Virus record (IMG/VR): IMGVR_UViG_3300028864_000014
Span: 171,319 to 235,318 of that record
DNA: 64,000 nucleotides
Direction: 5' to 3' (one strand)
This document shows positions 1-64,000 of this stretch, one piece after another (positions within the stretch are counted from its first letter, which is position 1; the number at the start of each line of letters is the position of its first letter). The notes beneath the pieces are model-generated. The model searched no databases and was not told where the DNA came from. It saw nothing but the letters and a program-made list of their open reading frames with translations. Made by a program: the position numbers and the translations under genes.

Positions 1-1
1 A

Positions 2-142
2 TATGATGACTGTTCAGAATTTAATAGAATATTATCTGATTATGATGAATATCATAATAGTAATTGGGTAGGAGTGTATTATCCTGAAATTGGAAATAAA
101 AGAAACAAAATGAAAACTTTTGATATAAGTAAAATAAAATAA
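2..142 (+). CDS. hypothetical protein, 3' fragment (start outside window)
   Basis: Open frame YDDCSEF...DISKIK* ending TAA 1 nt before next ATG; read by hand. Confidence 0.6.
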   Translation, partial: YDDCSEFNRILSDYDEYHNSNWVGVYYPEIGNKRNKMKTFDISKIK

Positions 143-143
143 G

Positions 144-530
144 ATGATAGAATTAGAAAAATATGAAAGTTCTCTAAGAGAGTGCTTATTAAATGAAACA
201 GGATTACCTTTTAATCAATGGATTCATGAAACCCGTTCTGAATTAGCTCAAGACTCAATTGATAAAGTTAATAGATTTAATAATGAAATTGAATTACACA
301 AAAACGAATTAGTTATTGACTTATCTAAAGTTGTTAGACTTGTTGATGTTGTTGATGGAGTAGAAGATTATTATTGGGTATATGATGAGTGGGTAGGCAT
401 GATGAATAGTAAAATATATGAAGCATCATGTGTAGGTCATCACACGTATTTAAAAGGATTTTTACCTGATGATAAATATAATGAATTAGTTAGAGTTTGG
501 AATTTAAACCAGTCAGAAAAAGCAGTTTAA
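144..530 (+). CDS. hypothetical phage protein
   Basis: 128 aa ORF, operon spacing, genome-typical codon use. Confidence 0.75.
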   Translation: MIELEKYESSLRECLLNETGLPFNQWIHETRSELAQDSIDKVNRFNNEIELHKNELVIDLSKVVRLVDVVDGVEDYYWVYDEWVGMMNSKIYEASCVGHHTYLKGFLPDDKYNELVRVWNLNQSEKAV

Positions 531-563
531 TATTTTTTATAATCAATTTAAATAACTATTTGT

Positions 564-812
564 ATGGATAAATATATTGCATTAGAAATTCCAGAAAAAG
601 ATAATAGTGGACACCGTATTGCTTGGTGGGTACCTGATATGTGCTTAAAAGTAATTGAAATATTAGAAACAGAAAATCCAGATTATGAATTTTTTCAAAT
701 TGTAACTACAGGTAATATTTCATGCAGTAGCAAATTTGCATTGATGAAAATTAAAGATGAAAAAAAAATTAAAAATAAAGAAGTTCAGTTAATTGAAACT
801 GTAAAAAAATAA
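564..812 (+). CDS. hypothetical phage protein
   Basis: 82 aa ORF in operon. Confidence 0.7.
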   Translation: MDKYIALEIPEKDNSGHRIAWWVPDMCLKVIEILETENPDYEFFQIVTTGNISCSSKFALMKIKDEKKIKNKEVQLIETVKK

Positions 813-818
813 ATAAAT

Positions 819-1250
819 ATGATAGACTTATTATGCCTAATAAAAAAGGCAATGCTCGCAAGAAATACATTTGAATTAGGTGTATTAAGATTGATGAAAA
901 CTGAAATAGTTAATTTTGAAAATTCAGTAAATGCTACTAAACTAACAGATTCAGATGAAACAAAAATTATCATAAAAATGATAAAACAACGTAAAGATTC
1001 AGTTGAAAAATATAATGAAGCAAATCGTAATGATTTAGCTATTAAAGAGCAAGAAGAAATTAATTTTTTGAGTAAATTTTTACCAAAAGAATCATCAAAA
1101 GAAGATATTTTAGCATATGTAATTGAAGTTATTTCTAAGGGAGGTGGCAATATGGGCTCTTATATAAAAGAAGTCAAATTGAAATATCCTACATCTGACG
1201 GTAAATTTGTATCAGAAGAAGTTAAGAAAAATATGATAAAAAATTTATAA
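819..1250 (+). CDS. yqeY: GatB/YqeY domain protein
   Basis: IKKAMLARN..ELGVLRLMK, IIIKMIKQRKDSVEKYNEANRNDLAIKEQEEINFLSKFLP, terminal DGKFVS match the YqeY pattern. Confidence 0.9.
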   Translation: MIDLLCLIKKAMLARNTFELGVLRLMKTEIVNFENSVNATKLTDSDETKIIIKMIKQRKDSVEKYNEANRNDLAIKEQEEINFLSKFLPKESSKEDILAYVIEVISKGGGNMGSYIKEVKLKYPTSDGKFVSEEVKKNMIKNL

Positions 1251-1281
1251 TATATAAGTCGAAAATAATGACTTATATAAA

Positions 1282-1476
1282 ATGGATTTAGAAAAAAAAG
1301 GAATGATTTTAAATCAAAATGAAAAATTAGTAATCTTAATAAGAACCAATTTAGAAAGAAATTTTGGATATTGTACATTTTCTCAACCTGATGTTTCATT
1401 ACATGATACAATATGTCCTTGTAAAAATTTTAGATTATATGATAAGTGCTATTGTAATCTTTATGTAAAAAAATAG
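1282..1476 (+). CDS. ferredoxin-thioredoxin reductase catalytic beta-chain-like protein (one Cys lost)
   Basis: LNQNEKLV..I..NLERNFGYC-TF, ICPCKNFR, KCYCNLYVK follows the short FTR-beta CPC/CPC/CHC layout. Confidence 0.7.
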   Translation: MDLEKKGMILNQNEKLVILIRTNLERNFGYCTFSQPDVSLHDTICPCKNFRLYDKCYCNLYVKK

Positions 1477-1503
1477 AAAGTAATTTAATTACTTTCTTTT
1501 TTT
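1475..1503 (+). terminator. intrinsic terminator
   Basis: AGAAAGTAAT-tta-ATTACTTTCT plus T-run after stop. Confidence 0.75.
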
Positions 1504-1534
1504 GTGTATAATTAAATAAATAGCGTTATCTTTG
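1501..1534 (+). promoter_or_regulatory. Bacteroidota-type sigma70 promoter (-33 TTTG / -7 TAnnTTTG)
   Basis: TTTG 1501-04, TATCTTTG 1527-34, 22 nt spacer, 30 nt before ATG. Confidence 0.7.
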
Positions 1535-1563
1535 TATTTATAATAATTATAAATTTATATGAT

Positions 1564-1815
1564 ATGGAAGCAATTTATAATACAAGCGATTATATTGAAA
1601 TGATATTTATGTTTGTGATGATGGTATTATTACTTATTGTTATTAAATATATACATGGAGACTATTCAGCAGAATCAATTGAAGAAATTAGTAAAGATGA
1701 ATTATCAATCACAAATGATAAAGGTGATGTAATAGGAAAAAAGTATATCAATACATATAAATACACATATAAAAATGGTAGTATTAAATATAAAACAAAA
1801 ACTATTAATTTATGA
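1564..1815 (+). CDS. hypothetical membrane protein
   Basis: N-terminal hydrophobic segment MIFMFVMMVLLLIVI. Confidence 0.7.
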   Translation: MEAIYNTSDYIEMIFMFVMMVLLLIVIKYIHGDYSAESIEEISKDELSITNDKGDVIGKKYINTYKYTYKNGSIKYKTKTINL

Positions 1816-2048
1816 TAACATCTCTAACCAATCTAACTAAATTGGATAATATTGCATATGAATTATATACTGATAATTATATTTCTAAAACATATGATCC
1901 TTTATCATTATTTTCGTTTCATTATATTTATTATAAGAAATGTAGTTGGGGAGGAACATCTTATGACGATGTTAAAAAAATTTATGATAACGCAAAAATT
2001 ACAATAAGAAAATTAAAATTAATTGAAATAGAAAATATTAAATTATGA
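1812..2048 (+). CDS. RKxKL-tagged micro-ORF (LDxIAYxLY subfamily)
   Basis: LDNIAYELY; ends IRKLKLIEI. Confidence 0.75.
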   Translation: MITSLTNLTKLDNIAYELYTDNYISKTYDPLSLFSFHYIYYKKCSWGGTSYDDVKKIYDNAKITIRKLKLIEIENIKL

Positions 2049-2281
2049 TAACATCAAATAAATTAGACGATATTGCATATAAATTATATATGAATAGAAT
2101 TGATTTTGATTGCGTATATAATTCAATGAGTAAAAATGAATTTAAAAATATTCTTTATGATAAAAAATTTGACATTGATTATTATAACAGAGAAAGAACT
2201 GTTATAAAAAGTTTTTATTATAAAGCTAATATTATTTTAAGAAAAGAAAAACTTATAGAAATATCAAAAAATATAAAATGA
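2045..2281 (+). CDS. RKxKL-tagged micro-ORF (LDxIAYxLY subfamily)
   Basis: LDDIAYKLY; ends LRKEKLIEI; tandem paralog of previous. Confidence 0.75.
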   Translation: MITSNKLDDIAYKLYMNRIDFDCVYNSMSKNEFKNILYDKKFDIDYYNRERTVIKSFYYKANIILRKEKLIEISKNIK

Positions 2282-2526
2282 TATATCTTGATGATGTTAT
2301 ACATTATGTCAAACATAATAAAGTTCGTTTAGATATTGTATCTGATTATAAACATATTTATGATTATGATTTTCACATAGAAGAAAATACTGAAGTTTCA
2401 GTGTATTTACATTTAAATAAAAAACAATACGGCGGTGAAGTTTGTTATATTAAAATTATTAAAATTAAATTATCAGATATAATATCTCAAATAAGAAAAG
2501 AAAAACTCAAAAAAATAAAATCATGA
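2278..2526 (+). CDS. RKxKL-tagged micro-ORF
   Basis: ends IRKEKLKKI. Confidence 0.75.
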   Translation: MIYLDDVIHYVKHNKVRLDIVSDYKHIYDYDFHIEENTEVSVYLHLNKKQYGGEVCYIKIIKIKLSDIISQIRKEKLKKIKS

Positions 2527-2717
2527 CAATCTTTAAAGGAATAAAAATAAAAATATCAGAAACCACAAGTTATCCAACTCCTTATGGATATGAGTATAAC
2601 GCAAAGGGTTGTTATGTAAATAAAAAATTCTTAATTGTTGTTGGACATTTAGAACAAGACAACACAATAAGAATTAAATATCCAATGAAAGATATTATAA
2701 ATATAGAAATTATATAG
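2523..2717 (+). CDS. hypothetical protein
   Basis: 64 aa, ATGA overlap with previous. Confidence 0.7.
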   Translation: MTIFKGIKIKISETTSYPTPYGYEYNAKGCYVNKKFLIVVGHLEQDNTIRIKYPMKDIINIEII

Positions 2718-2722
2718 TAATC

Positions 2723-2872
2723 ATGAAAACAAATAAGCAAAACACAGAAACCGTAAATGGTTTATCATTTAGACATGCTGCACAAATTGTCAGACGTAAA
2801 ATGATGACTAAGACTTATACCGAAAAAAATGAATACAACAGGAAAGATAAATCTTGGAAAAATTTACTTTAA
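2723..2872 (+). CDS. small basic protein (49 aa)
   Basis: Hand-read: MKTNKQ...VRRKMMTKTYTEKNEYNRKDKSWKNLL*. Confidence 0.65.
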   Translation: MKTNKQNTETVNGLSFRHAAQIVRRKMMTKTYTEKNEYNRKDKSWKNLL

Positions 2873-2930
2873 TAAATTGTAAAAAAAGTTAAATAGCTGA
2901 TTTATTTATATATAAATCAGCTATTTTTAT

Positions 2931-2938
2931 TACCTTTG
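2931..2938 (+). promoter_or_regulatory. -7 element of Bacteroidota-type promoter
   Basis: TACCTTTG directly after an AATAGCTGATTT/AAATCAGCTATT hairpin. Confidence 0.6.
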
Positions 2939-2965
2939 CACTTGATAATTAAACATTCAAATATT

Positions 2966-3697
2966 ATGGAAGATAACAAAATTTACTGTCCTGTTTGTGG
3001 TTCTGAGTTAAAAGTTACTCATCGTGATAATTATGAAGATATTCAAGATCATGTATCATGTGATGGCGGAACTCCATCTCTAAAAGATGGTTATCAATGT
3101 GTAAATAAAAAATGTTTAGCATCTGAATATGGTTTGACTTGGATTCAAGATGGTGATTTATATACTAACAGAGATTTTTTTCCACCTGATGTTACTTATT
3201 CAATGGTTAATTCAAGAATAAAAGAATTGTGCGAAAATGGTAATACATTTGCAAAAAATTCATGGAATTACTATTACAAAAAAGGCTGTGATGCTGTAAA
3301 AAAGAGAACTATTATAATTAATATTTTTAAATATAAAATTGATATTATTCCAAAAAGATATGGATATAAATATCCAAATAATAAACGTGAAATGCCAAGA
3401 TTAATTGGTTGGAAATTTGAATTTTGGAAGAAAACTGGAGATTATAGCTATAGTTGTATTGTTCCAATACACACAATGGTAAAGCACGATATCAGTACTT
3501 TTAAAAATGCAATAAAAAGATTAAAGAAAAGTGAAAACCCACTTAATATGAAATCTGATATTGATGAAGTTATAAATAAAATTAAAGGTAATAATCATTG
3601 GGGACAACCAGATGAAAGAAATTATGCTAAGATATCATCGTTTATTATAAACATTTTTTATAAGAAAGAAATTAATTTTATTTTAAATTTAAAATAA
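2966..3697 (+). CDS. hypothetical protein with N-terminal CxxC
   Basis: YCPVCGS...CVNKKC; start moved from TTG 2936 (inside promoter) to ATG 2966. Confidence 0.75.
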   Translation: MEDNKIYCPVCGSELKVTHRDNYEDIQDHVSCDGGTPSLKDGYQCVNKKCLASEYGLTWIQDGDLYTNRDFFPPDVTYSMVNSRIKELCENGNTFAKNSWNYYYKKGCDAVKKRTIIINIFKYKIDIIPKRYGYKYPNNKREMPRLIGWKFEFWKKTGDYSYSCIVPIHTMVKHDISTFKNAIKRLKKSENPLNMKSDIDEVINKIKGNNHWGQPDERNYAKISSFIINIFYKKEINFILNLK

Positions 3698-3712
3698 ACT
3701 TCATTGTTATAT

Positions 3713-3722
3713 TTTATATATA
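3713..3722 (+). promoter_or_regulatory. putative late promoter TTWATATATA
   Basis: TTTATATATA 22 nt before ATG 3745; same motif precedes structural genes. Confidence 0.5.
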
Positions 3723-3744
3723 AATCTAAACAAATAAAATATAC

Positions 3745-4233
3745 ATGACAAAATTTGAAAAAAGATTAGACACGTCTTTAACTATATTGAACTCATATGT
3801 GTCATCAGGTAAAATATCAATAAATTCAACGAATGAGGTTATTGATGATTATGTAGTATTTTCAGTTAAACTTGCTGATAGACTTATTAATGAATTGACA
3901 ATATTGAATCCATATAAAGAACCTGTGATAATTAATGATAAATTTGATTATTATGATTTAGGAAATATAGAAGTTGATAGAATAATGGAGCTACCTTATG
4001 TTAATTCAGTGGTTATAAATTTAAAAGAAGAAATATTAAAACCAAATCTTAACATCAAAGAAAAATTTAAAGAAGACTATTATAGTCATTTAAATGCTCT
4101 ATTTTTGAATGTTCTTCTTAATAGATTGAATAGTTATCCAAATTATGAAAGTGCTGAAAATAGAGCATTAGACGCAAGAAAAGCTACTTCTGATATTATA
4201 CAAGATATTAGAGCGAAAATACAAAATAACTAA
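3745..4233 (+). CDS. hypothetical protein
   Basis: 162 aa ORF. Confidence 0.75.
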   Translation: MTKFEKRLDTSLTILNSYVSSGKISINSTNEVIDDYVVFSVKLADRLINELTILNPYKEPVIINDKFDYYDLGNIEVDRIMELPYVNSVVINLKEEILKPNLNIKEKFKEDYYSHLNALFLNVLLNRLNSYPNYESAENRALDARKATSDIIQDIRAKIQNN

Positions 4234-4250
4234 TTTAAATATTATTCTTA

Positions 4251-5033
4251 ATGATAAAAAAATTTGATAAATTTAATGATAATTCATATTTAGATTATTT
4301 TACATATCTATATGAACTTGCTCCAAAAGAATTGAAAGATTTAATTGATGCAACAAAAGGAGTTAATCAAAGTGAATTGTGGCACAGTGAAGGTGACGCA
4401 TACACTCATATCAGATTAGTTGTTAATCGCTTACATGATAAGTATCATGATATAAATTTAGATTTAGCAGGATTATATCATGATTTAGGAAAAGCTAGTA
4501 CTACTGAGTGGAGTGAGGAAAAAAATTCGTGGATTTCACCTGGACATGAATATGTTTCTTGTGAAATGTTAGATGATCAATCAAATTTTGTTAAAGAAAT
4601 GGGAGGAGATTATAAATTAATTTATTATATAGTTGAGAATCATATGAAAATTAAATATTTAGATAACTTTAGAATACAAAATAAAATTGATATTCTAAAT
4701 CATAAATATTTTAATGACTTGATGAAATTTGACACAGCAGATTTTGGCGGAACAGACTTGAATTGTAAGTCTGTTCGAGATTTGTCTAATATCAGAATAG
4801 AAATAAAAGAATATGATGAAATTGAACTTGAGAATAAAGAAATTTCTAAAAAGTTCAATGGAAATATAATAATGAATAACTATCCAGAATTAAAAGGTAA
4901 AGAGTTAGGAAACAAAATGACAAAATTTAAAGAATATATTTCAAATAAATTTAATACTAATCTTAGAATTTTTATTTTAAAAAATCATTCTAGCGATATT
5001 ATGAATGAATTTGATATATTTATGAAAAATTAA
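4251..5033 (+). CDS. HD-domain phosphohydrolase (CCA-enzyme-type HD region, no nucleotidyltransferase domain)
   Basis: QSELWHSEGDAYTH, LAGLYHDLGK, PGHEYVS, IVENHM, KGKELG. Confidence 0.8.
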   Translation: MIKKFDKFNDNSYLDYFTYLYELAPKELKDLIDATKGVNQSELWHSEGDAYTHIRLVVNRLHDKYHDINLDLAGLYHDLGKASTTEWSEEKNSWISPGHEYVSCEMLDDQSNFVKEMGGDYKLIYYIVENHMKIKYLDNFRIQNKIDILNHKYFNDLMKFDTADFGGTDLNCKSVRDLSNIRIEIKEYDEIELENKEISKKFNGNIIMNNYPELKGKELGNKMTKFKEYISNKFNTNLRIFILKNHSSDIMNEFDIFMKN

Positions 5034-5056
5034 AATTGAATATTTAACTATAAAAC

Positions 5057-5089
5057 AAACCAAATGATTGTATAATCATTTGGTTTTTT
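5057..5089 (+). terminator. intrinsic terminator
   Basis: AAACCAAATGATT-gtat-AATCATTTGGTTT plus T-run. Confidence 0.8.
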
Positions 5090-5110
5090 CATTTATTTTT
5101 CATATATTTG
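5079..5110 (+). promoter_or_regulatory. Bacteroidota-type sigma70 promoter
   Basis: TTTG-N20-TATATTTG, exact consensus spacing. Confidence 0.75.
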
Positions 5111-5128
5111 TATAAATATAAAATATAA

Positions 5129-5296
5129 ATGGAGTCACATATAATTATACCAATAAGAGAAATTAAAGATAGAATGGCTCAAATAGAAAGTCAGATAGAG
5201 GTATTTAAACCCGATAGTGTATATTCATATGCATTATCTAAAATGCACTCATTATTGACAGAATTATTAGATACATCAAAAAAAATTGATTTATGA
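5129..5296 (+). CDS. hypothetical protein (55 aa)
   Basis: Hand-read ORF after promoter, ATGA-coupled to next. Confidence 0.65.
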   Translation: MESHIIIPIREIKDRMAQIESQIEVFKPDSVYSYALSKMHSLLTELLDTSKKIDL

Positions 5297-5754
5297 AACT
5301 TACAAAATATACAATTGAATATATGCCATTGTATTGTAATGGTAATGACTTTAATGCTCCTTTATCTTATAGATTAAAGCTTGTGATATCAGGTGATGAA
5401 TTATTTTTAATAAAAGAATATTTTAAGTCTGGATTTAATGATAGTGAATGTTGGGATGATTGGTGGATTTGTAAAGGTTATCATTATATAAATTGGGTTT
5501 CTATTATAACTAGAAATTTTGATGAAAAGTATTTAAAAGAATTAGAAATTAAGATATTTGAAATGTTTTATGATGCATCAGAAAAAATGATAGCTGAAAT
5601 AAATGAAGAACTGTTAAAATCTATTACTACAATGAATAAACAATTATCTAAGCAAAAAGAAATATCAAAGTTTGCTGATACATTCAATAGAAGAAGAAAA
5701 TTAAAAAATATAAATAAAATAGATAAATATGAAAGTGATGCAAGTATCGTTTGA
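5293..5754 (+). CDS. hypothetical protein with RKxKL-like motif near C-terminus
   Basis: NRRRKLKNI. Confidence 0.75.
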   Translation: MKLTKYTIEYMPLYCNGNDFNAPLSYRLKLVISGDELFLIKEYFKSGFNDSECWDDWWICKGYHYINWVSIITRNFDEKYLKELEIKIFEMFYDASEKMIAEINEELLKSITTMNKQLSKQKEISKFADTFNRRRKLKNINKIDKYESDASIV

Positions 5755-5941
5755 TACATCAATAATAACAGTAATTATTGATGACAACGAAAGTTTAATA
5801 AATATATTAAAAGAAGAAGATGACTCATTCAAAGAAATTGGAAATAAAATTTGTTATGAGTATGAAACAGATTACAATGAAGAATGTGTAGTTAATGATG
5901 TAACAAATAAAAGAGGAATTATTCAATTTGAGAGTCATTAA
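5729..5941 (+). CDS. hypothetical acidic protein
   Basis: 70 aa ORF in operon. Confidence 0.7.
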   Translation: MKVMQVSFDTSIITVIIDDNESLINILKEEDDSFKEIGNKICYEYETDYNEECVVNDVTNKRGIIQFESH

Positions 5942-6439
<498 letters not shown>

Positions 6440-6451
6440 TTATATTAAAAG

Positions 6452-6646
6452 ATGAAAACTGTACTACAGATAATATTATTAGTATTAATCATATTATATA
6501 TGATTTTTAGTTCTATAAACTTTTGTGACGGATATTCAAAAGAATCCATATCACAATTCAAATCAGAAAGAAATTCAAAATTAATATCAGCAACAATACT
6601 CATTATTATACTTTACTTTTGTGGTACATTTAGTAATATATTTTAA
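6452..6646 (+). CDS. small two-TM membrane protein
   Basis: two hydrophobic segments. Confidence 0.7.
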   Translation: MKTVLQIILLVLIILYMIFSSINFCDGYSKESISQFKSERNSKLISATILIIILYFCGTFSNIF

Positions 6647-6672
6647 TAAACTTTATAATAATATATCTATAA

Positions 6673-6942
6673 ATGAAGGATGAAAAATTAATTTATAAAG
6701 AAACTGAAATATTAAATTATATTAGAAGTTATTGTAAAATAAAATATTATAGTACTACAAATTCAACGGATGAAAGAATACAGGTAGATTATAATCTCTA
6801 TTATTCAATGTATTATGATATAGAAACTGAAGGATTAATAAGATTCTATTATGGATATAAAGTTGATTTTATTGATTTATCAATAGAATTTAAGAAATAT
6901 CAAAGAAAAACAAAATTAGAAAATTTAAATAAAATATTATGA
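6673..6942 (+). CDS. RKxKL-tagged micro-ORF
   Basis: ends QRKTKLENL. Confidence 0.75.
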   Translation: MKDEKLIYKETEILNYIRSYCKIKYYSTTNSTDERIQVDYNLYYSMYYDIETEGLIRFYYGYKVDFIDLSIEFKKYQRKTKLENLNKIL

Positions 6943-7208
6943 ACAAAGAATTATTGACCAAATTTATAGAAAAAAAGACAGGACTTAATATTAAAGAAAT
7001 ATCAAGTGTAGTATTAAAAGATACAGATGATGAATATGGCTGTATAGGAGAGCATTATGTTGTTGATTGTACAACTCAAAGTGATAACTATTTCATAGGT
7101 AATGATAATGAAATTGAAACTGAAATATATAAAAAAAAATGCTTAATTAGAGTAGATGAATATGATAGATATTTAAGCTCAATTAATTCTATAATTTGGC
7201 TAATCTAA
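6939..7208 (+). CDS. hypothetical protein
   Basis: 89 aa, coupled. Confidence 0.7.
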   Translation: MNKELLTKFIEKKTGLNIKEISSVVLKDTDDEYGCIGEHYVVDCTTQSDNYFIGNDNEIETEIYKKKCLIRVDEYDRYLSSINSIIWLI

Positions 7209-7212
7209 AATA

Positions 7213-7458
7213 ATGGAACATTTAAAAGTTAGTGATAATTTAAAAATAGGTGATAAAATAATCATTTTAAATATAGAAGGAACAAGTTTAATTTATGGTC
7301 AATCTTGTACAATAATTGAGCCTTATCACAGAAGAATTGGATTAATAAGAATAAAAGAATTTCCTGATTTAACTTTATTTATAAGTAGGTTTTCTGATAT
7401 CAAAGTAGTCAGAAAATATAAATTAGAAAAAATAAATAAATATGCCATCAAAAAGTAA
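7213..7458 (+). CDS. RKxKL-tagged micro-ORF (IGDKV, SH3/KOW-like subfamily)
   Basis: LKIGDKIII...SRF..VRKYKLEKI. Confidence 0.75.
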   Translation: MEHLKVSDNLKIGDKIIILNIEGTSLIYGQSCTIIEPYHRRIGLIRIKEFPDLTLFISRFSDIKVVRKYKLEKINKYAIKK

Positions 7459-7621
7459 ATATTTGCCTGATTATTGGAGTAATGGTAATAATAAAGCGAC
7501 TGAAGTATATGAAATAATAAAAAATTCTTCAAATGAAGAAATAGTAGAAGTTTTGAATATGTTTGATATTAAAGATATAGAGAAATTTTTAAGAAATAAA
7601 AAATTAAAAAAATTAAAATGA
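7442..7621 (+). CDS. RKxKL-tagged micro-ORF (DIKDIEK subfamily)
   Basis: Hand-read 59 aa, ends FDIKDIEKFLRNKKLKKLK. Confidence 0.7.
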   Translation: MPSKSKYLPDYWSNGNNKATEVYEIIKNSSNEEIVEVLNMFDIKDIEKFLRNKKLKKLK

Positions 7622-7836
7622 GAGAAATATCAAGAGTTTCTATGTCAGAATCAGAATTATATTCAACTATATCAAGAGCCATTAATTATGACATTGTTGG
7701 AGAAATACCAATTAGAATTGATAATCTTATTAAATATGCATCAAAAGAAGATATAAATGATTCTTTAGAAAAATTTGAAATTAAAGATATTGAGAAATTT
7801 TTAAGAACTAAGAAATTGAAAAATTTAAATAAATAA
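7618..7836 (+). CDS. RKxKL-tagged micro-ORF (DIKDIEK subfamily)
   Basis: FEIKDIEKFLRTKKLKNL. Confidence 0.75.
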   Translation: MREISRVSMSESELYSTISRAINYDIVGEIPIRIDNLIKYASKEDINDSLEKFEIKDIEKFLRTKKLKNLNK

Positions 7837-7838
7837 TT

Positions 7839-8045
7839 ATGTCATTTATGTCATTTGGAATTACAAATTCAATTAGAGATTCAATTAGAGATTATCTGAA
7901 TGTTCATGAAGTCTCAGATAAAATTGGAGTACTTATTGAAAATTTATCAAAAGAAGAAATTAATAATTCTTTAGATAAATTTGATATTAAGGACATTGAA
8001 AAATATTTAAGAAACAAGAAGTTAAATAAATTATTAAATGACTAA
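7839..8045 (+). CDS. RKxKL-tagged micro-ORF (DIKDIEK subfamily)
   Basis: FDIKDIEKYLRNKKLNKL. Confidence 0.75.
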   Translation: MSFMSFGITNSIRDSIRDYLNVHEVSDKIGVLIENLSKEEINNSLDKFDIKDIEKYLRNKKLNKLLND

Positions 8046-8304
8046 TTATAAAGGATATAAAGGTTATGGAAATTATGACTATACTATAGGAGTATGGAAT
8101 TTAGAAGATAATGATTTATATAATATATCATATCAGCTATATTTATTTTCTGACGGAAATGAGAATTATGTGAATATATCTTATGATCAAAATATATTTA
8201 TTAACATGATTGAAATTGGTGATCCTTATTGTAATAAATTTTTAAAAATCGCAAAATCATTAATAAGAAAAGAAAAATTAAATATTATAAATAACTTAAT
8301 ATGA
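8038..8304 (+). CDS. RKxKL-tagged micro-ORF
   Basis: ends IRKEKLNII. Confidence 0.75.
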   Translation: MTNYKGYKGYGNYDYTIGVWNLEDNDLYNISYQLYLFSDGNENYVNISYDQNIFINMIEIGDPYCNKFLKIAKSLIRKEKLNIINNLI

Positions 8305-8540
8305 CAATTCAATTAGAATATGATATTGATAAAATTGCATATGGATTATATTTGATATATTGTAAAAAAAACCAAAATTGGGGTCCAACATTTATATTTG
8401 AGGATTATGTATATATCAAATCACAGATGAAAAATTATACTTCTGAATATGATAAAAAAATAATAGTCGATAACTATAATAAAGCTAATATAATTTTAAG
8501 AAAAATGAAATTAGAAAAATTAGAAAATGATAATAGATAA
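8301..8540 (+). CDS. RKxKL-tagged micro-ORF (DxIAYxLY subfamily)
   Basis: IDKIAYGLY; LRKMKLEKL. Confidence 0.75.
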   Translation: MTIQLEYDIDKIAYGLYLIYCKKNQNWGPTFIFEDYVYIKSQMKNYTSEYDKKIIVDNYNKANIILRKMKLEKLENDNR

Positions 8541-8775
8541 GACAAAAGGTAATTGGTGCAAAGAAGGTGAATCTGATTATATAGATGACATAGCTTTTCA
8601 ATTATATCTAAATTATTATTATAAAGAATATGGAGATTTTAATGATGATTCTCCTCAGAATAATTTTAAAACAGTAAGATATACTCATAATAGCCCGTGG
8701 TATTCATTTTATATTAAATCATTTAAAAATTTAAGAATTGAAAAATTAAAAAAATTAGAAAATGTTAATAGATAA
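8527..8775 (+). CDS. RKxKL-tagged micro-ORF (IDKxxGxW / DDIAFQLY subfamily)
   Basis: IDKTKGNW, DDIAFQLY, LRIEKLKKL. Confidence 0.75.
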   Translation: MIIDKTKGNWCKEGESDYIDDIAFQLYLNYYYKEYGDFNDDSPQNNFKTVRYTHNSPWYSFYIKSFKNLRIEKLKKLENVNR

Positions 8776-9025
8776 AACAATAGGATATTGGTGTCAAAAC
8801 AATGAGTCTGATTGTGTAGATGATATTGCTTTTCAATTATATCTAAATTGTCATTTTGATATATATGGTTCAGTCTCTACTTCTGACCAAAATGACTTTA
8901 TGTGTTTAAGATATTATCATTCTATTTACTATTTATCTGGTTTTTATGAAAAAGCATTTAAAATTTCAAAAAATTTAATAAGAAAAGAAAAATTGAAAAA
9001 GTTGAAATATGAAATCAGTGCATGA
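8762..9025 (+). CDS. RKxKL-tagged micro-ORF (IDKxxGxW / DDIAFQLY subfamily)
   Basis: IDKTIGYW, DDIAFQLY, IRKEKLKKL. Confidence 0.75.
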   Translation: MLIDKTIGYWCQNNESDCVDDIAFQLYLNCHFDIYGSVSTSDQNDFMCLRYYHSIYYLSGFYEKAFKISKNLIRKEKLKKLKYEISA

Positions 9026-9311
9026 AATTGAATATTCAAATATTCACATAGATAAATCAATAGGAAGATGGTCTAAAGATATTCTTTATTCTGAACTTGA
9101 AGATGTGTTTTATCAGATATACGTTCATTGGTATTATAATGAATATATTATTGAAAATGATTCTGAAAATCCTTTATTGTCTCAAACATATTTCATGTCT
9201 TATATGAATACTATTAAAGAAACTAAGAATCACCATTCTTATGATGATTATTATAATAAAGCAACTCACATATTACGAAAAATAAAATTAGAAAAATTGA
9301 AAAATGAATAG
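9009..9311 (+). CDS. RKxKL-tagged micro-ORF (IDKxxGxW subfamily)
   Basis: IDKSIGRW, EDVFYQIY, LRKIKLEKL. Confidence 0.75.
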   Translation: MKSVHEIEYSNIHIDKSIGRWSKDILYSELEDVFYQIYVHWYYNEYIIENDSENPLLSQTYFMSYMNTIKETKNHHSYDDYYNKATHILRKIKLEKLKNE

Positions 9312-9555
9312 TGATTTTAAAATAGGAGATAAGGTATTTTTATGTGATGCAAGAAATTGTTTTACTGCAGAGTTGAATAAACAATATACTATCATTAGCA
9401 TAAAATATGATGATTATAACAAATATACAAAAATAGCATTTAATGAAAATATATCTGAATCAGAAGAATTGTGTTATTTGGATTCCAGAAGATTTAAAAA
9501 AGATATAAAATATGAAAGAAAAATAAAATTAAAAGAAATATTAAATAATGATTAA
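9304..9555 (+). CDS. RKxKL-tagged micro-ORF (IGDKV subfamily)
   Basis: FKIGDKVF...RRFKKDIKYERKIKLKEI. Confidence 0.75.
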   Translation: MNSDFKIGDKVFLCDARNCFTAELNKQYTIISIKYDDYNKYTKIAFNENISESEELCYLDSRRFKKDIKYERKIKLKEILNND

Positions 9556-9775
9556 TAAATTTAAATCAGGAGATAAAGTTATATGTATAGATAATACAAA
9601 TGCTTTTGAATTAATACCTTATATAAAATCATACACAATATCTCATATAAAAACTATTTTTATTTTTTTAGTTGATGAAGAATCCAAATTTCCTTATGTT
9701 TATACTAGATTTGAATTCGATATTAAAACAATGAGAAAGGATAAATTGAAAAAAATACCTAATCATGAAAATTGA
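9548..9775 (+). CDS. RKxKL-tagged micro-ORF (IGDKV subfamily)
   Basis: FKSGDKVI...RFEFDIKTMRKDKLKKI. Confidence 0.75.
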   Translation: MINKFKSGDKVICIDNTNAFELIPYIKSYTISHIKTIFIFLVDEESKFPYVYTRFEFDIKTMRKDKLKKIPNHEN

Positions 9776-10004
9776 AAAAATTAAATGTAATTTAAAAATA
9801 GGAGAACAAATTGTTATAATTAAAGATACTATTGGTAATTCGGAATTAAAAATGAATAAAATTTACATAGTTGAATATATTCATGAATATGTTAATCATA
9901 TTAAGTTAGTAGGATTTGAAGAACGTATATATCAAAGTAAATTATTTAGCAATGATATTAGATTAATAAGAAAAATTAAAATAGAAGAATTAAATGAACA
10001 ATGA
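9765..10004 (+). CDS. RKxKL-tagged micro-ORF (IGDKV subfamily)
   Basis: LKIGEQIV...DIRLIRKIKIEEL. Confidence 0.75.
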   Translation: MKIEKIKCNLKIGEQIVIIKDTIGNSELKMNKIYIVEYIHEYVNHIKLVGFEERIYQSKLFSNDIRLIRKIKIEELNEQ

Positions 10005-10185
10005 TATTGAGAATTACGATATGTTAGTTGAATATTTTAATCAAAAATTAAGTTTAGCGTCTGGTATTCCAAAAAAATATTTATATCCAGATCCACTTGA
10101 TTCAATTGATTTTGATGTCATATTAAAATATTTAAGAAAAAAGAAATTAGAATACATAAAAAATAACAATTTAAATAATGATTAA
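9994..10185 (+). CDS. RKxKL-tagged micro-ORF
   Basis: DSIDFDVILKYLRKKKLEYI. Confidence 0.75.
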   Translation: MNNDIENYDMLVEYFNQKLSLASGIPKKYLYPDPLDSIDFDVILKYLRKKKLEYIKNNNLNND

Positions 10186-10339
10186 TGAAAATGAAGAATT
10201 AGAAATTATTAAATCAGAACTATCTGAACTGAAAATAAAATATGAACAATTGAAAAATGATTATGATTTTATAAAATCTCAAAATAATAATCTTAGAAAT
10301 GATATTACAGTAAATTATTGTATGGATAATCAACGTTAA
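10178..10339 (+). CDS. small coiled-coil protein (53 aa)
   Basis: Hand-read heptad pattern ELEIIKSELSELKIKYEQLK. Confidence 0.6.
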   Translation: MINENEELEIIKSELSELKIKYEQLKNDYDFIKSQNNNLRNDITVNYCMDNQR

Positions 10340-10354
10340 ATAACTATAATTTGT

Positions 10355-10385
10355 TTTGATAGTTATTTATAATTTATTACTTTTG
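10355..10385 (+). promoter_or_regulatory. Bacteroidota-type sigma70 promoter
   Basis: TTTG-N19-TACTTTTG. Confidence 0.75.
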
Positions 10386-10419
10386 TGAGTTAAATATAAA
10401 CAATTTAAAAAATAAATTT

Positions 10420-10884
10420 ATGAAAAAATTTTTGTTCTCTATTCTTATTATTCTACCATTTATGCTATCTGCAAGAGGTGGCGTGTCATGCTCTTCCCAT
10501 TCATCAATTTCTACCTCACATGTAAGTTCATCACATGTAAGTCCATCACATTCATTTACATCTGAATCACATTCATATCATCCAAGTTCAACAAGTAGGA
10601 ATAATAGTGAAGGTAACAGAGCAGTAAGAACATTCACTCATATAAATTCAGTTAGTCCATTTCATTCATCTGAACCTATTAATAAGATGACACCAAATAC
10701 TATTAAATTCTACAGTAATAACCCAAGTTATATTAGGTACAAAAATAATTATATTCCTTTCTATCAGCACAATTCATTTTTTTGGCATTACGTAATTCTT
10801 AATAATCGTAGACATCGAAATGATACAATCAGAGCAAAAAATAAAACTGACTTAATTCAAAAAGTTAATAATCATAAACAGTAA
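10420..10884 (+). CDS. exported Ser/His-rich protein
   Basis: signal peptide MKKFLFSILIILPFMLSA, SHSS low-complexity tract, aromatic C-terminal patch. Confidence 0.75.
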   Translation: MKKFLFSILIILPFMLSARGGVSCSSHSSISTSHVSSSHVSPSHSFTSESHSYHPSSTSRNNSEGNRAVRTFTHINSVSPFHSSEPINKMTPNTIKFYSNNPSYIRYKNNYIPFYQHNSFFWHYVILNNRRHRNDTIRAKNKTDLIQKVNNHKQ

Positions 10885-10890
10885 TTTAAT

Positions 10891-11133
10891 ATGAATGATA
10901 AAAAACTATCATTAATATATGATAAAAGACAAAAAGATTTTGTAGTTAAATATCCACTACGTTGTGATGGTGCATTAATATTAAATCATATTTGTGGTGA
11001 TGTTCTTAAATATAATATCAGCAAAGATTATCCTTATAATTTTGATAATTTTAATTTAAAAGAAGAATTAGAAAAAAGAGGATATGATTTATCAACTTTA
11101 AAATTTAGCATTGAACTAAAAAAAGATGCTTAA
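10891..11133 (+). CDS. hypothetical phage protein
   Basis: 80 aa ORF in operon. Confidence 0.7.
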   Translation: MNDKKLSLIYDKRQKDFVVKYPLRCDGALILNHICGDVLKYNISKDYPYNFDNFNLKEELEKRGYDLSTLKFSIELKKDA

Positions 11134-11146
11134 AATTCATAATAAA

Positions 11147-11178
11147 TTTGGTTTGTATTTAAAATTATATTATCTTTG
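11147..11178 (+). promoter_or_regulatory. Bacteroidota-type sigma70 promoter
   Basis: TTTG-N20-TATCTTTG. Confidence 0.75.
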
Positions 11179-11205
11179 TGAATAATAATAAAACAACAAA
11201 TATTT

Positions 11206-11412
11206 ATGGATTGGTTAATAATGATATTAAGTTTATCTTCGTATTACTTGATTTGTGTTAAAAAGAAAATTGGGTTTATAGTTGGCTTAATAGGAAGTAT
11301 AATAGGAATAATATATTTTTTAAATTCTAGTGTTTCTCTTGTTATTATGTATTTCTCTTTTGCTGTATTAAATATAATAGGACACTTAAAATGGAATAAA
11401 TCTAAAATCTAA
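11206..11412 (+). CDS. PnuC-like (half-size, 3-TM) membrane protein
   Basis: MDW..ILSL..YL..KKKIGFIVG...GHLKWNK resembles short phage PnuC-like proteins. Confidence 0.55.
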   Translation: MDWLIMILSLSSYYLICVKKKIGFIVGLIGSIIGIIYFLNSSVSLVIMYFSFAVLNIIGHLKWNKSKI

Positions 11413-11417
11413 ATATA

Positions 11418-11630
11418 ATGAAAATAGGAGATAAAATAACAATGTTTTTTCATGCTGCAGGTGTTACTTCAGAAGAAGTTTGTGAAGTTGTAGAATTCAC
11501 AGAAAATAGGGTATCTATTGATGATTATAATAGTGACAATGAATGTAGAGTTTTTAGTAGATTATCAGGAGTGTGCATAAATGATAATAATTCATTTGGT
11601 GCATCAAGGACGATTGACAGATGTGTATAA
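11418..11630 (+). CDS. hypothetical protein (IGDK start)
   Basis: 70 aa ORF. Confidence 0.7.
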   Translation: MKIGDKITMFFHAAGVTSEEVCEVVEFTENRVSIDDYNSDNECRVFSRLSGVCINDNNSFGASRTIDRCV

Positions 11631-11639
11631 ATTTAAAGA

Positions 11640-11825
11640 GGCTAGTCTTAGTTATTCAAATGAAAAATTCAATCTAATCAATTAGATGAAGTAATTTGAA
11701 TAGATACTAATAAATTAATTGTTAGGTCCTGGTTTACATAATAGCTAAGAATAATAGATGAAGAACACACCGACAAAGTATCAGGTGATTCTGAGATGAT
11801 AAAGGTGTGTTTGAATCTATGAATA
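11640..11825 (+). ncRNA. candidate structured RNA / cis-regulatory leader
   Basis: Intergenic; stems 11646-56/11740-50 (G-U on + strand), 11652-61/11694-703, 11764-71/11804-11, 11754-59/11815-20. Confidence 0.45.
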
Positions 11826-11839
11826 ATTAAAAAATTAAT

Positions 11840-12028
11840 ATGATAAAAGTTAAAGCAACTCAAGACGAAAACGGACATTGGTATGTGTTACCAAATGAAG
11901 TAGTAGAAGATTTTGATAAAGATGGACAGAATGAAGATTTTGTAGATTCTGGTAAATTTGACAATAAATACAACAAATATAGAACTGGCGGAGATTTAAA
12001 TAACATACAATTATATGCTAACATCTAA
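11840..12028 (+). CDS. hypothetical phage protein
   Basis: 62 aa ORF. Confidence 0.7.
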   Translation: MIKVKATQDENGHWYVLPNEVVEDFDKDGQNEDFVDSGKFDNKYNKYRTGGDLNNIQLYANI

Positions 12029-12086
12029 TTATGTTATTCTATACATAAAAATTATGATATATTTTAAAAATTAAAAATTAAAATAA

Positions 12087-12692
12087 ATGGGAAAAATAAA
12101 GTTAGTTAATAGTTATGAACCATCTAATTCAGATATGGTAATTGATGTTGAATATATCTTAGATAAAGGAAATTCTTTGATGGCAATTTTAAGTATTGTT
12201 TTTTCCGATGTTAGTAGAATTTGTGGTATGAAAGATAATAGTTATCAAATCAAATTTGAGTTTGAATCATATAAAGAATCAATATCAAAAGGAATATCAA
12301 TGGATTCAGATTATTTTGATAAGAAAAAATTAAGAACAATTGATTGTAATGACTTTCAGGATCCAGAATATTTGATGAGTATTAATTTAAAAAATGTATC
12401 TTGCTCTATTAATGCAGTAAAAACATTAAGCTCGATTTTAAATAGATATAAGCAAATTTCAAATAAGGATGAATTTAAAATTGTTCTAATTGCATCAGAT
12501 TTTGAAATAAATACATATATTGATATTTATGAATTGTGTAATAAATATCTACGTCTTATAGATGGAATAGATATTGTTATTGTTGGCAATGAAAAAATAT
12601 TTTCAATCGCTCTTGATTCATATTTAACATATAAAAATGGTTTCAAAAATGACGGATTAGGTTCTAGTTTAGTATCTAAATTGATTAGATAA
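12087..12692 (+). CDS. hypothetical alpha/beta protein
   Basis: 201 aa; hydrophobic strands KIVLIASD, IDIVIVGN; no complete catalytic motif. Confidence 0.75.
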   Translation: MGKIKLVNSYEPSNSDMVIDVEYILDKGNSLMAILSIVFSDVSRICGMKDNSYQIKFEFESYKESISKGISMDSDYFDKKKLRTIDCNDFQDPEYLMSINLKNVSCSINAVKTLSSILNRYKQISNKDEFKIVLIASDFEINTYIDIYELCNKYLRLIDGIDIVIVGNEKIFSIALDSYLTYKNGFKNDGLGSSLVSKLIR

Positions 12693-12711
12693 ATTTTTTC
12701 AATATAAAAAT

Positions 12712-13003
12712 AAATGGTTAGTGAAACTACAGTAAAGATTGTAATTATTAGATTAATTTTTGATGTTATGATTTGTAGATATAATCAGTGAATGGAGAGT
12801 CCATTGTGGCAAGTAAAGTTGGGGGGATGATATTAATACATAAGAAAGGATGTATTTTTAAACAAGCCCGCTACTGACAGCGGTGGAGGCATGGGTGAAA
12901 ATCCAGAACCAACCTAAAACGAGGCGTTGAATATCTAGTTTATTGAGCAGTTGCAAATGTTTAAGAAAACAAAATTTAGCTACGCCTATCCTTCATACCA
13001 TTT
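12712..13003 (+). ncRNA. candidate large structured ncRNA (about 290 nt)
   Basis: GC-rich ORF-free block; ends pair (AAATGGT..TGAA / TTCA.ACCATTT) then T-run; at least five internal helices. Confidence 0.6.
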
Positions 13004-13039
13004 GTTTTTTATTTTTTTTAACTTATAATTTAAAAAGTC

Positions 13040-13384
13040 ATGGACAAAAAAACTTTATTATTATTCTCATTTTGTATTCTTCCAGGATTAGGAATGTTGT
13101 GGACACTAATTGATCCTCAATTTAGTAATGTTCAATCTACTGAATGGTTCACAACAGTTACAGCACGTATTATATTTACTATTTTTTGTATTGCAGTTTC
13201 AATAATATCAATAGTATTAATATTACTCAAAAAATATAGCACAGTTGATTCACTTCAAGATAGTAGAGATAAAGTTGAGATTGATAAAATAACAAGTTTT
13301 ATTGACAACTACTTATCAGAATCACATACGTTATCAGATAAAGAATCTATTAATGAATGGGTAACAAAGAACTTCAAAAAATAA
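13040..13384 (+). CDS. two-TM membrane protein
   Basis: two hydrophobic segments in N-half. Confidence 0.75.
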   Translation: MDKKTLLLFSFCILPGLGMLWTLIDPQFSNVQSTEWFTTVTARIIFTIFCIAVSIISIVLILLKKYSTVDSLQDSRDKVEIDKITSFIDNYLSESHTLSDKESINEWVTKNFKK

Positions 13385-13390
13385 TAATTT

Positions 13391-13843
13391 ATGGCTGTTA
13401 ATAAATATATAATAAGTGGTAAAGGTTTTTTAGAAGATGTAAAAGGGGATAAAAATTCTGAATGCGTTTGGACTAAAAGCATAAGAACTGCAAAATCATT
13501 CACTTTTAATCAAGCTAACTCTTTTATTGAATTCATAAAAAATAATACTACTTTTCATGATGATTGTTTTATATGGTCACCGTTTGAAGAAAACTATGTA
13601 AAGGGTTTGTATGAAGTTGTTAGAAGAAGTACATATTATAGTATTTTGGATGATAATGAATGTGATGTATTAGAATGGTATGCTAAAAAAGTATCATCAG
13701 CAGATAGTGATTTTATATTCCTTAATAGTTCAAAAGAAATCAAAAAAGAGTCAAAATATTATTCTTATGAAGAAGCTACTGAAATTGCTAAATCAAAAAA
13801 CATTAGAATATTAAAGGCTATATCAAAAATTGTAAATAATTAA
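13391..13843 (+). CDS. hypothetical protein
   Basis: 150 aa ORF. Confidence 0.75.
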   Translation: MAVNKYIISGKGFLEDVKGDKNSECVWTKSIRTAKSFTFNQANSFIEFIKNNTTFHDDCFIWSPFEENYVKGLYEVVRRSTYYSILDDNECDVLEWYAKKVSSADSDFIFLNSSKEIKKESKYYSYEEATEIAKSKNIRILKAISKIVNN

Positions 13844-13853
13844 AAATTACAAA

Positions 13854-14102
13854 ATGAAAAATAATAATCCTAATAATATAAACATCAATGATTATATCAG
13901 TCAGATTAGCAATGATGATTTGTTGTTATGCGTTGAAGATTATTTATATTGGCAAAAAACAGGAGAAAGAAAATTTGATCACACAGAATTAGATGTTATT
14001 TATGATATGTATTTTGCTTGGCTTGAAGAAAATAGAATGTTTGGTACATATGATGTTATTACAAGAGAAATTTCTAAAAGATTATTTAATAAACAAATTT
14101 AA
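13854..14102 (+). CDS. hypothetical protein
   Basis: 82 aa ORF. Confidence 0.7.
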   Translation: MKNNNPNNININDYISQISNDDLLLCVEDYLYWQKTGERKFDHTELDVIYDMYFAWLEENRMFGTYDVITREISKRLFNKQI

Positions 14103-14116
14103 ATATATTTAACCAC

Positions 14117-14155
14117 AAAAAATTCTACTTATGTAGAATTTTTTTTGTATCTTTG
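14117..14155 (+). promoter_or_regulatory. terminator hairpin followed by -7 promoter element
   Basis: AAAAAATTCTAC-ttat-GTAGAATTTTTT then TATCTTTG 14148-55. Confidence 0.65.
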
Positions 14156-14173
14156 TATAAATAAAATATTGAA

Positions 14174-14371
14174 ATGTGGGAGGTAGGAAATAAAATAATT
14201 AGTGATGATAAATATTCAAAAGAACAAATAGGTATTATTTGGAAAATTACTGATGAAGCTGTTCATGTTAAATTTGGTACTAATATAGAAAATATCACAT
14301 TTCAAAAATTCTTTTTTTATCCAAAACATCATATGCAATCAAACATATTAGATATAAAACCATATAATTAA
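14174..14371 (+). CDS. hypothetical SH3/KOW-like protein
   Basis: WEVGNKII...IGIIWKITDEAVHVKF. Confidence 0.7.
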   Translation: MWEVGNKIISDDKYSKEQIGIIWKITDEAVHVKFGTNIENITFQKFFFYPKHHMQSNILDIKPYN

Positions 14372-14372
14372 T

Positions 14373-14564
14373 ATGAAAAAAGAAAATCAATATGGTCCAG
14401 CAAATTGTATGATATGCGGAAATCCATGTGATATAACAGAAATACTAAATATAAATACAGATGAAGAAGAAGGCTGGTGTTATTGTAAAAAATGTAAAAT
14501 AGATACTTTTATTAGGCCACTTACAGAAGAAGAAATTGAAGAATTAGAAAATAAAATAAAATAA
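14373..14564 (+). CDS. small zinc-ribbon protein
   Basis: CMICGNPC...CYCKKC. Confidence 0.7.
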   Translation: MKKENQYGPANCMICGNPCDITEILNINTDEEEGWCYCKKCKIDTFIRPLTEEEIEELENKIK

Positions 14565-14573
14565 AATAATAAT

Positions 14574-14741
14574 ATGACATCATCCGTACATTTAAAATCA
14601 CAATCACAACCTATCAAATTTATAGATGTTATAAATACATATACAAAAGATGGTTTATATTGTGTATATACAATTGATGAATTAGTGTATAAATTTCCTA
14701 TTTTAGATATTTTTCAAATAGTAGAATCTTATAAAAAATAA
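14574..14741 (+). CDS. hypothetical protein (55 aa)
   Basis: Hand-read ORF filling gap. Confidence 0.65.
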   Translation: MTSSVHLKSQSQPIKFIDVINTYTKDGLYCVYTIDELVYKFPILDIFQIVESYKK

Positions 14742-14748
14742 TAATGTT

Positions 14749-15660
14749 ATGAATATTCAAAGTTTAAGTATTGTAGTACCAACGAATAACAAGTGTGTAA
14801 ATCATTGTCAATTTTGTGTGAGTAGAACTCACACCAATCCGTATGTTGATAAGATAAATTATGTTGTCAATGAGTACATTGAAGGAAGTGACATCATTGA
14901 AAATTCAATTGAATATAAAGATTATTTCAATCGTTTACAGTTTGCCAGAGACAATGGATGTAATGTTGTAGTTCTTACTGGAACAGGTGAGCCAGTTCAA
15001 AATAGAGATTTCTTAGACTTTTTTTCAGAGATGAATTCTAAACTTCATACTCCTTTTAAAAGTATAGAAGTTCAAACAACTGGTGTTCTATTGACAGATG
15101 AATATCTTGGACATTTGAGAGAAATTGGAATTACAACTATTTCCTTTTCAATCTCTAATATTTTTGATAATGATAAAAATTTGAAAATTATAGGTTGTAA
15201 TGAAAAATTAAAATTTGATGTTTTTGATACTATTAAATTAGTTAAAAATCATGACTTCAATTTGAGATTATCATTAAATATGGTTAATGATTATGATGAA
15301 CACACAGTAGATGAGGTTCTATTGAGATGTAAAGAACTTGGTGCAGATCAAATAACTTTCAGAAAATTGTACAAATCTGAATTAAATAATGGTATTGATA
15401 AATGGATAGAAAATAATGCAAGTAAGATTTTTTATGATAGATTGATTTCATATATGAATGTATATGAAAATCGTAACGCTAATAAATTTTTAGGCACTCT
15501 TCCTTTTGGTCCTAAAATTTATGATGTTAATGATATGTCTGTTTCTATTGATTCTGATTGTATGAATTTAATGAAAAAAGATACATACAAATATCTCATT
15601 TTAAGAGAGAATGCAAAACTGTATTTTCTTTGGAATACACCATCCAGTTTGATATTTTGA
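14749..15660 (+). CDS. radical SAM superfamily protein
   Basis: CVNHCQFC (CxxxCxxC), LTGTGEP, VQTTG, TISFSIS. Confidence 0.9.
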   Translation: MNIQSLSIVVPTNNKCVNHCQFCVSRTHTNPYVDKINYVVNEYIEGSDIIENSIEYKDYFNRLQFARDNGCNVVVLTGTGEPVQNRDFLDFFSEMNSKLHTPFKSIEVQTTGVLLTDEYLGHLREIGITTISFSISNIFDNDKNLKIIGCNEKLKFDVFDTIKLVKNHDFNLRLSLNMVNDYDEHTVDEVLLRCKELGADQITFRKLYKSELNNGIDKWIENNASKIFYDRLISYMNVYENRNANKFLGTLPFGPKIYDVNDMSVSIDSDCMNLMKKDTYKYLILRENAKLYFLWNTPSSLIF

Positions 15661-15685
15661 AAAAATTAAAAATAAATTTAAAAAT

Positions 15686-16522
15686 ATGAATGAACAAGAA
15701 ATTACATTACAGCATGAAATTGCAGAACAAAATAAAATTGTATTACAAATTCATGAAGCCATAGACACCGCTCAAGATAGATTATTAGAAAGAGCAAGAA
15801 CTATATTAAGTGAGAATAGTATAAAAACTTCACTTTTAGATAAAGTACTGAGGCTTAAAAGATTAGGCTTCGTCAATACTACTGAAGTTGTTGAAACTGA
15901 TAAAAAAATTGCATTTATTGATATGACTGAAAAAGAAGCAAAAATTATTCAGCATTATAAACAAACTTATATAGATCTAAAATTCTTACCAATTGAAGAA
16001 TTTGATAAAATTTGTGATAAATATAATTTGATTTATGCACCAGTTTCAAATTATAAAAATGATGTTCCAGAACAGAATTTAATTGAAATTGAATCAGCAA
16101 AATCATTAAAGAAATCTGATTCATATGAAAATTATTATAAGTATGTCATATCATCATATTGGCGTGGAGTACCTGAAGAAGCAAAAAATTGGATAAATAA
16201 TAATATGTTTGATAGTCCAGATTATAGTGAATTTGATATCGCAAAAATGTGTCCGATAAAAATAAAATCATATGTATATGATACAGGAGGGTTAAAAATA
16301 GTTAAAATTGGTAGTAATGAACTATTTATTGCTGCTCCTAAATCTCATTTCATTCTTGAAAATTTGGTTTTTGATAATACTAAAGGATATTATGACTCAA
16401 GAAATGCAGTAGAACCAAAGGATCCTATTGTTTTTAGATACGTTGTTGGAGGAATACAAATTTTATCTAAATGGGGAATTGAATCTTTGGATCAAAGATT
16501 GAATATATCTAATATTAATTAA
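15686..16522 (+). CDS. conserved phage hypothetical protein
   Basis: 278 aa; IAAPKSHF, PKDPIVF, ILSKWG. Confidence 0.75.
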   Translation: MNEQEITLQHEIAEQNKIVLQIHEAIDTAQDRLLERARTILSENSIKTSLLDKVLRLKRLGFVNTTEVVETDKKIAFIDMTEKEAKIIQHYKQTYIDLKFLPIEEFDKICDKYNLIYAPVSNYKNDVPEQNLIEIESAKSLKKSDSYENYYKYVISSYWRGVPEEAKNWINNNMFDSPDYSEFDIAKMCPIKIKSYVYDTGGLKIVKIGSNELFIAAPKSHFILENLVFDNTKGYYDSRNAVEPKDPIVFRYVVGGIQILSKWGIESLDQRLNISNIN

Positions 16523-16523
16523 T

Positions 16524-16859
16524 ATGAATATAGTTAGACATAGCATAGGAGATAAAGTTGTTGCATTAACAAATCCATTAAATAATTTGTGTCAAAATAG
16601 AGTGAAAGGAACAGTGTATACTGTTCTTGATTATACATATTGTTCTAAGTGTGGAATTCAATCAATTAATATTGGAGTATTTACAACTCTTGAAAAATCT
16701 GAATGTAGTTGTGGAAATATTTCATTGAGTAAAGGTAAATATTGGACAGATTCTTTTCATTTTGCGAACGTTGATAATATTAAAGAAGCACTATCAGAAT
16801 CAATAAAAACAGAAAATTACGAATTATCATCATTATTAAGAGACATTAATATAATTTAA
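16524..16859 (+). CDS. SH3-like + Zn-binding + UVR (UvrB/C motif) protein
   Basis: IGDKVV, CSKC..CSC, C-terminal ESIKTENYELSSLLRD. Confidence 0.7.
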   Translation: MNIVRHSIGDKVVALTNPLNNLCQNRVKGTVYTVLDYTYCSKCGIQSINIGVFTTLEKSECSCGNISLSKGKYWTDSFHFANVDNIKEALSESIKTENYELSSLLRDINII

Positions 16860-16873
16860 AAAAAATTTAAAAT

Positions 16874-17215
16874 ATGAAAAAAGAATTTAACATTGGTGAT
16901 GAAGTAGTATCTTTATCAAATACAACTAACATTAAAAGTCAATTACGGATTGAAGGTAAAAAATACATTGTTATGGATGCTATGTATTGTCCAACATGTG
17001 GAGCACAGTGTATTAATATTGGAGGTGTTGCAAAATATCGTCAGGTAAAATGTGGATGTGGAGATGTTCAAGATAGTCGTGGTAAATCTTGGACTAATTC
17101 TACTGAGTTCTCTAAAGTTAATCACATTGAGAAAGAAATGTTAGATGCAGTTAAAATTGAAAATTACGAAGAAGCTGCAGTATTAAGAGATATTATGAAA
17201 GTTATGAATGCTTAA
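16874..17215 (+). CDS. SH3-like + Zn-binding + UVR (UvrB/C motif) protein, tandem paralog
   Basis: IGDEVV, CPTC..CGC, C-terminal DAVKIENYEEAAVLRD. Confidence 0.75.
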   Translation: MKKEFNIGDEVVSLSNTTNIKSQLRIEGKKYIVMDAMYCPTCGAQCINIGGVAKYRQVKCGCGDVQDSRGKSWTNSTEFSKVNHIEKEMLDAVKIENYEEAAVLRDIMKVMNA

Positions 17216-17218
17216 TTT

Positions 17219-17371
17219 ATGACAATATTTCATCTTTGTACTATTTTTTCTGTAATAGGTTCTGGTATAATGATTCTTTTTTTTATTGTTGCTATATTGT
17301 CTGCCTTAACTAATCCATCTAAATTTGTATTAGGTGATATGTTATATGATAATAATTTATCTGAAAAATGA
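17219..17371 (+). CDS. small membrane protein (50 aa)
   Basis: Hand-read; hydrophobic; ends TGA followed by in-frame open sequence. Confidence 0.55.
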   Translation: MTIFHLCTIFSVIGSGIMILFFIVAILSALTNPSKFVLGDMLYDNNLSEK

Positions 17372-17578
17372 ATTTTTATATTTCTTATTTTTAATATAAT
17401 ATGTTTTTTGTTTTATAAAAAAATAAAAACATTAAGACGTATAGATTTATATAAGAATAAAATATCTTATTATAAAGATTTATTATATAAAGATTATATT
17501 ACTCTACGTGAGAAAAAAGAATACAATAAAGAAATTAGTAAATATTCAAGATTATTAAAATTGAAATTGTTAAAATAA
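17372..17578 (+). pseudogene. start-less frame encoding TM segment + basic C-terminus
   Basis: IFIFLIFNIICFLFYKK...SRLLKLKLLK*; nearest ATG (17368) is out of frame. Confidence 0.35.
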
Positions 17579-17583
17579 AAATT

Positions 17584-17970
17584 ATGAAAATCAAAAAAGA
17601 AGATTTAAAGATGTATTTAAAAGTTATTGAAACTTTTCAATTGATGTCATTGTTTGCGATTATTGTCACATATATTCTTGATTTTAAACATATTCAATTA
17701 AATTCAATGAATTATATCACAGATTCAATTATTATTCAATTGTCAATGCTTATTATTCCTGTATTATCTTGTTTGGTTTTTTATTTTTTAAAACATCATT
17801 ATGATAATAAATATGAAGAATTCAGAAAAAATATTCCTGAATATGTTTATAAAAATGAATATTATTCAACAGAGCCTTTATCAGATAAGTCTGAAAAAAT
17901 AAAAATAACCAACATAAAGGAAAAATGTAATATAAATGGTTATGGATATTATGATCCTAATAACTCTTAA
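17584..17970 (+). CDS. membrane protein with IPEYVY/INGYG C-domain
   Basis: two TM segments then domain shared with next ORF. Confidence 0.75.
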   Translation: MKIKKEDLKMYLKVIETFQLMSLFAIIVTYILDFKHIQLNSMNYITDSIIIQLSMLIIPVLSCLVFYFLKHHYDNKYEEFRKNIPEYVYKNEYYSTEPLSDKSEKIKITNIKEKCNINGYGYYDPNNS

Positions 17971-17973
17971 TAT

Positions 17974-18183
17974 ATGATAACAACTAATAGTTTAAATATT
18001 CCTGAATATGTTTATATGCACAGTGTTGTACATAATAAAGAAACAATTTCATCAGCATCATCATTTGATGACGGCTTAATTATAATATCAATTAAGCCTT
18101 TAAATGATGATGCAATAAAGGTAAAATTAACAACTATTAAAAAGAAGTGTTATATTAATGGTTATGGTATTTATGAACCATAA
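17974..18183 (+). CDS. soluble paralog of previous C-domain
   Basis: IPEYVY...KKCYINGYGIYEP. Confidence 0.75.
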   Translation: MITTNSLNIPEYVYMHSVVHNKETISSASSFDDGLIIISIKPLNDDAIKVKLTTIKKKCYINGYGIYEP

Positions 18184-18197
18184 AAAATATTAAAAAT

Positions 18198-18569
18198 ATG
18201 AATTATTGTTGGATTAGATTTGAACTTGATTTATTTAATCATAAGCAAAAAATTTTAAAATCATTAGGCACTGATGATATAGAATATGAATTGAAAAAAC
18301 GCAAAGAATCTGATATTTACGTTAAAGATAGAAGTATTTTATATACAGAAATAGATTTAGAATTGAGTGATTATGATTCAGAGATATTATATGACTTGAC
18401 TGATGATGAAATGTTAAATGAATTGAAAATAAGGGGTTATAAGGTATTTAACAAAAATGAATATCCATCATTAGATTTGGCTACAAAAGAAGATATTTGC
18501 ACTATTTTAGGATTGAAAAAATGGGCAACAAAAGAGCAAATTTTATCTGAACTAAATATAATATTATGA
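18198..18569 (+). CDS. hypothetical protein
   Basis: 123 aa with internal repeat (TDDIEYELKKR / TDDEMLNELKIRG). Confidence 0.75.
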   Translation: MNYCWIRFELDLFNHKQKILKSLGTDDIEYELKKRKESDIYVKDRSILYTEIDLELSDYDSEILYDLTDDEMLNELKIRGYKVFNKNEYPSLDLATKEDICTILGLKKWATKEQILSELNIIL

Positions 18570-18703
18570 TTATAAACTATAATAAACCATATGTTCATAT
18601 TAGGCAACTATCTAAATCTACAGAATCTGAAATAAAATTTAAGATTAATATGATGTTAAGAAAACAGAAGCTTTTAAATATTAAAAACTGTAATGAAAAC
18701 TGA
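18566..18703 (+). CDS. RKxKL-tagged micro-ORF (45 aa)
   Basis: Hand-read; LRKQKLLNI. Confidence 0.65.
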   Translation: MIINYNKPYVHIRQLSKSTESEIKFKINMMLRKQKLLNIKNCNEN

Positions 18704-18818
18704 AAGTAAAATTGTTCTGAATGCAGTACAGACTTTAAAATATTACTGTTTAATGCTGAAGAATAAAAAAAGAAAACAGAAACTTAAAAAACTGAGTAAT
18801 GTTCAATTTAGGAGATAA
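18693..18818 (+). CDS. RKxKL-tagged micro-ORF (41 aa)
   Basis: Hand-read; KRKQKLKKL. Confidence 0.65.
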   Translation: MKTESKIVLNAVQTLKYYCLMLKNKKRKQKLKKLSNVQFRR

Positions 18819-18986
18819 AATTATTGATAAGTCATTTAGCAATGAAGTTTTTACATTTAAAAAATATAGTGCTAATAATATATTATCCCATTATTTTTTT
18901 ATATATGAAGATGAATATTTTCATTATGTAGATAATTGCATTACATTATCAGAATTTAGAAAACAGAAACTTAAAAAACTGAGTAA
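18771..18986. repeat. exact 29-bp direct repeat encoding the RKQKLKKLS tag
   Basis: AGAAAACAGAAACTTAAAAAACTGAGTAA at 18771-99 and 18958-86. Confidence 0.9.
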
Positions 18987-18993
18987 ATGTTAA
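18799..18993 (+). CDS. RKxKL-tagged micro-ORF (IGDKV subfamily)
   Basis: FNLGDKII; FRKQKLKKL. Confidence 0.75.
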   Translation: MFNLGDKIIDKSFSNEVFTFKKYSANNILSHYFFIYEDEYFHYVDNCITLSEFRKQKLKKLSKC

Positions 18994-19175
18994 GAAAAGG
19001 AGATGTATTAAGGTACAGATATGACGATAATAAGATTGTTACATTTGATTCTTATGTACTTGATGATCCTAATTTCTTTTTCACTCAAGAAATTCCAGGT
19101 ATGTTTAATTATATTCCTAATTTTATAACAGCATCTGAAATTAGAAAGCATAAATTAGAAAAACTAAATAAATGA
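18987..19175 (+). CDS. RKxKL-tagged micro-ORF (IGDKV subfamily)
   Basis: LRKGDVL; IRKHKLEKL. Confidence 0.75.
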   Translation: MLRKGDVLRYRYDDNKIVTFDSYVLDDPNFFFTQEIPGMFNYIPNFITASEIRKHKLEKLNK

Positions 19176-19417
19176 TACAAAATATAGACATTAAAAATAT
19201 TCATATTAATGATACTGTTATTGCAGTTAATATAGGTAACACTAGTTTAGAATTAAATAAAAAATATTATATTAAAGAAATTGATTATTTTCATAGTATA
19301 GAGCAATACTATTTTAAATTATATCATATGGGAGATGAAGGATTTTTAATTAGTAGATTTGATATTGATTTGAATGATATTAGAAAAAATAAATTAGAAA
19401 AAATAAATAAATGCTAA
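19172..19417 (+). CDS. RKxKL-tagged micro-ORF (IGDKV subfamily)
   Basis: INDTVIAV; RFDIDLNDIRKNKLEKI. Confidence 0.75.
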   Translation: MIQNIDIKNIHINDTVIAVNIGNTSLELNKKYYIKEIDYFHSIEQYYFKLYHMGDEGFLISRFDIDLNDIRKNKLEKINKC

Positions 19418-19659
19418 AACCAATTGATATTAAAAATATACAAGTCAATTCTGAAGTTGTTGCAGTTTCTACTGATATGAGCAATTTAGAAATTGGTAAA
19501 ATATATAAAATCAAAGAAATTGTTCACATAGAAGAATTTAATGTATATCAATTTAAACTTTTCAAAATGAGAGATACTAGATATTTAATAGATAGATTTA
19601 ATTCTGATATTAAATCAATCAGGATGGAAAAATTAAATAAAATATCAAATCATGATTGA
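19411..19659 (+). CDS. RKxKL-tagged micro-ORF (IGDKV subfamily)
   Basis: RFNSDIKSIRMEKLNKI. Confidence 0.75.
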   Translation: MLKPIDIKNIQVNSEVVAVSTDMSNLEIGKIYKIKEIVHIEEFNVYQFKLFKMRDTRYLIDRFNSDIKSIRMEKLNKISNHD

Positions 19660-19888
19660 CATTAAAAAATTAAAAATAGGAAATAAAGTAATTGCAGTCA
19701 ATGTTAATTTTTCTGAATTAATATTAAATAAAAAATACACAATTAGTTATATTGATGTTTGTGATAATTCATGTAATGACCGAATTAGATTGATTGAGAC
19801 TGGTAATAAGTTATATTATGATTTTAGATTTGATATTGATTTAAACTACATCCGAAAGGAAAAATTAAATAAAATATCAAATGATTAA
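19652..19888 (+). CDS. RKxKL-tagged micro-ORF (IGDKV subfamily)
   Basis: KIGNKVIAV; RFDIDLNYIRKEKLNKI. Confidence 0.75.
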   Translation: MIDIKKLKIGNKVIAVNVNFSELILNKKYTISYIDVCDNSCNDRIRLIETGNKLYYDFRFDIDLNYIRKEKLNKISND

Positions 19889-20126
19889 CCTCAAAACATC
19901 AAAAATTGGTGATAAAGTAATTGCTACTGATGTCACTCATTCTTTATTGACATTAAATAAAAAATATACAATTAGTGAAATTATTTATAATAACTCTGAT
20001 TTTGATGACTATAATTTTTGTGTAAGACTTAAAGAAACTGCATTAATTATATATTTTCCGTATAGATTTAAATATGATTTGAAAACATCAAGAAATAAAA
20101 AACTTAAACAACTATGCAAAAAATAA
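19881..20126 (+). CDS. RKxKL-tagged micro-ORF (IGDKV subfamily)
   Basis: KIGDKVIA; RFKYDLKTSRNKKLKQL. Confidence 0.75.
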   Translation: MINLKTSKIGDKVIATDVTHSLLTLNKKYTISEIIYNNSDFDDYNFCVRLKETALIIYFPYRFKYDLKTSRNKKLKQLCKK

Positions 20127-20365
20127 AATCTTTTAAAATTGGAGATAAAGTTATTGTTATTGATGATAGTAATAACAATTTAATTCTGACTAAAAAATAT
20201 ACAATTAGTGGAGTTTTTCATAGAGAATCATTAGATAATATTCCTGAACATAATCATTATTTAACATTCATAGAGTCTGGTGAACAAAAATATTTCAGTT
20301 ATAGATTTGATTTTGATTTAAAAACATCAAGAAAGAAAAAAATTGAAATCTTATGTCAAAAATAA
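20114..20365 (+). CDS. RKxKL-tagged micro-ORF (IGDKV subfamily)
   Basis: KIGDKVIV; RFDFDLKTSRKKKIEIL. Confidence 0.75.
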   Translation: MQKIKSFKIGDKVIVIDDSNNNLILTKKYTISGVFHRESLDNIPEHNHYLTFIESGEQKYFSYRFDFDLKTSRKKKIEILCQK

Positions 20366-20604
20366 AAATTGAATATTTGAAAATTGGTGATGATGTAGTT
20401 GTAATTAATAATAACAATACAATATTAGAATTTGGTAAAAAATATAAAATTAAACAAATTCATTTCAGTGTAAAATTTAATAAATATTACTTATCATTAG
20501 TAGGAAATTCCGATTTGAGATATAAAATTAAACGATTCAAATTAGATATTAAAACTGAAAGAAAACAAAAAATAGATAAACTTAAAGAATATGAAAGTAT
20601 ATAA
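20353..20604 (+). CDS. RKxKL-tagged micro-ORF (IGDKV subfamily)
   Basis: KIGDDVVV; RFKLDIKTERKQKIDKL. Confidence 0.75.
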   Translation: MSKIKIEYLKIGDDVVVINNNNTILEFGKKYKIKQIHFSVKFNKYYLSLVGNSDLRYKIKRFKLDIKTERKQKIDKLKEYESI

Positions 20605-20887
20605 AATTTACGAAATATCATATAGATATGGAGATGAACAAACCCCAGATGAAACGATCTTCACAACACCAGAAGTTAGAGATGAGTATTTTAAAGAACT
20701 TCTTAAAATTAGCAAAGAAAATGATCGTCTAACTGAAAGATTAGATTCAACAACAGAAAATGAATTTGTATTTGATGATGGCGGTAAATGGTCATATGAA
20801 ACTAAAAAATCAGATGAAGATATGAAAATAATTGAATCATTTACCATTAATGAAAAAGGATTGTTTAGGTTTTCATATATGAAATAA
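20591..20887 (+). CDS. hypothetical acidic protein
   Basis: 98 aa coupled ORF. Confidence 0.7.
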   Translation: MKVYKIYEISYRYGDEQTPDETIFTTPEVRDEYFKELLKISKENDRLTERLDSTTENEFVFDDGGKWSYETKKSDEDMKIIESFTINEKGLFRFSYMK

Positions 20888-20888
20888 T

Positions 20889-21137
20889 ATGGTAATTGAT
20901 AAACAATTTGGAATATGGGATTATAATGTTTCAACTTTATTAGATGATTTAGCATATTTCTTCTGTATTCAAGATTTTCATTCTGAAAATTATTATGAAG
21001 AGAAAATACCAACACAAAATCAATTTATTAAATGGTATAAGAGAAGTGATTATGGAATTAAAATGTATAAAAAAGCAAATAAATATCATTATAGAGAATT
21101 AATAAAACAAAAAATAGAAACTTTGAATAACATATAA
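20889..21137 (+). CDS. micro-ORF of IDKxxGxW subfamily (degenerate tag)
   Basis: IDKQFGIW, LLDDLAYFF, LIKQKIETL. Confidence 0.75.
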   Translation: MVIDKQFGIWDYNVSTLLDDLAYFFCIQDFHSENYYEEKIPTQNQFIKWYKRSDYGIKMYKKANKYHYRELIKQKIETLNNI

Positions 21138-21139
21138 TA

Positions 21140-21259
21140 ATGTCAGAAACTACAGATCAAATAAAATTATTAAGAGAATTGGCAATTAAACTTCACAAGA
21201 AATTTGTCAATAATATCAGAAAAAATAAATTACAAAAACTAAATGATAAGTTATGCTGA
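21140..21259 (+). CDS. RKxKL-tagged micro-ORF (39 aa)
   Basis: Hand-read; IRKNKLQKL. Confidence 0.65.
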   Translation: MSETTDQIKLLRELAIKLHKKFVNNIRKNKLQKLNDKLC

Positions 21260-21390
21260 TTAGTAAAAAAATAAATGGAGTTCCAGATATTGATAAAAAA
21301 ATCTTAGAAGAATTTACAAGGAAAATGAATAAACATTTCCGTAATAAAGATAGGAAAGAAAAATTAAATAAATTAAATGAAAAAAGATAA
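21253..21390 (+). CDS. RKxKL-tagged micro-ORF (45 aa)
   Basis: Hand-read; DRKEKLNKL. Confidence 0.65.
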   Translation: MLISKKINGVPDIDKKILEEFTRKMNKHFRNKDRKEKLNKLNEKR

Positions 21391-21559
21391 AACATTTGCA
21401 TGGTTTCCATTATTGACAGAAGATAATGAATTGATTTGGCTAAAACATCTAAACGTAGAAGATAAACATTTTGAGCACAATTTTGAATTTTGGTGGTTTG
21501 GCGAATATATGAATTTATGTATTGGTTATAATAGAAATGTGTTTTCTAAAATAAAATAA
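21377..21559 (+). CDS. hypothetical phage protein
   Basis: FAWFP..T.DNELIWLK pattern. Confidence 0.7.
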   Translation: MKKDKTFAWFPLLTEDNELIWLKHLNVEDKHFEHNFEFWWFGEYMNLCIGYNRNVFSKIK

Positions 21560-21561
21560 TA

Positions 21562-21759
21562 ATGGCAGCATCAAAAACAAAAGTTAAAATAGACGATGGT
21601 ATTTATAATGCTATTTGGATATCAGATAATTTAACTATATTATCTAATGATAATAAAGAATTAGTTACAATTAAATCTATTATGAGAATAATTGGTGATA
21701 ATCTTCAAAAAGAAAAAGTTGAGATAATAAAAGGTATTGTGAGTTTTTACTATAAATAA
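21562..21759 (+). CDS. hypothetical protein (tandem pair, copy 1)
   Basis: IDDGIYNAIW...LTILS. Confidence 0.75.
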   Translation: MAASKTKVKIDDGIYNAIWISDNLTILSNDNKELVTIKSIMRIIGDNLQKEKVEIIKGIVSFYYK

Positions 21760-21768
21760 AAAATAAAT

Positions 21769-21972
21769 ATGAAAAACAGTTTATCAAAAAGAAATGTAGA
21801 TATTAAAAATGGAGAGTACAATGCTCTTTGGAGTGGATATGAGTTAGAAATATTATCAAATGAAGATGTGTCAGATGATATATTAGCAATCATTCCAACT
21901 ATCAATGGAGTGAGAGGGATGAACTGTAAGGTTCGAGTTGAGGTTATTGATGGATTAGTTTATGAGTTATAA
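21769..21972 (+). CDS. hypothetical protein (tandem pair, copy 2)
   Basis: IKNGEYNALW...LEILS. Confidence 0.75.
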   Translation: MKNSLSKRNVDIKNGEYNALWSGYELEILSNEDVSDDILAIIPTINGVRGMNCKVRVEVIDGLVYEL

Positions 21973-22100
21973 AAATATTAAATAAATAGATAAATAGAAA
22001 TATTTAACTATTTATTTTTCTTTATATGATAACTATTTACTATCTTCGTAATATATCAAAATCGTTTTTTATCTAGTATAAATTATCAAATCTTTATAAT

Positions 22101-22349
22101 ATGAAAGCAAAAAAAGTAAATTCTGTTTTCCCTATAAATTTCAATTATAAAAAATCAGTTGATGCATTTGATAATTATATTAAATCTAATAGTGATTGGA
22201 TTAAATTCAAAAACAAATATAAAATTCCAGATAAATATATCACAGATGAAAATAAAGATTTATTTATTTTCATGAAAAATTCTGGATTGAACGCTGAACA
22301 AGCATTTTTAAGTAAAATTAAAGAAATAGAAAATATATGCAAAAAATAA
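22101..22349 (+). CDS. hypothetical protein
   Basis: 82 aa after variant -7 element TATCTTCG (22041-48). Confidence 0.7.
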   Translation: MKAKKVNSVFPINFNYKKSVDAFDNYIKSNSDWIKFKNKYKIPDKYITDENKDLFIFMKNSGLNAEQAFLSKIKEIENICKK

Positions 22350-22504
22350 CAAGTTTGTTAGACATCAATTATATTATTAATAATAAAGTTGATTTAAAAG
22401 ACGATAGAGGTTATGTGATACCTTTTATGAGATTTATGAGTTATTCATTAATTCAAGTTGTTAGATTAATTAATTCTGGAAATCATACATACAATTTAAA
22501 ATAA
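22337..22504 (+). CDS. hypothetical protein (55 aa)
   Basis: Hand-read coupled ORF. Confidence 0.6.
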   Translation: MQKITSLLDINYIINNKVDLKDDRGYVIPFMRFMSYSLIQVVRLINSGNHTYNLK

Positions 22505-22506
22505 AT

Positions 22507-22737
22507 ATGCGGAAAGGAAAAATTTTTACATCTGAAATGGTTAAAAATGGAGTTTTTGAAAAAGTAAAAAATAGACTTGATATCATAACTGTCAATTATC
22601 ACATCAAAAATAATATAATATATTTTGATGAAAAAGAATTGATAAAATTACCTACTTATGAAAAAGAATATTATATTCCATATGATGATGAAACTGGATA
22701 TAGTATATATACAATACACGAAAAAGATTTAATATAA
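22507..22737 (+). CDS. hypothetical protein
   Basis: 76 aa. Confidence 0.7.
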   Translation: MRKGKIFTSEMVKNGVFEKVKNRLDIITVNYHIKNNIIYFDEKELIKLPTYEKEYYIPYDDETGYSIYTIHEKDLI

Positions 22738-22742
22738 AAATA

Positions 22743-23159
22743 ATGGAAAAAGAAGAATTAATAACATTTGAGACCGCAAATTTAGCAAAGAAAAAAGGCT
22801 ATAACATACCAAGTAAATATTATTTCGAAGACCTTACTGATTGCATTTTCAGCGAAGAAAACAAAGAAGACTCAATATTTGAAAGTAGATTTGAACATCC
22901 AAATATATATGCAAGACCTACACAATCAGAACTACAATCTTGGCTAAGAAAACAAAAACAGATTTTTTTAGAGATTGATACTGATTGTACAACAGCTCCT
23001 AAATTTTGCTTTAGTATCGATAAATTTATTGGTAATCCATTGGACTTAACTGAAAAAGAATGGTGCTGGTATCATCACAAAGATTTTGAATTTTCACTTT
23101 ATAGAAAATATGAAGAAGCCTTTGAATATGGACTTAAAGAAGCACTTAAAATTATATAA
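22743..23159 (+). CDS. conserved hypothetical protein typical of Bacteroidota phages
   Basis: ITFETANLAKKKG, RPTQSELQSWLR, YEEAFEYGLKEALK (pattern recalled, not searched). Confidence 0.7.
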   Translation: MEKEELITFETANLAKKKGYNIPSKYYFEDLTDCIFSEENKEDSIFESRFEHPNIYARPTQSELQSWLRKQKQIFLEIDTDCTTAPKFCFSIDKFIGNPLDLTEKEWCWYHHKDFEFSLYRKYEEAFEYGLKEALKII

Positions 23160-23162
23160 ATT

Positions 23163-23681
23163 ATGAATGAAAACGATTGTGTTTTAATAAAAAACAAAGA
23201 TTTAGAAGCACTAAAAGAACCTTATTATGTTGCTAAAAAAGAATTTGATTTATCACTAAAAGAACAAAAAAAATTATATCAGGAGGAAGAAACAAAACTA
23301 CGTAATGAAATTTACGAGTTAAAAATGAAAATAAAAAATAATCCTCCTTCTATTGATCCAATGAAAATTAAAATTATTTTTGAGGATTATAATCGTGAAC
23401 GTAATTATAATGATCGTACTACTCCTTATAATTATATTGACCCAGTTAATATAAAATTAGATCAACCTTTACATAGACAAATCAATAGAATACTTTCTAG
23501 TTTTTCTGAAAAATTGTTTAATAAATCAATTGAAAAATCAGAAGAAATAAAGAAAATTAATATTAAAACATTAACAGAAGAAGTACAAAAGAAATGTTAC
23601 ACTGAAGTTTCAAACATGGAGTACTTTGAAAGAAGAAACTTTTTAAAGAAATTTAAAATTAAACGAACAGAAAAAGTATGA
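23163..23681 (+). CDS. coiled-coil hypothetical protein
   Basis: 172 aa, E/K-rich heptads. Confidence 0.75.
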   Translation: MNENDCVLIKNKDLEALKEPYYVAKKEFDLSLKEQKKLYQEEETKLRNEIYELKMKIKNNPPSIDPMKIKIIFEDYNRERNYNDRTTPYNYIDPVNIKLDQPLHRQINRILSSFSEKLFNKSIEKSEEIKKINIKTLTEEVQKKCYTEVSNMEYFERRNFLKKFKIKRTEKV

Positions 23682-23977
23682 AAAAACTAAAAATATATTG
23701 TGGAGTAACAATCGAAGATTTGTGTGATAAACAACGTCATCCTTTAACTGAAGTAATAAATGCTGAATTTTTAGTTAGAAATTTGAAAGATAAATCAGAT
23801 GGTATTGCATATTCAAATAGTCCAGACTTTGTATCAACTGTTAAACATTTATCTTATAAGTATAATATTGAAACTGAGTTCTTCCTTGATGGAATTTCAA
23901 CTGGTGAAGACATAGATGATATATTTGAAGACTTTAATAAATCATATGAATTAATGGATAAACTAATAGAACAATAA
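23678..23977 (+). CDS. hypothetical protein
   Basis: 99 aa coupled ORF. Confidence 0.75.
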   Translation: MKKLKIYCGVTIEDLCDKQRHPLTEVINAEFLVRNLKDKSDGIAYSNSPDFVSTVKHLSYKYNIETEFFLDGISTGEDIDDIFEDFNKSYELMDKLIEQ

Positions 23978-23978
23978 A

Positions 23979-24110
23979 ATGAACAATGAATTTAATTTAA
24001 AAAAATTACAAGAAGTAAGTAGTATTGTAATGTTTATTTATTTGTGGTCCCTTACAAAAGAGGATCACAATAATAAAAATAATCATAATGAAGAAGAAGA
24101 AGGATATTGA
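23979..24110 (+). CDS. small hypothetical protein (43 aa)
   Basis: Hand-read, last ORF before terminator. Confidence 0.5.
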   Translation: MNNEFNLKKLQEVSSIVMFIYLWSLTKEDHNNKNNHNEEEEGY

Positions 24111-24134
24111 CTTTTTTTCGAAATAAAAATGATT

Positions 24135-24170
24135 AAAAAAAGAGAGCAAATTAATTTGCTCTCTTTTTTT
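24135..24170. terminator. bidirectional terminator / perfect 36-bp palindrome (GAGAGC class)
   Basis: AAAAAAAGAGAGCAAATT|AATTTGCTCTCTTTTTTT between convergent genes. Confidence 0.85.
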
Positions 24171-24173
24171 TTG

Positions 24174-26069
<1,896 letters not shown>

Positions 26070-26121
26070 TTATTATTATTTTTATTGTATATATTAAATA
26101 ATAAAATTGAAAAAATGAATA

Positions 26122-26154
26122 AAAAAAGAGAGCAAATTATTTGCTCTCTTTTTT
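26122..26154. terminator. palindrome nearly identical to 24135-24170
   Basis: AAAAAAGAGAGCAAAT-t-ATTTGCTCTCTTTTTT. Confidence 0.85.
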
Positions 26155-26584
26155 ATCTAATTGAATAATCAATTATTTTTAATTCTTTGAATGATTTTAA
26201 TAATAGAATTTTATTCATCTCATGATCATAATAACCAAAATAATTATAATCATTAAATTCCTTCTTATTGATTAATATTTTCTCAATTAATATATTTATC
26301 TTATACTCATTTTCATTATAATTCGATTCTAAAAAATTCCAAATATATTTATGATCACACCAAATGAATTTATTGTCTGTATCTTGAATGAATAAACATT
26401 CTCCATTTATTTTATGATTTAATAAATCATCATTAGAAATATTATTCAATTTTAATAATTTATTTTTCCTTATATAAGATTCATCATAATACCAATAAAT
26501 TTGATGATATAAATTTTCACTAACCACTGGATAACATGACAACAATTTGTCTAATAACCAATTTCTTAAATCATCTGTTGACAT
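26153..26584 (-). CDS. Family X paralog (dispersed copy)
   Basis: NWLLDKLLSCYPV..YWYYDESYIRKNKLLKLNN..CLFIQD..WNFLESNY. Confidence 0.8.
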   Translation of the reverse strand: MSTDDLRNWLLDKLLSCYPVVSENLYHQIYWYYDESYIRKNKLLKLNNISNDDLLNHKINGECLFIQDTDNKFIWCDHKYIWNFLESNYNENEYKINILIEKILINKKEFNDYNYFGYYDHEMNKILLLKSFKELKIIDYSIR

Positions 26585-26585
26585 A

Positions 26586-27197
26586 TCAAATATTATTGTC
26601 AGTTTTAAATTTACTTAAATATTCTACTTGCTTGTAATGAGATGAATTAATCAAATCTTTTATGATATAATATACATCAGTAGTAGAATATTTAAGAATA
26701 TTATTTTCAGATTCGATATCAATATTTTTATTTGAAATTTTTATGTCAATTTCTTTTTTTATTTTTTCTTCTTCTTTCTTCTTATTTTCTTTAATACTTA
26801 AAAAATAAACAGACATAAATAAATGATTTAATTCAACTATACTATTTTTAGTTATAATATTTTTATCACTACTACCAATAATTTTACTTGAATCATCTTT
26901 ACCCCAATAAAACTCTTTACCTCTAATATCTACTATATATTCGACATGATTTCCTATTATATCTAATCTTAGAACCTTTGCTATTATATTGGCTGTGCTT
27001 GGATAATATGAATAAATCCAATCACCTGGTACTACATCAGATTCATCATCTAAAACATACATATTAAAATTATTATTTTTAACATCAAGATATCTCTTTG
27101 ATGCAAAATAATTATTATTTATGTCAGTATGCACATAAGACTTACCAATAGTAGGTAATATAACTATATCAGTATATTCTTCAATTTGTTTCATCAT
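26586..27197 (-). CDS. hypothetical protein
   Basis: 203 aa. Confidence 0.75.
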   Translation of the reverse strand: MMKQIEEYTDIVILPTIGKSYVHTDINNNYFASKRYLDVKNNNFNMYVLDDESDVVPGDWIYSYYPSTANIIAKVLRLDIIGNHVEYIVDIRGKEFYWGKDDSSKIIGSSDKNIITKNSIVELNHLFMSVYFLSIKENKKKEEEKIKKEIDIKISNKNIDIESENNILKYSTTDVYYIIKDLINSSHYKQVEYLSKFKTDNNI

Positions 27198-27547
27198 TTA
27201 ATTTTTTTATTAGAAAACTTAACTTTTATTCTCTGAAGTAAATTTAACTTATTATTATATTCTGATTTATATTTATTCATATCTCCAATATTATATATAT
27301 TAAGAGTGTTTTCTTCACTCATTATGTCCCTGTCAAATTTATAAACTTTCAACTGAATCAATATAAAAGAAAACTGAATAATGATAAATAGCCATGCAAT
27401 TAATCTTATTGTATTATTATTTGTGAATGTTGCAATTATATTTAATATAATTGATATTAAACAACAAACCCAAGTCATTAAAACATAAACTGGTTGCTTC
27501 TTAACAAATACTAAAATTTTCTTCATAACTAATAAAAAATTCTTCAT
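27194..27547 (-). CDS. two-TM membrane protein
   Basis: start moved to ATG 27547; TATATTTG -7 element at 27563-70 (minus). Confidence 0.7.
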   Translation of the reverse strand: MKNFLLVMKKILVFVKKQPVYVLMTWVCCLISIILNIIATFTNNNTIRLIAWLFIIIQFSFILIQLKVYKFDRDIMSEENTLNIYNIGDMNKYKSEYNNKLNLLQRIKVKFSNKKIK

Positions 27548-27607
27548 AATATATATTTTGTGCAAATATACTAATTAAATTTCAAATATGAAAACATATT
27601 TATAAAA

Positions 27608-27635
27608 AAAGAGAGATAAATTATTATCTCTCTTT
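27608..27635. terminator. GAGAG-class terminator
   Basis: AAAGAGAGATAA-atta-TTATCTCTCTTT. Confidence 0.75.
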
Positions 27636-27752
27636 AATTTGTTGTTTCTTATGAACAACTATGCTTTCTTGGCTTTGTCAAAGTTCGTGATGTTTTATAT
27701 CATCACAAATTAACTACATTAATTTATATCTCTATTTTATTTAAAAGTTTAA

Positions 27753-28085
27753 TTAAATGTTGAATTTGTTAGTATCAAATATATTCTTTAATTCTTCTTT
27801 GTTCTTGGACCAATTGATTATTTCAAATCTTGAAAATGGTATTGTATTTGAATATTTATAATCTCTAACATTTTTATATTTTCTTAAAGAATCTGGAACG
27901 TTAATGAAATGTACTTGATAAGGTTCTACTCTATTATCTTCATTATCAATTCCTATTATTTTTCCTATTTGATTACTAAGATATAAATTCAAATCAGGAC
28001 TATATTTGGTATTACAAATTACATAATCACCAACTTCTGGTTCTCCTTCATTAAAAGATTCGTATAGTTTAAATCCTGTTATCAT
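27753..28085 (-). CDS. late SH3/KOW-like protein with KxxE N-terminus and NKFNI C-terminus (copy 3)
   Basis: MITGFKLYESFNEGEPEVGDYVI...DTNKFNI. Confidence 0.8.
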   Translation of the reverse strand: MITGFKLYESFNEGEPEVGDYVICNTKYSPDLNLYLSNQIGKIIGIDNEDNRVEPYQVHFINVPDSLRKYKNVRDYKYSNTIPFSRFEIINWSKNKEELKNIFDTNKFNI

Positions 28086-28408
28086 ATATTAAATTTATTT
28101 GCATTTATTAAATATTCTAAATCTTCTTTTTTTTCAGAATAACCAACCATTTGAGAATGATAAAATGGTTTTATATATCCACTATCAATCTTTGTGAAAA
28201 ACTGAACTAATTCTTCTGGTACATTATCATATCTTATAACTAAGTTTTTTTTATCGTATTCTTCACCATATAAAACTCCTATTGTGCTATCAATAAATCC
28301 TTTCAAATTATATAGTATATCATTTCCACTATTCCAATTATATTCAATTACTATATAATCTCCAACTTTATATTTAGATAACCTTTCAAATTGTTTTATG
28401 TATTTCAT
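28082..28408 (-). CDS. late SH3/KOW-like protein, same family (copy 2)
   Basis: MKYIKQFE..KYKVGDYIV...NANKFNI. Confidence 0.8.
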   Translation of the reverse strand: MKYIKQFERLSKYKVGDYIVIEYNWNSGNDILYNLKGFIDSTIGVLYGEEYDKKNLVIRYDNVPEELVQFFTKIDSGYIKPFYHSQMVGYSEKKEDLEYLINANKFNI

Positions 28409-28692
28409 ATATTAAATTTGTTTGATTGTAGTAAAGGTTCTAATTCTTTTGAATTTTTTGCCCAATATATTATATTTTTTCTATTTACGAACCAAGTACC
28501 TGAAAAATCAATAACATATGAAGTAGAGTTAGCTTCATATAGTATATCAATTAATCTATGAATACCATTATTCACTAAGTCAATTGTTCCTTTTTGATAA
28601 TATGTATCATCTTCGATATCAACAATTACAAAGTCACCTTTCTCTGGCTCTCCTTCATTTATTGATTCATATATTTTAAATTTTGTAATCAT
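28405..28692 (-). CDS. late SH3/KOW-like protein, same family (copy 1)
   Basis: MITKFKIYESINEGEPEKGDFVI...QSNKFNI; TTAATATATA upstream. Confidence 0.8.
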   Translation of the reverse strand: MITKFKIYESINEGEPEKGDFVIVDIEDDTYYQKGTIDLVNNGIHRLIDILYEANSTSYVIDFSGTWFVNRKNIIYWAKNSKELEPLLQSNKFNI

Positions 28693-28726
28693 ATATTATA
28701 TATATTAATTTTTTATATTAAAAATA

Positions 28727-28757
28727 AAAAAGAGTAGATTTTAAATCTACTCTTTTT
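28727..28757 (-). terminator. terminator closing the structural operon
   Basis: AAAAAGAGTAGATTT-t-AAATCTACTCTTTTT. Confidence 0.8.
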
Positions 28758-28760
28758 ATG

Positions 28761-28967
28761 TTAATTGAATTGATATTCTATTACACTCTGTTCTGCATTA
28801 GTTAATCCAATTCCTAATATATTAATTCTTCCTCTATAAAAATTCTTAGGTGGTATAACACCATAATCTAACTTAATACTCATCGTATGTAATTTACCAA
28901 CTACTTTATTTAATGGTTGAATAACACCCATGTCTAACGATATATTCAAATTGTTTATTTTAGTCAT
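28761..28967 (-). CDS. module C peptide (ends VIEYQFN)
   Basis: 68 aa; internal repeat ISLDMGVI/IKLDYGVI. Confidence 0.75.
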   Translation of the reverse strand: MTKINNLNISLDMGVIQPLNKVVGKLHTMSIKLDYGVIPPKNFYRGRINILGIGLTNAEQSVIEYQFN

Positions 28968-28990
28968 TATTTTATTTTATTTTATTTTTA

Positions 28991-30703
28991 TTAAGCGTAA
29001 TCTTCATCAAAATGAGCATTTAGTTCAATTCTAAAAAATTTAATAGCTGGAATTTTATAATAATAATTAACAGAATCAGCAGATAAAATAACAAATTCAT
29101 TGTCTGCAGTTGTAATTGCATAATCACTATAATACGATATTTTATCACTTGTTATTTCACTAAATAACACAGGTAAATCTATTCTATCTCCTATTTTATG
29201 AAATAACATTAACACAATTCCGAAAAAAGGACAGCTAAATTTAGGAAAGCTAACAGAAGGAGTATTAATGTCGTCATAAGGTATAATTTCTTCTGATTCA
29301 AATGGAATGCTCAACACTTTACGTACTATTGTACCAGATCCTTCATTTAACAATGAATAGTTTAGAACATCAGTTCCTGTTTTGAAAAAATAATCTGGTA
29401 AATATTGAGTACCATTATATAATACTGCTGAAAATACGTCCTTAATTGTATTACACACTTTGTATAATGTATCGGCTTCTAAAGTACTTCCAGTTGTTAA
29501 TATAGTAATATCCAATAGATTTTGTTTTTTACCGAAGTAATAACCAAATGCACTACCATCATCTTCCATTGATTGACTACCTTTAAATTTAACACCGTTA
29601 GGTATAGATATTGTGGTATGACTTCTCATTCTATTCCATATTTGATCAGATGCTGTATTAAAATCAAAAGTATTATCAACATTACCTCTGAGTAAAGTAG
29701 CTGCATTAACTACATCATCAGAACCATCAGAATTAACATTAATTTGAACATCTAAATCTGTAGGTAATATAGGATTAGCAGGACCAAAACATCCTACATA
29801 TCCACCTAAGTCAGATGCATATAACGCTTCATTATTCGACTGCGGATTTAAAGAATAATCTAATATACTACCATCAGTATTATACATATTGAAAATGTTG
29901 CCTGATGTTCCGCCATTTCTTGATTCTTTTATAATTCTACAAGTTTCATTTCCAAAAGAATCTATCATAAAAAGAGAATCTAAGTTTTGCTGGCTCATTC
30001 CAGATTCTAAATATAGATTTCTAATTATCTGTATATTTGTTTTTGAATCATTAGTCCATTCAGGCTGTATTAATGGAATATTATTATATTTAAATATACA
30101 AGTTGATGGGAATACAACATATTTATTTGTTCCATTACTTGTATTAATCCAATTATATTCAGATACTTGAATACAATTTTTTATTGTACAACTACCTATT
30201 TCGTTTCCTAAAAAAGTAGATTGTAATATATTCCTGTCTCTTCTACCATCATTAGAAGAACCACGAGCGATATTCTCAACTAATAAATAACTAAAATTAT
30301 TTAATGATGAAACATTATATGATTTTATTATTGAATGAGACCAAGCTCTACTATTAACTGATCCACTCACGGAATCTACTGTCATATTATTGCAAAATGG
30401 TCCTTCATATATAACTGGATTATAATTTAAGAATAATAATTGTTGATTAATATCATCTCCAATTAAATTTTTATTATTTAATTGAAAATATTCATTTATT
30501 ACACCTCTAAAAATTATATATGTTACTCCAATTTTTTGATTAGCCTTAAATATAGATTTATATGGATATTCACGAGTACCATCTCCTGAAAAATCATCTC
30601 CAATATAAGTATGTACAAATACAGTATTTATATTAGTTATTTGTGTGACTGAATCTGTACCATCATCATTTGGAACGAAACGTGTTTTAAATAAATTTGT
30701 CAT
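28991..30703 (-). CDS. module B beta-helix-type virion protein
   Basis: GDDFSGDGTREYPYKSIFKA cap; GGYVGCF, NVNSDGSDD, EIIPYD, RIELN shared with two paralogs. Confidence 0.75.
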   Translation of the reverse strand: MTNLFKTRFVPNDDGTDSVTQITNINTVFVHTYIGDDFSGDGTREYPYKSIFKANQKIGVTYIIFRGVINEYFQLNNKNLIGDDINQQLLFLNYNPVIYEGPFCNNMTVDSVSGSVNSRAWSHSIIKSYNVSSLNNFSYLLVENIARGSSNDGRRDRNILQSTFLGNEIGSCTIKNCIQVSEYNWINTSNGTNKYVVFPSTCIFKYNNIPLIQPEWTNDSKTNIQIIRNLYLESGMSQQNLDSLFMIDSFGNETCRIIKESRNGGTSGNIFNMYNTDGSILDYSLNPQSNNEALYASDLGGYVGCFGPANPILPTDLDVQINVNSDGSDDVVNAATLLRGNVDNTFDFNTASDQIWNRMRSHTTISIPNGVKFKGSQSMEDDGSAFGYYFGKKQNLLDITILTTGSTLEADTLYKVCNTIKDVFSAVLYNGTQYLPDYFFKTGTDVLNYSLLNEGSGTIVRKVLSIPFESEEIIPYDDINTPSVSFPKFSCPFFGIVLMLFHKIGDRIDLPVLFSEITSDKISYYSDYAITTADNEFVILSADSVNYYYKIPAIKFFRIELNAHFDEDYA

Positions 30704-30705
30704 AA

Positions 30706-30972
30706 TTAATTAATTTTTATTTTTATTTGTAAATCTGAGCAAGCCCAACTACTTTGATCACTATAAATATATTGAGGATAAATTGTTATTGTAAATTTAT
30801 CAAATATAACGGTATAAGAAATTGGTCTATTAAATATATCTAAAGAATCTGGAATTAGTTTATCATTAATTAAAATATTAACATTCTTATTATACCATTC
30901 TTTAAATTCTGAACTTTGCATAGATAGTAGTTTGGTTTCATCAAACTCTGTTGTGCCTGTTATTTGTATCAT
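30706..30972 (-). CDS. module A small protein (MIQITxTxEFDE)
   Basis: paralog of 34482-34748. Confidence 0.75.
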   Translation of the reverse strand: MIQITGTTEFDETKLLSMQSSEFKEWYNKNVNILINDKLIPDSLDIFNRPISYTVIFDKFTITIYPQYIYSDQSSWACSDLQIKIKIN

Positions 30973-30989
30973 TTTTTTTTATATTTTTT

Positions 30990-31211
30990 TTAATTAAATT
31001 GATATTCTATTATACTTGGTGGAGCCACATCACAACTAGGTCCAAATGTACTAAGAGTACAAATAATAGGTTTATCTACACTTATACCTAAAAACATCAT
31101 TTCAGGTTTATGTATAATACTAGTTGATAATCCTAAAAAACCCAATTCATGATCATGTGCAGCATTAGTTGATAATCCTAAAAAATTCAATGAAAGGTTA
31201 TTATTCCGCAT
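30990..31211 (-). CDS. module C peptide (ends IIEYQFN)
   Basis: 73 aa; 15-aa repeats FLGLST/FLGLST/FLGISV/FGPSC. Confidence 0.75.
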   Translation of the reverse strand: MRNNNLSLNFLGLSTNAAHDHELGFLGLSTSIIHKPEMMFLGISVDKPIICTLSTFGPSCDVAPPSIIEYQFN

Positions 31212-32712
31212 AATTTAAATTTAATTCTATTTTAATATAAACTATAACTTGGGGTCTTAATGTAACTCCTGTTATAAAATTTAAATCAAATGATTCATTA
31301 TCAGCATTTGTTACTGCCCAATTTCCATATTCAGTTAAATTTATATCTGAAATTACACCTAATTCAGACAATTCATTAAATAGAACAGGAACATTCGCAT
31401 CTATGTGATACCAAATTTGACAGATATCATTAAATGGTGTTGAATATCTTGGATAAGAACTAATTTGTGTTAAAGAATCATAAGGTATAATTTCAACACT
31501 TTCACAAGGAACTGATGATGTTGTAAATGTTCTATTCTTTCCAAAATAAAATCTATCTATTAACCCACTTTTTAGTTGAGCTTGACCACCTCCAGGTTTC
31601 ATACCTCTTGCATATGATAATACGTTACTTCTTGTTCTATTTCTAGTTTGAATAGAATCTTGTGAAGCGTAGAATCCAACTTTTCCGTTGCTAATCAATA
31701 AATCTGGTGTTGTTACTAAATCGTCACTACCATCTGAATTAACATTGTTTATATCACCAAACACTAATGGATTACTACTAAACTCACCAGATATATTAGG
31801 TTTGTAACAACCAACATACTGATGATCAAGTAATGTAGGATTAGCCATATAAAGAGCAATATTATTTCCATTAACATTAAGAGTATAATCAGATATAGAT
31901 CCATCAACATTATACCTATTAAATATTGGATATATAGAATCATCTACAATCTTATTAGTTTGTCCTATAGATATATCTGAATAAAATGATGTGTCTATTA
32001 ATAACCTCATATAAGTTTGAGATGTGCCAGATAATGTATTAGTAGCATAATTAGTTAATGATGATAACAACTCAGGTATTGAATTTATATTATCAGTATC
32101 TGGAATTATTTCTCCATTCCATTTCCAAACAGTTGTTTTTCTAAATAAACAATATTTGAATATTGGATAACAACTTAATGCTACTCTTGGAAATAAATCA
32201 ATCATTGATACATATATATTAGAATCCTGTATCATACCAGTTGAATCTGTCCAATTATCAAAATTTAAAAATGTTGTATTAGAATCACCATTAGAATAAG
32301 ATGCAGCTCGTGATGATGATTCTACAAAATTAAAACTATTTTGTCCATATGAACCTAATCCTTTTCTAGTAACGAAACAATTTTTTACTTCTCCATAATT
32401 GCCTGTAACTTCTAATACTCTAAGATTATATAAATTTGCGGTATAACTTCCATTACATATTCCATTAATATCAGCAGATACATTATCACCTATTATATCA
32501 ACATATGATGATATATTTTCTATTGTAGGACCGCTTAAAACAATTGATGATGCTGTACCCATAGCGGATATAGCCTTGGTTAAAGTGGCATATGGCAACT
32601 CTCTTGTTCCTGGATTAGTGTTTAATCCAACTATTGTACTAACAAATTTAGTGTTTGTATTTGTTAGTACAATGTTACTTTTTGGATGATAGTATATTCT
32701 AAATATTCCCAT
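31201..32712 (-). CDS. module B beta-helix-type virion protein
   Basis: NPGTRELPYATLTKA; EYGNWAVTNAD; IKIELNLNY. Confidence 0.75.
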   Translation of the reverse strand: MGIFRIYYHPKSNIVLTNTNTKFVSTIVGLNTNPGTRELPYATLTKAISAMGTASSIVLSGPTIENISSYVDIIGDNVSADINGICNGSYTANLYNLRVLEVTGNYGEVKNCFVTRKGLGSYGQNSFNFVESSSRAASYSNGDSNTTFLNFDNWTDSTGMIQDSNIYVSMIDLFPRVALSCYPIFKYCLFRKTTVWKWNGEIIPDTDNINSIPELLSSLTNYATNTLSGTSQTYMRLLIDTSFYSDISIGQTNKIVDDSIYPIFNRYNVDGSISDYTLNVNGNNIALYMANPTLLDHQYVGCYKPNISGEFSSNPLVFGDINNVNSDGSDDLVTTPDLLISNGKVGFYASQDSIQTRNRTRSNVLSYARGMKPGGGQAQLKSGLIDRFYFGKNRTFTTSSVPCESVEIIPYDSLTQISSYPRYSTPFNDICQIWYHIDANVPVLFNELSELGVISDINLTEYGNWAVTNADNESFDLNFITGVTLRPQVIVYIKIELNLNYAE

Positions 32713-32735
32713 AAATTATATATTTTTTATTATTT

Positions 32736-32918
32736 TTAATTAAATTGATATTCTATTATACTTGGTAATGCAGGATCTGTACTTATACCAAAAAATGTTA
32801 TATCACCTGGTACTAATGTTTCAACTGTTATGTTGATAAGTGATATTTCTGCAGGCATACCGCTAACAAATTGAGTGCAAGAAATAAAATCTATTGATAT
32901 GTTATTAATACGTTCCAT
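32736..32918 (-). CDS. module C peptide (ends IIEYQFN)
   Basis: 60 aa; FFGIST..PSIIEYQFN. Confidence 0.75.
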   Translation of the reverse strand: MERINNISIDFISCTQFVSGMPAEISLINITVETLVPGDITFFGISTDPALPSIIEYQFN

Positions 32919-34495
32919 TATAAATAATAATTAAGATTTATTTCTACTTTAGCATAATAGATTTTTATGTTATTTAGTTTTATACCAGGTAATGAGCTTA
33001 ATAAAAAACTTTCATAATCAGCATTTGTAACAGCCCAATTTCCGTACTCAGTTAAATTTTTATCAGTCACTATTCCAAATGATAAAAGATCATTAAATAA
33101 AATAGGTAAATTTGTTGTTGAGTTATACCACATTTGACACACACCATTAAACATAACTGAAAATCTCGGAAATGATGAAGGTTCTGTCATACTGTCATAT
33201 GGAATAATCTCTAATGATTCTTGAGGTAAAGATGGAGAATCTGTCACATTATATGCTTGAAATTTACCAAAAGAGAATCTACTTTCTAATCCAGATTTAA
33301 CTTGTCCTTGCATTCCAGCTAAAGAAAAACCACGTTTAAAAGTAAATACATTAGAACGAATTCTATTTCTTATCTGAACTGAATCAGCGGAACTAACAGT
33401 AAAATTACTATTGCCATTAAAAACTAGCATATCAGGAATTGTAACTAAGTCGTCAGAACCATCAGAATTCACATTTAATACATTGTTAAATGTTATCACA
33501 TCAGCATTTGCTTTGTAACATCCAACATAGTTTTTTTGATCGCTCATAGTTAAAGCAATGTTTTCAGAATTCAAAAACAAAGAATAATCAATAGGATTGT
33601 CATTTGTGTATCTATTAAATATTTTTTTGCTTCCTTCAATAGATGGTCTATCCTCAACTACCTTACATGTTTGTCCATTAATATCTATGTAAAATAAAGG
33701 AGACGTAATTTCATTTGGAAACATAGTCTGACAGTATGCTTTTTCCGTTGCATCTACAATGGTATTAGAAAAAATATACCATGCTGAAATTACATCTGTC
33801 ATATAATCATTCAATATATTACCATAAGTACCATAGTTAATAGGAACTATAATACCTTTCCATTTCCAAATTATTGTTTTTCTAAATAAACAATATTTGA
33901 AAATTTGAAAATTTGATATATTTGATACTGATGTATAATTATATAAATCTACTTCAATAACAAATATGAAATTTAATAAATTGACACCTGATATTTTACA
34001 ATAATTTTTAAAATTTAATACTGTATTATTTTTAATATTCAATCCATTACTTATTCCATTATTTGAACCTCCTTCTACTAAGCTATTGTAATTGTTAATA
34101 AAGTTACTCTCAACTATTGATGAACTCATTAACATTGTGTTTATACTTGAATTTATTATACCTCCAAGTCCAGTGAATTGTAATATTTTTATACCATAAA
34201 AAATGCTTGATCCATAATAATTACATGTCCAACTACCATTTAAATATGCATCTTCTCCATCTCCTATTAAATATCCATGAAAAAATGATGCTGGATTTTC
34301 AATAGTTTCTCCTCTATATAATATATTACGAGCATTATCATCATATAATGATGTAAATTTTGTCAATGTCGCAATTGGAAATTCTCTTGTTCCTGGATTA
34401 TTGTTGTTGCCAGTTATTGAACATACAAATGTGGTGTTTGCATCAGTGAGAACAGTATTTGTAACTGGATTATAGTATCTTTTAAATATTCCCAT
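32918..34495 (-). CDS. module B beta-helix-type virion protein
   Basis: NPGTREFPIATLTK; EYGNWAVTNAD; AKVEINLNY. Confidence 0.75.
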   Translation of the reverse strand: MGIFKRYYNPVTNTVLTDANTTFVCSITGNNNNPGTREFPIATLTKFTSLYDDNARNILYRGETIENPASFFHGYLIGDGEDAYLNGSWTCNYYGSSIFYGIKILQFTGLGGIINSSINTMLMSSSIVESNFINNYNSLVEGGSNNGISNGLNIKNNTVLNFKNYCKISGVNLLNFIFVIEVDLYNYTSVSNISNFQIFKYCLFRKTIIWKWKGIIVPINYGTYGNILNDYMTDVISAWYIFSNTIVDATEKAYCQTMFPNEITSPLFYIDINGQTCKVVEDRPSIEGSKKIFNRYTNDNPIDYSLFLNSENIALTMSDQKNYVGCYKANADVITFNNVLNVNSDGSDDLVTIPDMLVFNGNSNFTVSSADSVQIRNRIRSNVFTFKRGFSLAGMQGQVKSGLESRFSFGKFQAYNVTDSPSLPQESLEIIPYDSMTEPSSFPRFSVMFNGVCQMWYNSTTNLPILFNDLLSFGIVTDKNLTEYGNWAVTNADYESFLLSSLPGIKLNNIKIYYAKVEINLNYYL

Positions 34496-34748
34496 AAACT
34501 AGATATTTTTTAAAATTAAAATCTTGATTTCCAACAATTGGATAATATTCAGCCTCTACTGTTATATTACCAAATATCCAAGTCGATGGTCTTCCAAATT
34601 TATCAAATGTTGAACAAGTTTTTGATTCATCATTCTTAAAATTTATTTTACTTAAGCATTCAGTTTGAAACCATATCGTAAATCCAGATGATTGAAATTC
34701 TAAATCTTTAGATTCATCAAACTCTATTGTGTCTGTTATTTGTATCAT
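34482..34748 (-). CDS. module A small protein (MIQITxTxEFDE)
   Basis: paralog of 30706-30972. Confidence 0.75.
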   Translation of the reverse strand: MIQITDTIEFDESKDLEFQSSGFTIWFQTECLSKINFKNDESKTCSTFDKFGRPSTWIFGNITVEAEYYPIVGNQDFNFKKYLVYGNI

Positions 34749-34762
34749 ATTTTATTTGTTTT

Positions 34763-37700
34763 TTAGAAAATTATAATCGCATTAGCATTGTCATATCCAG
34801 TTTGTATTGCAATATCTAAAATAACTAAGTCAGTTAAAGCAGGTAAAGTTACTCCAACTAATGTTATTTCATCGTAAGTAATATCACTAATTGAAACAGT
34901 TACTCCTGAACAGTTAGTTGTTAATAATACTCTTGATATTGTTTTATCTGTTATCCATTGAAATCTTTGAGGACTTGGTGTGCTATTTGCTCCAATTTTA
35001 CTTAAAGATAAACTTTGAGGTATAATTGATGAATCAACAGTAATTCCATTTCCGTCAATACAAAGATGAATTTCACCACCATTAATAGGAGTAGGGTAAG
35101 AACCATCATTTTTCTTACAATAATATAATTTTCCTCCTGATATTTCAACAAACTGTCCTACACAATTATTATAAGTACCTCCATTTATCGTAGTAAATGA
35201 AGAAGATAATCCTTCACAATTAGTAAAAGTACCAGAGCAAATTCCATTAAAACTACCGTTATTCCCTTTACAATTTAAAAATGTACCAGTTAAATTATTT
35301 ACTTGAAAAATTAATACAGAATTTACATCTGTAAATGTTCCAGATAATGTATCAATTGAACTTGAAAATAATGGCAAATTATTAGAACTGAATATGTTTT
35401 TGAAAATACCTGAGCAATTAAAAATACCTGAAAACCCAGATCCCATTGTAATATTTATATTCTTAAATGTTCCAGATGCAGTAACATCACCATTAGTAGT
35501 ATCAGCTTGAATTTGTCCAGAGCAATTTTCAATATATAATTCTGGAAAATTTCCTGTTAGTTTTAAGCCACCGTCAATAAAGTTAATACCATTTATTTTT
35601 ATTTTATTATTAGTAATTATAACACCAGAACCACCAATATTTACATCGATATTTCCAGTAGATGAAACTAAATTTATATTTTGAGTATCTAAATTAAGAC
35701 TATCAGTTAGAAAACTATAATATCCAGGATATATAATAATATTAACTGGACTATCTGGTGCTGGTACTATAGCTTTCGCTATATTATACACATTTTGCAA
35801 TTCATTTCCATTTATTCCAGGATTACTATTTCCACCTTTTACTGTTAAAAATTGAGTTCCTATTGTTGGAGCAAAATCACCTCCCCCAATTATTTTTCCA
35901 TAACCGTCAATACATAATATAATTGTACCTCCACTTGAAGGTATTTCAAATGTACCTGGAGTAGTCAATCTACAATTATATAAACTTCCTGTTAATGCTC
36001 CACCTCGTGTAGAGTCACCAAAAGATTTACTTTTTGCTGTACAATTTATAAATGTTCCAGATGCAATACCATCAATTCCAAATGAAGTATTTCCAGCAGT
36101 ACAATTTATAAATGTTCCAGATACATTTGCTCCAACTTCATTTGTTCCAAATGAGAAATCTCCAGAATTACAATTAATAAATGTACCAGATAAAGATGTT
36201 GAAGAAAATCCAGTTTCAGCAGTACAATTTATAAATCTTCCAGATAAATCTCCATTCTCTCCATTAAACAACGCACCGTCTGATGTTATATTTTCAAAAT
36301 GACCAGGAAAGTCAGAAACACCTGATCCAAATGTGTTATTTGTTAATTTTAAATTTTTAAATGTTCCAGATAAAATAGTACTATTATCAATTGTGCTACC
36401 TTTAATTTGTCCTGAACAATTTTCAATCCTTAATCCAGGAAAATTTCCTCTTATTTCTAATCCCATACCTGTAAAATTTATACCAATTAATTTAATATTA
36501 TCTGTGATAATTAATATACCACTATAACCAATTTCAATATCTAATTCCCCTGTTGAAGAAATTAAATTTATATAAGGAGTATCTAAACTAATTAATGATG
36601 TCATTCCATAATAACCAGGATAAATAATTATATTAATTGGACTAATTATTGTTGGATTTAAAGCCTTAGCTATATTATAAACATTCTGTAACTCAGCTCC
36701 ATTTGTTCCAGGATCACTACTGATTCCTTTAACTGTTAAATATTGATTTCCATCTGATGGAGCAAAATCTCCTGCTCCTATTACTGCTCCATAACCGTCA
36801 ATACATAACAGAATAGTACCTCCACTTGAAGGAAGTCCAAATGTACCTGGCGTAGTCAATCTACAATTATATAAACTACCTGTTAATGTTCCACCTTGTT
36901 TAGAATCACCAAAAGATCCAGTATTACCTTTTGCTGTACAATTCACAAATGTTCCAGATGTCATACAATGAGCACCAAATGAAGAATTTCCAGCATTACA
37001 ATTAATAAATGTACCAGACACTTCTATTCCACTATTACCAAATGAATTATCACCAGAATTGCAATTAATAAAAGTAGTTCCAGATGATATAATACAACCT
37101 CCTCCTCCTCCAAATCCAGCATCATCACATGTACAATTTTCAAATGTCGCACCAGATGATATGACAGCTCCTCCTACACCAAATCCGTTTGCAGCATTAC
37201 AATTTTTGAATATACCAGATATAATTTTAGTATCATAAAATAAATTTCCACCTTTATGATATATATTTTCAAAATATCCAGATGCTTCTTGTATATAACC
37301 AAATCCATTACCATTAACTAAATTTATATCTTTAAAAGTTCCAGATAAATTAGTATCTGGATACGTTAAAATATTACCCCCATCTATCATTCCTGAACAA
37401 TTTTCAATCCATAACCCTGGAAAATTTCCAGTGAGTTTTAATCCACTACCTCCAAAAAATATACCTGTCAATTTAATATTATCTGAAATAACAATAGCGC
37501 CAGCAAATTCAATTTTAACATCTAATTCTCCTGTTGCTGATATTAAATTTATATAAGGAGTATCTAAACTAAGTCCATTAGACATTCCGTAATATCCAGG
37601 ATATATAATTATGTTTATAGGATTATTTGAACTCGGATTTATAGATTTTGCTAAATCATATACAGTTTGTAATTCCTCTCCATTTATTCCAGAATCAACA

Positions 37701-38770
37701 TTTTTTCCTTCAACAGTTAAATATTGAGCACCATCAGATGGAGCATAATTAGTTGGAATTCCAACTACATTAGTTGCTGATATATTTGTTATTTTTGATC
37801 CATCTCCACTCATTGTACCACCACTTACAACTAAATTACAATCTACTATTACATATCCAGTACTATTAATAGGTTTTATTGCTTCATAATCTGCATGTCT
37901 TATTGACTTTAATGCATCGCCAACATTATCTATTGTTATATTTGGATTGACACTTATCATATAAGACGTCATTGTTTCAAAATCAGAATTTAAAGGTACT
38001 CTCCAACCATCTGGATTATTTTGTATTAATGTGTTAGCTGCAAATAAGCAATATATTCTACCGTATATAACATTTATATCATTTTGAGTATATCCACTAG
38101 GCATGGTAAAAGGTAAATTAAATATTGCATAATCTTCTATAATATTTTCAATTGGATATTCAGCATAAGCAGGATATTGAGTACTAGTATTATACCACCA
38201 ATCATGATCATCCAAAGTTACTAATGAAGTTGTTGCAGATGATGCATAATCATATCCATTTATAACTCTTAAATTTTCTCTAGTCCAAATTTGAGTACCA
38301 ATTTTAACACAACTATATACATTTCCGTCTATATCTGTGAATCCAGATGAAATTATTTCTCCATCAGATAATAATGTTTCACCTGAAGTCGCTTCACGAG
38401 TTAGTCTTATTGAAAATCCATTATATCCAGACCATTCATTATATGAAATAGTAGATAATTGATTATCTAAAAGTGCAGCATAAAATTTAGTAGATGTACT
38501 ACCTGGTGTTGAAGTTCCAAAATAAGTTGAAAATCCGTTATTAAAATAAACTCCTTGGTTTCCTCTAATACCTGCTGTTACAGCGTCAAAATTATAATAA
38601 TCTTTTCCATATATATTATAATCCCCACTATACCACCAAAGAGGAAATTCAGTTGTAGTTCCAATAGTTGGTGGTACTTTTTCCCAATAACTTGCAGAAC
38701 TACTTCCAGTTAATCCGCTTTCAAATCCTCTAACCCATTCCTGACTAGCTAAATATATTATTTCACTCAT
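34763..38770 (-). CDS. large mosaic fibre/adhesin: LASxEWV tag, Fib_succ_major (FISUMP)-like region, three repeated beta-helix modules
   Basis: YLASQEWV; FTDIDGNVYSCVKIGTQIWTRENL..YGRIY..GWRVP; AP(S/T)xGxQYLTV..NGxELQxVY..IIIYPGYY x3; FINCxAG repeats. Confidence 0.8.
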   Translation of the reverse strand: MSEIIYLASQEWVRGFESGLTGSSSASYWEKVPPTIGTTTEFPLWWYSGDYNIYGKDYYNFDAVTAGIRGNQGVYFNNGFSTYFGTSTPGSTSTKFYAALLDNQLSTISYNEWSGYNGFSIRLTREATSGETLLSDGEIISSGFTDIDGNVYSCVKIGTQIWTRENLRVINGYDYASSATTSLVTLDDHDWWYNTSTQYPAYAEYPIENIIEDYAIFNLPFTMPSGYTQNDINVIYGRIYCLFAANTLIQNNPDGWRVPLNSDFETMTSYMISVNPNITIDNVGDALKSIRHADYEAIKPINSTGYVIVDCNLVVSGGTMSGDGSKITNISATNVVGIPTNYAPSDGAQYLTVEGKNVDSGINGEELQTVYDLAKSINPSSNNPINIIIYPGYYGMSNGLSLDTPYINLISATGELDVKIEFAGAIVISDNIKLTGIFFGGSGLKLTGNFPGLWIENCSGMIDGGNILTYPDTNLSGTFKDINLVNGNGFGYIQEASGYFENIYHKGGNLFYDTKIISGIFKNCNAANGFGVGGAVISSGATFENCTCDDAGFGGGGGCIISSGTTFINCNSGDNSFGNSGIEVSGTFINCNAGNSSFGAHCMTSGTFVNCTAKGNTGSFGDSKQGGTLTGSLYNCRLTTPGTFGLPSSGGTILLCIDGYGAVIGAGDFAPSDGNQYLTVKGISSDPGTNGAELQNVYNIAKALNPTIISPINIIIYPGYYGMTSLISLDTPYINLISSTGELDIEIGYSGILIITDNIKLIGINFTGMGLEIRGNFPGLRIENCSGQIKGSTIDNSTILSGTFKNLKLTNNTFGSGVSDFPGHFENITSDGALFNGENGDLSGRFINCTAETGFSSTSLSGTFINCNSGDFSFGTNEVGANVSGTFINCTAGNTSFGIDGIASGTFINCTAKSKSFGDSTRGGALTGSLYNCRLTTPGTFEIPSSGGTIILCIDGYGKIIGGGDFAPTIGTQFLTVKGGNSNPGINGNELQNVYNIAKAIVPAPDSPVNIIIYPGYYSFLTDSLNLDTQNINLVSSTGNIDVNIGGSGVIITNNKIKINGINFIDGGLKLTGNFPELYIENCSGQIQADTTNGDVTASGTFKNINITMGSGFSGIFNCSGIFKNIFSSNNLPLFSSSIDTLSGTFTDVNSVLIFQVNNLTGTFLNCKGNNGSFNGICSGTFTNCEGLSSSFTTINGGTYNNCVGQFVEISGGKLYYCKKNDGSYPTPINGGEIHLCIDGNGITVDSSIIPQSLSLSKIGANSTPSPQRFQWITDKTISRVLLTTNCSGVTVSISDITYDEITLVGVTLPALTDLVILDIAIQTGYDNANAIIIF

Positions 38771-38812
38771 AATTAATATTTTTTTTTATTTTCTTTATTT
38801 TTGAATATAAAT

Positions 38813-39172
38813 TTATTCAGTAACATAAGGAAATTCAAGATCTATTTTATTTATTTCAGAAAGCCATAAATCTTTTGATTGATTAGCTTTATCTATATTA
38901 TTAAGAGCCAGATATTTTTGATATGCCATATAATATGAATCACTTCTATCTTTATACGCCATACTTCTTTTAAATTTTATCTCATCATTATTATCAATGT
39001 GAGTTGGCATTCCAACAAAAACATTTAAATCATCTTCATAAACAGTTGTTGTTCCTGTTACATATATAACTTCTTTATATCCGTTTTCAATTGAATATGT
39101 TGTTGAATCTCCTAACAGCCAATTTGGTTGTGTAAAAAATTCTATTTTTCCTTCTATTAATTTTGCTTTCAT
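38813..39172 (-). CDS. tail-fibre assembly/chaperone-like protein
   Basis: RSMAYKDRSDSYY...WLSEINKIDLEFPY; position between fibre genes. Confidence 0.55.
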   Translation of the reverse strand: MKAKLIEGKIEFFTQPNWLLGDSTTYSIENGYKEVIYVTGTTTVYEDDLNVFVGMPTHIDNNDEIKFKRSMAYKDRSDSYYMAYQKYLALNNIDKANQSKDLWLSEINKIDLEFPYVTE

Positions 39173-39192
39173 ATTATCAATTAATTTTTATA

Positions 39193-39936
39193 TTATATTC
39201 CAAATCTGGATCTTATAGCAGTAAAATTATTCATAATTTCACTATCATTTAATGCTCTATTATATCTTCTTTGAGTTGCAATATACCCAGAAAAATGCTC
39301 TTGCATTGAATTGTATGCTCCAACATAATGTCCAGATGTATCTGAAAATGGTGTTGCTGGATTATATGGAACAGAATTTGAATTTACTAATTCACCATTT
39401 ATATAAATTCTGAATCCAGTATCACTTAATACTGCTGCTACATATGTCCAGGTATTTAAATATATATGACCACCAGACATCTCTCCATTATTTGTACAAT
39501 AAATCCATAAACTTCCATTATTCTGTACTCTGAATCTATATTGATATCCAAACCCTTTTGAACATATTTGTCTATTATCATTTAAATTATCACAATAAAT
39601 AACAGAATCTAATGTTATGTTGGTATTTAATGAACTAAAATCTGGTGAGACACCAACACCCATTCCTTGTGTTCCGTCAAACCTCATGCTACCTCCTCCT
39701 ATTGTTTGAAATTCATTTCCAGTATTTAGATACGCATTATTTTCTCTTCCTGTTAAATCATACCAAATATTTCCAGATTTAGGATAAGATGCTAGATTTC
39801 CTGCATCCAAATCTAAAACTGTTATTCCAGTTGTAGTGATACCAGTTATAATATCTGCTGATGCCCATAAATTATCTACACCTTTAAATGGTATAATTTC
39901 TTCTGGGTTAAATAATTCTCCGCTATAATATTTCAT
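39193..39936 (-). CDS. LamG/concanavalin A-like jelly-roll virion protein
   Basis: LDLDAGNLASYPKSGNIWYDLTG, WTYVAAV, RIYINGELV, RYNRAL, RSRFGI. Confidence 0.85.
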   Translation of the reverse strand: MKYYSGELFNPEEIIPFKGVDNLWASADIITGITTTGITVLDLDAGNLASYPKSGNIWYDLTGRENNAYLNTGNEFQTIGGGSMRFDGTQGMGVGVSPDFSSLNTNITLDSVIYCDNLNDNRQICSKGFGYQYRFRVQNNGSLWIYCTNNGEMSGGHIYLNTWTYVAAVLSDTGFRIYINGELVNSNSVPYNPATPFSDTSGHYVGAYNSMQEHFSGYIATQRRYNRALNDSEIMNNFTAIRSRFGI

Positions 39937-39937
39937 A

Positions 39938-40354
39938 TTAAATGTTTTTAATTGCTACTGCATAAATTTCAAAAGCAGTTTCTGTAAATACCTGTTCATA
40001 AACAATTGTCCAAGTAGAATTGATTCCTAAAATAGGAATATTTCCACGCCAAACAACTCCAGTCGGTTGATAAATTGTAGGTACTGAGCTTCCTGTTTTG
40101 AATATTAAAATTGATTCATTAACTAACCCATTTGCTGGAGTAGGAAGAATAACAGTTATTGTGTTTCCACTCGATATTGTTCCAATATATGTTTCAGTCC
40201 AATTATCTAAATTTAAATTTCCAGTAGGAGAATTTATTTTTTTATATTTATATACAGTATTGATTGTGACTCCACTACCAATTGCAACAGTTAATCCACT
40301 GAAAATATCACTAACCCATTCTTCACTTGCTAAATGTATTATATCTGAAGCCAT
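39938..40354 (-). CDS. short fibre-associated protein with LASEEWV tag
   Basis: IHLASEEWV; GVVWRGNIP..WTIVY. Confidence 0.7.
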   Translation of the reverse strand: MASDIIHLASEEWVSDIFSGLTVAIGSGVTINTVYKYKKINSPTGNLNLDNWTETYIGTISSGNTITVILPTPANGLVNESILIFKTGSSVPTIYQPTGVVWRGNIPILGINSTWTIVYEQVFTETAFEIYAVAIKNI

Positions 40355-40357
40355 AGA

Positions 40358-40687
40358 TTAAAATGTTATTTTATTTATAACGCCATTCATCATATAATTT
40401 ATAAATCCAGTTACTGTATCACCTTCGATCGTTACTGCAGATGCGATAAATTTATACACATCAGTTGGATTTACTAATGCTGGTTTTTTCAAATTATATG
40501 CTAATATTGCTTTGCTTACATCAGAAGGATTTGCAGTGTTTCCAGATGCGATTAATGCTAATATATCATTTTTAGCTGCAGTATCTCCAGAATTTGTACT
40601 TGATAATATTTTTTTCTGATCTTCTGTTGGAAATACTCGATCTTTTGGCATCCAAACTCCTTCACTTAGGGATATTAAATTTGTCAT
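40358..40687 (-). CDS. hypothetical late protein
   Basis: 109 aa; TTTATATATA upstream (40718-27). Confidence 0.7.
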   Translation of the reverse strand: MTNLISLSEGVWMPKDRVFPTEDQKKILSSTNSGDTAAKNDILALIASGNTANPSDVSKAILAYNLKKPALVNPTDVYKFIASAVTIEGDTVTGFINYMMNGVINKITF

Positions 40688-40763
40688 TTTTGTTATATTT
40701 TTTTTTGTTTATAATAGTATATATAAAAAACTCAAAGCAAAATAAGTCTATAATGATAAAAAA

Positions 40764-40793
40764 AAACTCAATTAACTATTATTAACTGAGTTT
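40764..40793 (-). terminator. ACTCAGTTAA-class palindrome (copy 1)
   Basis: Single mismatch is G-U only in minus-strand RNA, matching gene direction. Confidence 0.75.
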
Positions 40794-40811
40794 CTTATCT
40801 ATTTTTATATT

Positions 40812-43469
40812 TTATAAATTTGCATCTACAATAACCATTTTATCATAAATTAATTTTTGCTCTCCGTTTGAATTAACAAATAATTCTTTTGTGTAAGTAT
40901 TATAAATATACGTTGATGATGTTAAATCTAAATTAAAATAATTAAAATTGTCACATACAGTATTCATATTAAAATTACTACCAATTATAATATTTTGAAA
41001 ACTACTACCAATTGTGTTATTATTAAAACTATCACCAATAGTATTCTCAGAAAAATTACTACCAACAATATTATTCTTAAAATCTTCTCCAACTGTATTA
41101 GATTGAGAATAATTATTAATAGTATTATTTTTAAAATTATTTCCTACTGTAAATTCACAGCCACTACCGAATGTATTATATTGAAAATTGTCTAATGTTG
41201 TTAAATTACATTGACTTCCAATTGTATTATTTTGAAAATTACTACCGATTGTAAAATTGCATTGTCCAACAAATGTATTATTATAACAATTATCAGAAAT
41301 AGAACCGTTAATCTGACTACCAAAATTATTATTTGAAAATTGACTTCCTATTGTCAAATTACATTGATTTCCAAATACATTATCATAACAATTATCTCCA
41401 ATTGACAAATTACATTGACTACCAAATATATTATTAGAAAATCCTGATCCTCCTAATGACAAATTACATGAACTATTAAAAATATTATTGGAATAATTAT
41501 CACCTAGATTACATTTAGCCTGACTACCAAATGTATTATAACTAAAATAATTACCTAAAATACTATCTACAATAATTCCACCAAATATATTATACTGACA
41601 ATAATTTCCAATTTTGTTACGCACAAAATTGTTTTCAATTGTATTATTCCAAAAATCAGTACCAATTGTATCAAATTGACAATAATTTTTAAATGTATTA
41701 TATTTACTATTATTGCCTATATTAATCGTATTACATTGAATACCAAATATATTACCTTGTCCATTTAATATAGTAATATTTGAAGAGTTGCTTCCAATTG
41801 AATTATTAAAGCAACTACCAGAAAATATATTAAAGCTACATTGATATTCAATAACATTATTACTACAATTACCATCAAATGTATTATTCATACTATAACT
41901 TTCAATCGTATTATTAACATTATTAATACCAAATGTGTTACGAGAACATGAGTTTTTAATGATATTACTATTATTACCATTTCCAAATATATTATTACTG
42001 CACATGTTGCCTATTATATTATCATGAAAACTATTTCCTATTGTATTATATTGACAATCATGATCAATAATATTATCTTTACTATCATTACCAATTATAT
42101 TATAACTAAACTGGTGATTAATATTATTTTGATAAAAAGTAGTTCCAATTGTATTATTATAAAATGAATCTCCAATTGTATTATTATTAAAATTAGTATC
42201 TGTGGTATTATTACGATACTCATTTTTTATATTATTATATTGAAAATAATCTCTGTTTTTATTACTACCAAAATTATTTCCAATTATATTATCTGAAAAA
42301 TAGCTTTTGATATTATTATCTCCAAAATAATTTCCAGTTGTATTTGATACAAAATAATATCCAATACTATTATTTTGAAAACTTTTTCCAATATTATTAA
42401 AAATAAAATTATAGCTAATACTATTCTGATTGAAACTATTTTCTATTGTATTATTTTGAAAATCCATACCAATATTATTATTATAATATTGATTTATAAT
42501 ATTATTAAAAATAAAATTATTTCCAATAATATTATCAAAAATATAATCACCAATATTATTATTTTGAAAAAAATCACCAACACTATTATTATTAAAATAA
42601 TTTCCAATTATATTATTTTGAAAATAACCACCTATGCTATTATTAATAAAATTATTTCCAATAATTTTATTATATTGAAAATAACTTCCAAAAATTATAG
42701 TATTTTTATTGCTTATAATATCACCATTATTGGTATTACTATTATGTTGTTCTATCTTATTAGAATGAGAATAATTATAATTATTAATATCAGACCACAT
42801 ATTATAGTCAGTGTAACCTGTACTACATGAAATGTTTGAATTCCCAATGCTCCATACATTTTCAGTTGGACTCACATAAGACAAGTTATTCCATTTAAAT
42901 TGATTCCAATTATATGAAAAATTATTATCTCCAATAGTATTATTATATAAACAAATATAAATTGATCCATTGTATAAAACAACATCATTTTTTTGATATG
43001 TTGTTCCTGAATTCCAAACATTATTTACAATTATCTGCCATCTTCTAAATTTAACTTGTCTAAAATCAAATGATATATCATTATCTTGAATCGTATCTAT
43101 TCTTCTATAAATATATCCATATTGACAGCCAGGTACCATATTAGAATCATTTCTATAATTATAATATATTATATCCTGAGGATATAAACTTGAATGAGCC
43201 TCAACATTTAATGTATTAAAACTACTTGATATTACCAATAACGGTTCATTTATACCGTAATTAATATCACTTGTGTTTGTTATCTGATGTACTGTTTGAT
43301 AATCAGTAATCAAATATGCTTGGTTAGGAATTAAACTATTCGAGTTAATTAAATTTAGTAAATCATTATAAGTTAAATCTATAACTGATGTTCCGCCAGA
43401 ACCTCCACCTGTGGATCCAGTCAATTGACTATTAACCCACTCTTCACTAGCTAATTGAATATTTATCAT
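40812..43469 (-). CDS. Family F beta-solenoid fibre/adhesin (F5, 885 aa)
   Basis: MINIQLASEEWV; [43 protein letters not shown]; dozens of 9-11 aa NxIGxxF repeats; YTKELFV..YDKMVIVDANL. Confidence 0.8.
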   Translation of the reverse strand: MINIQLASEEWVNSQLTGSTGGGSGGTSVIDLTYNDLLNLINSNSLIPNQAYLITDYQTVHQITNTSDINYGINEPLLVISSSFNTLNVEAHSSLYPQDIIYYNYRNDSNMVPGCQYGYIYRRIDTIQDNDISFDFRQVKFRRWQIIVNNVWNSGTTYQKNDVVLYNGSIYICLYNNTIGDNNFSYNWNQFKWNNLSYVSPTENVWSIGNSNISCSTGYTDYNMWSDINNYNYSHSNKIEQHNSNTNNGDIISNKNTIIFGSYFQYNKIIGNNFINNSIGGYFQNNIIGNYFNNNSVGDFFQNNNIGDYIFDNIIGNNFIFNNIINQYYNNNIGMDFQNNTIENSFNQNSISYNFIFNNIGKSFQNNSIGYYFVSNTTGNYFGDNNIKSYFSDNIIGNNFGSNKNRDYFQYNNIKNEYRNNTTDTNFNNNTIGDSFYNNTIGTTFYQNNINHQFSYNIIGNDSKDNIIDHDCQYNTIGNSFHDNIIGNMCSNNIFGNGNNSNIIKNSCSRNTFGINNVNNTIESYSMNNTFDGNCSNNVIEYQCSFNIFSGSCFNNSIGSNSSNITILNGQGNIFGIQCNTINIGNNSKYNTFKNYCQFDTIGTDFWNNTIENNFVRNKIGNYCQYNIFGGIIVDSILGNYFSYNTFGSQAKCNLGDNYSNNIFNSSCNLSLGGSGFSNNIFGSQCNLSIGDNCYDNVFGNQCNLTIGSQFSNNNFGSQINGSISDNCYNNTFVGQCNFTIGSNFQNNTIGSQCNLTTLDNFQYNTFGSGCEFTVGNNFKNNTINNYSQSNTVGEDFKNNIVGSNFSENTIGDSFNNNTIGSSFQNIIIGSNFNMNTVCDNFNYFNLDLTSSTYIYNTYTKELFVNSNGEQKLIYDKMVIVDANL

Positions 43470-43594
43470 ATATTAAAAAATTATTTATTCTATATATTAA
43501 AAATTAGAAATAAAAATAATTTTTTAAGAAGATTTAACTATTGATAATTGTCAATTTTTTAAAAGGAGTTTATGGTATAAATATATATACTTAT

Positions 43595-43897
43595 ATGAAT
43601 GGAATATATAAAAACCCAAGAGTAGGGGTCAATCAGTATGGTAACAATGTTGCTCCTATTAAACAGACAGATGAATTTAATTATTTAATTAATCTAAATG
43701 TAAATAGCATTATAAATTTTGATAACGGTACTGATGAGTTGAAAGATAGCGGAGAAATAATACTTCCTAGAAAATATCATATATTTGTAGGTACTAAGGA
43801 CGATGAATTGAAATTTAAACCTTATGAATATGATCAATATAGAATTGTAGTTACCACTTATAAAGATATTATAATTAGTATAGATTCATTAGGATAA
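43595..43897 (+). CDS. hypothetical protein
   Basis: track ORF 43541 (TTG); ATG 43595 after TATATATA preferred; start uncertain. Confidence 0.6.
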   Translation: MNGIYKNPRVGVNQYGNNVAPIKQTDEFNYLINLNVNSIINFDNGTDELKDSGEIILPRKYHIFVGTKDDELKFKPYEYDQYRIVVTTYKDIIISIDSLG

Positions 43898-43974
43898 TTT
43901 TAAATTGTTTTACAAAAAAATGGTATGCATTATATCCCTATAAAAGGTATTTATTGCATACCATTTTATAATTA

Positions 43975-44235
43975 TTATAATTTAAAACTTTCATCATCAT
44001 CAAAATCAAATTCATCACATGGTTCATCATCAAATAAATCCAAATTAAAATCCAAATTATCTAACTTAATTTTATTAGGTAGATTAAGTGGTATAGTTGT
44101 AGATGCTGAATTAATAATAACAGAATTTGAATTATTTATTTCTTCAAGTTTTCTTCTACGAATATATTGTTCAAGATCCTTTACATCAATTGAATTCAAT
44201 ATATCATCTATGTCAATGTTTACATTTAAGTTCAT
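43975..44235 (-). CDS. DIKDIEK-subfamily protein with RKxKL motif and acidic tail
   Basis: LNSIDVKDLEQYIRRRKLEEI...DDEPCDEFDFDDDE. Confidence 0.75.
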   Translation of the reverse strand: MNLNVNIDIDDILNSIDVKDLEQYIRRRKLEEINNSNSVIINSASTTIPLNLPNKIKLDNLDFNLDLFDDEPCDEFDFDDDESFKL

Positions 44236-44239
44236 TTTA

Positions 44240-44458
44240 TTATATATTAACGTATGTGTTTTGATATGAGTTTAAAGGAAAATCTATATTATAATCATCT
44301 GTACAAAATATAGGGTTTAATTCAAGTGGAGGTAGTTCAGTAGGATTTAAACAGTTTTCTAATTTTTTATTGCGAAGATACCTTTCAATAAGTCTTGGAT
44401 CAATTGAATTAAGTACCTGATCAACGTCTTCTAAATCAATTTCAAATTTTAATTTCAT
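44240..44458 (-). CDS. DIKDIEK-subfamily protein with RKxKL motif
   Basis: LNSIDPRLIERYLRNKKLENC. Confidence 0.75.
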   Translation of the reverse strand: MKLKFEIDLEDVDQVLNSIDPRLIERYLRNKKLENCLNPTELPPLELNPIFCTDDYNIDFPLNSYQNTYVNI

Positions 44459-44483
44459 GTTTTTTAGTTTTAATAAATGCCTA

Positions 44484-44557
44484 AAAAGCTATCACTTTTA
44501 CATGATAGCTTTTGTCCCTGGCGAGGAAGTCACATGATTATCGAGGTTTCATGTAAC
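44484..44557 (-). ncRNA. two-hairpin intergenic element (terminator plus upstream stem)
   Basis: 9-bp stem 44529-57 with G-U on minus strand; 11-bp stem 44484-513. Confidence 0.4.
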
Positions 44558-44568
44558 CGTGAATATTT

Positions 44569-44784
44569 TTAATTAGATACGCAAGATCTTAAATTGTTCT
44601 CTTTAATATCATCAATTGAATTTTGATAATCTTTTAATTTATAATCAAATTCATTATACAATTCTCTGAGATGATCATCTTCTATATTATCTCTTTTCAA
44701 AACATTAAATGCTTTTCCAATTCCATCTCTGGCTTCAGTTAATAACTTAATCTCTTTCTCTAATAATTCAATTGTTTTTGTCAT
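44569..44784 (-). CDS. small coiled-coil protein
   Basis: 71 aa heptad pattern. Confidence 0.7.
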   Translation of the reverse strand: MTKTIELLEKEIKLLTEARDGIGKAFNVLKRDNIEDDHLRELYNEFDYKLKDYQNSIDDIKENNLRSCVSN

Positions 44785-44838
44785 ATTTATTATATGAGAT
44801 GTTTATAAAAAAGTTTTTCAATTATTAGTTAATAATAT

Positions 44839-45342
<504 letters not shown>

Positions 45343-45466
45343 TCACAACCACTTCTCTTCAACTAATTTTTTAATATGATTTAAAAATTAAACACAGAAA
45401 ACGAACTATGCTCAAAATATTGTATGATTATATTATAAAAAAGTTTATTAATCAGATTTATTTTTG

Positions 45467-45474
45467 TATCTTTG
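45467..45474 (+). promoter_or_regulatory. -7 element of Bacteroidota-type promoter driving the Family X array
   Basis: TATCTTTG 18 nt before ATG 45493. Confidence 0.65.
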
Positions 45475-45492
45475 TAAATTAAATATTATCAT

Positions 45493-46266
<774 letters not shown>

Positions 46267-46267
<1 letters not shown>

Positions 46268-46677
46268 TGACAAAAGAAGAATTAAGTGATTTTATATTGG
46301 AGACATTAAAAAAATGCTATAAAGTTAAACATGAGGATTATCCAAGTATAATTTTTTGGATATATGATGAACAATTCATTAGAAAAATTAAATTAGGCAA
46401 AATAAATAATCAAGACATAAAAATTACAAATGAAATTAACGGAACTTGTATATTTCAACAAGATTTTAAAAAATTAAAATTTCGTTGTAATGATGATATT
46501 TGGACTTTTTTATTCAGATACTATTCCGATGATTACTATGATAATCAGAAATTCATGAAAGATATACTAAAAAATATTACTAATTTAAATATGTATTTAC
46601 CAACAATGAATTCATCAACAGCTAATATATCATTGAAAAATTACAAGAAAATAAGTTTATATTTAAATGATGTATAA
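46267..46677 (+). CDS. Family X paralog, array 3/13
   Basis: same motif set. Confidence 0.85.
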
Positions 46678-47065
46678 AAAAGATTTATATGATTGGTTCT
46701 GGAATAAATATAATTCCTGCTATCAAGTTAAAGTAGAATTATATCCAGATAGTGTATTCTTAGTTTATGACGAAAAATATATAAGAAAACTTAAATTGTT
46801 TAAATTAAATAATACAGAAGAGTTAATTTCAATTAATAATGTTGAAGGAACATTTTTATTTAATCAGGATAATAAATTTAGAATTTTATGGCTGAGTGAA
46901 GAATTGTGGAAGTTCTTTGAAAAAAACTATTCATATGACTACTATGATATTCAAAAACTAATAAAAAAACTACTAAAAGATCATCCAATTTTATTCGATT
47001 ATAATCCTTTACCTGGTATGATTAAAAATATATATGAAAATAGTATTATAAAATCAAGATTATAA
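46667..47065 (+). CDS. Family X paralog, array 4/13
   Basis: same motif set. Confidence 0.85.
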   Translation: MMYKKDLYDWFWNKYNSCYQVKVELYPDSVFLVYDEKYIRKLKLFKLNNTEELISINNVEGTFLFNQDNKFRILWLSEELWKFFEKNYSYDYYDIQKLIKKLLKDHPILFDYNPLPGMIKNIYENSIIKSRL

Positions 47066-47985
<920 letters not shown>

Positions 47986-47989
47986 TAAT

Positions 47990-50626
<2,637 letters not shown>

Positions 50627-50634
<8 letters not shown>

Positions 50635-51091
50635 AGAAGAATTATCAAATTGGTTGATTAGCAAAATTTTATATTGCTATCCAGTAGTAGATAAAGAATG
50701 GAATGATTACGTTTTTTATTTCTATGACGAACAATATATTAGAAAACTTAAATTGTTTAAGTTATATAATATAAAAATAACATCGCCAAATCAAGTTAAT
50801 GGAATATGCTTATTTAGTTTAAATATTAAATATAAAATTATTTACTTTCATTATGAATATGTTTGGAAATTCTTTGAAAATAATTATATAAATAATTATA
50901 TACAAATTGAAAAATTTATAACTGAAATTATAAATGATTATAAACAACTAAATAAGTATTCACCAAAAAAAAATTCACAAGGATTTAGATATCCTGAACT
51001 AATAAGAAGTAAGAAAAATTTAGAAATTAGAGAAGCTGATTGGTCATCTCTACTTCCAAGTTCATATAAAAAATTAATAGTATTGAAATAA
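50627..51091 (+). CDS. Family X paralog, array 13/13
   Basis: same motif set. Confidence 0.85.
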
Positions 51092-51121
51092 AAAAACTCA
51101 GTTAAATTAACTGAGTTTTTT
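51091..51121. terminator. ACTCAGTTAA-class palindrome (copy 2), bidirectional
   Basis: AAAAAACTCAGTTAA-a-TTAACTGAGTTTTTT between convergent genes. Confidence 0.85.
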
Positions 51122-51124
51122 ATT

Positions 51125-52870
51125 TTATGCATTTGCATTAACAATAGTATTTCTATCGTATGCTAACTTTTGAATCACAGATGAATCAACATATAAATCT
51201 TTTGTGTAACTATTATAAATATATGTAGATGCTGTAAAATCTGATAAATGATAATTGTTAATACCAACATCATAATTACCAATATTGAAATTATCACAAA
51301 CATTATTCATCTTAAAATTGCTACCAATTACATTACGATTAAACGCGTTACCAATAGTATTATAGCTAAAAACATTTCCAATGTTATTGATGTCAAATCC
51401 ATTTCCAATAGTATTAAATTGAAAATAATTCCCAATAATATTACCATTAAAATATCCACCAAAAGAATTTCCTGTATTATTATTTTGAAAATTAGAACCA
51501 ATCCTATTATTTTGCGAGCCATTTCCAATAGTATTACATAGAGCAGCATATCCAATACTATTATAACTAAAATATGATTCAATAGTATTACGAGAAAACG
51601 CTTCACCAATATAATTATGAATAAAATATTCTCCAATACTATTATAAAAAAACACATCTGAAATAGTATTATATTGAAACATGCTTCTTATTGTATTATT
51701 ATAAAAACTAGCTCCAATACTATTATTCATAATATTACTTTCAATTGTATTAAATGTAAAATTAACTCCGATACTATTGTGTTCAAAATTTCCTCCTATT
51801 GTATTATTAAAAAAACTAGCTCCAATACTATTATAACTAAAATATGATTCAATTGTATTGCAGTTAATATTATTTCCAAAAAATACAGTATTATTACAAT
51901 TAAGTATATCTCCATCTCCAATGTAATCTTGTTTTATTCTATTAGAATAAATTGTACTATCATATGTATTAAACATCAGATAATCAGTATATAAAGTGGA
52001 TGTTGGAATACTAAAATAAAGATACCAATTTGTTATATTTGGACTAGAATAACTTAAATTAGCCCATTCAAAACGTTTCCAAATAATTTGATTTGTTTGT
52101 GTTGATGGATTCACACCAATTACATTATCAATTAAACATATATAAATTTGTGTTGTCCCACTGATTAAAACAACATCACTTCTCATATATGTTGATCCTG
52201 AATTCCAAATGTTTGTAACATTCAATTGCCATCTTCTAAATTTTACTTGTCTGAAGTCAAATGGAATATCATTATTTTTTAATGTATCAACTCTTCTATA
52301 AATATATCCTTTTGCACATCCAGGCATCATACTTTGATTATTATTGAAATCATAATATATTATATCATTCGGATATAATCTTGAATACGTCTCAGGCTTT
52401 AATGTATTAACACTACTTGCAGTTACTAATAAAGGTTCTGTTGTTCCTGAATTTATAATAGTTGTTTCAGGTATTCTATGTATAGTTTGATAATCAGTAA
52501 TTAAATATGCTTGATTAGTAGTTAATCCACTATTATTAATTAATGTTACTAATCCACTATATGTGACATTTGTAACTGAATTTGTACCTCCACTAGAACT
52601 TATACTAATACCTGATGTTCCTGATGTACCATTTTGTCCAGAACTTCCATATCCAACTGAACCATTCTGTCCTGAAGTTCCTGACGTTCCTGAATTACCG
52701 GAACTTCCTGTGTTTCCAGTTGATCCATTCTGTCCAGATGTTCCAGATTTACCTGCTGTTCCACTAGTCCCATTTTGACCTGATGTACCAGAGGTGCCTG
52801 TTGATCCACCTGTTGTTCCAGATAATCTTCCTTCAACCCATTCTTCACTCGCTAACTGTATATTTACCAT
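51125..52870 (-). CDS. Family F beta-solenoid fibre/adhesin (F4)
   Basis: MVNIQLASEEWV, GTSG linker, core domain, NxIG repeats, conserved C-terminus. Confidence 0.8.
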   Translation of the reverse strand: MVNIQLASEEWVEGRLSGTTGGSTGTSGTSGQNGTSGTAGKSGTSGQNGSTGNTGSSGNSGTSGTSGQNGSVGYGSSGQNGTSGTSGISISSSGGTNSVTNVTYSGLVTLINNSGLTTNQAYLITDYQTIHRIPETTIINSGTTEPLLVTASSVNTLKPETYSRLYPNDIIYYDFNNNQSMMPGCAKGYIYRRVDTLKNNDIPFDFRQVKFRRWQLNVTNIWNSGSTYMRSDVVLISGTTQIYICLIDNVIGVNPSTQTNQIIWKRFEWANLSYSSPNITNWYLYFSIPTSTLYTDYLMFNTYDSTIYSNRIKQDYIGDGDILNCNNTVFFGNNINCNTIESYFSYNSIGASFFNNTIGGNFEHNSIGVNFTFNTIESNIMNNSIGASFYNNTIRSMFQYNTISDVFFYNSIGEYFIHNYIGEAFSRNTIESYFSYNSIGYAALCNTIGNGSQNNRIGSNFQNNNTGNSFGGYFNGNIIGNYFQFNTIGNGFDINNIGNVFSYNTIGNAFNRNVIGSNFKMNNVCDNFNIGNYDVGINNYHLSDFTASTYIYNSYTKDLYVDSSVIQKLAYDRNTIVNANA

Positions 52871-52908
52871 TAATTTTTTTTATTTGTATATATTAAAAAA
52901 CAATAAAT

Positions 52909-52939
52909 AAAAAACTCAGTTAAATTAACTGAGTTTTTT
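52909..52939. terminator. ACTCAGTTAA-class palindrome (copy 3)
   Basis: identical to copy 2. Confidence 0.85.
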
Positions 52940-52941
52940 TA

Positions 52942-53334
52942 TTAATTTCCTATGATTTTAAGTTTTATACTTTTTTTACATATCTCACAAAATACATTAA
53001 ATTGATTAAAAATTGCTTCATCTATTCCAGCTAATTTTTTTCGTTGAATTGCTAATTGCTGATCATATGTATATTCAGAATTAATAAGTCCTGATACTTG
53101 TGATTCATATGATAAAGAATCATATTCATATAATCCTTCTTGAATATAATCACCCATATCAGTGTAAATTTTCCAACCAGTACTTCCAGATGAAAATCTC
53201 AATTCTTTGTAACCATTTTCAATACATAAATCAGAATTGTTATTAAATCCAACTATTCCATCTTTACTTTTTGGTGCTTTTTCGATAGTAACTTTATCTA
53301 TCATTTTTACATACGTTCTTTTAAATATATTCAT
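52942..53334 (-). CDS. fibre-associated small protein / chaperone-like
   Basis: VSGLINSEYTYDQQLAIQR..FNQFNVFCEICK, pattern typical of tail-region proteins in Bacteroidota phages. Confidence 0.55.
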   Translation of the reverse strand: MNIFKRTYVKMIDKVTIEKAPKSKDGIVGFNNNSDLCIENGYKELRFSSGSTGWKIYTDMGDYIQEGLYEYDSLSYESQVSGLINSEYTYDQQLAIQRKKLAGIDEAIFNQFNVFCEICKKSIKLKIIGN

Positions 53335-53343
53335 AATTATTAT

Positions 53344-55305
53344 TTATTTTTGAAATTCATAAGCTCCAATATCAATAGTAGTTCCACTAATTCTATTATT
53401 TGATTTTACATCAAAAACAGATCCATAACCAGAAGTATTATCGCTATTTATTCCGTTGTCTATTAAAAAAGATTGTTCTGAAATATTAAGATTACAAACT
53501 AATACATCATCTACTACTCCTGAATTTAAAGATATTATATCAAAATAAGGACTATTAGTATCTCCACTATTATTAGTAGAAATTGATATATTTCCAATAC
53601 CTGGTCGTTCGTCATTTTCAAATGCAGAATATTCTTCAATACTTGAATTTGTATTAACTACATTATTTTGAGTTCCAGCTATTGATTTATTTCCCCAAAC
53701 TACAGTATTCTTTAATACACAGTTATTTGTACCACCTCCTGAATTTCTGACAACTGAACAATTTATAAGATTAGCAGATTCTGCTCCTCCAACTAGACTT
53801 GCTCCGTAGTTGTTAAAAATTGAGCATGATATTAATGTTCCACCACTTACTCCTCCTACATTACCATTTGAATAATTATTATATACAATTGAACTGATCA
53901 AATTTGAATTATATGATCCTGCTGAGTAACTTAAATAGTTAAGAGATTCATTAGAGTTAATAGAGCAATTTACTAAATTCGAAATAAAAAGTGTTGTTCC
54001 TTTAGCAGCAGTGCTAATGTTTTTATTTATATCAGAATTTGAAAATGATGATAAAAAACCTGCTGAAACACTTCCAACTGTAGAATTATTACTTATAAAG
54101 CAGTTCGTTAGTGATGAATTTATTGCTCCTGCTGATCCACTATATCCATATCGGTCTCCCATATCAGAATTAACTGTTCCAGTATTAACATTACTTGAAA
54201 TTATAGAATTACTAATTGATGAATTTATAACTCCTACTCCACCATTTATATTTCCAATTGATGAATTAAAAGATACTAAGCAGTTATTAAGATTTGCTCC
54301 ATAAACACCACTCCATGATGAATACCAGTAATCGTAAGATTCAATATTATTAATTATTTGACAATTTGATAATATTAATGTACCTGAAGAATGAATTCCT
54401 GCACATAAATATGGTATTGAGTCATTGAAAGAATCCGATATTTGAAATCCGTTTACAACTGATTTTATACCTGAACTACAATAAAGAGTAGTATATGAAG
54501 AAGTTATCTGAGAACCTAATAAATTACCAGACATTATACTTTTATTTTTTGGTACAGGAACAAATAAATCTATATTTCCAGATGGTAATCTTAATATTTC
54601 TTTGTAAGATACCATATCACGCTCATATAGAGAACTTTCAGTACCAATAAATCCTCCGAATATATTTATTCCAGTCTTAAGAAGAAATGATGCAGATCTG
54701 GCATCTCCAATTGTTCTTAATGTAGTAGGTAAATAAGTAATTCCACTTTCAGATCCTTTAACAAAAATTGCATCACCAGAATTTGACAAATCAATAGCTG
54801 TTTGAATATTCTTATACGAATTTGTCCATGATAATCCATCATTAGTATCTAATCCATTATCTCCATCAACATATCTTATAACTGAACCTATTATCTCAAA
54901 TCCATTTTCATCAATTCCAACAGTAGCGATATTTTTATAAATAAGTCCTAGCCTCCAAGTAATGCCATTATCTGATGATGACATTGTATACATATATTCA
55001 CCTACTTCTGTTGGATATTCTAAATTGTCAAATAAAAAATTATTTGGAAAACTTAATGACACATAATCGTTAAGTTTAATTTTTAAATATAATTGAACAT
55101 ATTTACTCATATCAACATTTCCTGTATTTACAGTTACTGTTAATCCTGACGCTGTTGATATATCATATACTTTAATATTCTTGTCTAATATAATAGAACC
55201 TGATACAACTTGTTCAGTGTTATATTGAATTGTGTTACCATCTGTTAAATTTCCTACTATATCAGTTACCCAGTTTTGATTAGCTAAATATATTATTTCA
55301 TCCAT
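53344..55305 (-). CDS. right-handed parallel beta-helix (pectin-lyase-like) tail spike/adhesin
   Basis: IYLANQNWV tag; YVDGDNGLDTNDGLSWTNSYKNIQTAID; GINIFGGFIGTE; terminal RISGTTIDIGAYEF (choice-of-anchor Q-like). Confidence 0.8.
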   Translation of the reverse strand: MDEIIYLANQNWVTDIVGNLTDGNTIQYNTEQVVSGSIILDKNIKVYDISTASGLTVTVNTGNVDMSKYVQLYLKIKLNDYVSLSFPNNFLFDNLEYPTEVGEYMYTMSSSDNGITWRLGLIYKNIATVGIDENGFEIIGSVIRYVDGDNGLDTNDGLSWTNSYKNIQTAIDLSNSGDAIFVKGSESGITYLPTTLRTIGDARSASFLLKTGINIFGGFIGTESSLYERDMVSYKEILRLPSGNIDLFVPVPKNKSIMSGNLLGSQITSSYTTLYCSSGIKSVVNGFQISDSFNDSIPYLCAGIHSSGTLILSNCQIINNIESYDYWYSSWSGVYGANLNNCLVSFNSSIGNINGGVGVINSSISNSIISSNVNTGTVNSDMGDRYGYSGSAGAINSSLTNCFISNNSTVGSVSAGFLSSFSNSDINKNISTAAKGTTLFISNLVNCSINSNESLNYLSYSAGSYNSNLISSIVYNNYSNGNVGGVSGGTLISCSIFNNYGASLVGGAESANLINCSVVRNSGGGTNNCVLKNTVVWGNKSIAGTQNNVVNTNSSIEEYSAFENDERPGIGNISISTNNSGDTNSPYFDIISLNSGVVDDVLVCNLNISEQSFLIDNGINSDNTSGYGSVFDVKSNNRISGTTIDIGAYEFQK

Positions 55306-55355
55306 TTATATTTTTATTTCTATATATAAATTAAATAAAATTAACAATTGAAAAT

Positions 55356-55391
55356 AAAAAACTCAGTTAAAATATTTTAACTGAGTTTTTT
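55356..55391. terminator. ACTCAGTTAA-class palindrome (copy 4), perfect 36 bp
   Basis: AAAAAACTCAGTTAAAAT|ATTTTAACTGAGTTTTTT. Confidence 0.85.
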
Positions 55392-55406
55392 TAGGTATTT
55401 TATGAG

Positions 55407-57197
55407 TTAAGCATTTGCACTCACAATAACAGTCTTATCATATATTAACTTTAACTGTGATGAAGAATTACTAAATATTTCTTTTGTATATGAATTATAA
55501 ACATAAGTAGATGATAAAAAATTTGTTCCAGTAACACCACATTGAATAAAATTGTGAGCAAAATTACTTCCTATTGTATTACCACTAAATGTCTCTATTA
55601 TTGAATTATTTGTAAAATAATTTCCTACTGTATTAATACCAAAATAATTTGATATTGAATTATGTCCAAAATCAGTTCCTATTATATTAGTACCAAATCC
55701 ACTTTTTATTGTATTATACATAAAATTAGTTCCTATTGTATTAGCACCAAAATTACTTCCTATTGAATTATATCCAAAATTAGTTCCTATTTTATTATTA
55801 CCAAAATTTCCTCCTATTACATTCAAAGAAGAATTGTTTCCTATCGTGTTAGTACCAAAATTTCCTCCTACCACATTTAAAGTGAAAGCGTTTCCTATTA
55901 TATTATATCCAAAATTGATATCTATAATATTATTAGTGAGTCCATATCCTATAAAATTAAATTGACAATTACGTTCAATTGAATTATAAGTAAAACTATC
56001 ACCTATTACATTAAAATTAAAACTATTTCCTATTGTATTATCAGAAAAACTTCCTCCTATTGAATTAATAGCGAAACTGTTTCCTAATTTATTTTTATTA
56101 AATGCATATGAAATAGAATTATTATAAAAACTATCTCCTATTGTATTAGTATTAAAACTATTTCCTATTGTGTTCTCATAAAAATTGTTTCCTATAGTAT
56201 TATTATAAAAACCAGATCCAAGTGTGACTGAATTATTGTTTGATATTATATTTGTTGATGACTGTTCAATTGAAATATTGAAACTCGATGAATAATCCCA
56301 AAACATATTATAATCTGTATATCCAGTCGAACATGGAATATTAACACTGAACAAAGCCCAACTATTTTTATATGGACTTGTGTAACTTAAATTACCCCAT
56401 TCAAATAATTTCCAAATTGAATCAATGGATGGATCAATTCCAGTCACAAGATTATTCATACAAATATAAATCTTAGTTGTTCCACCACTTAAAACAACAT
56501 CATTCTTATTGTATGTCGTACTATTATTCCAAATGTTAGTAACATTCAATTGAAATCTTCTGAACTTTACCTTTCTAAAATCAAAAGGTATGTCATTAAC
56601 CTGAATTGTGTCTATCCTTCTATAAATATATCCTTTAGTACAACCAGATACCATACTTTGATTATTAGTATAATTATAATAAATAATATCCTGAGGATAT
56701 AATGCTGAATATGCTTCTGGTTTTAATGAATTAATACCACTTGCTGTAACTAATAAAGGTTCTGTTGTTCCTGAACTTAACTCAGTTGTTTTAGGAATTA
56801 CATATACTGTCTGATAATCTGTTATTAAATATTGATTACCTATTGTTAATCCATTTGAAGATATTAAATTAGATAAACTATTATATGTCAAATTTGTAAC
56901 TGTACTTGTACTTCCACTAGGAGAATTACCAGATGTTCCAGATGTTCCTGAACCTGATGTACCAGAAGTTCCTGAATTTCCAGCAGATCCATTCTGTCCT
57001 GAAGTTCCTGACGTTCCTGAATTACCAGAACTTCCTGTGTTTCCAGTTGATCCATTCTGTCCAGATGTGCCTGATCTACCTGCTGTTCCACTAGTTCCAT
57101 TTTGACCTGATGTACCAGACGTACCTGTTGATCCACCTGTTGTTCCAGATAACCTTCCTTCAACCCATTCTTCACTCACCAATTGAATATTTATCAT
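55407..57197 (-). CDS. Family F beta-solenoid fibre/adhesin (F3)
   Basis: MINIQLVSEEWV; first ~190 bp nearly identical to F4. Confidence 0.8.
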   Translation of the reverse strand: MINIQLVSEEWVEGRLSGTTGGSTGTSGTSGQNGTSGTAGRSGTSGQNGSTGNTGSSGNSGTSGTSGQNGSAGNSGTSGTSGSGTSGTSGNSPSGSTSTVTNLTYNSLSNLISSNGLTIGNQYLITDYQTVYVIPKTTELSSGTTEPLLVTASGINSLKPEAYSALYPQDIIYYNYTNNQSMVSGCTKGYIYRRIDTIQVNDIPFDFRKVKFRRFQLNVTNIWNNSTTYNKNDVVLSGGTTKIYICMNNLVTGIDPSIDSIWKLFEWGNLSYTSPYKNSWALFSVNIPCSTGYTDYNMFWDYSSSFNISIEQSSTNIISNNNSVTLGSGFYNNTIGNNFYENTIGNSFNTNTIGDSFYNNSISYAFNKNKLGNSFAINSIGGSFSDNTIGNSFNFNVIGDSFTYNSIERNCQFNFIGYGLTNNIIDINFGYNIIGNAFTLNVVGGNFGTNTIGNNSSLNVIGGNFGNNKIGTNFGYNSIGSNFGANTIGTNFMYNTIKSGFGTNIIGTDFGHNSISNYFGINTVGNYFTNNSIIETFSGNTIGSNFAHNFIQCGVTGTNFLSSTYVYNSYTKEIFSNSSSQLKLIYDKTVIVSANA

Positions 57198-57249
57198 AGT
57201 TAATTTTATTTCTATATATAAATTAAACTAACTGATTAAACAATAAATA

Positions 57250-57278
57250 AAAAACTCAGTTAAATTAACTGAGTTTTT
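57250..57278. terminator. ACTCAGTTAA-class palindrome (copy 5)
   Basis: with flank CAATAAAT, 38 bp identical to copy 3 region. Confidence 0.85.
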
Positions 57279-57296
57279 AATTTTTTATAAATCTAA

Positions 57297-58874
57297 TTAT
57301 TCAATGACATCTACTATTGTTGTCACATCATATACTAACTTGTTAAGCCCTGTTGAATCAACATATAAGTTTTTAGTATAGGCTAAATAGATATATGTTG
57401 ATGATGATAAATCTAATCCAGATCCAAAATTATCACATATATTGTTCATAGTAAAATTACTTCCAATTGTATTAGTATTAAAGTTACTTCCAATTGAATT
57501 ATTTTGAAAGTTACTTCCAATTGAATTATAATTAAAATCACTTACAATTGTATTACCACTAAAAATACTTTCAATAGAATTATTATTAAAATTACTTCCA
57601 ATTGCATTTCTTTCAAATCCATATCCAATTGAAGTATTAGTATTAAAATCACTTCCAATTGAATTTTTTTGAAAGTTACTTAATATAGTATTATATTGAA
57701 AGTTGCTTCCTATATTATTATATTGATAATAATTATCCACACTATTAAAATTGAAATTATTTGAAATTGTATTATAGTTGAAATTTGCGCCAATTGTATC
57801 ATTATTGGAAAATAGACTTCCAATTGAATTATTATTAAAATTATTTCCAATATTAGAGTTGGAACTAAAATCTGCTCCAATTAAATTATTATAAAAACTA
57901 CTTGCAATATTATTACTAGTAAAATTACCTCCAATTATATTATTGTAAAAATTATTTGAAATTGTATTATAGTTGAAATTATTTGAAATTGTATTACCAC
58001 TAAAATTAATATCAATATTATTATTTTGAAAATATGATTCAATATTATTAGAGTTAAAATTATCTCCTATGTTGTCATTTTTATTAAAATCACTTCCAAT
58101 TATATTATTGTAAAAATTATTTGAAATTGTATTATGGTAAAAATTATTTGAAATTGTATTACCACTAAAAAATTTTCCAATTGAATTATACATAAAGTAA
58201 TTTTCAATACTATTATCATTAAAATTGTCTCCTATTGTATTACCTGAAAAACCAGTTCCTATTTTATTATTCTTAAAATTGCTTCCTATTGTATTACTAT
58301 TAAAACCATCTCCTATTGTATTATCACGAAAATTACTTCCTAAAATTATAGAATTATTTTGATCTATTCTATAATTTAGTGCTCCTATTTTATTATTAAA
58401 AGCAGTTGAATAATCAACAAAAAAATTATAAACTGTAACTCCACTACTTATATAATTATTTACAATCTTAAAATTTCTAAAATCAAAAGGCATATCATTA
58501 TTCTGTATTGTATCTATCCTTCTATAAATATATCCTTTAGTAGAACCATGTATAACATTAGTATTATTATTGAAATCATAATATATAATATCCTTAGGAT
58601 ATAATGCTGAATATGCTTCTGGTTTTAATGTATTAACTCCACTAGCTGTTACTAATAAAGGTTCAATTATACCAGTGAAAGTATTTCCATAATATGCATC
58701 AATATAAATAGTCTGATAATCTGTAATCAAATACTGACTTCCAATTGTTAATACACTATTATTAATCAAATCGCCCAATTCATTATATGTAACATTAGTT
58801 ACTGAAGAACCACCAGTACCTCCGCCTAATTGTCCTTCAACCCACTCTTCACTTGCTAATTGTATATTTATCAT
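57297..58874 (-). CDS. Family F beta-solenoid fibre/adhesin (F2)
   Basis: MINIQLASEEWV; core lacks the RRWQ insert; very regular 9-aa repeats. Confidence 0.8.
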   Translation of the reverse strand: MINIQLASEEWVEGQLGGGTGGSSVTNVTYNELGDLINNSVLTIGSQYLITDYQTIYIDAYYGNTFTGIIEPLLVTASGVNTLKPEAYSALYPKDIIYYDFNNNTNVIHGSTKGYIYRRIDTIQNNDMPFDFRNFKIVNNYISSGVTVYNFFVDYSTAFNNKIGALNYRIDQNNSIILGSNFRDNTIGDGFNSNTIGSNFKNNKIGTGFSGNTIGDNFNDNSIENYFMYNSIGKFFSGNTISNNFYHNTISNNFYNNIIGSDFNKNDNIGDNFNSNNIESYFQNNNIDINFSGNTISNNFNYNTISNNFYNNIIGGNFTSNNIASSFYNNLIGADFSSNSNIGNNFNNNSIGSLFSNNDTIGANFNYNTISNNFNFNSVDNYYQYNNIGSNFQYNTILSNFQKNSIGSDFNTNTSIGYGFERNAIGSNFNNNSIESIFSGNTIVSDFNYNSIGSNFQNNSIGSNFNTNTIGSNFTMNNICDNFGSGLDLSSSTYIYLAYTKNLYVDSTGLNKLVYDVTTIVDVIE

Positions 58875-58910
58875 TTATCATTTTATTTCTATATATAAAT
58901 TAACAAACTA

Positions 58911-58944
58911 AAAAACTCAGTTAAATTATTTTAACTGAGTTTTT
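58911..58944. terminator. ACTCAGTTAA-class palindrome (copy 6)
   Basis: AAAAACTCAGTTAA-attatt-TTAACTGAGTTTTT. Confidence 0.85.
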
Positions 58945-58946
58945 GT

Positions 58947-59561
58947 TTAATTAATATCAGATGTTATATTTAACGATTGATCAAATATTCCCTCACAATA
59001 CATATACTTATTGTCCAATTTTATAATATATAAAATACTATCAATATTTAAATCAGATGATGCAAAATCCTTTATACATTTAAAAGATTCTTTATGAATA
59101 GCATAACTATGAGTGAATAATTTACCTGGAATTTTTTCAATTCCTTTATGTACTTTATCTCTGAATATTCCTTTAATGATATTATTCTCCTTCCTGAATT
59201 GTATCATATTATCAAAATAAAATAAATTCCAATTATTGTTCTTTAAAAAATTAAAACAAATATCTAAATGATAATCTAATTTTTTTTCAATCTCTATGTT
59301 ATCCTGATTAAAACAAACATCATCCTCAAATATAAATATCTTATCATAATCATTTTCTATAGCATCATCTATACAACTAATATGAGATGATTTACAAGAT
59401 TTAGTAGAACTAATATCATCAGTGATAGGAACAATTTTCTTATATTTAGTTATATTTAATATTCTAAACATATTCATTATGTTATCATATCTATCAGTCC
59501 TAATTGGTAAATTTATAAAATATACCATATCAAAATATTCAAAATAATTATGCAGTAGCAT
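58947..59561 (-). CDS. glycosyltransferase family 25
   Basis: VYFINLPIRTDR, SCKSSH, IFIFEDD, WNLFY, THSYAI, IFDQ..SDI. Confidence 0.85.
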   Translation of the reverse strand: MLLHNYFEYFDMVYFINLPIRTDRYDNIMNMFRILNITKYKKIVPITDDISSTKSCKSSHISCIDDAIENDYDKIFIFEDDVCFNQDNIEIEKKLDYHLDICFNFLKNNNWNLFYFDNMIQFRKENNIIKGIFRDKVHKGIEKIPGKLFTHSYAIHKESFKCIKDFASSDLNIDSILYIIKLDNKYMYCEGIFDQSLNITSDIN

Positions 59562-61074
59562 CTACTATTGTTACTTTATCATAAATTAATTTTCTTTGAC
59601 CTGATGAATTAACAAATAAATCTTTAGAATATTGATTATAAACATGAGTGGATGATGTGAAATTTAATCCACTATGATCAAAATTAAAATAATCACAAAC
59701 ATTATTCATTGTAAAATTGCTTCCAATTGTATTACTATTAAAATAACTTCCAATTGTATTATATTGAAAATTACTTCCAATTGTATTACTATTAAAATAA
59801 CTTTCTATACTATTATTTTGAAAATACATTATAATATTATTAAATGTAAATACATTTTCAATCGTATTATTTTGAAAATTACTTCCGATAGTATTATAAT
59901 AAAAATTACCAAAAATAGTATTATTATTAAATAAACTTCCTATACTATTATTTTGAAAAGCATTTCCAATTGTATTATACTGAAAATTATTCAAAATTGT
60001 ATTCCAATTAATCATACCTCCAATTGTATTAAATCTAAAATTTATTCCAATAATATTACTGTCAAAATAATCATCTATTGAATTATTTTGAAAAAAATCA
60101 TCTAATAAATTATCAGAAAAATTGTTTTTTATTGAATTATTATTAAATCCAAAACCAATCAAATTATTGAAAAAATATGAACCTATTTTATTAAAACTAA
60201 ATGAATTAAAAATAGTATTGTTGAAAAAATATGAACCTATTTTATTGTTATTAAATTGATAACCAAATATTACATTATTTGAATATGTAATCATATCTGA
60301 TCCATATATATTTGACATAGGAATTAAAAATTGTTTATCTATAATATTATTAAAACTAGTATTATAATCATTCCAATTACTCCACATATTATAATCTGTA
60401 TAACCAGTAGAACAAGGTAAATATAAAGCATTAAACTGATATCCTACACTTGTCGTACTTACATATGATTTGTTACTTATCATATAAAATGTATTCCAAT
60501 AATTAGTATTACTTAACTGATTACCTGTATTTCCACTTACTATACTAACATACAGAATATTATTTGTATTACCGCTTAAAACAACATTATTACGATTATA
60601 TGTTGTTCCAGAATTCCAAACTTCACTAACATTTATTTGCCATCTTCTAAACTTAACATTCCTAAAATCAAAAGGAATATCATTGTTCTGTGCAGTATCT
60701 ATCCTTCTATAAATGTAACCTTTAGTACATCCAATTACCATAGTCTGATCACTATAGTAATTATAGTAAATTATATCCTGAGGAAATAAACTTGAATATG
60801 CCTCAGGCTTTAATTTATTAACTCCACTTGCTGTAACTAATAAAGGTTCTGTCATTCCACTATTTATATCAGTTGTATTAGGTATCTTATGTACTGTTTG
60901 ATAATCAGTAATTAAATATTGTCCACCAATAGTTAAATTATTAGTATTAATTAATGATGTTAATTCATTATATGTAACATCAGTTACTGAATTTGTGTTG
61001 CCTGTTGATCCACCAGTACCTCCGCCAAACTGTTCCTCAACCCATTCTTCACTTGCTAATTGTATATTTATCAT
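59548..61074 (-). CDS. Family F beta-solenoid fibre/adhesin (F1)
   Basis: MINIQLASEEWV; core, repeats and C-terminus as other F genes. Confidence 0.8.
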   Translation of the reverse strand: MINIQLASEEWVEEQFGGGTGGSTGNTNSVTDVTYNELTSLINTNNLTIGGQYLITDYQTVHKIPNTTDINSGMTEPLLVTASGVNKLKPEAYSSLFPQDIIYYNYYSDQTMVIGCTKGYIYRRIDTAQNNDIPFDFRNVKFRRWQINVSEVWNSGTTYNRNNVVLSGNTNNILYVSIVSGNTGNQLSNTNYWNTFYMISNKSYVSTTSVGYQFNALYLPCSTGYTDYNMWSNWNDYNTSFNNIIDKQFLIPMSNIYGSDMITYSNNVIFGYQFNNNKIGSYFFNNTIFNSFSFNKIGSYFFNNLIGFGFNNNSIKNNFSDNLLDDFFQNNSIDDYFDSNIIGINFRFNTIGGMINWNTILNNFQYNTIGNAFQNNSIGSLFNNNTIFGNFYYNTIGSNFQNNTIENVFTFNNIIMYFQNNSIESYFNSNTIGSNFQYNTIGSYFNSNTIGSNFTMNNVCDYFNFDHSGLNFTSSTHVYNQYSKDLFVNSSGQRKLIYDKVTIVDATA

Positions 61075-61088
61075 TTATTATTTTTATT

Positions 61089-61100
61089 TCTATATATAAA
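61089..61100 (-). promoter_or_regulatory. putative late promoter TTWATATATA(G/C) (representative copy)
   Basis: TATATA core also at 26088, ~28697, 40718, 43491, 52887, 55321, 57213, 58890, 61405, each shortly upstream of a minus-strand ATG. Confidence 0.7.
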
Positions 61101-61118
61101 ATCTTATATTTGAAGAAC

Positions 61119-61198
61119 AGCCTAATCAATTAGAGACGCGTTCCCCAAAAGTCATCAATTACACTCAAGCCTAATCAATTAGAGACGCGTTCCCCAAA
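61119..61198. repeat. exact 31-bp direct repeat x2, 18-bp spacer
   Basis: AGCCTAATCAATTAGAGACGCGTTCCCCAAA at 61119-49 and 61168-98. Confidence 0.95.
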
Positions 61199-61307
61199 CT
61201 ACCAACTCTGAACACTTGAAATAACCTCACCTTATGACTAACACAACACGCAAAATAAACCCACCATGAAATATATGATGAGCAACTTCAATAGCTTAAA
61301 AATGTTT

Positions 61308-61391
61308 TTAACCTACTACAATAGGATCATCTCCAGGTGAAGTTCCCTTAAATGCCTTAGTAGTCGTACTGGTTGTGATAATGTCTTCCAT
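61308..61391 (-). CDS. 27-aa peptide behind late promoter
   Basis: MEDIITTSTTTKAFKGTSPGDDPIVVG*; TTTATATATAGA ~14 nt upstream. Confidence 0.45.
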   Translation of the reverse strand: MEDIITTSTTTKAFKGTSPGDDPIVVG

Positions 61392-61490
61392 ATTACTTTT
61401 CTTCTATATATAAAAAAACCTTCTATTATACTTCAGATAATTTTTTTATTCCAAAATTTTTTATTACCTTTATAACTTAAATATAATTGT

Positions 61491-62683
<1,193 letters not shown>

Positions 62684-62692
62684 CACTGAGAA

Positions 62693-63035
62693 TAATACCT
62701 CAAATTTTTTTCCCAAAAAAATTTTTTGATTCCTAAATATAACTCTTTATTGTACAAAATTACTTAACATAAAAAAACTCTGAGAAATAACTCTAAAATT
62801 TTTCCCCAAAAAAAAATTTTGAATTTAACATATAGTAACAATTTAACTGGGTAAAATAACTCTAAATTTTTACCAAAAAAAATTTTTTGAATTTCAATAT
62901 CCAACTTAATTTATTTAAAAAATACTCTGATACAAAATACTCAAAAAATTTCCAAAAAAAAAAAATTGATTTCTCATATTTCAATATTTTAACTGGGTAA
63001 AATACCTCTAAAATTTTTCCAAAAAAAAAATTCAA
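62693..63035. repeat. about five degenerate A/T-tract repeats (AATAxCTCTAAAATTTTTCCAAAAAAA)
   Basis: Visible at ~62693, 62788, 62855, 62935, 63001; TTTAACTGGGTAAAATA exact at 62842 and 62988. Confidence 0.75.
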
Positions 63036-63101
63036 ATATTGATATAAAAAACACATGGGGAATTTTTCAAATATTAACATACTCAAATATTAACAATTTT
63101 T

Positions 63102-63307
63102 CGCCATGGCTGCCCTATACCTGCATACACACTCTACACGCGCAAGTCGCTCAACACCATCACCAAGTCTAGTAGGCAAGTGTTCATGAACATCCGACTC
63201 AAGTGCGAATTCGTATTAACACTTAGTAAGTCACGGCCGACTTTCGCGCGTCGTCATCTCCGACAAATGTTCATGAACTTCTTCGCTCCCTCTCTTGATG
63301 GACAACC
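63102..63307 (-). ncRNA. candidate GC-rich structured RNA (or ssDNA hairpin), about 205 nt
   Basis: 12-bp helix 63138-49/63238-51, nested hairpin 63196-232, terminal stem with two G-U on minus strand, two GTTCATGAAC palindromes. Confidence 0.55.
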
Positions 63308-63564
63308 TTGTGAAGAACTCTTTAAAAATTTCTAAGATTTCTATCATGGTACTTAGATACCTTAGCAGCAGTATTGATATGTTGATACCAGATACCACCC
63401 AGTGGATAGCACCCCAGTAGTACCCAAGTATTACACACAACCTGTGTATATCATTCATCCACCATGACAACATAGTTATAACTATGCATAGTATTATAAT
63501 CAATGACATCAGTATAGTTATATGTATAAGCATACAAGTATGATAGACTACTGTATATTATATT

Positions 63565-63830
63565 TATATACATATAAAGATATACTGTGTAGTGTATAGA
63601 AAACAATAAACTTTTTATTAATGTAGATACATATGTATAATAAATTAAACTTATTAATAAAATGTATCTATACATTTTATATAGGGTTGAGTTCACCCGA
63701 ATTAACGCATCAGGAGAGTAAGTTCATTAGACCCTCGTTGAATGATGAAAGAAAAGTATATCACATGATGTGGTGTTACGGAACTATATACATATAAAGA
63801 TATACTGTGTAGTGTATAGAAAACAATAAA
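63565..63830. repeat. exact 46-bp direct repeat x2
   Basis: TATATACATATAAAGATATACTGTGTAGTGTATAGAAAACAATAAA at 63565-610 and 63785-830. Confidence 0.95.
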
Positions 63831-63914
63831 TGCTCTCAACAAATAAAATGTTAAGAGCATTTATTGTGTAGATAATGTTCAGGACATTTATATGTACGTG
63901 TTGTCCTTATGATA

Positions 63915-63983
63915 TGTTAAGGTATATGTCTATGGCATTTGTGTGGTCACGTGTGAATAATGTTAAGGTATGTGTTAAGGTAT
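63915..63983. repeat. TGTTAAGGTAT x3
   Basis: 63915-25, 63961-71, 63973-83. Confidence 0.85.
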
Positions 63984-64000
63984 GTACATATGTAATGGTA

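What the first reader, a model, noticed from the sequence alone, without database searches (positions are those of the whole stretch)
30990..31211. C peptides are themselves short repeat arrays with an invariant tail
Seen: the 73-aa C has four 15-aa units (FLGLST, FLGLST, FLGISV, FGPSC; a 20-bp exact DNA repeat at 31121 and 31166, period 45). The 60-aa C has about three similar units. The 68-aa C has a different repeat (ISLDMGVI/IKLDYGVI). All keep the IEYQFN tail. Inference: strand-donating peptides, each unit adding a beta-strand as in donor-strand complementation. Less likely, leader/follower-type precursors for processing.
Basis: partly seen in the sequence, partly recalled or inferred. 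Interest (0 to 1): 0.6.

Follow-up and report, generated by a model that had tools for sequence, protein, structure and literature searches.

The report
Repeat peptides that partner phage tailspikes
Three small genes in a very large peat-bog phage encode 60-73-residue peptides made of three or four short repeats, and these peptides most likely clip onto the tailspike-like protein encoded just upstream; this kind of tail accessory has not been described before.

Summary
The three C peptides (window 32736-32918, 30990-31211, 28761-28967, minus strand) contain significant internal repeats. The period is 15 aa in the 73- and 60-aa peptides and 22 aa in the 68-aa peptide. All three end in IEYQFN, and the 20-bp exact DNA repeat is real. 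In related phages the tail varies but keeps a xYQ(I/F)x shape.

The C genes are real: dN/dS is 0.14-0.37, and about 37 clusters turn up among 1.84 billion representative proteins. No Pfam, PHROG, NCBIfam or PDB relative exists. In 18 of 19 distinct loci a C-module gene lies directly after a B gene. B is a 500-800-aa protein whose N-terminal half is a right-handed beta-helix, the tailspike/lyase fold. In other phages the same module is fused to lectin-type domains (LamG, Fib_succ_major, Lcl_C), still in the position after B.

C alone does not fold (pLDDT 62). A B3+C3 complex prediction supports binding (ipSAE 0.75; best control 0.00). One unit pairs as a beta-strand with a conserved B loop. The other units and the tail were not placed.

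Unit length tracks a 65-aa insert in B, and the units within one peptide evolve in concert.

Best reading: an extended peptide that binds B and serves as a clamp or docking module. Classical donor-strand complementation is not met.

The parts
30990..31211 (-). C2, the 73-aa repeat peptide (the finding). It has a short N-terminal segment, four 15-aa units and the tail IEYQFN. Its start codon lies 11 nt inside the end of B2.
31146..31190 (-). C2 unit 1 (aa 8-22, core FLGLST)
   Evidence: Read from the translation; period 15 confirmed.
31101..31145 (-). C2 unit 2 (aa 23-37, core FLGLST). It shares the 20-bp exact DNA repeat with unit 1.
31056..31100 (-). C2 unit 3 (aa 38-52, core FLGISV). By alignment it corresponds to the C3 unit that was placed on B in the complex model.
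31011..31055 (-). C2 unit 4 (aa 53-67, degenerate, core TFGPSC)
30993..31010 (-). C2 tail IEYQFN, followed by the stop codon at 30990-30992
32736..32918 (-). C1, the 60-aa repeat peptide (three 15-aa units plus the tail). Its start shares one base with the B1 stop codon (TAATG).
28761..28967 (-). C3, the 68-aa repeat peptide (two 22-aa units, one short unit and the tail). This is the type most widespread elsewhere.
31201..32712 (-). B2, 503 aa, partner of C2. It belongs to the beta-helix tailspike-like family and lacks the ~65-aa insert.
32918..34495 (-). B1, 525 aa, partner of C1. It is 48% identical to B2 and also lacks the insert.
28991..30703 (-). B3, 570 aa, partner of C3. In the AF2 model residues ~6-310 form a right-handed parallel beta-helix. 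The predicted C-binding groove involves residues 307-313, 344-348 and 370-390.
34482..34748 (-). A1, an 88-aa protein that opens the cassette. It overlaps the start of B1.
30706..30972 (-). A3, an 88-aa paralogue of A1 that opens the third cassette.
34763..38770 (-). 1335-aa fibre protein (Fib_succ_major domain). Its last ~35 residues recur at the end of the gene that precedes A-B-C in other phages.

Best explanation
The C genes encode small partner subunits of the B proteins. B is a tailspike-like receptor-binding protein, or depolymerase, with a right-handed beta-helix, and it belongs to the host-recognition module of a very large phage that probably infects Bacteroidales.

Each C peptide has a short N-terminal segment, three or four short units that are likely to form beta-strands (15 or 22 aa each), and a conserved C-terminal motif. 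C is translated just after B, in a coupled fashion. It is disordered on its own. It binds B in extended form in a conserved groove where the beta-helix meets the C-terminal domain, and at least one unit adds a beta-strand to a conserved glycine-rich B loop.

The likely role is a clamp or assembly cofactor that stays on B and also serves as a docking module. In related phages the same module, in the same gene position, carries lectin-type domains, so there it would tether extra sugar-binding heads to B.

Shown here: the repeats, the purifying selection, the B-C gene adjacency, the fusions, the match between C type and B type, and the concerted evolution of the units.

Predicted only: the binding and its site.

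Inferred: retention in the virion, and the roles of the remaining units and of the tail.
For: (1) Real genes. dN/dS between C orthologues is 0.14-0.37. A profile of C finds 37 clusters at E<=1e-3 among 1.84e9 representatives.

(2) Tight linkage to B. In 18 of 19 distinct B genes with readable downstream sequence, the next gene carries the C module or a repeat peptide. The gap is 0-25 nt or the genes overlap. These loci include a Paludibacteraceae MAG and a Candidatus Symbiothrix MAG.

(3) Matching types. B proteins without profile positions ~401-465 pair with C peptides of 15-aa units (B1, B2, L008, L026, L027). B proteins with that insert pair with 22-23-aa units (B3, L008-L013, L020, L023, L024, L030, L031).

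(4) C alone is unstructured in AF2: pLDDT 61.8, pTM 0.31.

(5) Complex prediction for B3+C3. The tool's verdict is 'supports binding'.
- Median score is 0.75 and the best of 3 controls is 0.00.
- That mark was reached by 58 of 80 solved complexes and 2 of 110 mismatched pairs. These counts hold only roughly, because my own alignments were used.
- The three runs agree in at least 78% of contacts.
- Partner pLDDT is 51-56.
- The lowest-error pairs are B 371-377 with C 31-35, and B 345-347 and 379-381 with C 24-28.
- C has no sequence relative in the PDB, so the pass is not recall of a solved complex.

(6) Interface residues of B are more conserved than the rest: 0.657 against 0.577, and 85 of 10000 random residue sets reach that value.

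(7) Fusions in the C position:
- LamG + C (P0118, P0125)
- Ig-like + C (P0135)
- Fib_succ_major + two C modules + Lcl_C (P0115)
This fits a structural docking element better than a free chaperone.

(8) B fold. AF2 gives pLDDT 90.8. Residues 6-310 match pectate and alginate lyases and phage tailspike depolymerases at Z 9-11.6.

(9) Context. Collagen-like fibre proteins, LamG, CBM5/12 and Fib_succ_major proteins flank the cassettes.
Against: - The binding evidence is a single prediction for one pair (B3+C3), at 1:1 stoichiometry. The partner pLDDT is low (51-56).
- The most conserved part of C, the tail, was not placed with confidence. Neither were two of the three units.
- The pair named in the finding (B2+C2) was not modelled.
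- No expression or proteomic data exist. All 24 runs that hold the stretch are peat-metagenome runs not on record as RNA.
- The oligomeric state of B is unknown.
- The match between B insert and C unit length may reflect a single evolutionary split, so it does not count as many independent events.
- One B gene (602 aa, L023) has no C gene after it.
Confidence: 0.55

Rival explanations
1. Transient assembly chaperone. C binds nascent B, helps it fold or oligomerise, and is then released. It would not be a virion component, like many tail-fibre assembly proteins encoded downstream of fibre genes.
For: The position directly after the receptor-binding gene, and the predicted binding, are what chaperones such as Tfa, gp38 or the Alteromonas phage 'cap' chaperones show. 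For the last of these, beta-sheet pairing with the fibre was also predicted (PMC10579305). C is disordered on its own.
Against: The same module is fused to LamG, Ig-like, Fib_succ_major and Lcl_C domains in the same gene position. Such binding heads make sense only if the module stays attached. C has no sequence or fold relation to known chaperone families. B models confidently without C, though that is weak evidence.
Confidence: 0.2
2. Self-assembling mini-fibre. Three C chains form a short trimeric beta-structure, such as a triple beta-spiral, which in adenovirus has 15-residue repeats. This sits on B as a distal tip.
For: C shows a 15-aa period and does not fold as a monomer. In the fusions the module would act as a shaft between lectin heads. 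That adenovirus shaft repeats are 15 residues long is my own knowledge.
Against: The hydrophobic pattern of the units (a single strand of the type xFxGxSx) does not obviously fit the two-strand spiral repeat. I judged this by eye only. The 1:1 model already places the middle of C in a groove of B with controls at 0.00. A homotrimer was not modelled.
Confidence: 0.1
3. Precursor peptides for processing (leader/follower, RiPP-like). The conserved ends would act as recognition elements.
For: The peptides are small, with conserved N-terminal and C-terminal ends and a variable repeated middle.
Against: No peptide-modifying enzyme, protease or exporter was found among the neighbours. The partner B is a beta-helix carbohydrate-enzyme-like protein. 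The module occurs as an internal or C-terminal domain of 146-528-aa lectin-bearing proteins. The genes sit in a phage tail module.
Confidence: 0.03
4. Chance ORFs, or spacers that are not translated, between tail genes.
For: The ORFs are short, the genome is very AT-rich (24% GC), and there are no RNA or protein data.
Against: dN/dS is 0.14-0.37. The ORFs are conserved at 24-87% identity across phages of different GC content. Fused forms exist. The starts overlap or closely follow the B stop codons.
Confidence: 0.02

Closest known systems
Tail-fibre accessory or assembly proteins encoded just downstream of the receptor-binding gene (lambda/Mu/P2 Tfa, T-even gp38, Alteromonas phage A5 gp9 / V22 gp27 'chaperone caps'; PMC10579305)
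   Same: The gene lies immediately after the fibre or spike gene and co-varies with it. It is predicted to bind the receptor-binding protein. For A5/V22 the predicted contact is also pairing of beta-strands between the two proteins. gp38-type proteins stay attached and carry binding function, which parallels the lectin fusions seen here.
   Different: C has no sequence relation to them: Pfam, PHROGs, NCBIfam and PDB give no match. It is much smaller (60-73 aa) and has no helical body. It is built from tandem 15/22-aa units that evolve in concert. Its partner is a beta-helix protein, and the predicted site is an interdomain groove, not the distal tip.
Donor-strand complementation in chaperone-usher pili
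   Same: An extended segment, unstructured on its own, is predicted to add a beta-strand to another protein's sheet.
   Different: The acceptor is not an incomplete Ig-like pilin, and B models as complete without C. There is no chaperone or usher. Only one unit is seen to pair. The two are not homologous.
Anchor or adaptor modules that hang several receptor-binding proteins on one another in branched phage tails (e.g. CBA120 and G7C tailspike N-terminal anchor domains; my own knowledge)
   Same: A small conserved docking element is joined to interchangeable sugar-binding heads, as in the LamG-, Fib_succ_major- and Ig-like-C fusions.
   Different: Here the dock is a short repeat peptide that also exists on its own with no head attached. 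It lies at the C-terminus or in the middle of the fused proteins.
Right-handed beta-helix tailspikes and polysaccharide lyases (comparison for partner B)
   Same: B3 residues 6-310 align to PL6 alginate lyase 7dmk (Z 11.6, rmsd 3.8, 214 aligned residues), to pectate lyases (Z ~11) and to phage depolymerases 6c72, 7vz3 and 5w6f (Z 9-10.4).
   Different: No sequence family matches above threshold; there is only a weak hit to the start of DUF1565. The C-terminal half (310-570) found no clear match in the whole-model searches and was not searched on its own. Catalytic residues and trimer formation were not tested.

Membership tests
Chaperone-usher donor-strand complementation | The acceptor subunit has an incomplete Ig-like fold that lacks its last strand. 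| tested here: not met
   B3 models alone at pLDDT 90.8 and pTM 0.89. Its N-terminal half is a right-handed beta-helix.
Chaperone-usher donor-strand complementation | An extended donor segment inserts as a beta-strand into the partner's sheet or groove. | tested here: inconclusive
   This is a prediction only. C3 31-35 pairs with B3 371-377 at expected errors of 1.5-1.9 A. The score is 0.75 against controls of 0.00. The other units were not placed.
Chaperone-usher donor-strand complementation | Periplasmic chaperone and usher genes lie in the locus. | tested here: not met
   Pfam and PHROG scans of the neighbours show none.
Phage tail-fibre assembly proteins (Tfa/Caudo_TAP, gp38, gp57A) | Sequence membership in the family profiles. 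| tested here: not met
   Pfam, PHROGs and NCBIfam give no hit for C1-C3 at E<=0.1. The PDB profile search gives no hit at E<=1.
Phage tail-fibre assembly proteins (Tfa/Caudo_TAP, gp38, gp57A) | The gene lies directly downstream of the receptor-binding gene and is specific to it. | tested here: met
   18 of 19 distinct B genes are followed by a C-module gene, and C type matches B type.
Phage tail-fibre assembly proteins (Tfa/Caudo_TAP, gp38, gp57A) | The protein is required for folding or oligomerisation of the fibre. | not testable with these tools
   This needs co-expression experiments.
Intramolecular chaperone domain of tailspikes (Peptidase_S74) | A helical trimeric domain with an autoproteolytic serine, found by sequence profile. 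| tested here: not met
   B and C have no Pfam hit. The AF2 model of C shows no helices at all.
RiPP-type precursor peptide | An adjacent modifying enzyme, protease or exporter. | tested here: not met
   None was found among the genes from 24174 to 43469.
Triple beta-spiral fibre shaft (adenovirus/reovirus type) | Repeats of ~15 residues that form a homotrimer. | not tested
   The 15-aa period is present in C1 and C2.
Right-handed beta-helix tailspike/depolymerase (for B) | Parallel beta-helix fold. | tested here: met
   VIA-align gives Z 9-11.6 over residues 6-310. Foldseek was weak; its best hit was the phage 7-7-1 tail fibre at E 1.8e-3.
Right-handed beta-helix tailspike/depolymerase (for B) | Homotrimer with catalytic acidic residues in the groove. 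| not tested
   No oligomer model or active-site analysis was done.

The most novel reading that the evidence does not exclude
C is a multivalent 'staple'. Each repeat unit would bind the same conserved groove on a different copy of B, or on successive equivalent sites. Unit number and unit length would then encode the geometry of a B oligomer. The same staple would serve as a portable dock that lets phages hang interchangeable lectin heads on a tailspike.

Two findings fit this reading. Units within one peptide are more alike (49%) than unit 1 and unit 2 taken from different peptides (40%), and 0 of 10000 permutations reach the observed value. The 1:1 complex model placed only one unit.

This would be a new principle of receptor-binding-protein assembly, carried by a protein family with no described relatives.
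Probability: 0.2. Interest if true: 0.7.

Novelty: new variant of a known kind. Interest (0 to 1): 0.5.

Why it matters
Phage host range is set by receptor-binding proteins and their small helpers. These helpers are often missed in annotation and are needed to produce working fibres in engineered phages.

This work defines an unannotated family of 60-80-aa repeat peptides, together with its fused forms. The family is tied to a widespread family of tailspike-like proteins (more than 100 clusters) in environmental phages, some of them very large, that probably infect Bacteroidales.

If the peptide is a docking module, it explains how these phages swap sugar-binding heads. It would also offer a compact tag for attaching domains to a beta-helix spike.

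The family is also a clear case of tandem units evolving in concert within a very short gene.

Tried and rejected
- Tandem Repeats Finder at minimum score 30 did not report the 45-nt array. The repeat is better seen at the protein level.
- blastn and tblastn against 50,697 deposited phage genomes found nothing for the region or for B2.
- Pfam, PHROGs and NCBIfam gave nothing for A, B or C apart from sub-threshold hits.
- The ESM Atlas feature search with C3 gave no usable hit.
- The word-based protein search found only 4 relatives of C3 and one of C2. The exhaustive profile search was needed to find the family. One of its hits, P0146 (1701 aa, a T9SS-tailed protein), is a spurious low-complexity match.
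- No natural B-C fusion exists among 107 B homologues, so a single-chain model could not show the docking.
- Sequencing runs: only peat-metagenome runs not on record as RNA hold the stretch, so expression could not be examined.
- Contigs of four runs laid on 28750-34700 showed no unit-number (45-nt) variants in C2.
- B length against C unit number: no relation. The same 68-aa C goes with B proteins of 561-686 aa.
- A programmed frameshift that would join B to C is rejected. C lies in different frames relative to B in the three cassettes and has its own ATG.
- A lysis-gene reading is rejected. It was suggested because C precedes holin- and lysozyme-type genes in L010, L013 and L027. But C follows B wherever B lies, including here, where no lysis genes follow.
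- Complex prediction was unreachable nine times before the job was accepted.

Full report
WHERE THIS IS

The window is bases 171319-235318 of a 235-kb IMG/VR virus record that CheckV rates 33% complete. GC content is about 24% and there are no tRNA genes. Close relatives of the genes studied here lie on contigs of up to 711 kb. The DNA is found only in peat metagenomes.

The region 24-44 kb on the minus strand is a host-recognition module. It holds:
- collagen-like fibre proteins
- a LamG protein
- an 885-aa protein with a CBM5/12 domain
- a 1335-aa protein with a Fib_succ_major domain

After these come three cassettes: A1-B1-C1, B2-C2 and A3-B3-C3.

THE OBSERVATION

The three C ORFs (60, 73 and 68 aa) are the only ones in the 235 kb that end in IEYQFN.

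Their internal repeats are significant against shuffled versions of the same peptide:
- C2: period 15, score 63 against 18.4 +/- 3.6 (0 of 2000 shuffles reach it)
- C3: period 22, score 59 against 19.1 +/- 3.8 (0 of 2000)
- C1: period 15, 18 of 2000

The 20-bp exact DNA repeat at 31121 and 31166 is real. It lies in a 45-nt direct repeat that is 73% identical.

- The 22-aa and 15-aa units are homologous. A profile built only from 22-aa-type peptides finds C2 at E 1e-9, with one 7-residue loop deleted per unit.
- The tail is a conserved motif, not an invariant one. Relatives end in EYQLI, TYQFT, NYQIM, TYEII or FYQIN.

THE C GENES ARE REAL AND FORM A FAMILY

C orthologues evolve under purifying selection, with dN/dS of 0.14-0.37.

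A profile of ten C peptides, searched against 1.84 billion representative proteins, found 37 clusters at E<=1e-3. Most are free-standing proteins of 58-83 aa.

Several hits carry the module at the C-terminus or in the middle of larger proteins:
- LamG + C (P0118, P0124, P0125)
- Ig-like + C (P0135, P0144)
- Fib_succ_major + two C modules + Lcl_C (P0115)

The module has no relative in Pfam, PHROGs, NCBIfam or the PDB.

All members tested have a period of 15 or of 22-24 aa, with z scores of 5-20. More distant loci were found through B. In them a repeat peptide still sits in the same position although its sequence is no longer recognisable:
- L027: 75 aa, four 15-aa units, tail INYQIN
- L031, in a Candidatus Symbiothrix MAG: 76 aa, three 23-aa units of a different sequence

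LINKAGE TO B

B has more than 100 clusters of relatives, and every one that carries a name is called a hypothetical protein.

In 18 of 19 distinct B genes with readable downstream sequence, the next gene carries the C module or a repeat peptide. The two genes overlap or lie at most about 25 nt apart. The fused forms obey the same rule (L020, L023, L032, L033).

In the window:
- the C1 start shares one base with the B1 stop codon
- the C2 start lies 11 nt inside B2
- the C3 start lies 23 nt after B3
- the reading frame of C relative to B differs between cassettes

C is therefore a separate gene that is probably translated in a coupled way. It is not a frameshift extension of B.

C type tracks B type. 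B proteins that lack profile positions ~401-465 pair with 15-aa units. B proteins that have this insert pair with 22-23-aa units. This may reflect a single ancient split, so it should not be counted as many independent events.

B length as such does not track unit number.

WHAT B IS

AF2 with 75 sequences gives a confident model of B3 (pLDDT 90.8, pTM 0.89).

Residues 6-310 form a right-handed parallel beta-helix. The best match is PL6 alginate lyase 7dmk (Z 11.6, rmsd 3.8, 214 aligned residues). Pectate lyases score Z ~11 and phage tailspike depolymerases Z 9-10.4.

Foldseek alone was weak, and the Atlas search gave DUF1565/Beta_helix clusters.

The C-terminal half was not searched on its own, so I make no claim about its fold.

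HOW C RELATES TO B

On its own, C3 is predicted to be unstructured even with 42 aligned sequences (pLDDT 61.8, pTM 0.31, no secondary structure).

- The tool's verdict is that the model supports binding but does not show it.
- The median score is 0.75 and the best of three controls is 0.00.
- That mark was reached by 58 of 80 solved complexes and 2 of 110 mismatched pairs. These counts hold only roughly, because my own alignments were used.
- The runs agree in at least 78% of contacts.
- Partner pLDDT is 51-56.

The confidently placed part is C3 residues 17-41. This covers the linker after unit 1 plus the strand and loop of unit 2. It lies against B3 residues 307-313, 344-348 and 370-390, with further contacts at 272-302, 437-438, 471, 491-496, 559 and 561. 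That site is a groove between the end of the beta-helix and the C-terminal domain.

The lowest-error pairs run in antiparallel register (B 372 with C 34, B 374 with C 32). This is beta-strand addition to a glycine-rich loop. That loop is among the best conserved parts of B, and it sits directly before the type-specific insert.

Interface residues are more conserved than the rest of B: 0.657 against 0.577, and 85 of 10000 random residue sets reach that value.

The first unit, the last unit and the conserved tail were not placed. By alignment, the placed unit corresponds to unit 3 of C2.

CONCERTED EVOLUTION

Among sixteen 68-aa members, unit 1 and unit 2 of the same peptide are 49% identical. 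Unit 1 of one peptide and unit 2 of another are 40% identical. None of 10000 permutations of the pairing reaches the observed value. If the units had diverged once before the family radiated, the two figures should be equal.

The 20-bp exact repeat in C2 is a local trace of the same process. Two explanations are possible. DNA-level homogenisation may act on the array. Or the units may face equivalent surfaces, for example identical grooves on copies of B, or each other in a stack.

INTERPRETATION

The best-supported reading is that C is a partner of B that binds in extended form. It would act as a clamp or assembly cofactor and as a docking module, which other phages use to attach lectin heads to B.

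It is not shown for every unit, and classical donor-strand complementation fails its defining tests: B does not have an incomplete Ig fold, and there is no chaperone or usher.

Other readings:
- A purely transient chaperone remains possible, but it fits the lectin fusions poorly.
- A homotrimeric mini-fibre was not tested.
- A precursor for processing has no support, because no modifying enzymes lie nearby.
- A chance ORF is excluded by the conservation.

HOST AND DISTRIBUTION

B-C cassettes occur on contigs binned with a Paludibacteraceae genome and a Candidatus Symbiothrix genome (Bacteroidales). One also lies on a 2.7-kb contig binned with a Methanomicrobiales MAG, which is probably a binning error. 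A Bacteroidales host is therefore likely but not shown.

LIMITS

- There is only one complex prediction, at 1:1, and not for the pair named in the finding.
- There are no RNA or protein data.
- The oligomeric state of B is unknown.
- The role of the tail is unexplained.

Noticed in passing
window 45493-51091 (+), also 5942-6439, 26153-26584, 44839-45291, 61491-62683: A family of 18 paralogous ORFs of about 115-220 aa. Thirteen of them form a head-to-tail array with overlapping stop and start codons. Their function is unknown.
   Followed up: no
window 19172-20604 (+), 9304-10004 (+), 7213-7458 (+): A second paralogue family of ten ORFs of ~80 aa, arranged in two tandem blocks.
   Followed up: no
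window 27753-28692 (-): Three tandem paralogues (95-110 aa) lie directly after C3, and all end in NKFNI. The same trio follows the cassette in L009, L012 and L016.
   Followed up: partly
window 34763-34870 (-), the C-terminal ~35 aa of the 1335-aa protein; also L008, L009, L010, L013, L027, L030, L031: The gene before each A-B-C cassette varies from 153 to 1335 aa but always ends in a conserved segment of the type ...GYDNANAIIIF. This may be the point where the A-B-C complex attaches.
   Followed up: partly
window 34763-38770 (-): The 1335-aa protein contains three long internal repeats of roughly 300 aa. Each starts near a ...APSDG.QYLTV.G... motif. They follow an N-terminal Fib_succ_major domain.
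   Followed up: no
window 34700 joined to 30937 (contigs of runs X11 and X15): Contigs in two peat runs join position 34700 (inside A1) to 30937 (inside A3), with 12 other letters between. This suggests strains in which the cassettes are ordered differently through recombination at the A genes. In L008 the cassette order is indeed the reverse of that in the window. The contigs were laid at 80% likeness, so the joints may come from a related phage.
   Followed up: partly
window 32712-32736 (-): B2 has no A gene of its own. It starts 23 nt after C1, whereas its orthologue in L008 is preceded by an 89-aa A gene.
   Followed up: no
window 24174-26066, 40812-43469, 51125-52870, 55407-57197, 57297-58874, 59548-61074 (-): Six large paralogous fibre-type proteins, several with collagen-like Gly-X-Y runs. 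That is an unusually large set of receptor-binding candidates for one phage.
   Followed up: no
L031 4667-4894 (+), Candidatus Symbiothrix MAG contig: A 76-aa peptide lies after a B homologue. It has three 23-aa repeats of unrelated sequence (core ...SV.VSY.P.P...RLKL.L) and no YQ tail. The architecture is kept although the sequence is not.
   Followed up: partly
contigs carrying P0003, P0010 and P0026: Near relatives of the cassette lie on contigs of 711 kb and 590 kb. This fits the CheckV estimate that the 235-kb record is about a third of a genome. It would place this phage among the largest known.
   Followed up: no

Follow-up and report, generated by a model that had tools for sequence, protein, structure and literature searches.

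In an uncultured, contractile-tailed phage from peat, with a genome estimated at ~0.7 Mb, one short N-terminal peptide is shared by proteins whose bodies are otherwise unrelated, and the evidence supports its being a transferable module held under purifying selection at the protein level. The peptide occupies the position that known anchors take in proteins of this kind. We therefore propose, with moderate confidence, that it is a lineage-specific, minimal docking module by which interchangeable, putative receptor-binding proteins attach to the virion. The window analyzed here is the whole stretch of 64,000 nucleotides (IMGVR_UViG_3300028864_000014:171319-235318), and coordinates are counted from its first letter. 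Eight minus-strand ORFs of the window carry the peptide, with the consensus I-[Q/I]-(Y/H)-L-[A/V]-[S/N]-[E/Q]-[E/N]-W-V at residues 4-14, in two sub-classes. They are listed below with a ninth fibre gene, F0, and with the promoter-like boxes.

34763-38770, minus strand: A1335, class-2 peptide IIYLASQEWV (38732-38761), followed by a linker, a Fib_succ_major domain and three internal repeats.
39938-40354, minus strand: B138, class-2 peptide IIHLASEEWV (40313-40342), followed by a small domain of ~115 aa.
40812-43469, minus strand: C885, class-1 peptide IQLASEEWV (43434-43460), followed by a linker and an extended F body with a CBM_5_12 match.
51125-52870, minus strand: D581, class-1 peptide IQLASEEWV (52835-52861), followed by a collagen-like stalk and the F body.
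53344-55305, minus strand: E653, class-2 peptide IIYLANQNWV (55267-55296), followed by a non-F body that may be a right-handed beta-helix.
55407-57197, minus strand: F596, class-1 peptide with an A-to-V change, IQLVSEEWV (57162-57188), followed by a collagen-like G-X-Y stalk and the F body.
57297-58874, minus strand: G525, class-1 peptide IQLASEEWV (58839-58865), followed by a linker and the F body.
59548-61074, minus strand: H508, class-1 peptide IQLASEEWV (MINIQLASEEWV; codons 61039-61065), followed by a G/S/T linker and the F body.
24174-26066, minus strand: F0, 630 aa, the F body joined through an FSGTTG linker to a T4 gp9/gp10-type N-terminal anchor of ~45 aa.
61089-61097, minus strand: promoter-like box ATATATA[GC]A, one of seven lying 22-28 nt upstream of start codons.
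26086-26094, 43489-43497, 52885-52893, 55319-55327, 57211-57219 and 58888-58896: the remaining ATATATA[GC]A boxes.

The initial annotation had described one N-terminal peptide, within about the first 12 residues, on eight proteins with at least four different bodies, and all eight ORFs bear this out: the peptide lies at residues 4-14 in each of them, ahead of four unrelated bodies. Its further claim of a Gly/Ser/Thr linker after the peptide holds for the F proteins and A1335, and is less clear for E653 and B138. A degenerate DNA pattern for the peptide matched eight times in the window against 0.00 expected (100 shuffles). A six-frame regular-expression scan of the whole 235,318-bp record returned the same eight and one spurious loose match, so that the motif is found once per protein, at the N-terminus, and never internally or repeated. 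Two further peptide genes lie on contig G001, which is 99.97% identical and extends beyond the end of the record, bringing the phage to at least ten; the control with the reversed pattern gave 0.

The bodies behind the peptide differ strongly from one another. One, the F body, is common to C885, D581, F596, G525 and H508 at 39-66% identity (BLAST), and A1335, B138 and E653 have no BLAST match to any other of the eight bodies. Collagen G-X-Y repeats (PF01391, cut-off 27.2 bits) follow the peptide in D581 (28.1 bits) and F596 (29.4 bits), and A1335 matches Fib_succ_major (PF09603) with 43 bits. E653, the pectin-lyase-like spike of the initial annotation, has no Pfam or PHROG match, and the neighbours of its ESM Atlas model (pTM 0.74) are right-handed beta-helix proteins at TM 0.45-0.58, which we treat as a lead. 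The Atlas neighbours of B138 are small C-terminal domains of phage tail fibres, likewise a lead, which in other phages stand behind Mtd_N, T4_gp9_10_N or Tail_spike_N anchors; an AF2 model of B138 built from 4 sequences was unusable (pLDDT 37). The F body could be modeled by AF2 (pLDDT 75), but a Foldseek search of the PDB gave no match with an E-value <0.7, and no known fold is assignable. In the model of H508, residues 1-26 have pLDDT <50 and are detached from the body, which reaches values above 90. The peptide is no part of the body fold, and what comes after it is low-complexity or collagen sequence. Clostridium phage phiCT453A has relatives of the F body, which carry the annotation tail fibre. 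At the level of homology, then, the bodies appear to be fibre-, lectin- or depolymerase-like rather than internal head proteins.

Conservation of the peptide is a property of the protein and not of the DNA. Over their first 13 residues the five F paralogues have 91% amino-acid identity, versus 54% in the body. Of the residues that are identical, a fraction of 0.71 also share their codon in the peptide, against 0.70 in the body. Synonymous codons are thus as diverged inside the peptide as outside it, which rules out nucleotide-level conservation, gene conversion or a DNA element as the source of the similarity. The peptide is also identical in the diverged relatives G002 and L050, the latter with the versions MAINIQLATQEWV and MSTIQIASEEWV, and such relatives bear it on further bodies. 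G002 alone has six peptide proteins (811, 400, 441, 300, 283 and 710 aa). Related proteins are also encoded on contigs of 711,471 and 433,905 bases. Orthologues of B138 in relatives carry the class-1 peptide, unlike the class-2 peptide of B138 itself, and one peptide-bearing protein of 333 aa is beta-propeller-like and possibly monomeric (a lead). No match to the first 29 residues was found in cultured phages (tblastn, 50,697 phage records), and a profile search of the PDB with the peptide returned nothing beyond the nanobody framework 'EWVS'.

The position of the peptide is shared with an anchor of known type. F0 was initially annotated as the body of the five F paralogues on a T4 gp9/gp10-type anchor, and both halves are confirmed, the body by BLAST and the anchor by a PF07880 (T4_gp9_10_N) score of 26.1 bits, above the cut-off of 25. 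A second protein, g143364, has the same score; the match covers only the first 54 model positions in F0 and extends up to 133 in g143364. Within this anchor, 10 relatives share the motif G-x-x-P-N-D-G-T-G-D-x-L-R ... N-F-N-E-V-Y without change. In four paralogues of this phage, F0 and no fewer than three more, the anchor stands before the F body, and g69089 has the F body with a third N-terminal type. Both the peptide and the gp10_N anchor meet the F body at an (L/F)SGTTG linker, so that the two share position and linker without any sequence relation. The peptide is not a truncated gp10_N anchor, as hhalign of the two alignments pairs just the FSGTTG linker, with a probability of 0.5%. Across metagenomes the F body is found with ~60 different N-termini, and fifteen of its relatives start at most 12 residues before the body, i.e., with essentially no N-terminal module. 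That anchors and bodies swap, as first suggested from F0, is upheld by the gp10-type anchor in the same genome and by this range of N-termini. In the F-body tree, peptide-bearing and gp10_N bodies interleave within one clade; about three changes per anchor label are needed, of which well-supported branches force only one.

The principle of a short N-terminal docking peptide is already known, and what is new here is the sequence and the unusually large scale. In phages of the SP6/K1-5, KP34 and KP32 types, the docking of secondary receptor-binding proteins relies on conserved peptides of 7 to ~29 residues (PMC6872550). They include the hepta- and undecapeptides of SP6/K1E/K1-5, 'MALxxLV' of KP34 and the first 29 aa of KP32, and their partner is a T4gp10-like branching domain or adapter (gp10 domains 2 and 3) (PMC6872550; PMC13352976). 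In the Klebsiella podophage KP32, deletion of the peptide abolishes virion incorporation of the second protein (PMC13352976). Because such peptides have been both described (PMC6872550) and validated (PMC13352976), the idea of a minimal socket is not new in principle. As in those systems, a short, group-specific N-terminal peptide is conserved and movable between bodies while the remainder varies, there are several receptor-binding proteins per phage (putative ones here), and a second class of proteins has a larger, true anchor. Unlike them, the peptide described here is unrelated in sequence, comes in two sub-classes, and belongs to a myovirus of ~0.7 Mb rather than a podovirus, with at least ten peptide proteins instead of 1-4. 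The branched multi-fibre complexes of CBA120, G7C, RaK2/phiK64-1 and phiKp24 mount 4-14 different receptor-binding proteins per contractile-tailed particle by way of conserved N-terminal modules (PMC10253068, PMC9700779). The present phage resembles these in the number of such proteins, in their conserved N-terminal modules and in the reuse of parts derived from the T4 baseplate. In those complexes, however, the docking module is a folded head domain of ~100 aa with a gp10-like XD domain as its partner, whereas here the shared module has ~12 residues and no XD domain was found in the DNA covered. In adenovirus, a short conserved N-terminal tail of the trimeric fibre binds the penton base and is the sole attachment to the capsid. 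The likeness lies in the short conserved N-terminal peptide; adenovirus infects eukaryotes and has a single type of fibre, and its tail is unrelated in sequence.

The initial annotation had proposed a minimal universal socket. The transferable N-terminal module stands, but no partner or socket was found for it. T4 gp10 domain 2 (PF23618) has no match in G000, G001 or G002, and domain 3 (PF22670) has none in these or in five contigs whose sheath gene is 65-86% identical. Both profiles match T4 gp10 itself strongly (Pfam scan), and the searches, which cover ~292 kb of this phage or ~40% of its genome, are such that remote homologues could escape. To this extent the phage also differs from the SP6/K1-5, KP34 and KP32 systems, where a T4gp10-like branching domain is present. 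Starting from the gp10_N motif, a protein search gave just fibre-like proteins without gp10 domains 2 or 3, and sheath-linked contigs of the wider clade contain no F body. Binding to a virion partner, and with it the identity and number of the sockets, is inferred; all the peptides may use one 'universal' virion site.

A purely structural role as a trimer cap, which we consider unlikely overall, is nevertheless a serious rival. The peptide would then be an intrinsic element, one isolated unit of a widespread phage-fibre shaft repeat. It would nucleate a homotrimer (e.g., a collagen-like stalk) at the N-terminus, set its register or cap it, with no common partner and with attachment elsewhere or by other parts. 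This reading gained some weight, and stays a serious rival, because unrelated phage proteins contain the core L-A-[ST]-x-x-W-V in internal tandem repeats, 4-8 times per protein at a spacing of 20, 34 or 45 residues. These proteins (P0124-P0127, P0131, P0135 and P0136, on phage contigs, one of them T4-like and one a 389-kb phage-like contig) have no Pfam family and no PDB match, and in them the motif is part of the structure rather than a tag for docking. Their repeat unit of ~20 aa, G-L-A-[ST]-x-x-W-V-x-x-x-G-[YF]-[LV]-T, aligns with the peptide over 12 columns at an hhalign probability of 96%, a value that is partly circular since it was the peptide profile that retrieved these proteins. Over the seven core residues the two agree fully or almost so, but there the core is internal and in 4-8 copies, whereas here one copy at the extreme N-terminus leads into a linker and the G-Y-L-T half is lacking. 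The trimeric tail fibre P2 gpH also has a comparable hydrophobic-A-[ST]-x-x-[WY]-V core, as had been noted at the outset; the segment, MATQDYV, is real but sits internally, at residue 147 and thus beyond the N-terminal region in which it had been placed, whereas nothing precedes the peptide here. The collagen repeats that directly follow peptide and linker in D581 and F596 would suit a structural element, as would a weak AF2 helix prediction over residues 2-16. On the other side, the F body is conserved with quite different N-termini or essentially none, so its folding does not need the peptide. The motif is single and strictly terminal in this phage, a flexible linker separates it from the body, and it is found on bodies of very different predicted architecture, including the possibly monomeric 333-aa protein. 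Known anchors are moreover trimeric themselves, and a trimerizing role is thus compatible with docking.

Two other readings place the function of the peptide outside the mature virion. It could be a tag for a shared assembly factor, either a fibre chaperone or a modifying enzyme, which we regard as highly unlikely. A gene for a GT25 glycosyltransferase (PF01755, 33 bits) does lie between G525 and H508, relatives likewise keep glycosyltransferases in their fibre clusters, and the fibre genes have small conserved ORFs (109, 119/130 and 88 aa) as neighbours, of which the one of 109 aa adjoins F fibres in three places; the GT25 enzyme and this recurrent protein would be candidates for the factor. 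The same 109-aa protein, however, also stands beside a gp10_N-type fibre without the peptide, F bodies on other anchors would need the chaperone yet have no tag, and the small accessory proteins show no homology to known fibre chaperones. Very improbable, in our view, is that conservation reflects a role other than in the mature protein, be it a nucleotide element (translation start region, recombination cassette) or a segment that the prohead protease removes, such as a propeptide or a signal for capsid targeting. The 5' ends of the fibre genes do look cassette-like, as the genes are flanked by terminator hairpins and promoter-like boxes, with a box preceding the start codons of C885, D581, E653, F596, G525, H508 and F0. 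Genes for a T4-type portal and prohead protease are present in relatives, and the A-S-E of the peptide would fit the S/A/G-x-E consensus of phiKZ-type prohead cleavage. Against this stand the synonymous sites, equally diverged in peptide and body, and the fibre-, lectin- or depolymerase-like character of the bodies. A T4-type signal is rejected, as the peptide has no (L/I)-x-E, the consensus of T4-type prohead cleavage, and E653 (A-N-Q-N) has no S/A/G-x-E site either.

We return to docking as the preferred explanation. The gene context is that of structural proteins, as this phage has genes for a tail sheath and a gp5-like spike, and an ATATATA[GC]A box stands before the sheath gene as it does before seven of the fibre genes. 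In the proposed plan, a peptide of ~12 aa would lead through a flexible Gly/Ser/Thr linker or a collagen-like stalk to a variable body, the heads being the beta-rich F body, lectin-like Fib_succ_major modules, a putative beta-helix, a small fibre-tip-like domain and possibly a beta-propeller. In the assembled oligomer (a state that we infer for bodies without collagen repeats), the N-terminal peptides may plug into a conserved site of a different virion protein, or may extend that site by a strand or a helix. Recombination in the linker would mount new heads and leave the particle unchanged. Against docking in its simplest form, no socket could distinguish seven proteins whose peptides are almost the same, which excludes an architecture of one fibre for one site. 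A bolder version, which we think doubtful, would make a single peptide of 9-12 residues, co-opted from a widespread shaft-repeat unit of fibres, the sole virion anchor of at least ten receptor-binding proteins, with many equivalent sockets or mosaic virions. If this were true, seven practically identical peptides would mean either a 'hairy' virion, whose many equivalent sites would be borne by the sheath, by the capsid lattice or by a repeated hub, or a stochastic mosaic of heads on each virion, and hence bet-hedging of host range at the level of the single particle. Docking would then proceed by completing a fibre layer of the partner, a mechanism unlike the gp10-domain platforms known so far.

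This raises a testable question, the number of equivalent sockets per particle. The repertoire to be accommodated is large, with at least ten proteins bearing the peptide, at least four with a gp10-type anchor and three anchor-less beta-helix proteins. The peptide also provides a simple sequence tag for spotting receptor-binding proteins in such unannotatable genomes. If it is indeed the anchor, it would carry conserved-peptide docking, shown so far in small podophages, over to huge myophages of the environment, perhaps with a different kind of socket. It would also give one of the largest known phage lineages a plug-and-socket rule, and would explain how these phages carry and exchange a very large repertoire of heads.

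Eight minus-strand ORFs in the window open with a methionine, one to three further residues and the motif I-[Q/I]-(Y/H)-L-[A/V]-[S/N]-[E/Q]-[E/N]-W-V. Searching the DNA with a degenerate pattern that encodes L-[AV]-[SN]-[EQ]-[EN]-W-V finds the same eight sites only (0.00 expected from shuffles), and a six-frame scan of the whole 235 kb gave no further real copies. By BLAST, five of the proteins (C885, D581, F596, G525 and H508, named by letter and length in residues) have one body in common, termed F, and A1335, B138 and E653 are related neither to F nor among themselves. This confirms the initial annotation in its claim of one N-terminal peptide on eight proteins with at least four bodies.

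A1335 contains a Fib_succ_major domain and internal repeats, and in D581 and F596 collagen-type repeats directly follow the peptide. As leads only, the neighbours of E653 in the ESM Atlas appear beta-helix-like, and B138 may resemble small phage tail-fibre C-terminal domains, whose counterparts in other phages bear Mtd_N, T4_gp9_10_N or Tail_spike_N anchors. The F body, for which no similar solved structure was found, has a conserved N-domain of ~200 aa and then many 9-residue repeats (N-x-I-G-x-x-F-x-x), predicted to form a beta-helix, for example at:

window 41500-42700, 55500-56200, 57400-58400 and 59650-60200: 27-nt repeats within F-body genes

In this phage the F body follows three kinds of N-terminus: the peptide, a gp10-type module, and a third type in g69089, a further F-body gene. 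The gp10-type motif (~45 aa) lies above the Pfam T4_gp9_10_N cut-off in F0 (an F-body protein at window 24174-26066, minus strand), in g143364, and in two additional F-body proteins (612 and 627 aa) encoded in the extension of G001, a near-identical overlapping IMG/VR contig. The linker (L/F)-S-G-T-T-G follows both peptide and gp10-type module, and the similarity that hhalign finds between the two is confined to it. The peptide occupies the position of virion anchors. Among 119 metagenome F-body proteins there are ~60 different N-termini, with practically none in 15, and in an AF2 model of H508 pLDDT rises above 90 in the body domain but stays below 50 for residues 1-26, which are detached; together these argue that the peptide is dispensable for the body. 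In a tree built on the conserved body domain, peptide and gp10-type proteins all fall in one clade with labels interleaved, requiring ~3 changes per label, of which only one is forced by well-supported branches. The F0 linker (window 25255-25371, minus strand) holds 18-nt tandem repeats, 96% identical and encoding a Gly-Ser-Ser tract, which suggests recent expansion and variable length.

Among the five F paralogues, identity is 91% in the first 13 residues compared with 54% in the bodies. At positions with matching residues, the codons also match in 71% of cases within the peptide and in 70% within the body, and this equal agreement argues that the peptide is kept by protein-level selection; it rules out recent gene conversion or a nucleotide element as the cause of the conservation.

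The window forms the final 64 kb of an IMG/VR virus record (G000; 235,318 bp) that CheckV scores as 33% complete, which would put the genome at ~0.7 Mb; GC content is ~23%. Related proteins are encoded on contigs as long as 711,471 bases, and the window's stretch is present in at least 13 peat-metagenome runs. The record codes for a tail sheath of 1,200 aa and for a spike of the gp5-like OB-fold/M23 kind, which indicates a contractile tail, and in one relative a T4-type portal gene adjoins the fibre cluster. G001 matches the record's closing 48 kb at 99.97% identity and runs 56.8 kb past its end, where it adds two peptide genes: one encodes a 799-aa protein that combines Fib_succ_major with the F body, the other a protein of 333 aa. 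The diverged relative G002 has six peptide genes, five with the identical class-1 peptide, and its 710-aa protein carries MSEAIYLASELWV; in the more distant L050, an F body bears MAINIQLATQEWV and a Fib_succ_major body bears MSTIQIASEEWV. Two sub-classes can be recognized, x-N-I-Q-L-A-S-E-E-W-V (class 1) and [SD]-[ED]-I-I-[YH]-L-A-[SN]-x-x-W-V (class 2), which are interchangeable, since orthologues of the class 2 protein B138 bear class 1. In scans of IMG/VR and JGI metagenomes the peptide is always N-terminal and occurs mainly in this peat-contig group, and is therefore lineage-specific; one extra N-terminal copy lies in an unrelated record (L066), and the marine contig L057 has none.

Each fibre gene is bracketed, cassette-like, by a promoter box, the peptide, and a 3' end with hairpin. 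Six peptide genes and F0 have the box, ATATATA[GC]A, 22-28 nt 5' of the start codon, and it likewise stands ahead of the tail-sheath gene, a pattern suggestive of co-regulation with structural genes; it is probably a promoter of late genes. Shine-Dalgarno-like sequences are not apparent. The 235-kb record has 42 boxes, 16 of them 18-36 nt ahead of an ORF start; these 16 include the boxes of the six peptide genes, of F0, of the tail-sheath gene and of two genes whose products measure 717 and 628 aa. The 3' ends of F genes and their downstream hairpins (AAAAACTCAGTTAAA ... TTTAACTGAGTTTTT) are conserved.

window 26086-26094, 43489-43497, 52885-52893, 55319-55327, 57211-57219, 58888-58896 and 61089-61097, minus strand: ATATATA[GC]A boxes, 22-31 nt 5' of start codons
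window 40754-40927, 51067-51240, 55349-55522 and 59490-59663: conserved F-gene 3' ends and hairpins

Several other gene families lie in and around the fibre cluster:

window 45493-51091 (plus), also 44839-45291 (minus) and 61491-62683 (plus): small paralogous ORFs
window 58947-59561, minus strand: family-25 glycosyltransferase gene (PF01755, 33 bits)
window 40358-40687 (minus), G000:C1:143003-143332 (plus) and L050 9666-9995: 109-aa protein, directly adjoining F-body genes
window 28991-34748, minus strand: three paralogous beta-helix-like proteins (570, 503 and 525 aa), weak DUF1565 match
G001:C1:34000-50500 and 23800-25100, past the window's end: leucine-rich-repeat arrays (PF12799 LRR_4, phrog_21719)

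Thirteen small paralogous ORFs (116-168 aa) interrupt the cluster in tandem; they begin M-[NT]-K-E-E-L-S-x-W-F-x-N-K-F-N-S-C-Y-P, have no Pfam or PHROG match, and occur in extra copies in G001 and G002. The glycosyltransferase gene, flanked by two fibre genes and near collagen-like fibres, might serve glycosylation of Ser/Thr-rich linkers or collagen-like stalks; the L050 cluster retains GT25 and Gly_transf_sug genes. The 109-aa protein accompanies both peptide-type and gp10_N-type F genes, and could be a chaperone or adaptor; its conserved N-terminus, N-L-I-S-L-S-E-G-x-W-M, is loosely like the peptide. The beta-helix-like trio, whose genes each have a small ORF (88-aa paralogues) ahead of them, lacks both the peptide and any recognisable anchor, and makes up a second receptor-binding-like family. 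Around G001's extra fibre genes are more than 20 small leucine-rich-repeat proteins in tandem arrays, beginning M-K-Y-I-K-K-F-E.

Short conserved N-terminal peptides are known to dock secondary receptor-binding proteins in SP6/K1-5-, KP34-, KP32-, Menlow- and phiK64-1-type phages, where they vary from group to group and may be only seven residues long (PMC6872550); in KP32, the second protein without its first 29 residues is not incorporated into virions (PMC13352976). Docking in CBA120 and RaK2 goes through ~100-aa head domains that bind T4 gp10-like domains (PMC10253068). The principle proposed by the initial annotation, a minimal socket for interchangeable heads, is thus already known from published docking peptides. 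Our case differs in peptide sequence, in the number of proteins (at least 10) and in the kind of phage, and T4 gp10 domains 2 and 3 went undetected in relatives and in ~292 kb of a phage most of whose genome is missing.

A live rival is that the peptide is a structural trimer cap. A profile of its first 17 columns, searched against 1.84 billion representative proteins, retrieved a few N-terminal matches, plus proteins with the core 4-8 times internally at regular spacing (consensus G-L-A-[ST]-x-x-W-V-x-x-x-G-[YF]-[LV]-T). These repeat proteins have no Pfam family or solved structure; two are encoded on contigs from phages, of which one is T4-like and the other 389 kb long, and in the uncharacterised family of phage proteins P0124-P0127, P0131, P0135 and P0136 (contigs L101-L104) the repeat period is 20, 34 or 45 aa. 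Aligning peptide and repeat core with hhalign gave 96% probability over 12 columns, a partly circular figure as the repeats were found via the peptide, and P2 gpH has MATQDYV at residue 147. From these likenesses the peptide seems to be a single unit, or half of one, from a generic fibre element. The two roles are compatible, because known anchors are themselves trimeric. On balance we lean, with moderate confidence, towards a minimal, lineage-specific N-terminal anchor common to many interchangeable heads; the shared anchor is the part of the earlier proposal that stands as the best reading, and a "universal socket" is unsupported. Near-identical on seven proteins, the peptides would be indistinguishable to a socket, which implies either many equivalent sites on the virion or mixed occupancy.

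What the first reader, a model, noticed from the sequence alone, without database searches (positions are those of the whole stretch)
37850..38700. Apparently circularly permuted Fib_succ_major (FISUMP, C-type-lectin-like) domain
Seen: in the 1335-aa protein, motifs typical of the domain's C-half (FDAVTAGIR..G.YF..G..YF.TST..GFSIRL) come before those of its N-half (FTDIDGNVY..VKIGTQIWTRENL..YGRIY..GWRVP..GDALKS). The latter is not followed by a C-half. Established: the usual order is N-half then GxSVRC-type end, and CLec-fold domains are common DGR targets with the variable region at the C-terminus. Inference: a permuted binding domain whose usual variable end is moved inside the protein.
Basis: partly seen in the sequence, partly recalled or inferred. 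Interest (0 to 1): 0.6.

Follow-up and report, generated by a model that had tools for sequence, protein, structure and literature searches.

The report
Circularly permuted lectin-like phage domain
A large fibre- or spike-like protein of an uncultured peat phage carries a known lectin-like (FISUMP) domain whose two halves are in swapped order, and this swapped version is a conserved, apparently undescribed phage family that standard domain models detect only by halves.

Summary
In the 1335-aa product of window 34763-38770 (-), residues 46-129 match the last part of the FISUMP domain and residues 141-308 match its first part. Together they cover the model once, and nothing FISUMP-like follows or lies in neighbouring frames.

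It is not an assembly artefact. The same protein occurs on at least 14 contigs, and contigs from four other peat metagenome runs bridge the junction.

It is a real circular permutation:
- At least 24 other cluster representatives show the same order in one end-to-end alignment (26-38% identity). Some are stand-alone proteins of 262-276 aa.
- On a tree of re-ordered domains, 26 of 27 such units form one clade (support 0.97).
- AlphaFold2 gives one rigid body (pTM 0.78).
- The two halves, folded as separate chains, dock with ipSAE 0.82 against 0.00 for the best control. The old terminal strands pair in that model.

A second permuted order, with a different cut point, also occurs in phages.

However, the segment equivalent to a DGR variable region is hypervariable between family members.

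The most likely role, by inference only, is a host-surface-binding module of a phage fibre or spike protein.

The parts
34763..38770 (-). Gene for the 1335-aa fibre- or spike-like protein (P0001) that carries the permuted domain
   Evidence: ORF list and translation. The identical or near-identical protein occurs on at least 14 contigs from JGI and ENA.
38732..38770 (-). Residues 1-13: N-terminal motif shared with seven other minus-strand ORFs of the window. Presumed common attachment motif (inference).
   Evidence: DNA similarity of this 5' end to the starts of two other ORFs.
38384..38635 (-). Residues 46-129: the C-terminal part of the FISUMP domain, placed first
   Evidence: TIGR02145 positions 100-173. 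Own HMM positions 163-238, E 3e-6. Aligns end to end with the family.
38423..38530 (-). Residues 81-116: hypervariable segment of the family, equivalent in position to the variable region of DGR-targeted CLec domains
   Evidence: Mean pairwise identity is 0.11-0.12 here, against 0.78-0.83 in the N-half among 8 close relatives. No differences here in contigs of four other runs.
38342..38401 (-). Residues 124-143: linker joining the old C-terminal strand to the old N-terminal strand. Conserved in both permuted phage types and in tandem arrays.
37847..38350 (-). Residues 141-308: the N-terminal part of the FISUMP domain, placed second. Ends at the family's conserved LKS motif.
   Evidence: PF09603 positions 1-108. 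Own HMM positions 36-173, E 2e-28..
36767..37747 (-). Residues 342-668: first of three tandem repeats, probably a right-handed beta-helix (inference from sequence pattern only)
   Evidence: 56% identical to repeat 2. No Pfam family.
35876..36766 (-). Residues 669-965: second tandem repeat
35027..35875 (-). Residues 966-1248: third tandem repeat
   Evidence: 46% identical to repeat 2.
34766..35026 (-). Residues 1249-1335: C-terminal tail of unknown fold
   Evidence: no family match.

Best explanation
Residues about 46-300 of this phage protein form one globular FISUMP (Fib_succ_major, C-type-lectin/FGE-like) domain with circularly permuted connectivity. Dividing the canonical domain into segments N1, N2 and C, the chain here runs C, linker, N1, N2.

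The chain enters at the loop that in ordinary domains joins the LKS motif to the following conserved tryptophan. It runs through the last third of the fold and crosses an 18-20-residue linker that ties the old C-terminal strand to the old N-terminal strand. It then runs through the first two thirds and leaves next to where it entered.

The protein is a divergent member of a conserved clade of such permuted domains in phage structural proteins. The clade most likely arose once, by duplication and truncation within phage tandem FISUMP arrays.

By inference only, the domain is a host-surface (probably glycan) binding module. It sits between a shared N-terminal attachment motif and three beta-helix-like repeats of a fibre or spike protein. 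Its specificity would be set by the hypervariable segment at residues 81-116.
For: Shown by sequence:
- The halves are swapped and complementary.
- In the search of 1.84 billion representatives, many proteins align with query positions 3-255 in a single stretch at 35-40% identity.
- With my HMM, 23 of the best 150 representatives are single units [positions ~150-238]+[36-152]. Three more carry one such unit plus a unit of the other permuted order. One protein has two such units 330 aa apart.
- Stand-alone proteins of 262, 275 and 276 aa consist of just this unit. P0159 is a complete gene between two others.
- The alignment with 26 such units runs end to end.
- In ordinary phage-type domains the motifs at the new ends are contiguous, so the cut point is exact.
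- On a tree of re-ordered domains, 26 of 27 units form one clade including the query (support 0.97).

Predicted:
- AlphaFold2 on residues 40-312 with that alignment gives pLDDT 74.5 and pTM 0.78. Confidence is low only at the ends and in one loop.
- The N-half and C-half, folded as two chains, score ipSAE 0.82 (three runs: 0.83, 0.82, 0.78) against 0.00 for the best of 3 controls. That mark was reached by 58 of 80 solved complexes and 2 of 110 mismatched pairs. The runs share at least 89% of contacts and the partner's pLDDT is 81-82.
- The tightest contacts pair the old last strand (residues 120-125) with the old first strand (160-167) and with the GWRV strand (255-258). The new ends (53-64 and 280-291) touch.

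All ESM Atlas neighbours are PF09603 clusters.

Not an artefact.

Phage structural context: a family member sits in the structural module of a crAss-like contig, another carries phage tail fibre repeats, and the neighbouring genes are lectin-, CBM- and collagen-like.
Against: - No experimental structure exists for any FISUMP domain in the PDB copy searched. The fold assignment therefore rests on weak structural matches (Z 2.4-3.2) and on predictions.
- I could not read model coordinates, so the permutation was not tested with a permutation-aware structural aligner.
- The docking used my own alignments, so its calibration counts hold only roughly. It also cannot tell intra-chain from inter-chain complementation.
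- The query is a divergent member. It lacks the family's HPRW and YNW motifs, and its loop at about residues 180-230 is modelled poorly.
- The binding function and the ligand are inference only. No FISUMP ligand is established.
Confidence: 0.82

Rival explanations
1. Domain-swapped complementation. The C-part of one chain completes the N-part of a neighbouring chain in an oligomeric fibre, so the unit is inter-chain rather than a single-chain permuted domain.
For: The docking test treats the halves as separate chains and so fits this equally well. Fibre and spike proteins are usually trimers (general knowledge).
Against: The 18-20-residue linker joins strands that are adjacent in the model. 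The single-chain AlphaFold2 model is one rigid body (pTM 0.78). Small stand-alone proteins carry the same order. The unit occurs at N-terminal, middle and C-terminal positions of very different proteins.
Confidence: 0.08
2. Decayed tandem array. The gene keeps the tail of one FISUMP domain and the head of the next, and the two pieces do not form a working domain.
For: Phage tandem arrays with the same linker exist and could give such a remnant (P0010, P0212).
Against: The pieces tile the model exactly once. The same cut point is conserved in at least 24 other representatives down to 26-38% identity, with strongly conserved N1 and N2 segments. A remnant would not be kept as a stand-alone 262-aa gene.
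Confidence: 0.04
3. Target of a diversity-generating retroelement whose variable region now lies near the N-terminus of the domain.
For: Fib_succ_major/DUF1566-type CLec domains are known DGR targets (PMC5758913). The equivalent segment is hypervariable between family members. The record is only about 33% complete by CheckV, so a reverse transcriptase could lie elsewhere.
Against: - No RVT_1 match in the 235 kb.
- No template-like repeat of the region in the genome, nor in 20 loci holding relatives with FISUMP domains of all three orders.
- The cluster members differ only at residues 195, 217, 370 and 397.
- Contigs of four other runs show no differences in the segment.
- Family variation includes length changes, which DGRs do not make.
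Confidence: 0.04
4. Assembly or gene-calling artefact (local rearrangement, frameshift, or wrong start).
For: The window comes from a metagenome assembly.
Against: - The same protein occurs on at least 14 contigs from two sources, the longest 243 kb.
- Contigs of four other runs bridge the junction; one 1334-bp contig covers 37543-38876 with no difference.
- The N-terminal motif is shared with seven paralogous gene starts.
- No FISUMP piece occurs in any other frame nearby.
Confidence: 0.01

Closest known systems
FISUMP / Fib_succ_major domain (Pfam PF09603, NCBIfam TIGR02145)
   Same: Clear sequence homology over the whole domain content, above both curated cut-offs. Same conserved motifs in each segment. 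All ESM Atlas structural neighbours are PF09603 clusters.
   Different: The segment order is C, N1, N2 instead of N1, N2, C. The family's conserved cysteines are replaced in the query (an N-P-D-G-W stretch and a final S-I-R-L). There is no lipoprotein signal. The protein is a phage structural protein rather than a Bacteroidota or Fibrobacter surface protein. Pfam sees only profile positions 1 to about 88-130 in all 11 members tested.
Phage FISUMP units in the order N2, C, N1 (for example P0246, P0288, and loci L007, L015, L016)
   Same: Same phage-type lineage and the same linker after the old C-terminal strand. They are 40% identical to the query over residues 55-168 and lie next to the query's clade on the tree. 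Three proteins carry both orders, and genes with the two orders are adjacent in L021.
   Different: The cut point lies between N1 and N2 (HMM position about 97-104) rather than between N2 and C (about 150-163).
CLec/FGE-fold variable proteins of DGRs (TaqVP 5vf4, TvpA 2y3c, Mtd)
   Same: They are the best, though weak, structural matches to the N-half (Z 2.4-3.2). The hypervariable patch lies in the same part of the fold.
   Different: No retroelement is found here. The chain order is permuted. The variation includes insertions and deletions.
Classic natural circular permutants formed by duplication and truncation (for example the cases reviewed in PMC3320104)
   Same: Complementary halves, native termini adjacent and joined by a linker, and tandem arrays in the same lineage that could be intermediates.
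   Different: Here two different permuted orders and the native order coexist in one phage lineage, sometimes in one protein.

Membership tests
FISUMP / Fib_succ_major (PF09603, TIGR02145) | Sequence match above the curated cut-off | tested here: met
   PF09603 scores 43.3 bits against 33.9. TIGR02145 scores 60.9 bits against 41.65 on residues 1-330.
FISUMP / Fib_succ_major (PF09603, TIGR02145) | Whole domain in the canonical order in one stretch | tested here: not met
   The C-part (profile 100-173) precedes the N-part (profile 7-118).
FISUMP / Fib_succ_major (PF09603, TIGR02145) | Conserved cysteines suggesting extracellular disulfides, and a lipoprotein or secretion signal (as summarised in PMC5758913) | tested here: not met
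   In the query, the cysteines before the GW motif and at the end of the last strand are replaced. In the permuted family the last-strand cysteine is replaced in most members but retained in a few. The N-terminus is a motif shared by the phage's paralogues, not a signal peptide. No signal-peptide predictor was run.
Circular permutant of a known domain | Two segments homologous to complementary parts of the parent domain, covering it once | tested here: met
   HMM positions 163-238 followed by 36-173.
Circular permutant of a known domain | The permuted order is conserved in independent homologues, including proteins that hold only this unit | tested here: met
Circular permutant of a known domain | The segments fold into one domain, with the parent's termini adjacent and the new termini adjacent | tested here: met
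   By prediction only. pTM is 0.78. ipSAE is 0.82 against 0.00 for the best control, with strand pairing of residues 120-125 to 160-167 and contact between 53-64 and 280-291. No experimental structure and no permutation-aware superposition.
C-type-lectin / FGE-sulfatase-like fold | Significant structural similarity to solved members | tested here: inconclusive
   VIA-align gives Z 3.2, 2.9 and 2.7 (TaqVP, PvdO, TvpA) and Z 2.4 (TaqVP, the only hit). Foldseek against the PDB finds nothing. Sequential aligners can only see one half.
DGR variable (target) protein | A DGR reverse transcriptase in the same element | tested here: not met
   No RVT_1 match in the 235-kb record. The record is incomplete.
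DGR variable (target) protein | A template repeat matching the variable region with adenine-specific differences | tested here: not met
   No repeat of window 37800-38770 elsewhere in the genome. None in the loci of relatives.
Phage tail fibre / receptor-binding protein | Virion component that binds the host surface | not testable with these tools
   Context only. PHROGs has no family for it.

The most novel reading that the evidence does not exclude
The phage FISUMP lineage preserves a complete natural record of circular permutation by duplication and truncation. All three cyclic orders of one three-segment lectin-like domain exist as stand-alone units, together with tandem arrays in shifted register that look like intermediates.

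The order C, N1, N2 would have been fixed because it puts the hypervariable binding segment between two conserved flanks right after the point where the chain enters the domain. Binding specificities could then be exchanged as cassettes by recombination between phages.
Probability: 0.25. Interest if true: 0.65.

Novelty: new variant of a known kind. Interest (0 to 1): 0.5.

Why it matters
- **Annotation.** Pfam and NCBIfam models report only a 'partial' Fib_succ_major hit for this whole clade. In all 11 members tested the Pfam match stops at profile position 87-130 of 187. PHROGs has no family for it. A dedicated profile in permuted order would annotate these phage proteins correctly.
- **Protein evolution.** One lineage holds the native order, two different permuted orders and candidate tandem intermediates. 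This makes it a good natural system for studying how permutation arises and what it costs.
- **Phage biology.** The domain marks candidate host-binding proteins in crAss-like and very large uncultured phages. The mapped hypervariable segment is a concrete candidate for the specificity determinant.
- **Literature.** I found no paper in the held library that links circular permutation with FISUMP, DUF1566, FGE-sulfatase or CLec-fold domains. That library is incomplete, so this is not proof that the family is undescribed.

Tried and rejected
- **Pfam on the N-terminal pieces alone** gave nothing for the C-part. It was found only by TIGR02145 and by my own HMM.
- **tblastn against isolated phage genomes:** no match.
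- **PHROGs:** no family.
- **PDB by sequence**, single protein and profile: nothing relevant.
- **Foldseek against the PDB,** both models: nothing.
- **First AlphaFold2 model,** built on a patchwork alignment of half-domains: mediocre (pLDDT 61.6). Replaced by the family-based model.
- **Word-index search with the family profile:** returned mostly ordinary FISUMP proteins and did not separate the orders.
- **Split gene or wrong start:** rejected.
- **DGR:** rejected on present data.
- **crAss-type capsid in this record:** no match, but the control genomes did not match either, so this is uninformative.
- **High contig depth just upstream of the start codon:** this is an A-rich low-complexity stretch, not a feature.
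- **Limits.** The tree used domain sequences re-ordered in a script and a random sample of 45 of the ordinary units. The N2, C, N1 label inside tandem arrays is ambiguous, so I draw no conclusion about how often that order arose.

Full report
**What is there**

The window is the last 64 kb of a 235-kb IMG/VR virus record. It has about 24% G+C and is judged about 33% complete by CheckV. The finding lies in the 5' part of a minus-strand gene, window 34763-38770, which encodes a 1335-aa protein, P0001.

The protein has these parts:
- A 13-residue N-terminal motif shared with seven other minus-strand ORFs of the window.
- A spacer.
- The FISUMP-like region, residues about 46-308.
- Three tandem repeats of about 300 residues, 56% and 46% identical to one another. 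No family matches them.
- A short tail.

The neighbouring genes encode a ConA-like lectin domain, a CBM_5_12 module, collagen-like repeats and DUF1565-like starts. This is a block of fibre- or spike-like structural genes.

**Checking the observation**

Pfam PF09603 matches only residues 155-290, and only profile positions 1-108 of 187.

Residues 46-123 match positions 100-173 of 176. Only after that do residues about 146-170 match positions 7-31 and residues 234-308 match positions 44-118.

I built an HMM from 61 ordinary single-domain FISUMP proteins. It places residues 50-129 on positions 163-238 (E 3e-6) and residues 141-308 on positions 36-173 (E 2e-28). The two pieces therefore tile the domain once, with a 10-position overlap.

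In 48 ordinary multi-domain FISUMP proteins the same query segments always come in the opposite order. A six-frame search of window 30000-44000 finds no further piece.

**Not an artefact**

The identical protein, or one with one or two substitutions, is on record from at least 14 contigs of JGI and ENA assemblies, the longest 243 kb. The stretch occurs in many peat-metagenome runs; 14 of them hold half or more of its sampled words. Contigs from four runs that are not flagged as the source bridge the junction between the two parts. One 1334-base contig covers 37543-38876 without a single difference.

**It is a family, not a one-off**

A scan of IMG/VR found phage ORFs that are 40% identical to residues 55-168. 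That stretch is the C-part, a clearly homologous linker, and the start of the N-part.

In those ORFs the domain runs N2, C, linker, N1. I use N1 for the first hairpin region, N2 for the part from the YG-x-LY motif to the LKS motif, and C for the rest. Their pieces also tile my HMM exactly once, for example positions 90-239 followed by 38-93.

The exhaustive search of 1.84 billion representatives with residues 40-310 gave 3902 hits. Many align with query positions 3-255 in one stretch at 35-40% identity. Classified with my HMM, the best 150 comprise:
- 91 ordinary proteins.
- 23 proteins with a single unit [positions ~150-238]+[36-152].
- 19 proteins in the N2, C, N1 register.
- 3 proteins with one unit of each permuted order.
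- One of the 23 (P0178) has two C, N1, N2 units 330 residues apart.
- Several proteins have N2, C, N1 units separated by long spacers.

Stand-alone proteins exist in all three orders:
- L017 and L019 in the native order.
- P0246 and P0288 as N2, C, N1.
- P0159 (262 aa), P0231 (275 aa) and P0273 (276 aa) as C, N1, N2.

P0159 is a complete gene flanked by two others. The upstream gene carries an N2, C, N1 unit.

The query aligns end to end with 26 C, N1, N2 units at 26-38% identity. In ordinary phage-type domains the motifs that form the new ends are contiguous, so the cut point is exact.

I re-ordered the pieces by HMM position in a script and built a FastTree tree of 132 units. On it, 26 of the 27 C, N1, N2 units form one clade that includes the query (support 0.97). 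Their nearest neighbours are N2, C, N1 units, with weak support. The query's closest relatives are P0175, P0192 and P0232, and P0232 also carries phage tail fibre repeats.

**Do the halves fold together?**

A first AlphaFold2 model, built on a patchwork alignment, was mediocre (pLDDT 61.6, pTM 0.62).

With the family alignment, residues 40-312 give pLDDT 74.5 and pTM 0.78. Confidence is low only at the two ends and in one loop, P0001 residues about 180-230. With 56 of 273 residues poorly modelled, a pTM of 0.78 implies that essentially all ordered residues sit in one rigid body. That last step is my inference.

I then folded the two halves as separate chains, each with its own alignment, alongside controls:
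- ipSAE was 0.82 (runs 0.83, 0.82, 0.78). The best of three controls scored 0.00.
- That mark was reached by 58 of 80 solved complexes and 2 of 110 mismatched pairs. These counts hold only roughly, because my own alignments were used.
- The runs share at least 89% of their contacts, and the partner's pLDDT is 81-82.
- The interface has 244-260 contacts, which is what two halves of one domain would give.

The tightest contacts pair residues 120-125 (the old last strand) with 160-167 (the old first strand) and with 255-258. Residues 280-291 touch 53-64, so the new ends are adjacent. This is the geometry expected of a permutant. It is a prediction, not a measurement.

**Fold and known structures**

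No FISUMP domain has a solved relative by sequence or by Foldseek.

VIA-align finds only weak matches, but they point one way. For the second model, TaqVP is the only chain with Z of 2 or more. In each case the match covers the N-part only, as expected from a sequential aligner.

All ten ESM Atlas neighbours are PF09603 clusters. The best is a viral cluster of 226-aa proteins that aligns with query residues 10-235, meaning the C-part, the linker and N1. BFVD returns two significant hits; the top one (A0A6J5N676) is annotated as a phage FISUMP protein, the second (A0A1B1IUD2) has no name in the tables at hand.

**The DGR idea**

Fib_succ_major/DUF1566-type domains are known DGR targets (PMC5758913). 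Here, however:
- There is no RVT_1 match in the 235 kb.
- There is no template-like repeat of the region in the genome, nor in 20 loci holding relatives with FISUMP domains of all three orders.
- The cluster members differ only at residues 195, 217, 370 and 397.
- Contigs of four other runs show no change in the segment.

Contigs hide rare variants and the record is incomplete, so a DGR is unlikely but not excluded.

Between family members, though, residues 81-116 are hypervariable. Mean pairwise identity there is 0.11-0.12, even among eight relatives whose N1 and N2 segments are 78-83% identical, and the segment also varies in length. That segment sits where DGR variable regions sit in CLec folds. 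It is the obvious candidate for the binding-specificity determinant.

**Most likely function**

This is inference. The domain is a host-surface-binding module, probably for a glycan, in a phage fibre or spike protein. Support is contextual:
- A family member lies in the structural module of a crAss-like contig, next to a capsid gene and a ring protein gene.
- Another member carries phage tail fibre repeats.
- The gene's neighbours here are lectin-, CBM- and collagen-like, and eight genes share its N-terminal motif.

Because the native termini of this fold are adjacent, the permuted domain, like the native one, can be placed anywhere in a chain. In the family it is found at N-terminal, middle and C-terminal positions.

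**Novelty**

Circular permutation as such is well known. What seems undescribed is a conserved permuted clade of the FISUMP domain in phages, together with a second permuted order in the same lineage.

Four searches of the held literature found no paper linking circular permutation with FISUMP, DUF1566, FGE-sulfatase or CLec-fold domains. That library is incomplete.

Current models under-annotate the clade. In all ten further members tested, Pfam again stops at profile position 87-130 of 187, and PHROGs has nothing. I rate it a new variant of a known kind, of moderate interest.

**Limits**

- I could not read model coordinates, so no permutation-aware superposition was done.
- The docking test does not separate intra-chain from inter-chain packing.
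- Only the best 150 of 3902 hits could be classified, so the size of the family is a lower bound.

Noticed in passing
window 45493-51091 (+); also 26153-26584 (-): Thirteen consecutive small genes (116-168 aa) are paralogues of one another, 35-50% identical, with a conserved cysteine-containing N-terminal half. A fourteenth copy appears to lie on the other strand at 26153-26584. Function unknown.
   Followed up: partly
window gene starts at 38770, 40354, 43469, 52870, 55305, 57197, 58874, 61074 (all minus strand): Eight ORFs begin with the same motif of about 13 residues, followed in several by Gly-rich or collagen-like runs. This looks like a set of alternative fibre or spike proteins sharing one attachment motif.
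   Followed up: partly
window 28991-30703, 31201-32712, 32918-34495 (-): Three adjacent genes of 503-570 aa, all with a beta-helix (DUF1565-like) start of the G-T-R-E type. The two at 31201-32712 and 32918-34495 also share an almost identical N-terminus. The DUF1565 match is weak, for one of the three (E 0.006, below the cut-off).
   Followed up: no
window 39193-39936 and 40812-43469 (-): The genes just upstream carry a Laminin_G_3/ConA-like lectin domain (E 1e-19) and a CBM_5_12 carbohydrate-binding module (E 2e-6). These are further carbohydrate-binding modules in the same gene block.
   Followed up: no
window 35027-37747 (-), P0001 residues 342-1248: Three tandem repeats of about 300 residues within the same protein (56% and 46% identity), each with repeated N-C-x-x-G-x-x-S-F-G-like turns. 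No Pfam family matches them.
   Followed up: partly
L021:1-2002: In a 2.8-kb peat contig, a gene with an N2, C, N1 FISUMP unit is directly followed (8-bp overlap) by the 262-aa gene with the C, N1, N2 unit. The two permuted orders are therefore neighbours.
   Followed up: partly
P0010, P0162, P0198, P0212, P0238 and others: These phage-type tandem FISUMP arrays start in the middle of a domain and end with the missing first part, so they are shifted in register. They could be arrays of permuted units or intermediates of permutation by duplication and truncation.
   Followed up: partly
whole window: The window has about 24% G+C, no tRNA genes, and strand and GC-skew switches near 24 kb, 45 kb and 51 kb. 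The phage is found in many peat-metagenome runs (14 hold half or more of the sampled words). CheckV rates the 235-kb record only 33% complete, which would imply a very large genome.
   Followed up: no

What the first reader, a model, noticed from the sequence alone, without database searches (positions are those of the whole stretch)
51091..61100. Fibre genes built as repeating cassettes: late promoter - LASEEWV ORF - identical palindrome
Seen: five consecutive units (F1+GT25, F2, F3, spike+chaperone, F4) and a sixth at 40764-43500. Each starts with TTWATATATA(G/C) and ends with the same ACTCAGTTAA..TTAACTGAGT palindrome. Junction DNA is shared (38 bp identical at 52901 and 57241; F3/F4 5' ends nearly identical for ~190 bp; F1/F2 promoter-to-N-terminus nearly identical). 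Inference: self-contained receptor-binding cassettes that can be gained, lost or chimerised by recombination, giving a multi-adhesin virion or switchable tropism without invertase or RT. The G-U-compatible mismatch in copy 1 argues the palindromes act at least as terminators.
Basis: partly seen in the sequence, partly recalled or inferred. Interest (0 to 1): 0.8.

Follow-up and report, generated by a model that had tools for sequence, protein, structure and literature searches.

The report
Phage fibre genes as separate transcription units
An uncultured peat-bog jumbo phage carries many related tail-fibre genes, each with its own late-promoter-like motif and a near-identical terminator hairpin; relatives carry different gene sets, but nothing suggests a programmed host-range switch.

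Summary
Six units on the minus strand each start at TTWATATATA(G/C) 15-25 nt before the ATG. Each ends in A-run/ACTCAGTTAA/loop/TTAACTGAGT/T-run. This palindrome occurs nowhere else in the window, and no further exact copy occurs in the rest of the 235-kb contig.

The hairpins behave as RNA intrinsic terminators. They fold at -14 to -17 kcal/mol. One copy has a G-U wobble that pairs only on the sense strand. A relative carries a compensatory stem change.

The genes are old paralogues (45-55% amino-acid identity) of an unnamed fibre family with 1,825 clusters in metagenomes and no solved structure. They are built from a 12-residue N-terminal docking peptide, an optional collagen tract, a conserved globular domain, 9-residue repeats and a conserved C-terminus. 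The same body also occurs behind a T4 gp9/10-type N-terminus. The same peptide heads a beta-helix spike and other proteins.

A related phage has a different gene set at the same locus. Homology there breaks just after the shared peptide codons.

About 20 same-strain contigs keep the gene order. They differ only by in-frame repeat indels.

My reading is ordinary monocistronic late units whose conserved junctions could serve recombination, as PeSL cassettes do in T4-type phages. Evolutionary cassette turnover is supported. Switchable tropism is not.

The parts
59548..61074 (-). F1, 508 aa. It has docking peptide MINIQLASEEWV, the conserved globular domain, about 13 nonapeptide repeats and the conserved C-terminus.
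   Evidence: AF2 model
58947..59561 (-). GT25 glycosyltransferase, 204 aa. It overlaps the F1 stop by 14 nt and sits in the same unit.
   Evidence: Pfam PF01755, E 5e-8; the same pairing occurs in relatives
57297..58874 (-). F2, 525 aa. It lacks part of the globular domain. A 497-aa allele exists in the population.
55407..57197 (-). F3, 596 aa, with a collagen-like G-X-Y tract after the peptide. A 575-aa allele exists.
53344..55305 (-). Spike, 653 aa, predicted as a right-handed parallel beta-helix. Its N-terminus is the diverged docking peptide MDEIIYLANQNWV.
52942..53334 (-). 130-aa ORF in the same unit as the spike. Function unknown; 'chaperone' is unverified.
   Evidence: no hit in Pfam or PHROGs
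51125..52870 (-). F4, 581 aa. Its 5' module (peptide plus collagen tract) is about 95% identical to that of F3.
40812..43469 (-). F6, 885 aa. Same family, with more repeats and a CBM_5_12 match.
58911..58944 (-). Terminator hairpin after GT25, loop AATAAT
   Evidence: -15.6 kcal/mol, z -6.1
57250..57278 (-). Terminator hairpin after F2
   Evidence: -14.7 kcal/mol
55356..55391 (-). Terminator hairpin after F3
   Evidence: -17.0 kcal/mol
52909..52939 (-). Terminator hairpin after the spike plus 130-aa unit
   Evidence: -14.4 kcal/mol
51091..51121 (.). Terminator hairpin after F4. It lies between convergent genes, so it would serve both strands.
40764..40793 (-). Terminator hairpin after F6. Its single mismatch is a G-U wobble on the sense strand only.
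   Evidence: -15.1 kcal/mol (sense) against -8.2 (antisense)
61090..61100 (-). Late-promoter-like motif TTTATATATAG before F1
58889..58899 (-). The same motif before F2
57212..57222 (-). The same motif before F3
55320..55330 (-). The same motif before the spike
52886..52896 (-). Motif TTAATATATAC before F4
43490..43500 (-). Motif TTAATATATAG before F6
24174..26066 (-). 630-aa member of the same body family. It has the other N-terminus ([23 protein letters not shown]4 gp9/10-type), its own motif at 26087, and a different terminator stem (AGAGAGCAAAT) at 24135-24170 and 26122-26154.
34763..38770 (-). 1335-aa protein that starts with the same docking peptide (MSEIIYLASQEWV) and has a Fib_succ_major domain
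39938..40354 (-). 138-aa protein that starts with the same docking peptide (MASDIIHLASEEWV)

Best explanation
The window is the end of a jumbo phage contig of at least 235 kb from peat metagenomes, at about 23% G+C. It encodes a large paralogous family of fibre-like virion proteins.

**Transcription units (hairpin shown; promoter and termination inferred).** Each gene, or gene pair, is its own late transcription unit. A TATATATA-type late-promoter-like motif sits 15-25 nt before the ATG, with no Shine-Dalgarno sequence. A factor-independent RNA hairpin terminator closes the unit and insulates it from the next. The likely effect is that each fibre species is made in its own amount.

**Protein architecture (modules shown; attachment inferred).** The proteins are modular. 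They have a 12-residue N-terminal docking peptide, M-x-NIQLASEEWV. An alternative N-terminus is of the T4 gp9/10 type. An optional collagen-like stalk follows, then a conserved 200-residue globular domain. Next come 7-27 nonapeptide (N-x-I-G-x-x-F-x-x) beta-solenoid repeats, then a conserved C-terminal knob. The shared peptide most likely docks many different fibres and spikes onto one kind of site on the baseplate or on a gp10-like anchor protein. That would give a multi-fibre virion.

**Evolution (turnover shown; mechanism inferred).** The composite junction is about 100-130 bp. It comprises the terminator stem, the late-promoter-like motif and the peptide codons, and it is the only DNA shared by otherwise old paralogues. 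I infer that it serves as the homology for recombination. That recombination duplicates, deletes, replaces and chimerises whole cassettes over evolutionary time and keeps the terminator stems alike. It is not a programmed switch.
For: **Architecture and statistics.**

**RNA-level hairpin.**
- Stability is -14 to -17 kcal/mol with z about -6.
- The F6 copy pairs on the sense strand only.
- The copy after GT25 in the relative has a compensatory G-C to U-A change plus a wobble.

**Stem conservation.** Thirteen copies in three genomes have stem arms 96-98% identical. Their loops differ, and their flanks are at background (39-41% against 32% for random 20-mers).

**Age of the paralogues.** The tree is star-like. 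Only F1 has a clear orthologue in the relative, at 84/90 support.

**Modularity.**
- Two N-termini occur on the same body.
- The peptide occurs on 8 window proteins, including a beta-helix spike.
- PF07880 (T4_gp9_10_N) scores above its cut-off in paralogues P0005 and P0006.

**Cassette turnover.**
- The relative L015 has, at the syntenic place, 283-aa, 300-aa, 441-aa, 400-aa+GT25 and 811-aa genes, not the window's set.
- Homology at 83% runs through GT25, the terminator, the promoter-like motif and the first 35 nt of the next gene. The best matches to the rest of that gene then fall to 62-75% and lie elsewhere in L015.

**Intragenomic exchange.** F3 and F4 share a 41-nt junction and about 215 nt of 5' coding sequence at about 95% identity.

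**Fibre identity.** tblastn hits fall in a Clostridium phage 'tail fiber protein' and in PAU gp99.

**Precedents.** PeSL terminator/promoter cassettes (PMC2839356, PMC4122927) and anchor plus conserved-peptide RBP systems (PMC6872550).
Against: - No transcript data exist; no RNA run was listed. Promoter activity, its 'late' timing and termination are all inferred.
- Recombination at the junctions is inferred from one genome-pair breakpoint and from mosaic paralogues. No recombinant junction or mini-circle was seen. The reads were low-depth contigs only, and their joints were unreliable.
- Not every fibre gene in the relative has its own promoter and terminator. The 283/300-aa and 441/400-aa pairs are 13-19 nt apart.
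- The variable part of the F proteins is the repeat number, not the tip. Multiple receptor specificities are therefore unproven.
- Virion location is not shown.
Confidence: 0.7

Rival explanations
1. The invariant stem is a sequence-specific signal, not just a terminator. Under this reading it is a common 3' tag on fibre mRNAs, or a hairpin in DNA, that a phage factor recognises for coordinated processing, stability, translation or recombination.
For: - The stem arms are 96-98% identical in 13 copies, while loops and flanks vary freely.
- Other late genes use other stems.
- In IMG/VR the exact palindrome is confined to this small phage clade, apart from one unrelated 41%-G+C contig (L111). Wherever I read the context, it directly follows a fibre or spike gene.
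- Variable arm spacing (1-6 nt) fits recognition of a hairpin rather than of duplex DNA.
Against: - The orthologous copy after GT25 has drifted with compensation in the relative, so the exact sequence is dispensable there.
- Two other stem families also recur at unrelated loci. That points to a general habit of re-using terminators.
- No candidate binding protein was identified.
Confidence: 0.12
2. This is pure vertical inheritance. The unit was duplicated long ago with its terminator, and purifying selection alone has frozen the stems. The junctions play no part in recombination.
For: - With only 3 G-C pairs per stem, any single change weakens the hairpin, so selection should be strong.
- The flanks are at background, as expected if no conversion tracts extend outward.
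Against: - The orthologous copy shows that stems can change.
- Loop types cluster by locus: three TTAATT loops in L030 and three T loops in the window.
- A 41-nt junction is identical between two cassettes, and the three L030 junctions are near-identical across terminator, promoter motif and gene start.
- The homology breakpoint lies at the junction and peptide codons.
Confidence: 0.13
3. This is a programmed tropism switch. Cassettes would be rearranged or alternately expressed within a population to change host range.
For: Only the repeated junctions, which could in principle support rearrangement.
Against: - Order and content are identical in all same-strain contigs from many samples.
- No invertase, reverse transcriptase or template/variable repeat pair was found among the ORFs scanned.
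- All units have the same promoter-like motif, and all read in one direction.
Confidence: 0.03

Closest known systems
PeSL (promoter-early stem-loop) regulatory cassettes of T4-type phages (Arbiol et al. 2010, PMC2839356; Comeau et al. 2014, PMC4122927)
   Same: - Both are short composite intergenic motifs made of a terminator stem-loop plus a promoter.
- Both are repeated many times in the plastic parts of the genome.
- Both flank genes that differ between relatives.
- In both, the motif brings promoter and terminator along with the gene, and about 100 bp of conserved sequence is proposed as the recombination substrate.
   Different: - Here the promoter-like motif is TATATATA-type, placed close to the ATG of structural genes. 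It is not a sigma-70 early promoter in front of ORFans.
- The homology continues in frame into the codons of an N-terminal docking peptide.
- The host phage is an unrelated, uncultured jumbo phage.
- Mini-circles and promoter or terminator activity were shown experimentally for PeSLs. Neither is shown here.
Branched multi-RBP systems: an anchor protein with a T4gp10-like domain plus secondary RBPs attached by a short conserved N-terminal peptide (Latka et al. 2019, PMC6872550; K1-5/SP6, G7C, Menlow, PhiK64-1/RaK2, PhiKp24)
   Same: - There are many fibre or spike genes in clusters.
- A short conserved N-terminal peptide heads otherwise different proteins, one of them a beta-helix spike.
- Other members carry a T4 gp9/10-type N-terminus.
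- The phage is a jumbo phage.
   Different: - The bodies are mostly one unnamed paralogous family with nonapeptide repeats and a conserved C-terminus. They are not a set of different depolymerases.
- Attachment and specificities are untested.
- The peptide sequence is unrelated to the published ones.
Intrinsic (factor-independent) bidirectional terminators
   Same: The hairpins have an A-run, a stem with 3 G-C pairs, a short loop and a T-run. They lie right after a stop codon, and pairing is kept by wobble and compensatory changes.
   Different: The stem sequence is almost invariant in 13 copies behind genes that are only about 50% identical.

Membership tests
Intrinsic terminator | Stable stem-loop followed by a U-run, just downstream of a stop codon | tested here: met
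   All six copies meet this; -14 to -17 kcal/mol with z about -6
Intrinsic terminator | Pairing kept at the RNA level (wobble or compensatory changes) | tested here: met
   The F6 copy has G-U on the sense strand only. The L015 copy has one compensatory pair plus a wobble
Intrinsic terminator | Transcripts end at the U-run | not testable with these tools
   No RNA run was listed
PeSL-type regulatory cassette | Composite terminator stem-loop plus promoter within about 100 bp, repeated many times | tested here: met
   Five terminator/promoter-motif junctions in the window and three in L030
PeSL-type regulatory cassette | The promoter is a sigma-70-like early promoter | tested here: not met
   The motif is TTWATATATAS with no -35/-10 pair. 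The sigma-70 scan is at background (208 found against 207 expected)
PeSL-type regulatory cassette | Gene-content differences between relatives are bounded by the motif | tested here: inconclusive
   One genome pair: the 83% homology ends 35 nt into the next gene, after the junction. There are too few genomes to generalise.
PeSL-type regulatory cassette | Excised mini-circles or junction recombinants | not testable with these tools
   Only low-depth short contigs were available, and their joints were unreliable
Branched multi-RBP system | Several RBP-like genes share a short conserved N-terminal peptide | tested here: met
   Eight window proteins carry [IVLY][QYH]LA[SN]xxWV at residues 4-6, and more do in relatives
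Branched multi-RBP system | An anchor protein with a T4 gp9/gp10-like domain | tested here: inconclusive
   PF07880 scores 26.6 and 29.8 bits (cut-off 25) in paralogues P0006 and P0005. P0005 belongs to this phage but lies just outside the window. The window's 630-aa copy has nearly the same N-terminus but no significant Pfam hit.
Branched multi-RBP system | Physical attachment of the proteins to the tail, and distinct receptor specificities | not testable with these tools
   No isolate, no proteome
Programmed tropism switch (invertase or DGR) | A recombinase or reverse transcriptase, and alternative arrangements within one population | tested here: not met
   No such domain in the ORFs scanned. 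Order is identical in same-strain contigs.

The most novel reading that the evidence does not exclude
The terminator/late-promoter/docking-peptide junction could be a late-gene counterpart of PeSLs. Under this reading it is a portable, in-frame recombination module. Co-infecting jumbo phages would use it to swap whole receptor-binding cassettes without breaking expression or virion attachment. The near-invariant stem would be kept alike by that ongoing exchange, or by a dedicated factor that reads it.
Probability: 0.35. Interest if true: 0.55.

Novelty: new variant of a known kind. Interest (0 to 1): 0.4.

Why it matters
- **Host-range evolution.** The locus shows how a large uncultured phage organises at least 15 fibre-like genes. 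Each can be tuned separately and exchanged as a unit. That bears on how host range evolves and on modular phage engineering.
- **An unstudied fibre domain.** The conserved globular domain has 1,825 clusters at 50% identity, no Pfam family and no solved structure or fold match. It is a good target for structural work.
- **A testable oddity.** The near-invariant terminator stem behind anciently diverged genes is small but can be tested directly.

Tried and rejected
- **Alternative genetic codes.** No gain in ORF coverage except the trivial TAA case.
- **Synonymous-site test for gene conversion.** Uninformative: identical amino acids use identical codons 60-90% of the time everywhere, because of the extreme A+T bias.
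- **Near-identical DNA in isolated phages.** None.
- **Rfam.** No match in 40-64 kb.
- **Fold and structure searches with F1 and its family alignment.** No PDB match: Foldseek with the F1 model gave E >= 0.7, and the family-alignment (A3) profile found nothing. BFVD gave only one local match to an unnamed 1048-aa viral protein.
- **Reads.** Only peat DNA runs kept as short contigs were available, and no RNA run was listed. The joints came from paralogues or relatives, with short sides.
- **Palindrome in 241 million metagenome records.** Hits outside the clade have other flanks and G+C content and are unrelated.
- **Small flanking ORF family.** No match anywhere.
- **Giant eukaryotic virus** (the 'hairpin rule', collagen, low G+C). 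This idea was dropped. IMG/VR files the contig as a viral genome, PF07880 matches the T4 gp9/10 N-terminus, and the only matches among isolates are phage proteins, one annotated as a tail fibre.


Full report
**What the window is.**
- The window matches letter for letter the last 64 kb of IMG/VR contig IMGVR_UViG_3300028864_000014 (235,318 bp).
- The same phage is present in many peat metagenomes.
- G+C is about 23%. The standard genetic code fits, and there are no tRNA genes.
- Longer contigs of 242 kb (this phage) and 326 kb (the relative's lineage) exist.

**Check of the observation.**
- On the minus strand lie these genes:
  - F1 (59548-61074), with an overlapping GT25 gene (58947-59561);
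  - F2 (57297-58874);
  - F3 (55407-57197);
  - a 653-aa spike (53344-55305), followed by a 130-aa ORF;
  - F4 (51125-52870);
  - F6 (40812-43469), further away.
- Each unit is followed within 6-25 nt by A-run/ACTCAGTTAA/loop/TTAACTGAGT/T-run. There are five exact copies against none expected, plus one copy with a single mismatch. There are no further copies in the window.
- Each unit is preceded by TTWATATATA(G/C). This has nine sites against 2.55 expected, all on the minus strand and all 15-25 nt before an ATG. Three of the nine precede other genes, so the motif is a general one.
- The leaders read GAAATAAAA and lack a Shine-Dalgarno sequence.
- The shared junction DNA is real. It is 41 identical nt at 57238-57278 and 52898-52938. 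F3 and F4 share about 215 coding nt at about 95%, against roughly 55-80% further on. F1 and F2 are about 93% identical from the motif to codon 22.

**The palindromes are RNA terminators.**
- They fold at -14 to -17 kcal/mol with z about -6.
- The mismatch in the F6 copy is a G-U wobble on the sense strand. That strand folds at -15.1 kcal/mol, against -8.2 for the antisense strand.
- In the relative, the orthologous copy after GT25 reads ACTCATTTAA..TTAGATGAGT. That is one compensatory pair and one wobble.
- The F4 copy lies between convergent genes.
- Other late genes in the window end in the same kind of hairpin but with other stems. These are AGAGAGCAAAT at 24135 and 26122, AGAGTAGATTT at 28727 and AGAGAGATAA at 27608. 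Those stems also recur at other loci and in relatives, once with a compensatory change.

**Where the palindrome occurs.**
- In the whole of IMG/VR, the exact ACTCAGTTAA palindrome occurs in a small clade of peat phages and in one unrelated 41%-G+C contig (L111).
- In the 235-kb contig it occurs only at the five window sites.
- Hits elsewhere in 241 million metagenome records have other flanks and are unrelated.

**The unexpected point.**
- Thirteen sense-strand copies from three genomes have stem arms 96-98% identical.
- Their loops differ (T, TTAA, TTAATT, AATAAT, AATATT, TAATAG, AATTAA).
- Their flanks are at background, 39-41% against 32% for random 20-mers.
- Yet the genes in front of them are old paralogues. 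They share 45-55% amino-acid identity and form a star-like tree in which only F1 has a clear orthologue in the relative.
- The orthologous copy after GT25 has drifted, so the identity among paralogous copies is best read as homogenisation over the short shared core. A sequence-specific role is not excluded.

**The proteins.**
- F1-F4 and F6 share these modules:
  - the docking peptide M-x-NIQLASEEWV;
  - an optional collagen-like tract (F3, F4; Pfam Collagen);
  - a conserved globular domain;
  - a variable number of 27-nt/9-residue repeats, N-x-I-G-x-x-F-x-x;
  - a conserved C-terminal stretch of about 40 residues.
- The AF2 model of F1 has mean pLDDT 76. The globular domain (residues 30-230) scores above 90 over most of its length, and the repeats model as regular short beta-strands.
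- The model has no significant PDB match, and an alignment profile finds no solved relative.
- The globular domain alone finds 1,825 clusters at 50% identity, 945 of them at E <= 1e-10. It occurs at various positions in proteins of up to 1,760 aa.
- Among isolates it occurs in Sphingomonas phage PAU gp99, in a Clostridium phage 'tail fiber protein' and in a 636-kb uncultured phage.
- The same body also occurs behind another N-terminus, [21 protein letters not shown]. This N-terminus reaches the Pfam cut-off for T4_gp9_10_N in two paralogues. It heads the window's 630-aa gene at 24174-26066.
- Conversely, the docking peptide heads eight window proteins. These include the spike, which looks like a right-handed beta-helix, a 1335-aa Fib_succ_major protein and a 138-aa protein.
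- Counting the DNA just beyond the window end (L001, L030) and two other loci of the same phage, there are at least 15 such genes.
- This matches the published 'anchor plus conserved peptide' layout of multi-RBP phages (PMC6872550).

**Relatives and population.**
- A related genome is contig Ga0302284_1000004, about 70-83% DNA identity in shared parts.
- It has the same flanks: the GC-rich motif on one side and the small-ORF array on the other.
- Its fibre set is different. It reads 283-aa and 300-aa Fib_succ_major proteins, palindrome, 441-aa, 400-aa+GT25, variant palindrome, 811-aa, palindrome.
- Homology at 83% runs through GT25, the terminator, the promoter-like motif and the first 35 nt of the next gene. 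It then stops.
- Two gene pairs in the relative lack a junction of their own.
- Within the window's own strain, the contigs keep the same order. The differences are:
  - a 63-bp collagen indel in F3;
  - a further collagen-length variant seen in reads;
  - an 84-bp repeat indel in F2;
  - a loop and spacer indel after GT25.
- No cassette-level variant was seen. The available reads were low-depth contigs, though, and no RNA run was listed.

**Interpretation.**
- Shown: the architecture, the RNA-level hairpins, the modular proteins, the difference in cassette set between relatives, and the mosaic F3/F4 5' module.
- Inferred: that the motif is a late promoter, that the hairpins terminate, that the proteins sit on the virion through the shared peptide, and that the junctions are the recombination substrate.
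- The closest described system for the junctions is the PeSL cassette of T4-type phages (PMC2839356, PMC4122927). This case differs in promoter type, in flanking structural genes, and in the homology running in frame into the docking peptide.
- A programmed tropism switch is not supported.

Noticed in passing
window 61129-61144 and 61178-61193 (minus strand); L015 6683-6730; L030 2234-2249: A GC-rich motif, GGAAYGCGTCTCTAAT (about 30 nt conserved in the window copies), stands twice 30-80 nt upstream of the F1 promoter-like motif. It recurs upstream of the first TAATATATA motif of fibre-containing gene blocks in the relative and in the neighbouring cluster. It could be a regulator site or a block-level promoter.
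   Followed up: partly
window 45493-51091 (+) and 61491-62683 (+); also L015, L030, L096, L103: An array of more than 14 small paralogous ORFs (116-218 aa, N-terminus M-x-KEEL-x-x-WF-x-x-KFN-x-CYP) flanks the fibre clusters in every related genome. It has no match in Pfam or the ESM Atlas.
   Followed up: partly
window 58947-59561; L009 11799-12431; L015 11190-11804; L037 8981-9619; L046 11850-12488: A GT25 glycosyltransferase gene overlaps the stop of an F-body gene in five contexts that have different N-termini. This is a conserved gene pair and may mean that the fibre is glycosylated.
   Followed up: partly
window 24135-24170, 26122-26154, 27608-27635, 28727-28757; L009 12433; L034 6506; L046 12493; L060 5454, 5885: The genome re-uses a small set of terminator stems at unrelated loci (AGAGAGCAAAT, AGAGTAGATTT, AGAGAGATAA). 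They are conserved in relatives, once with a compensatory change.
   Followed up: partly
window 61310-61390 (minus strand): A tiny 26-codon ORF has its own TTTATATATAG motif at 61404-61414, between the small-ORF genes and the GC-rich motif.
   Followed up: no
L006 6818-8545; L121; window 56975-57097: Population variants are in-frame repeat-length changes: F3 at 575 against 596 aa (collagen tract) and F2 at 497 against 525 aa (nonapeptide repeats).
   Followed up: yes
L113, L118, L124, L126, L133, L139, L146, L149, L152, L154, L160, L164, L167: An unrelated, longer palindrome family contains the same 10-mer arms (for example TTTATGGT-ACTCAGTTAA-NNNN-TTAACTGAGT-ACCATAAA). It recurs in contigs of about 32-38% G+C from other environments.
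   Followed up: no
window 14749-15660 and 4251-5033 (+): The plus-strand half of the window encodes a radical SAM protein and an HD-domain protein among many short unknown ORFs.
   Followed up: no
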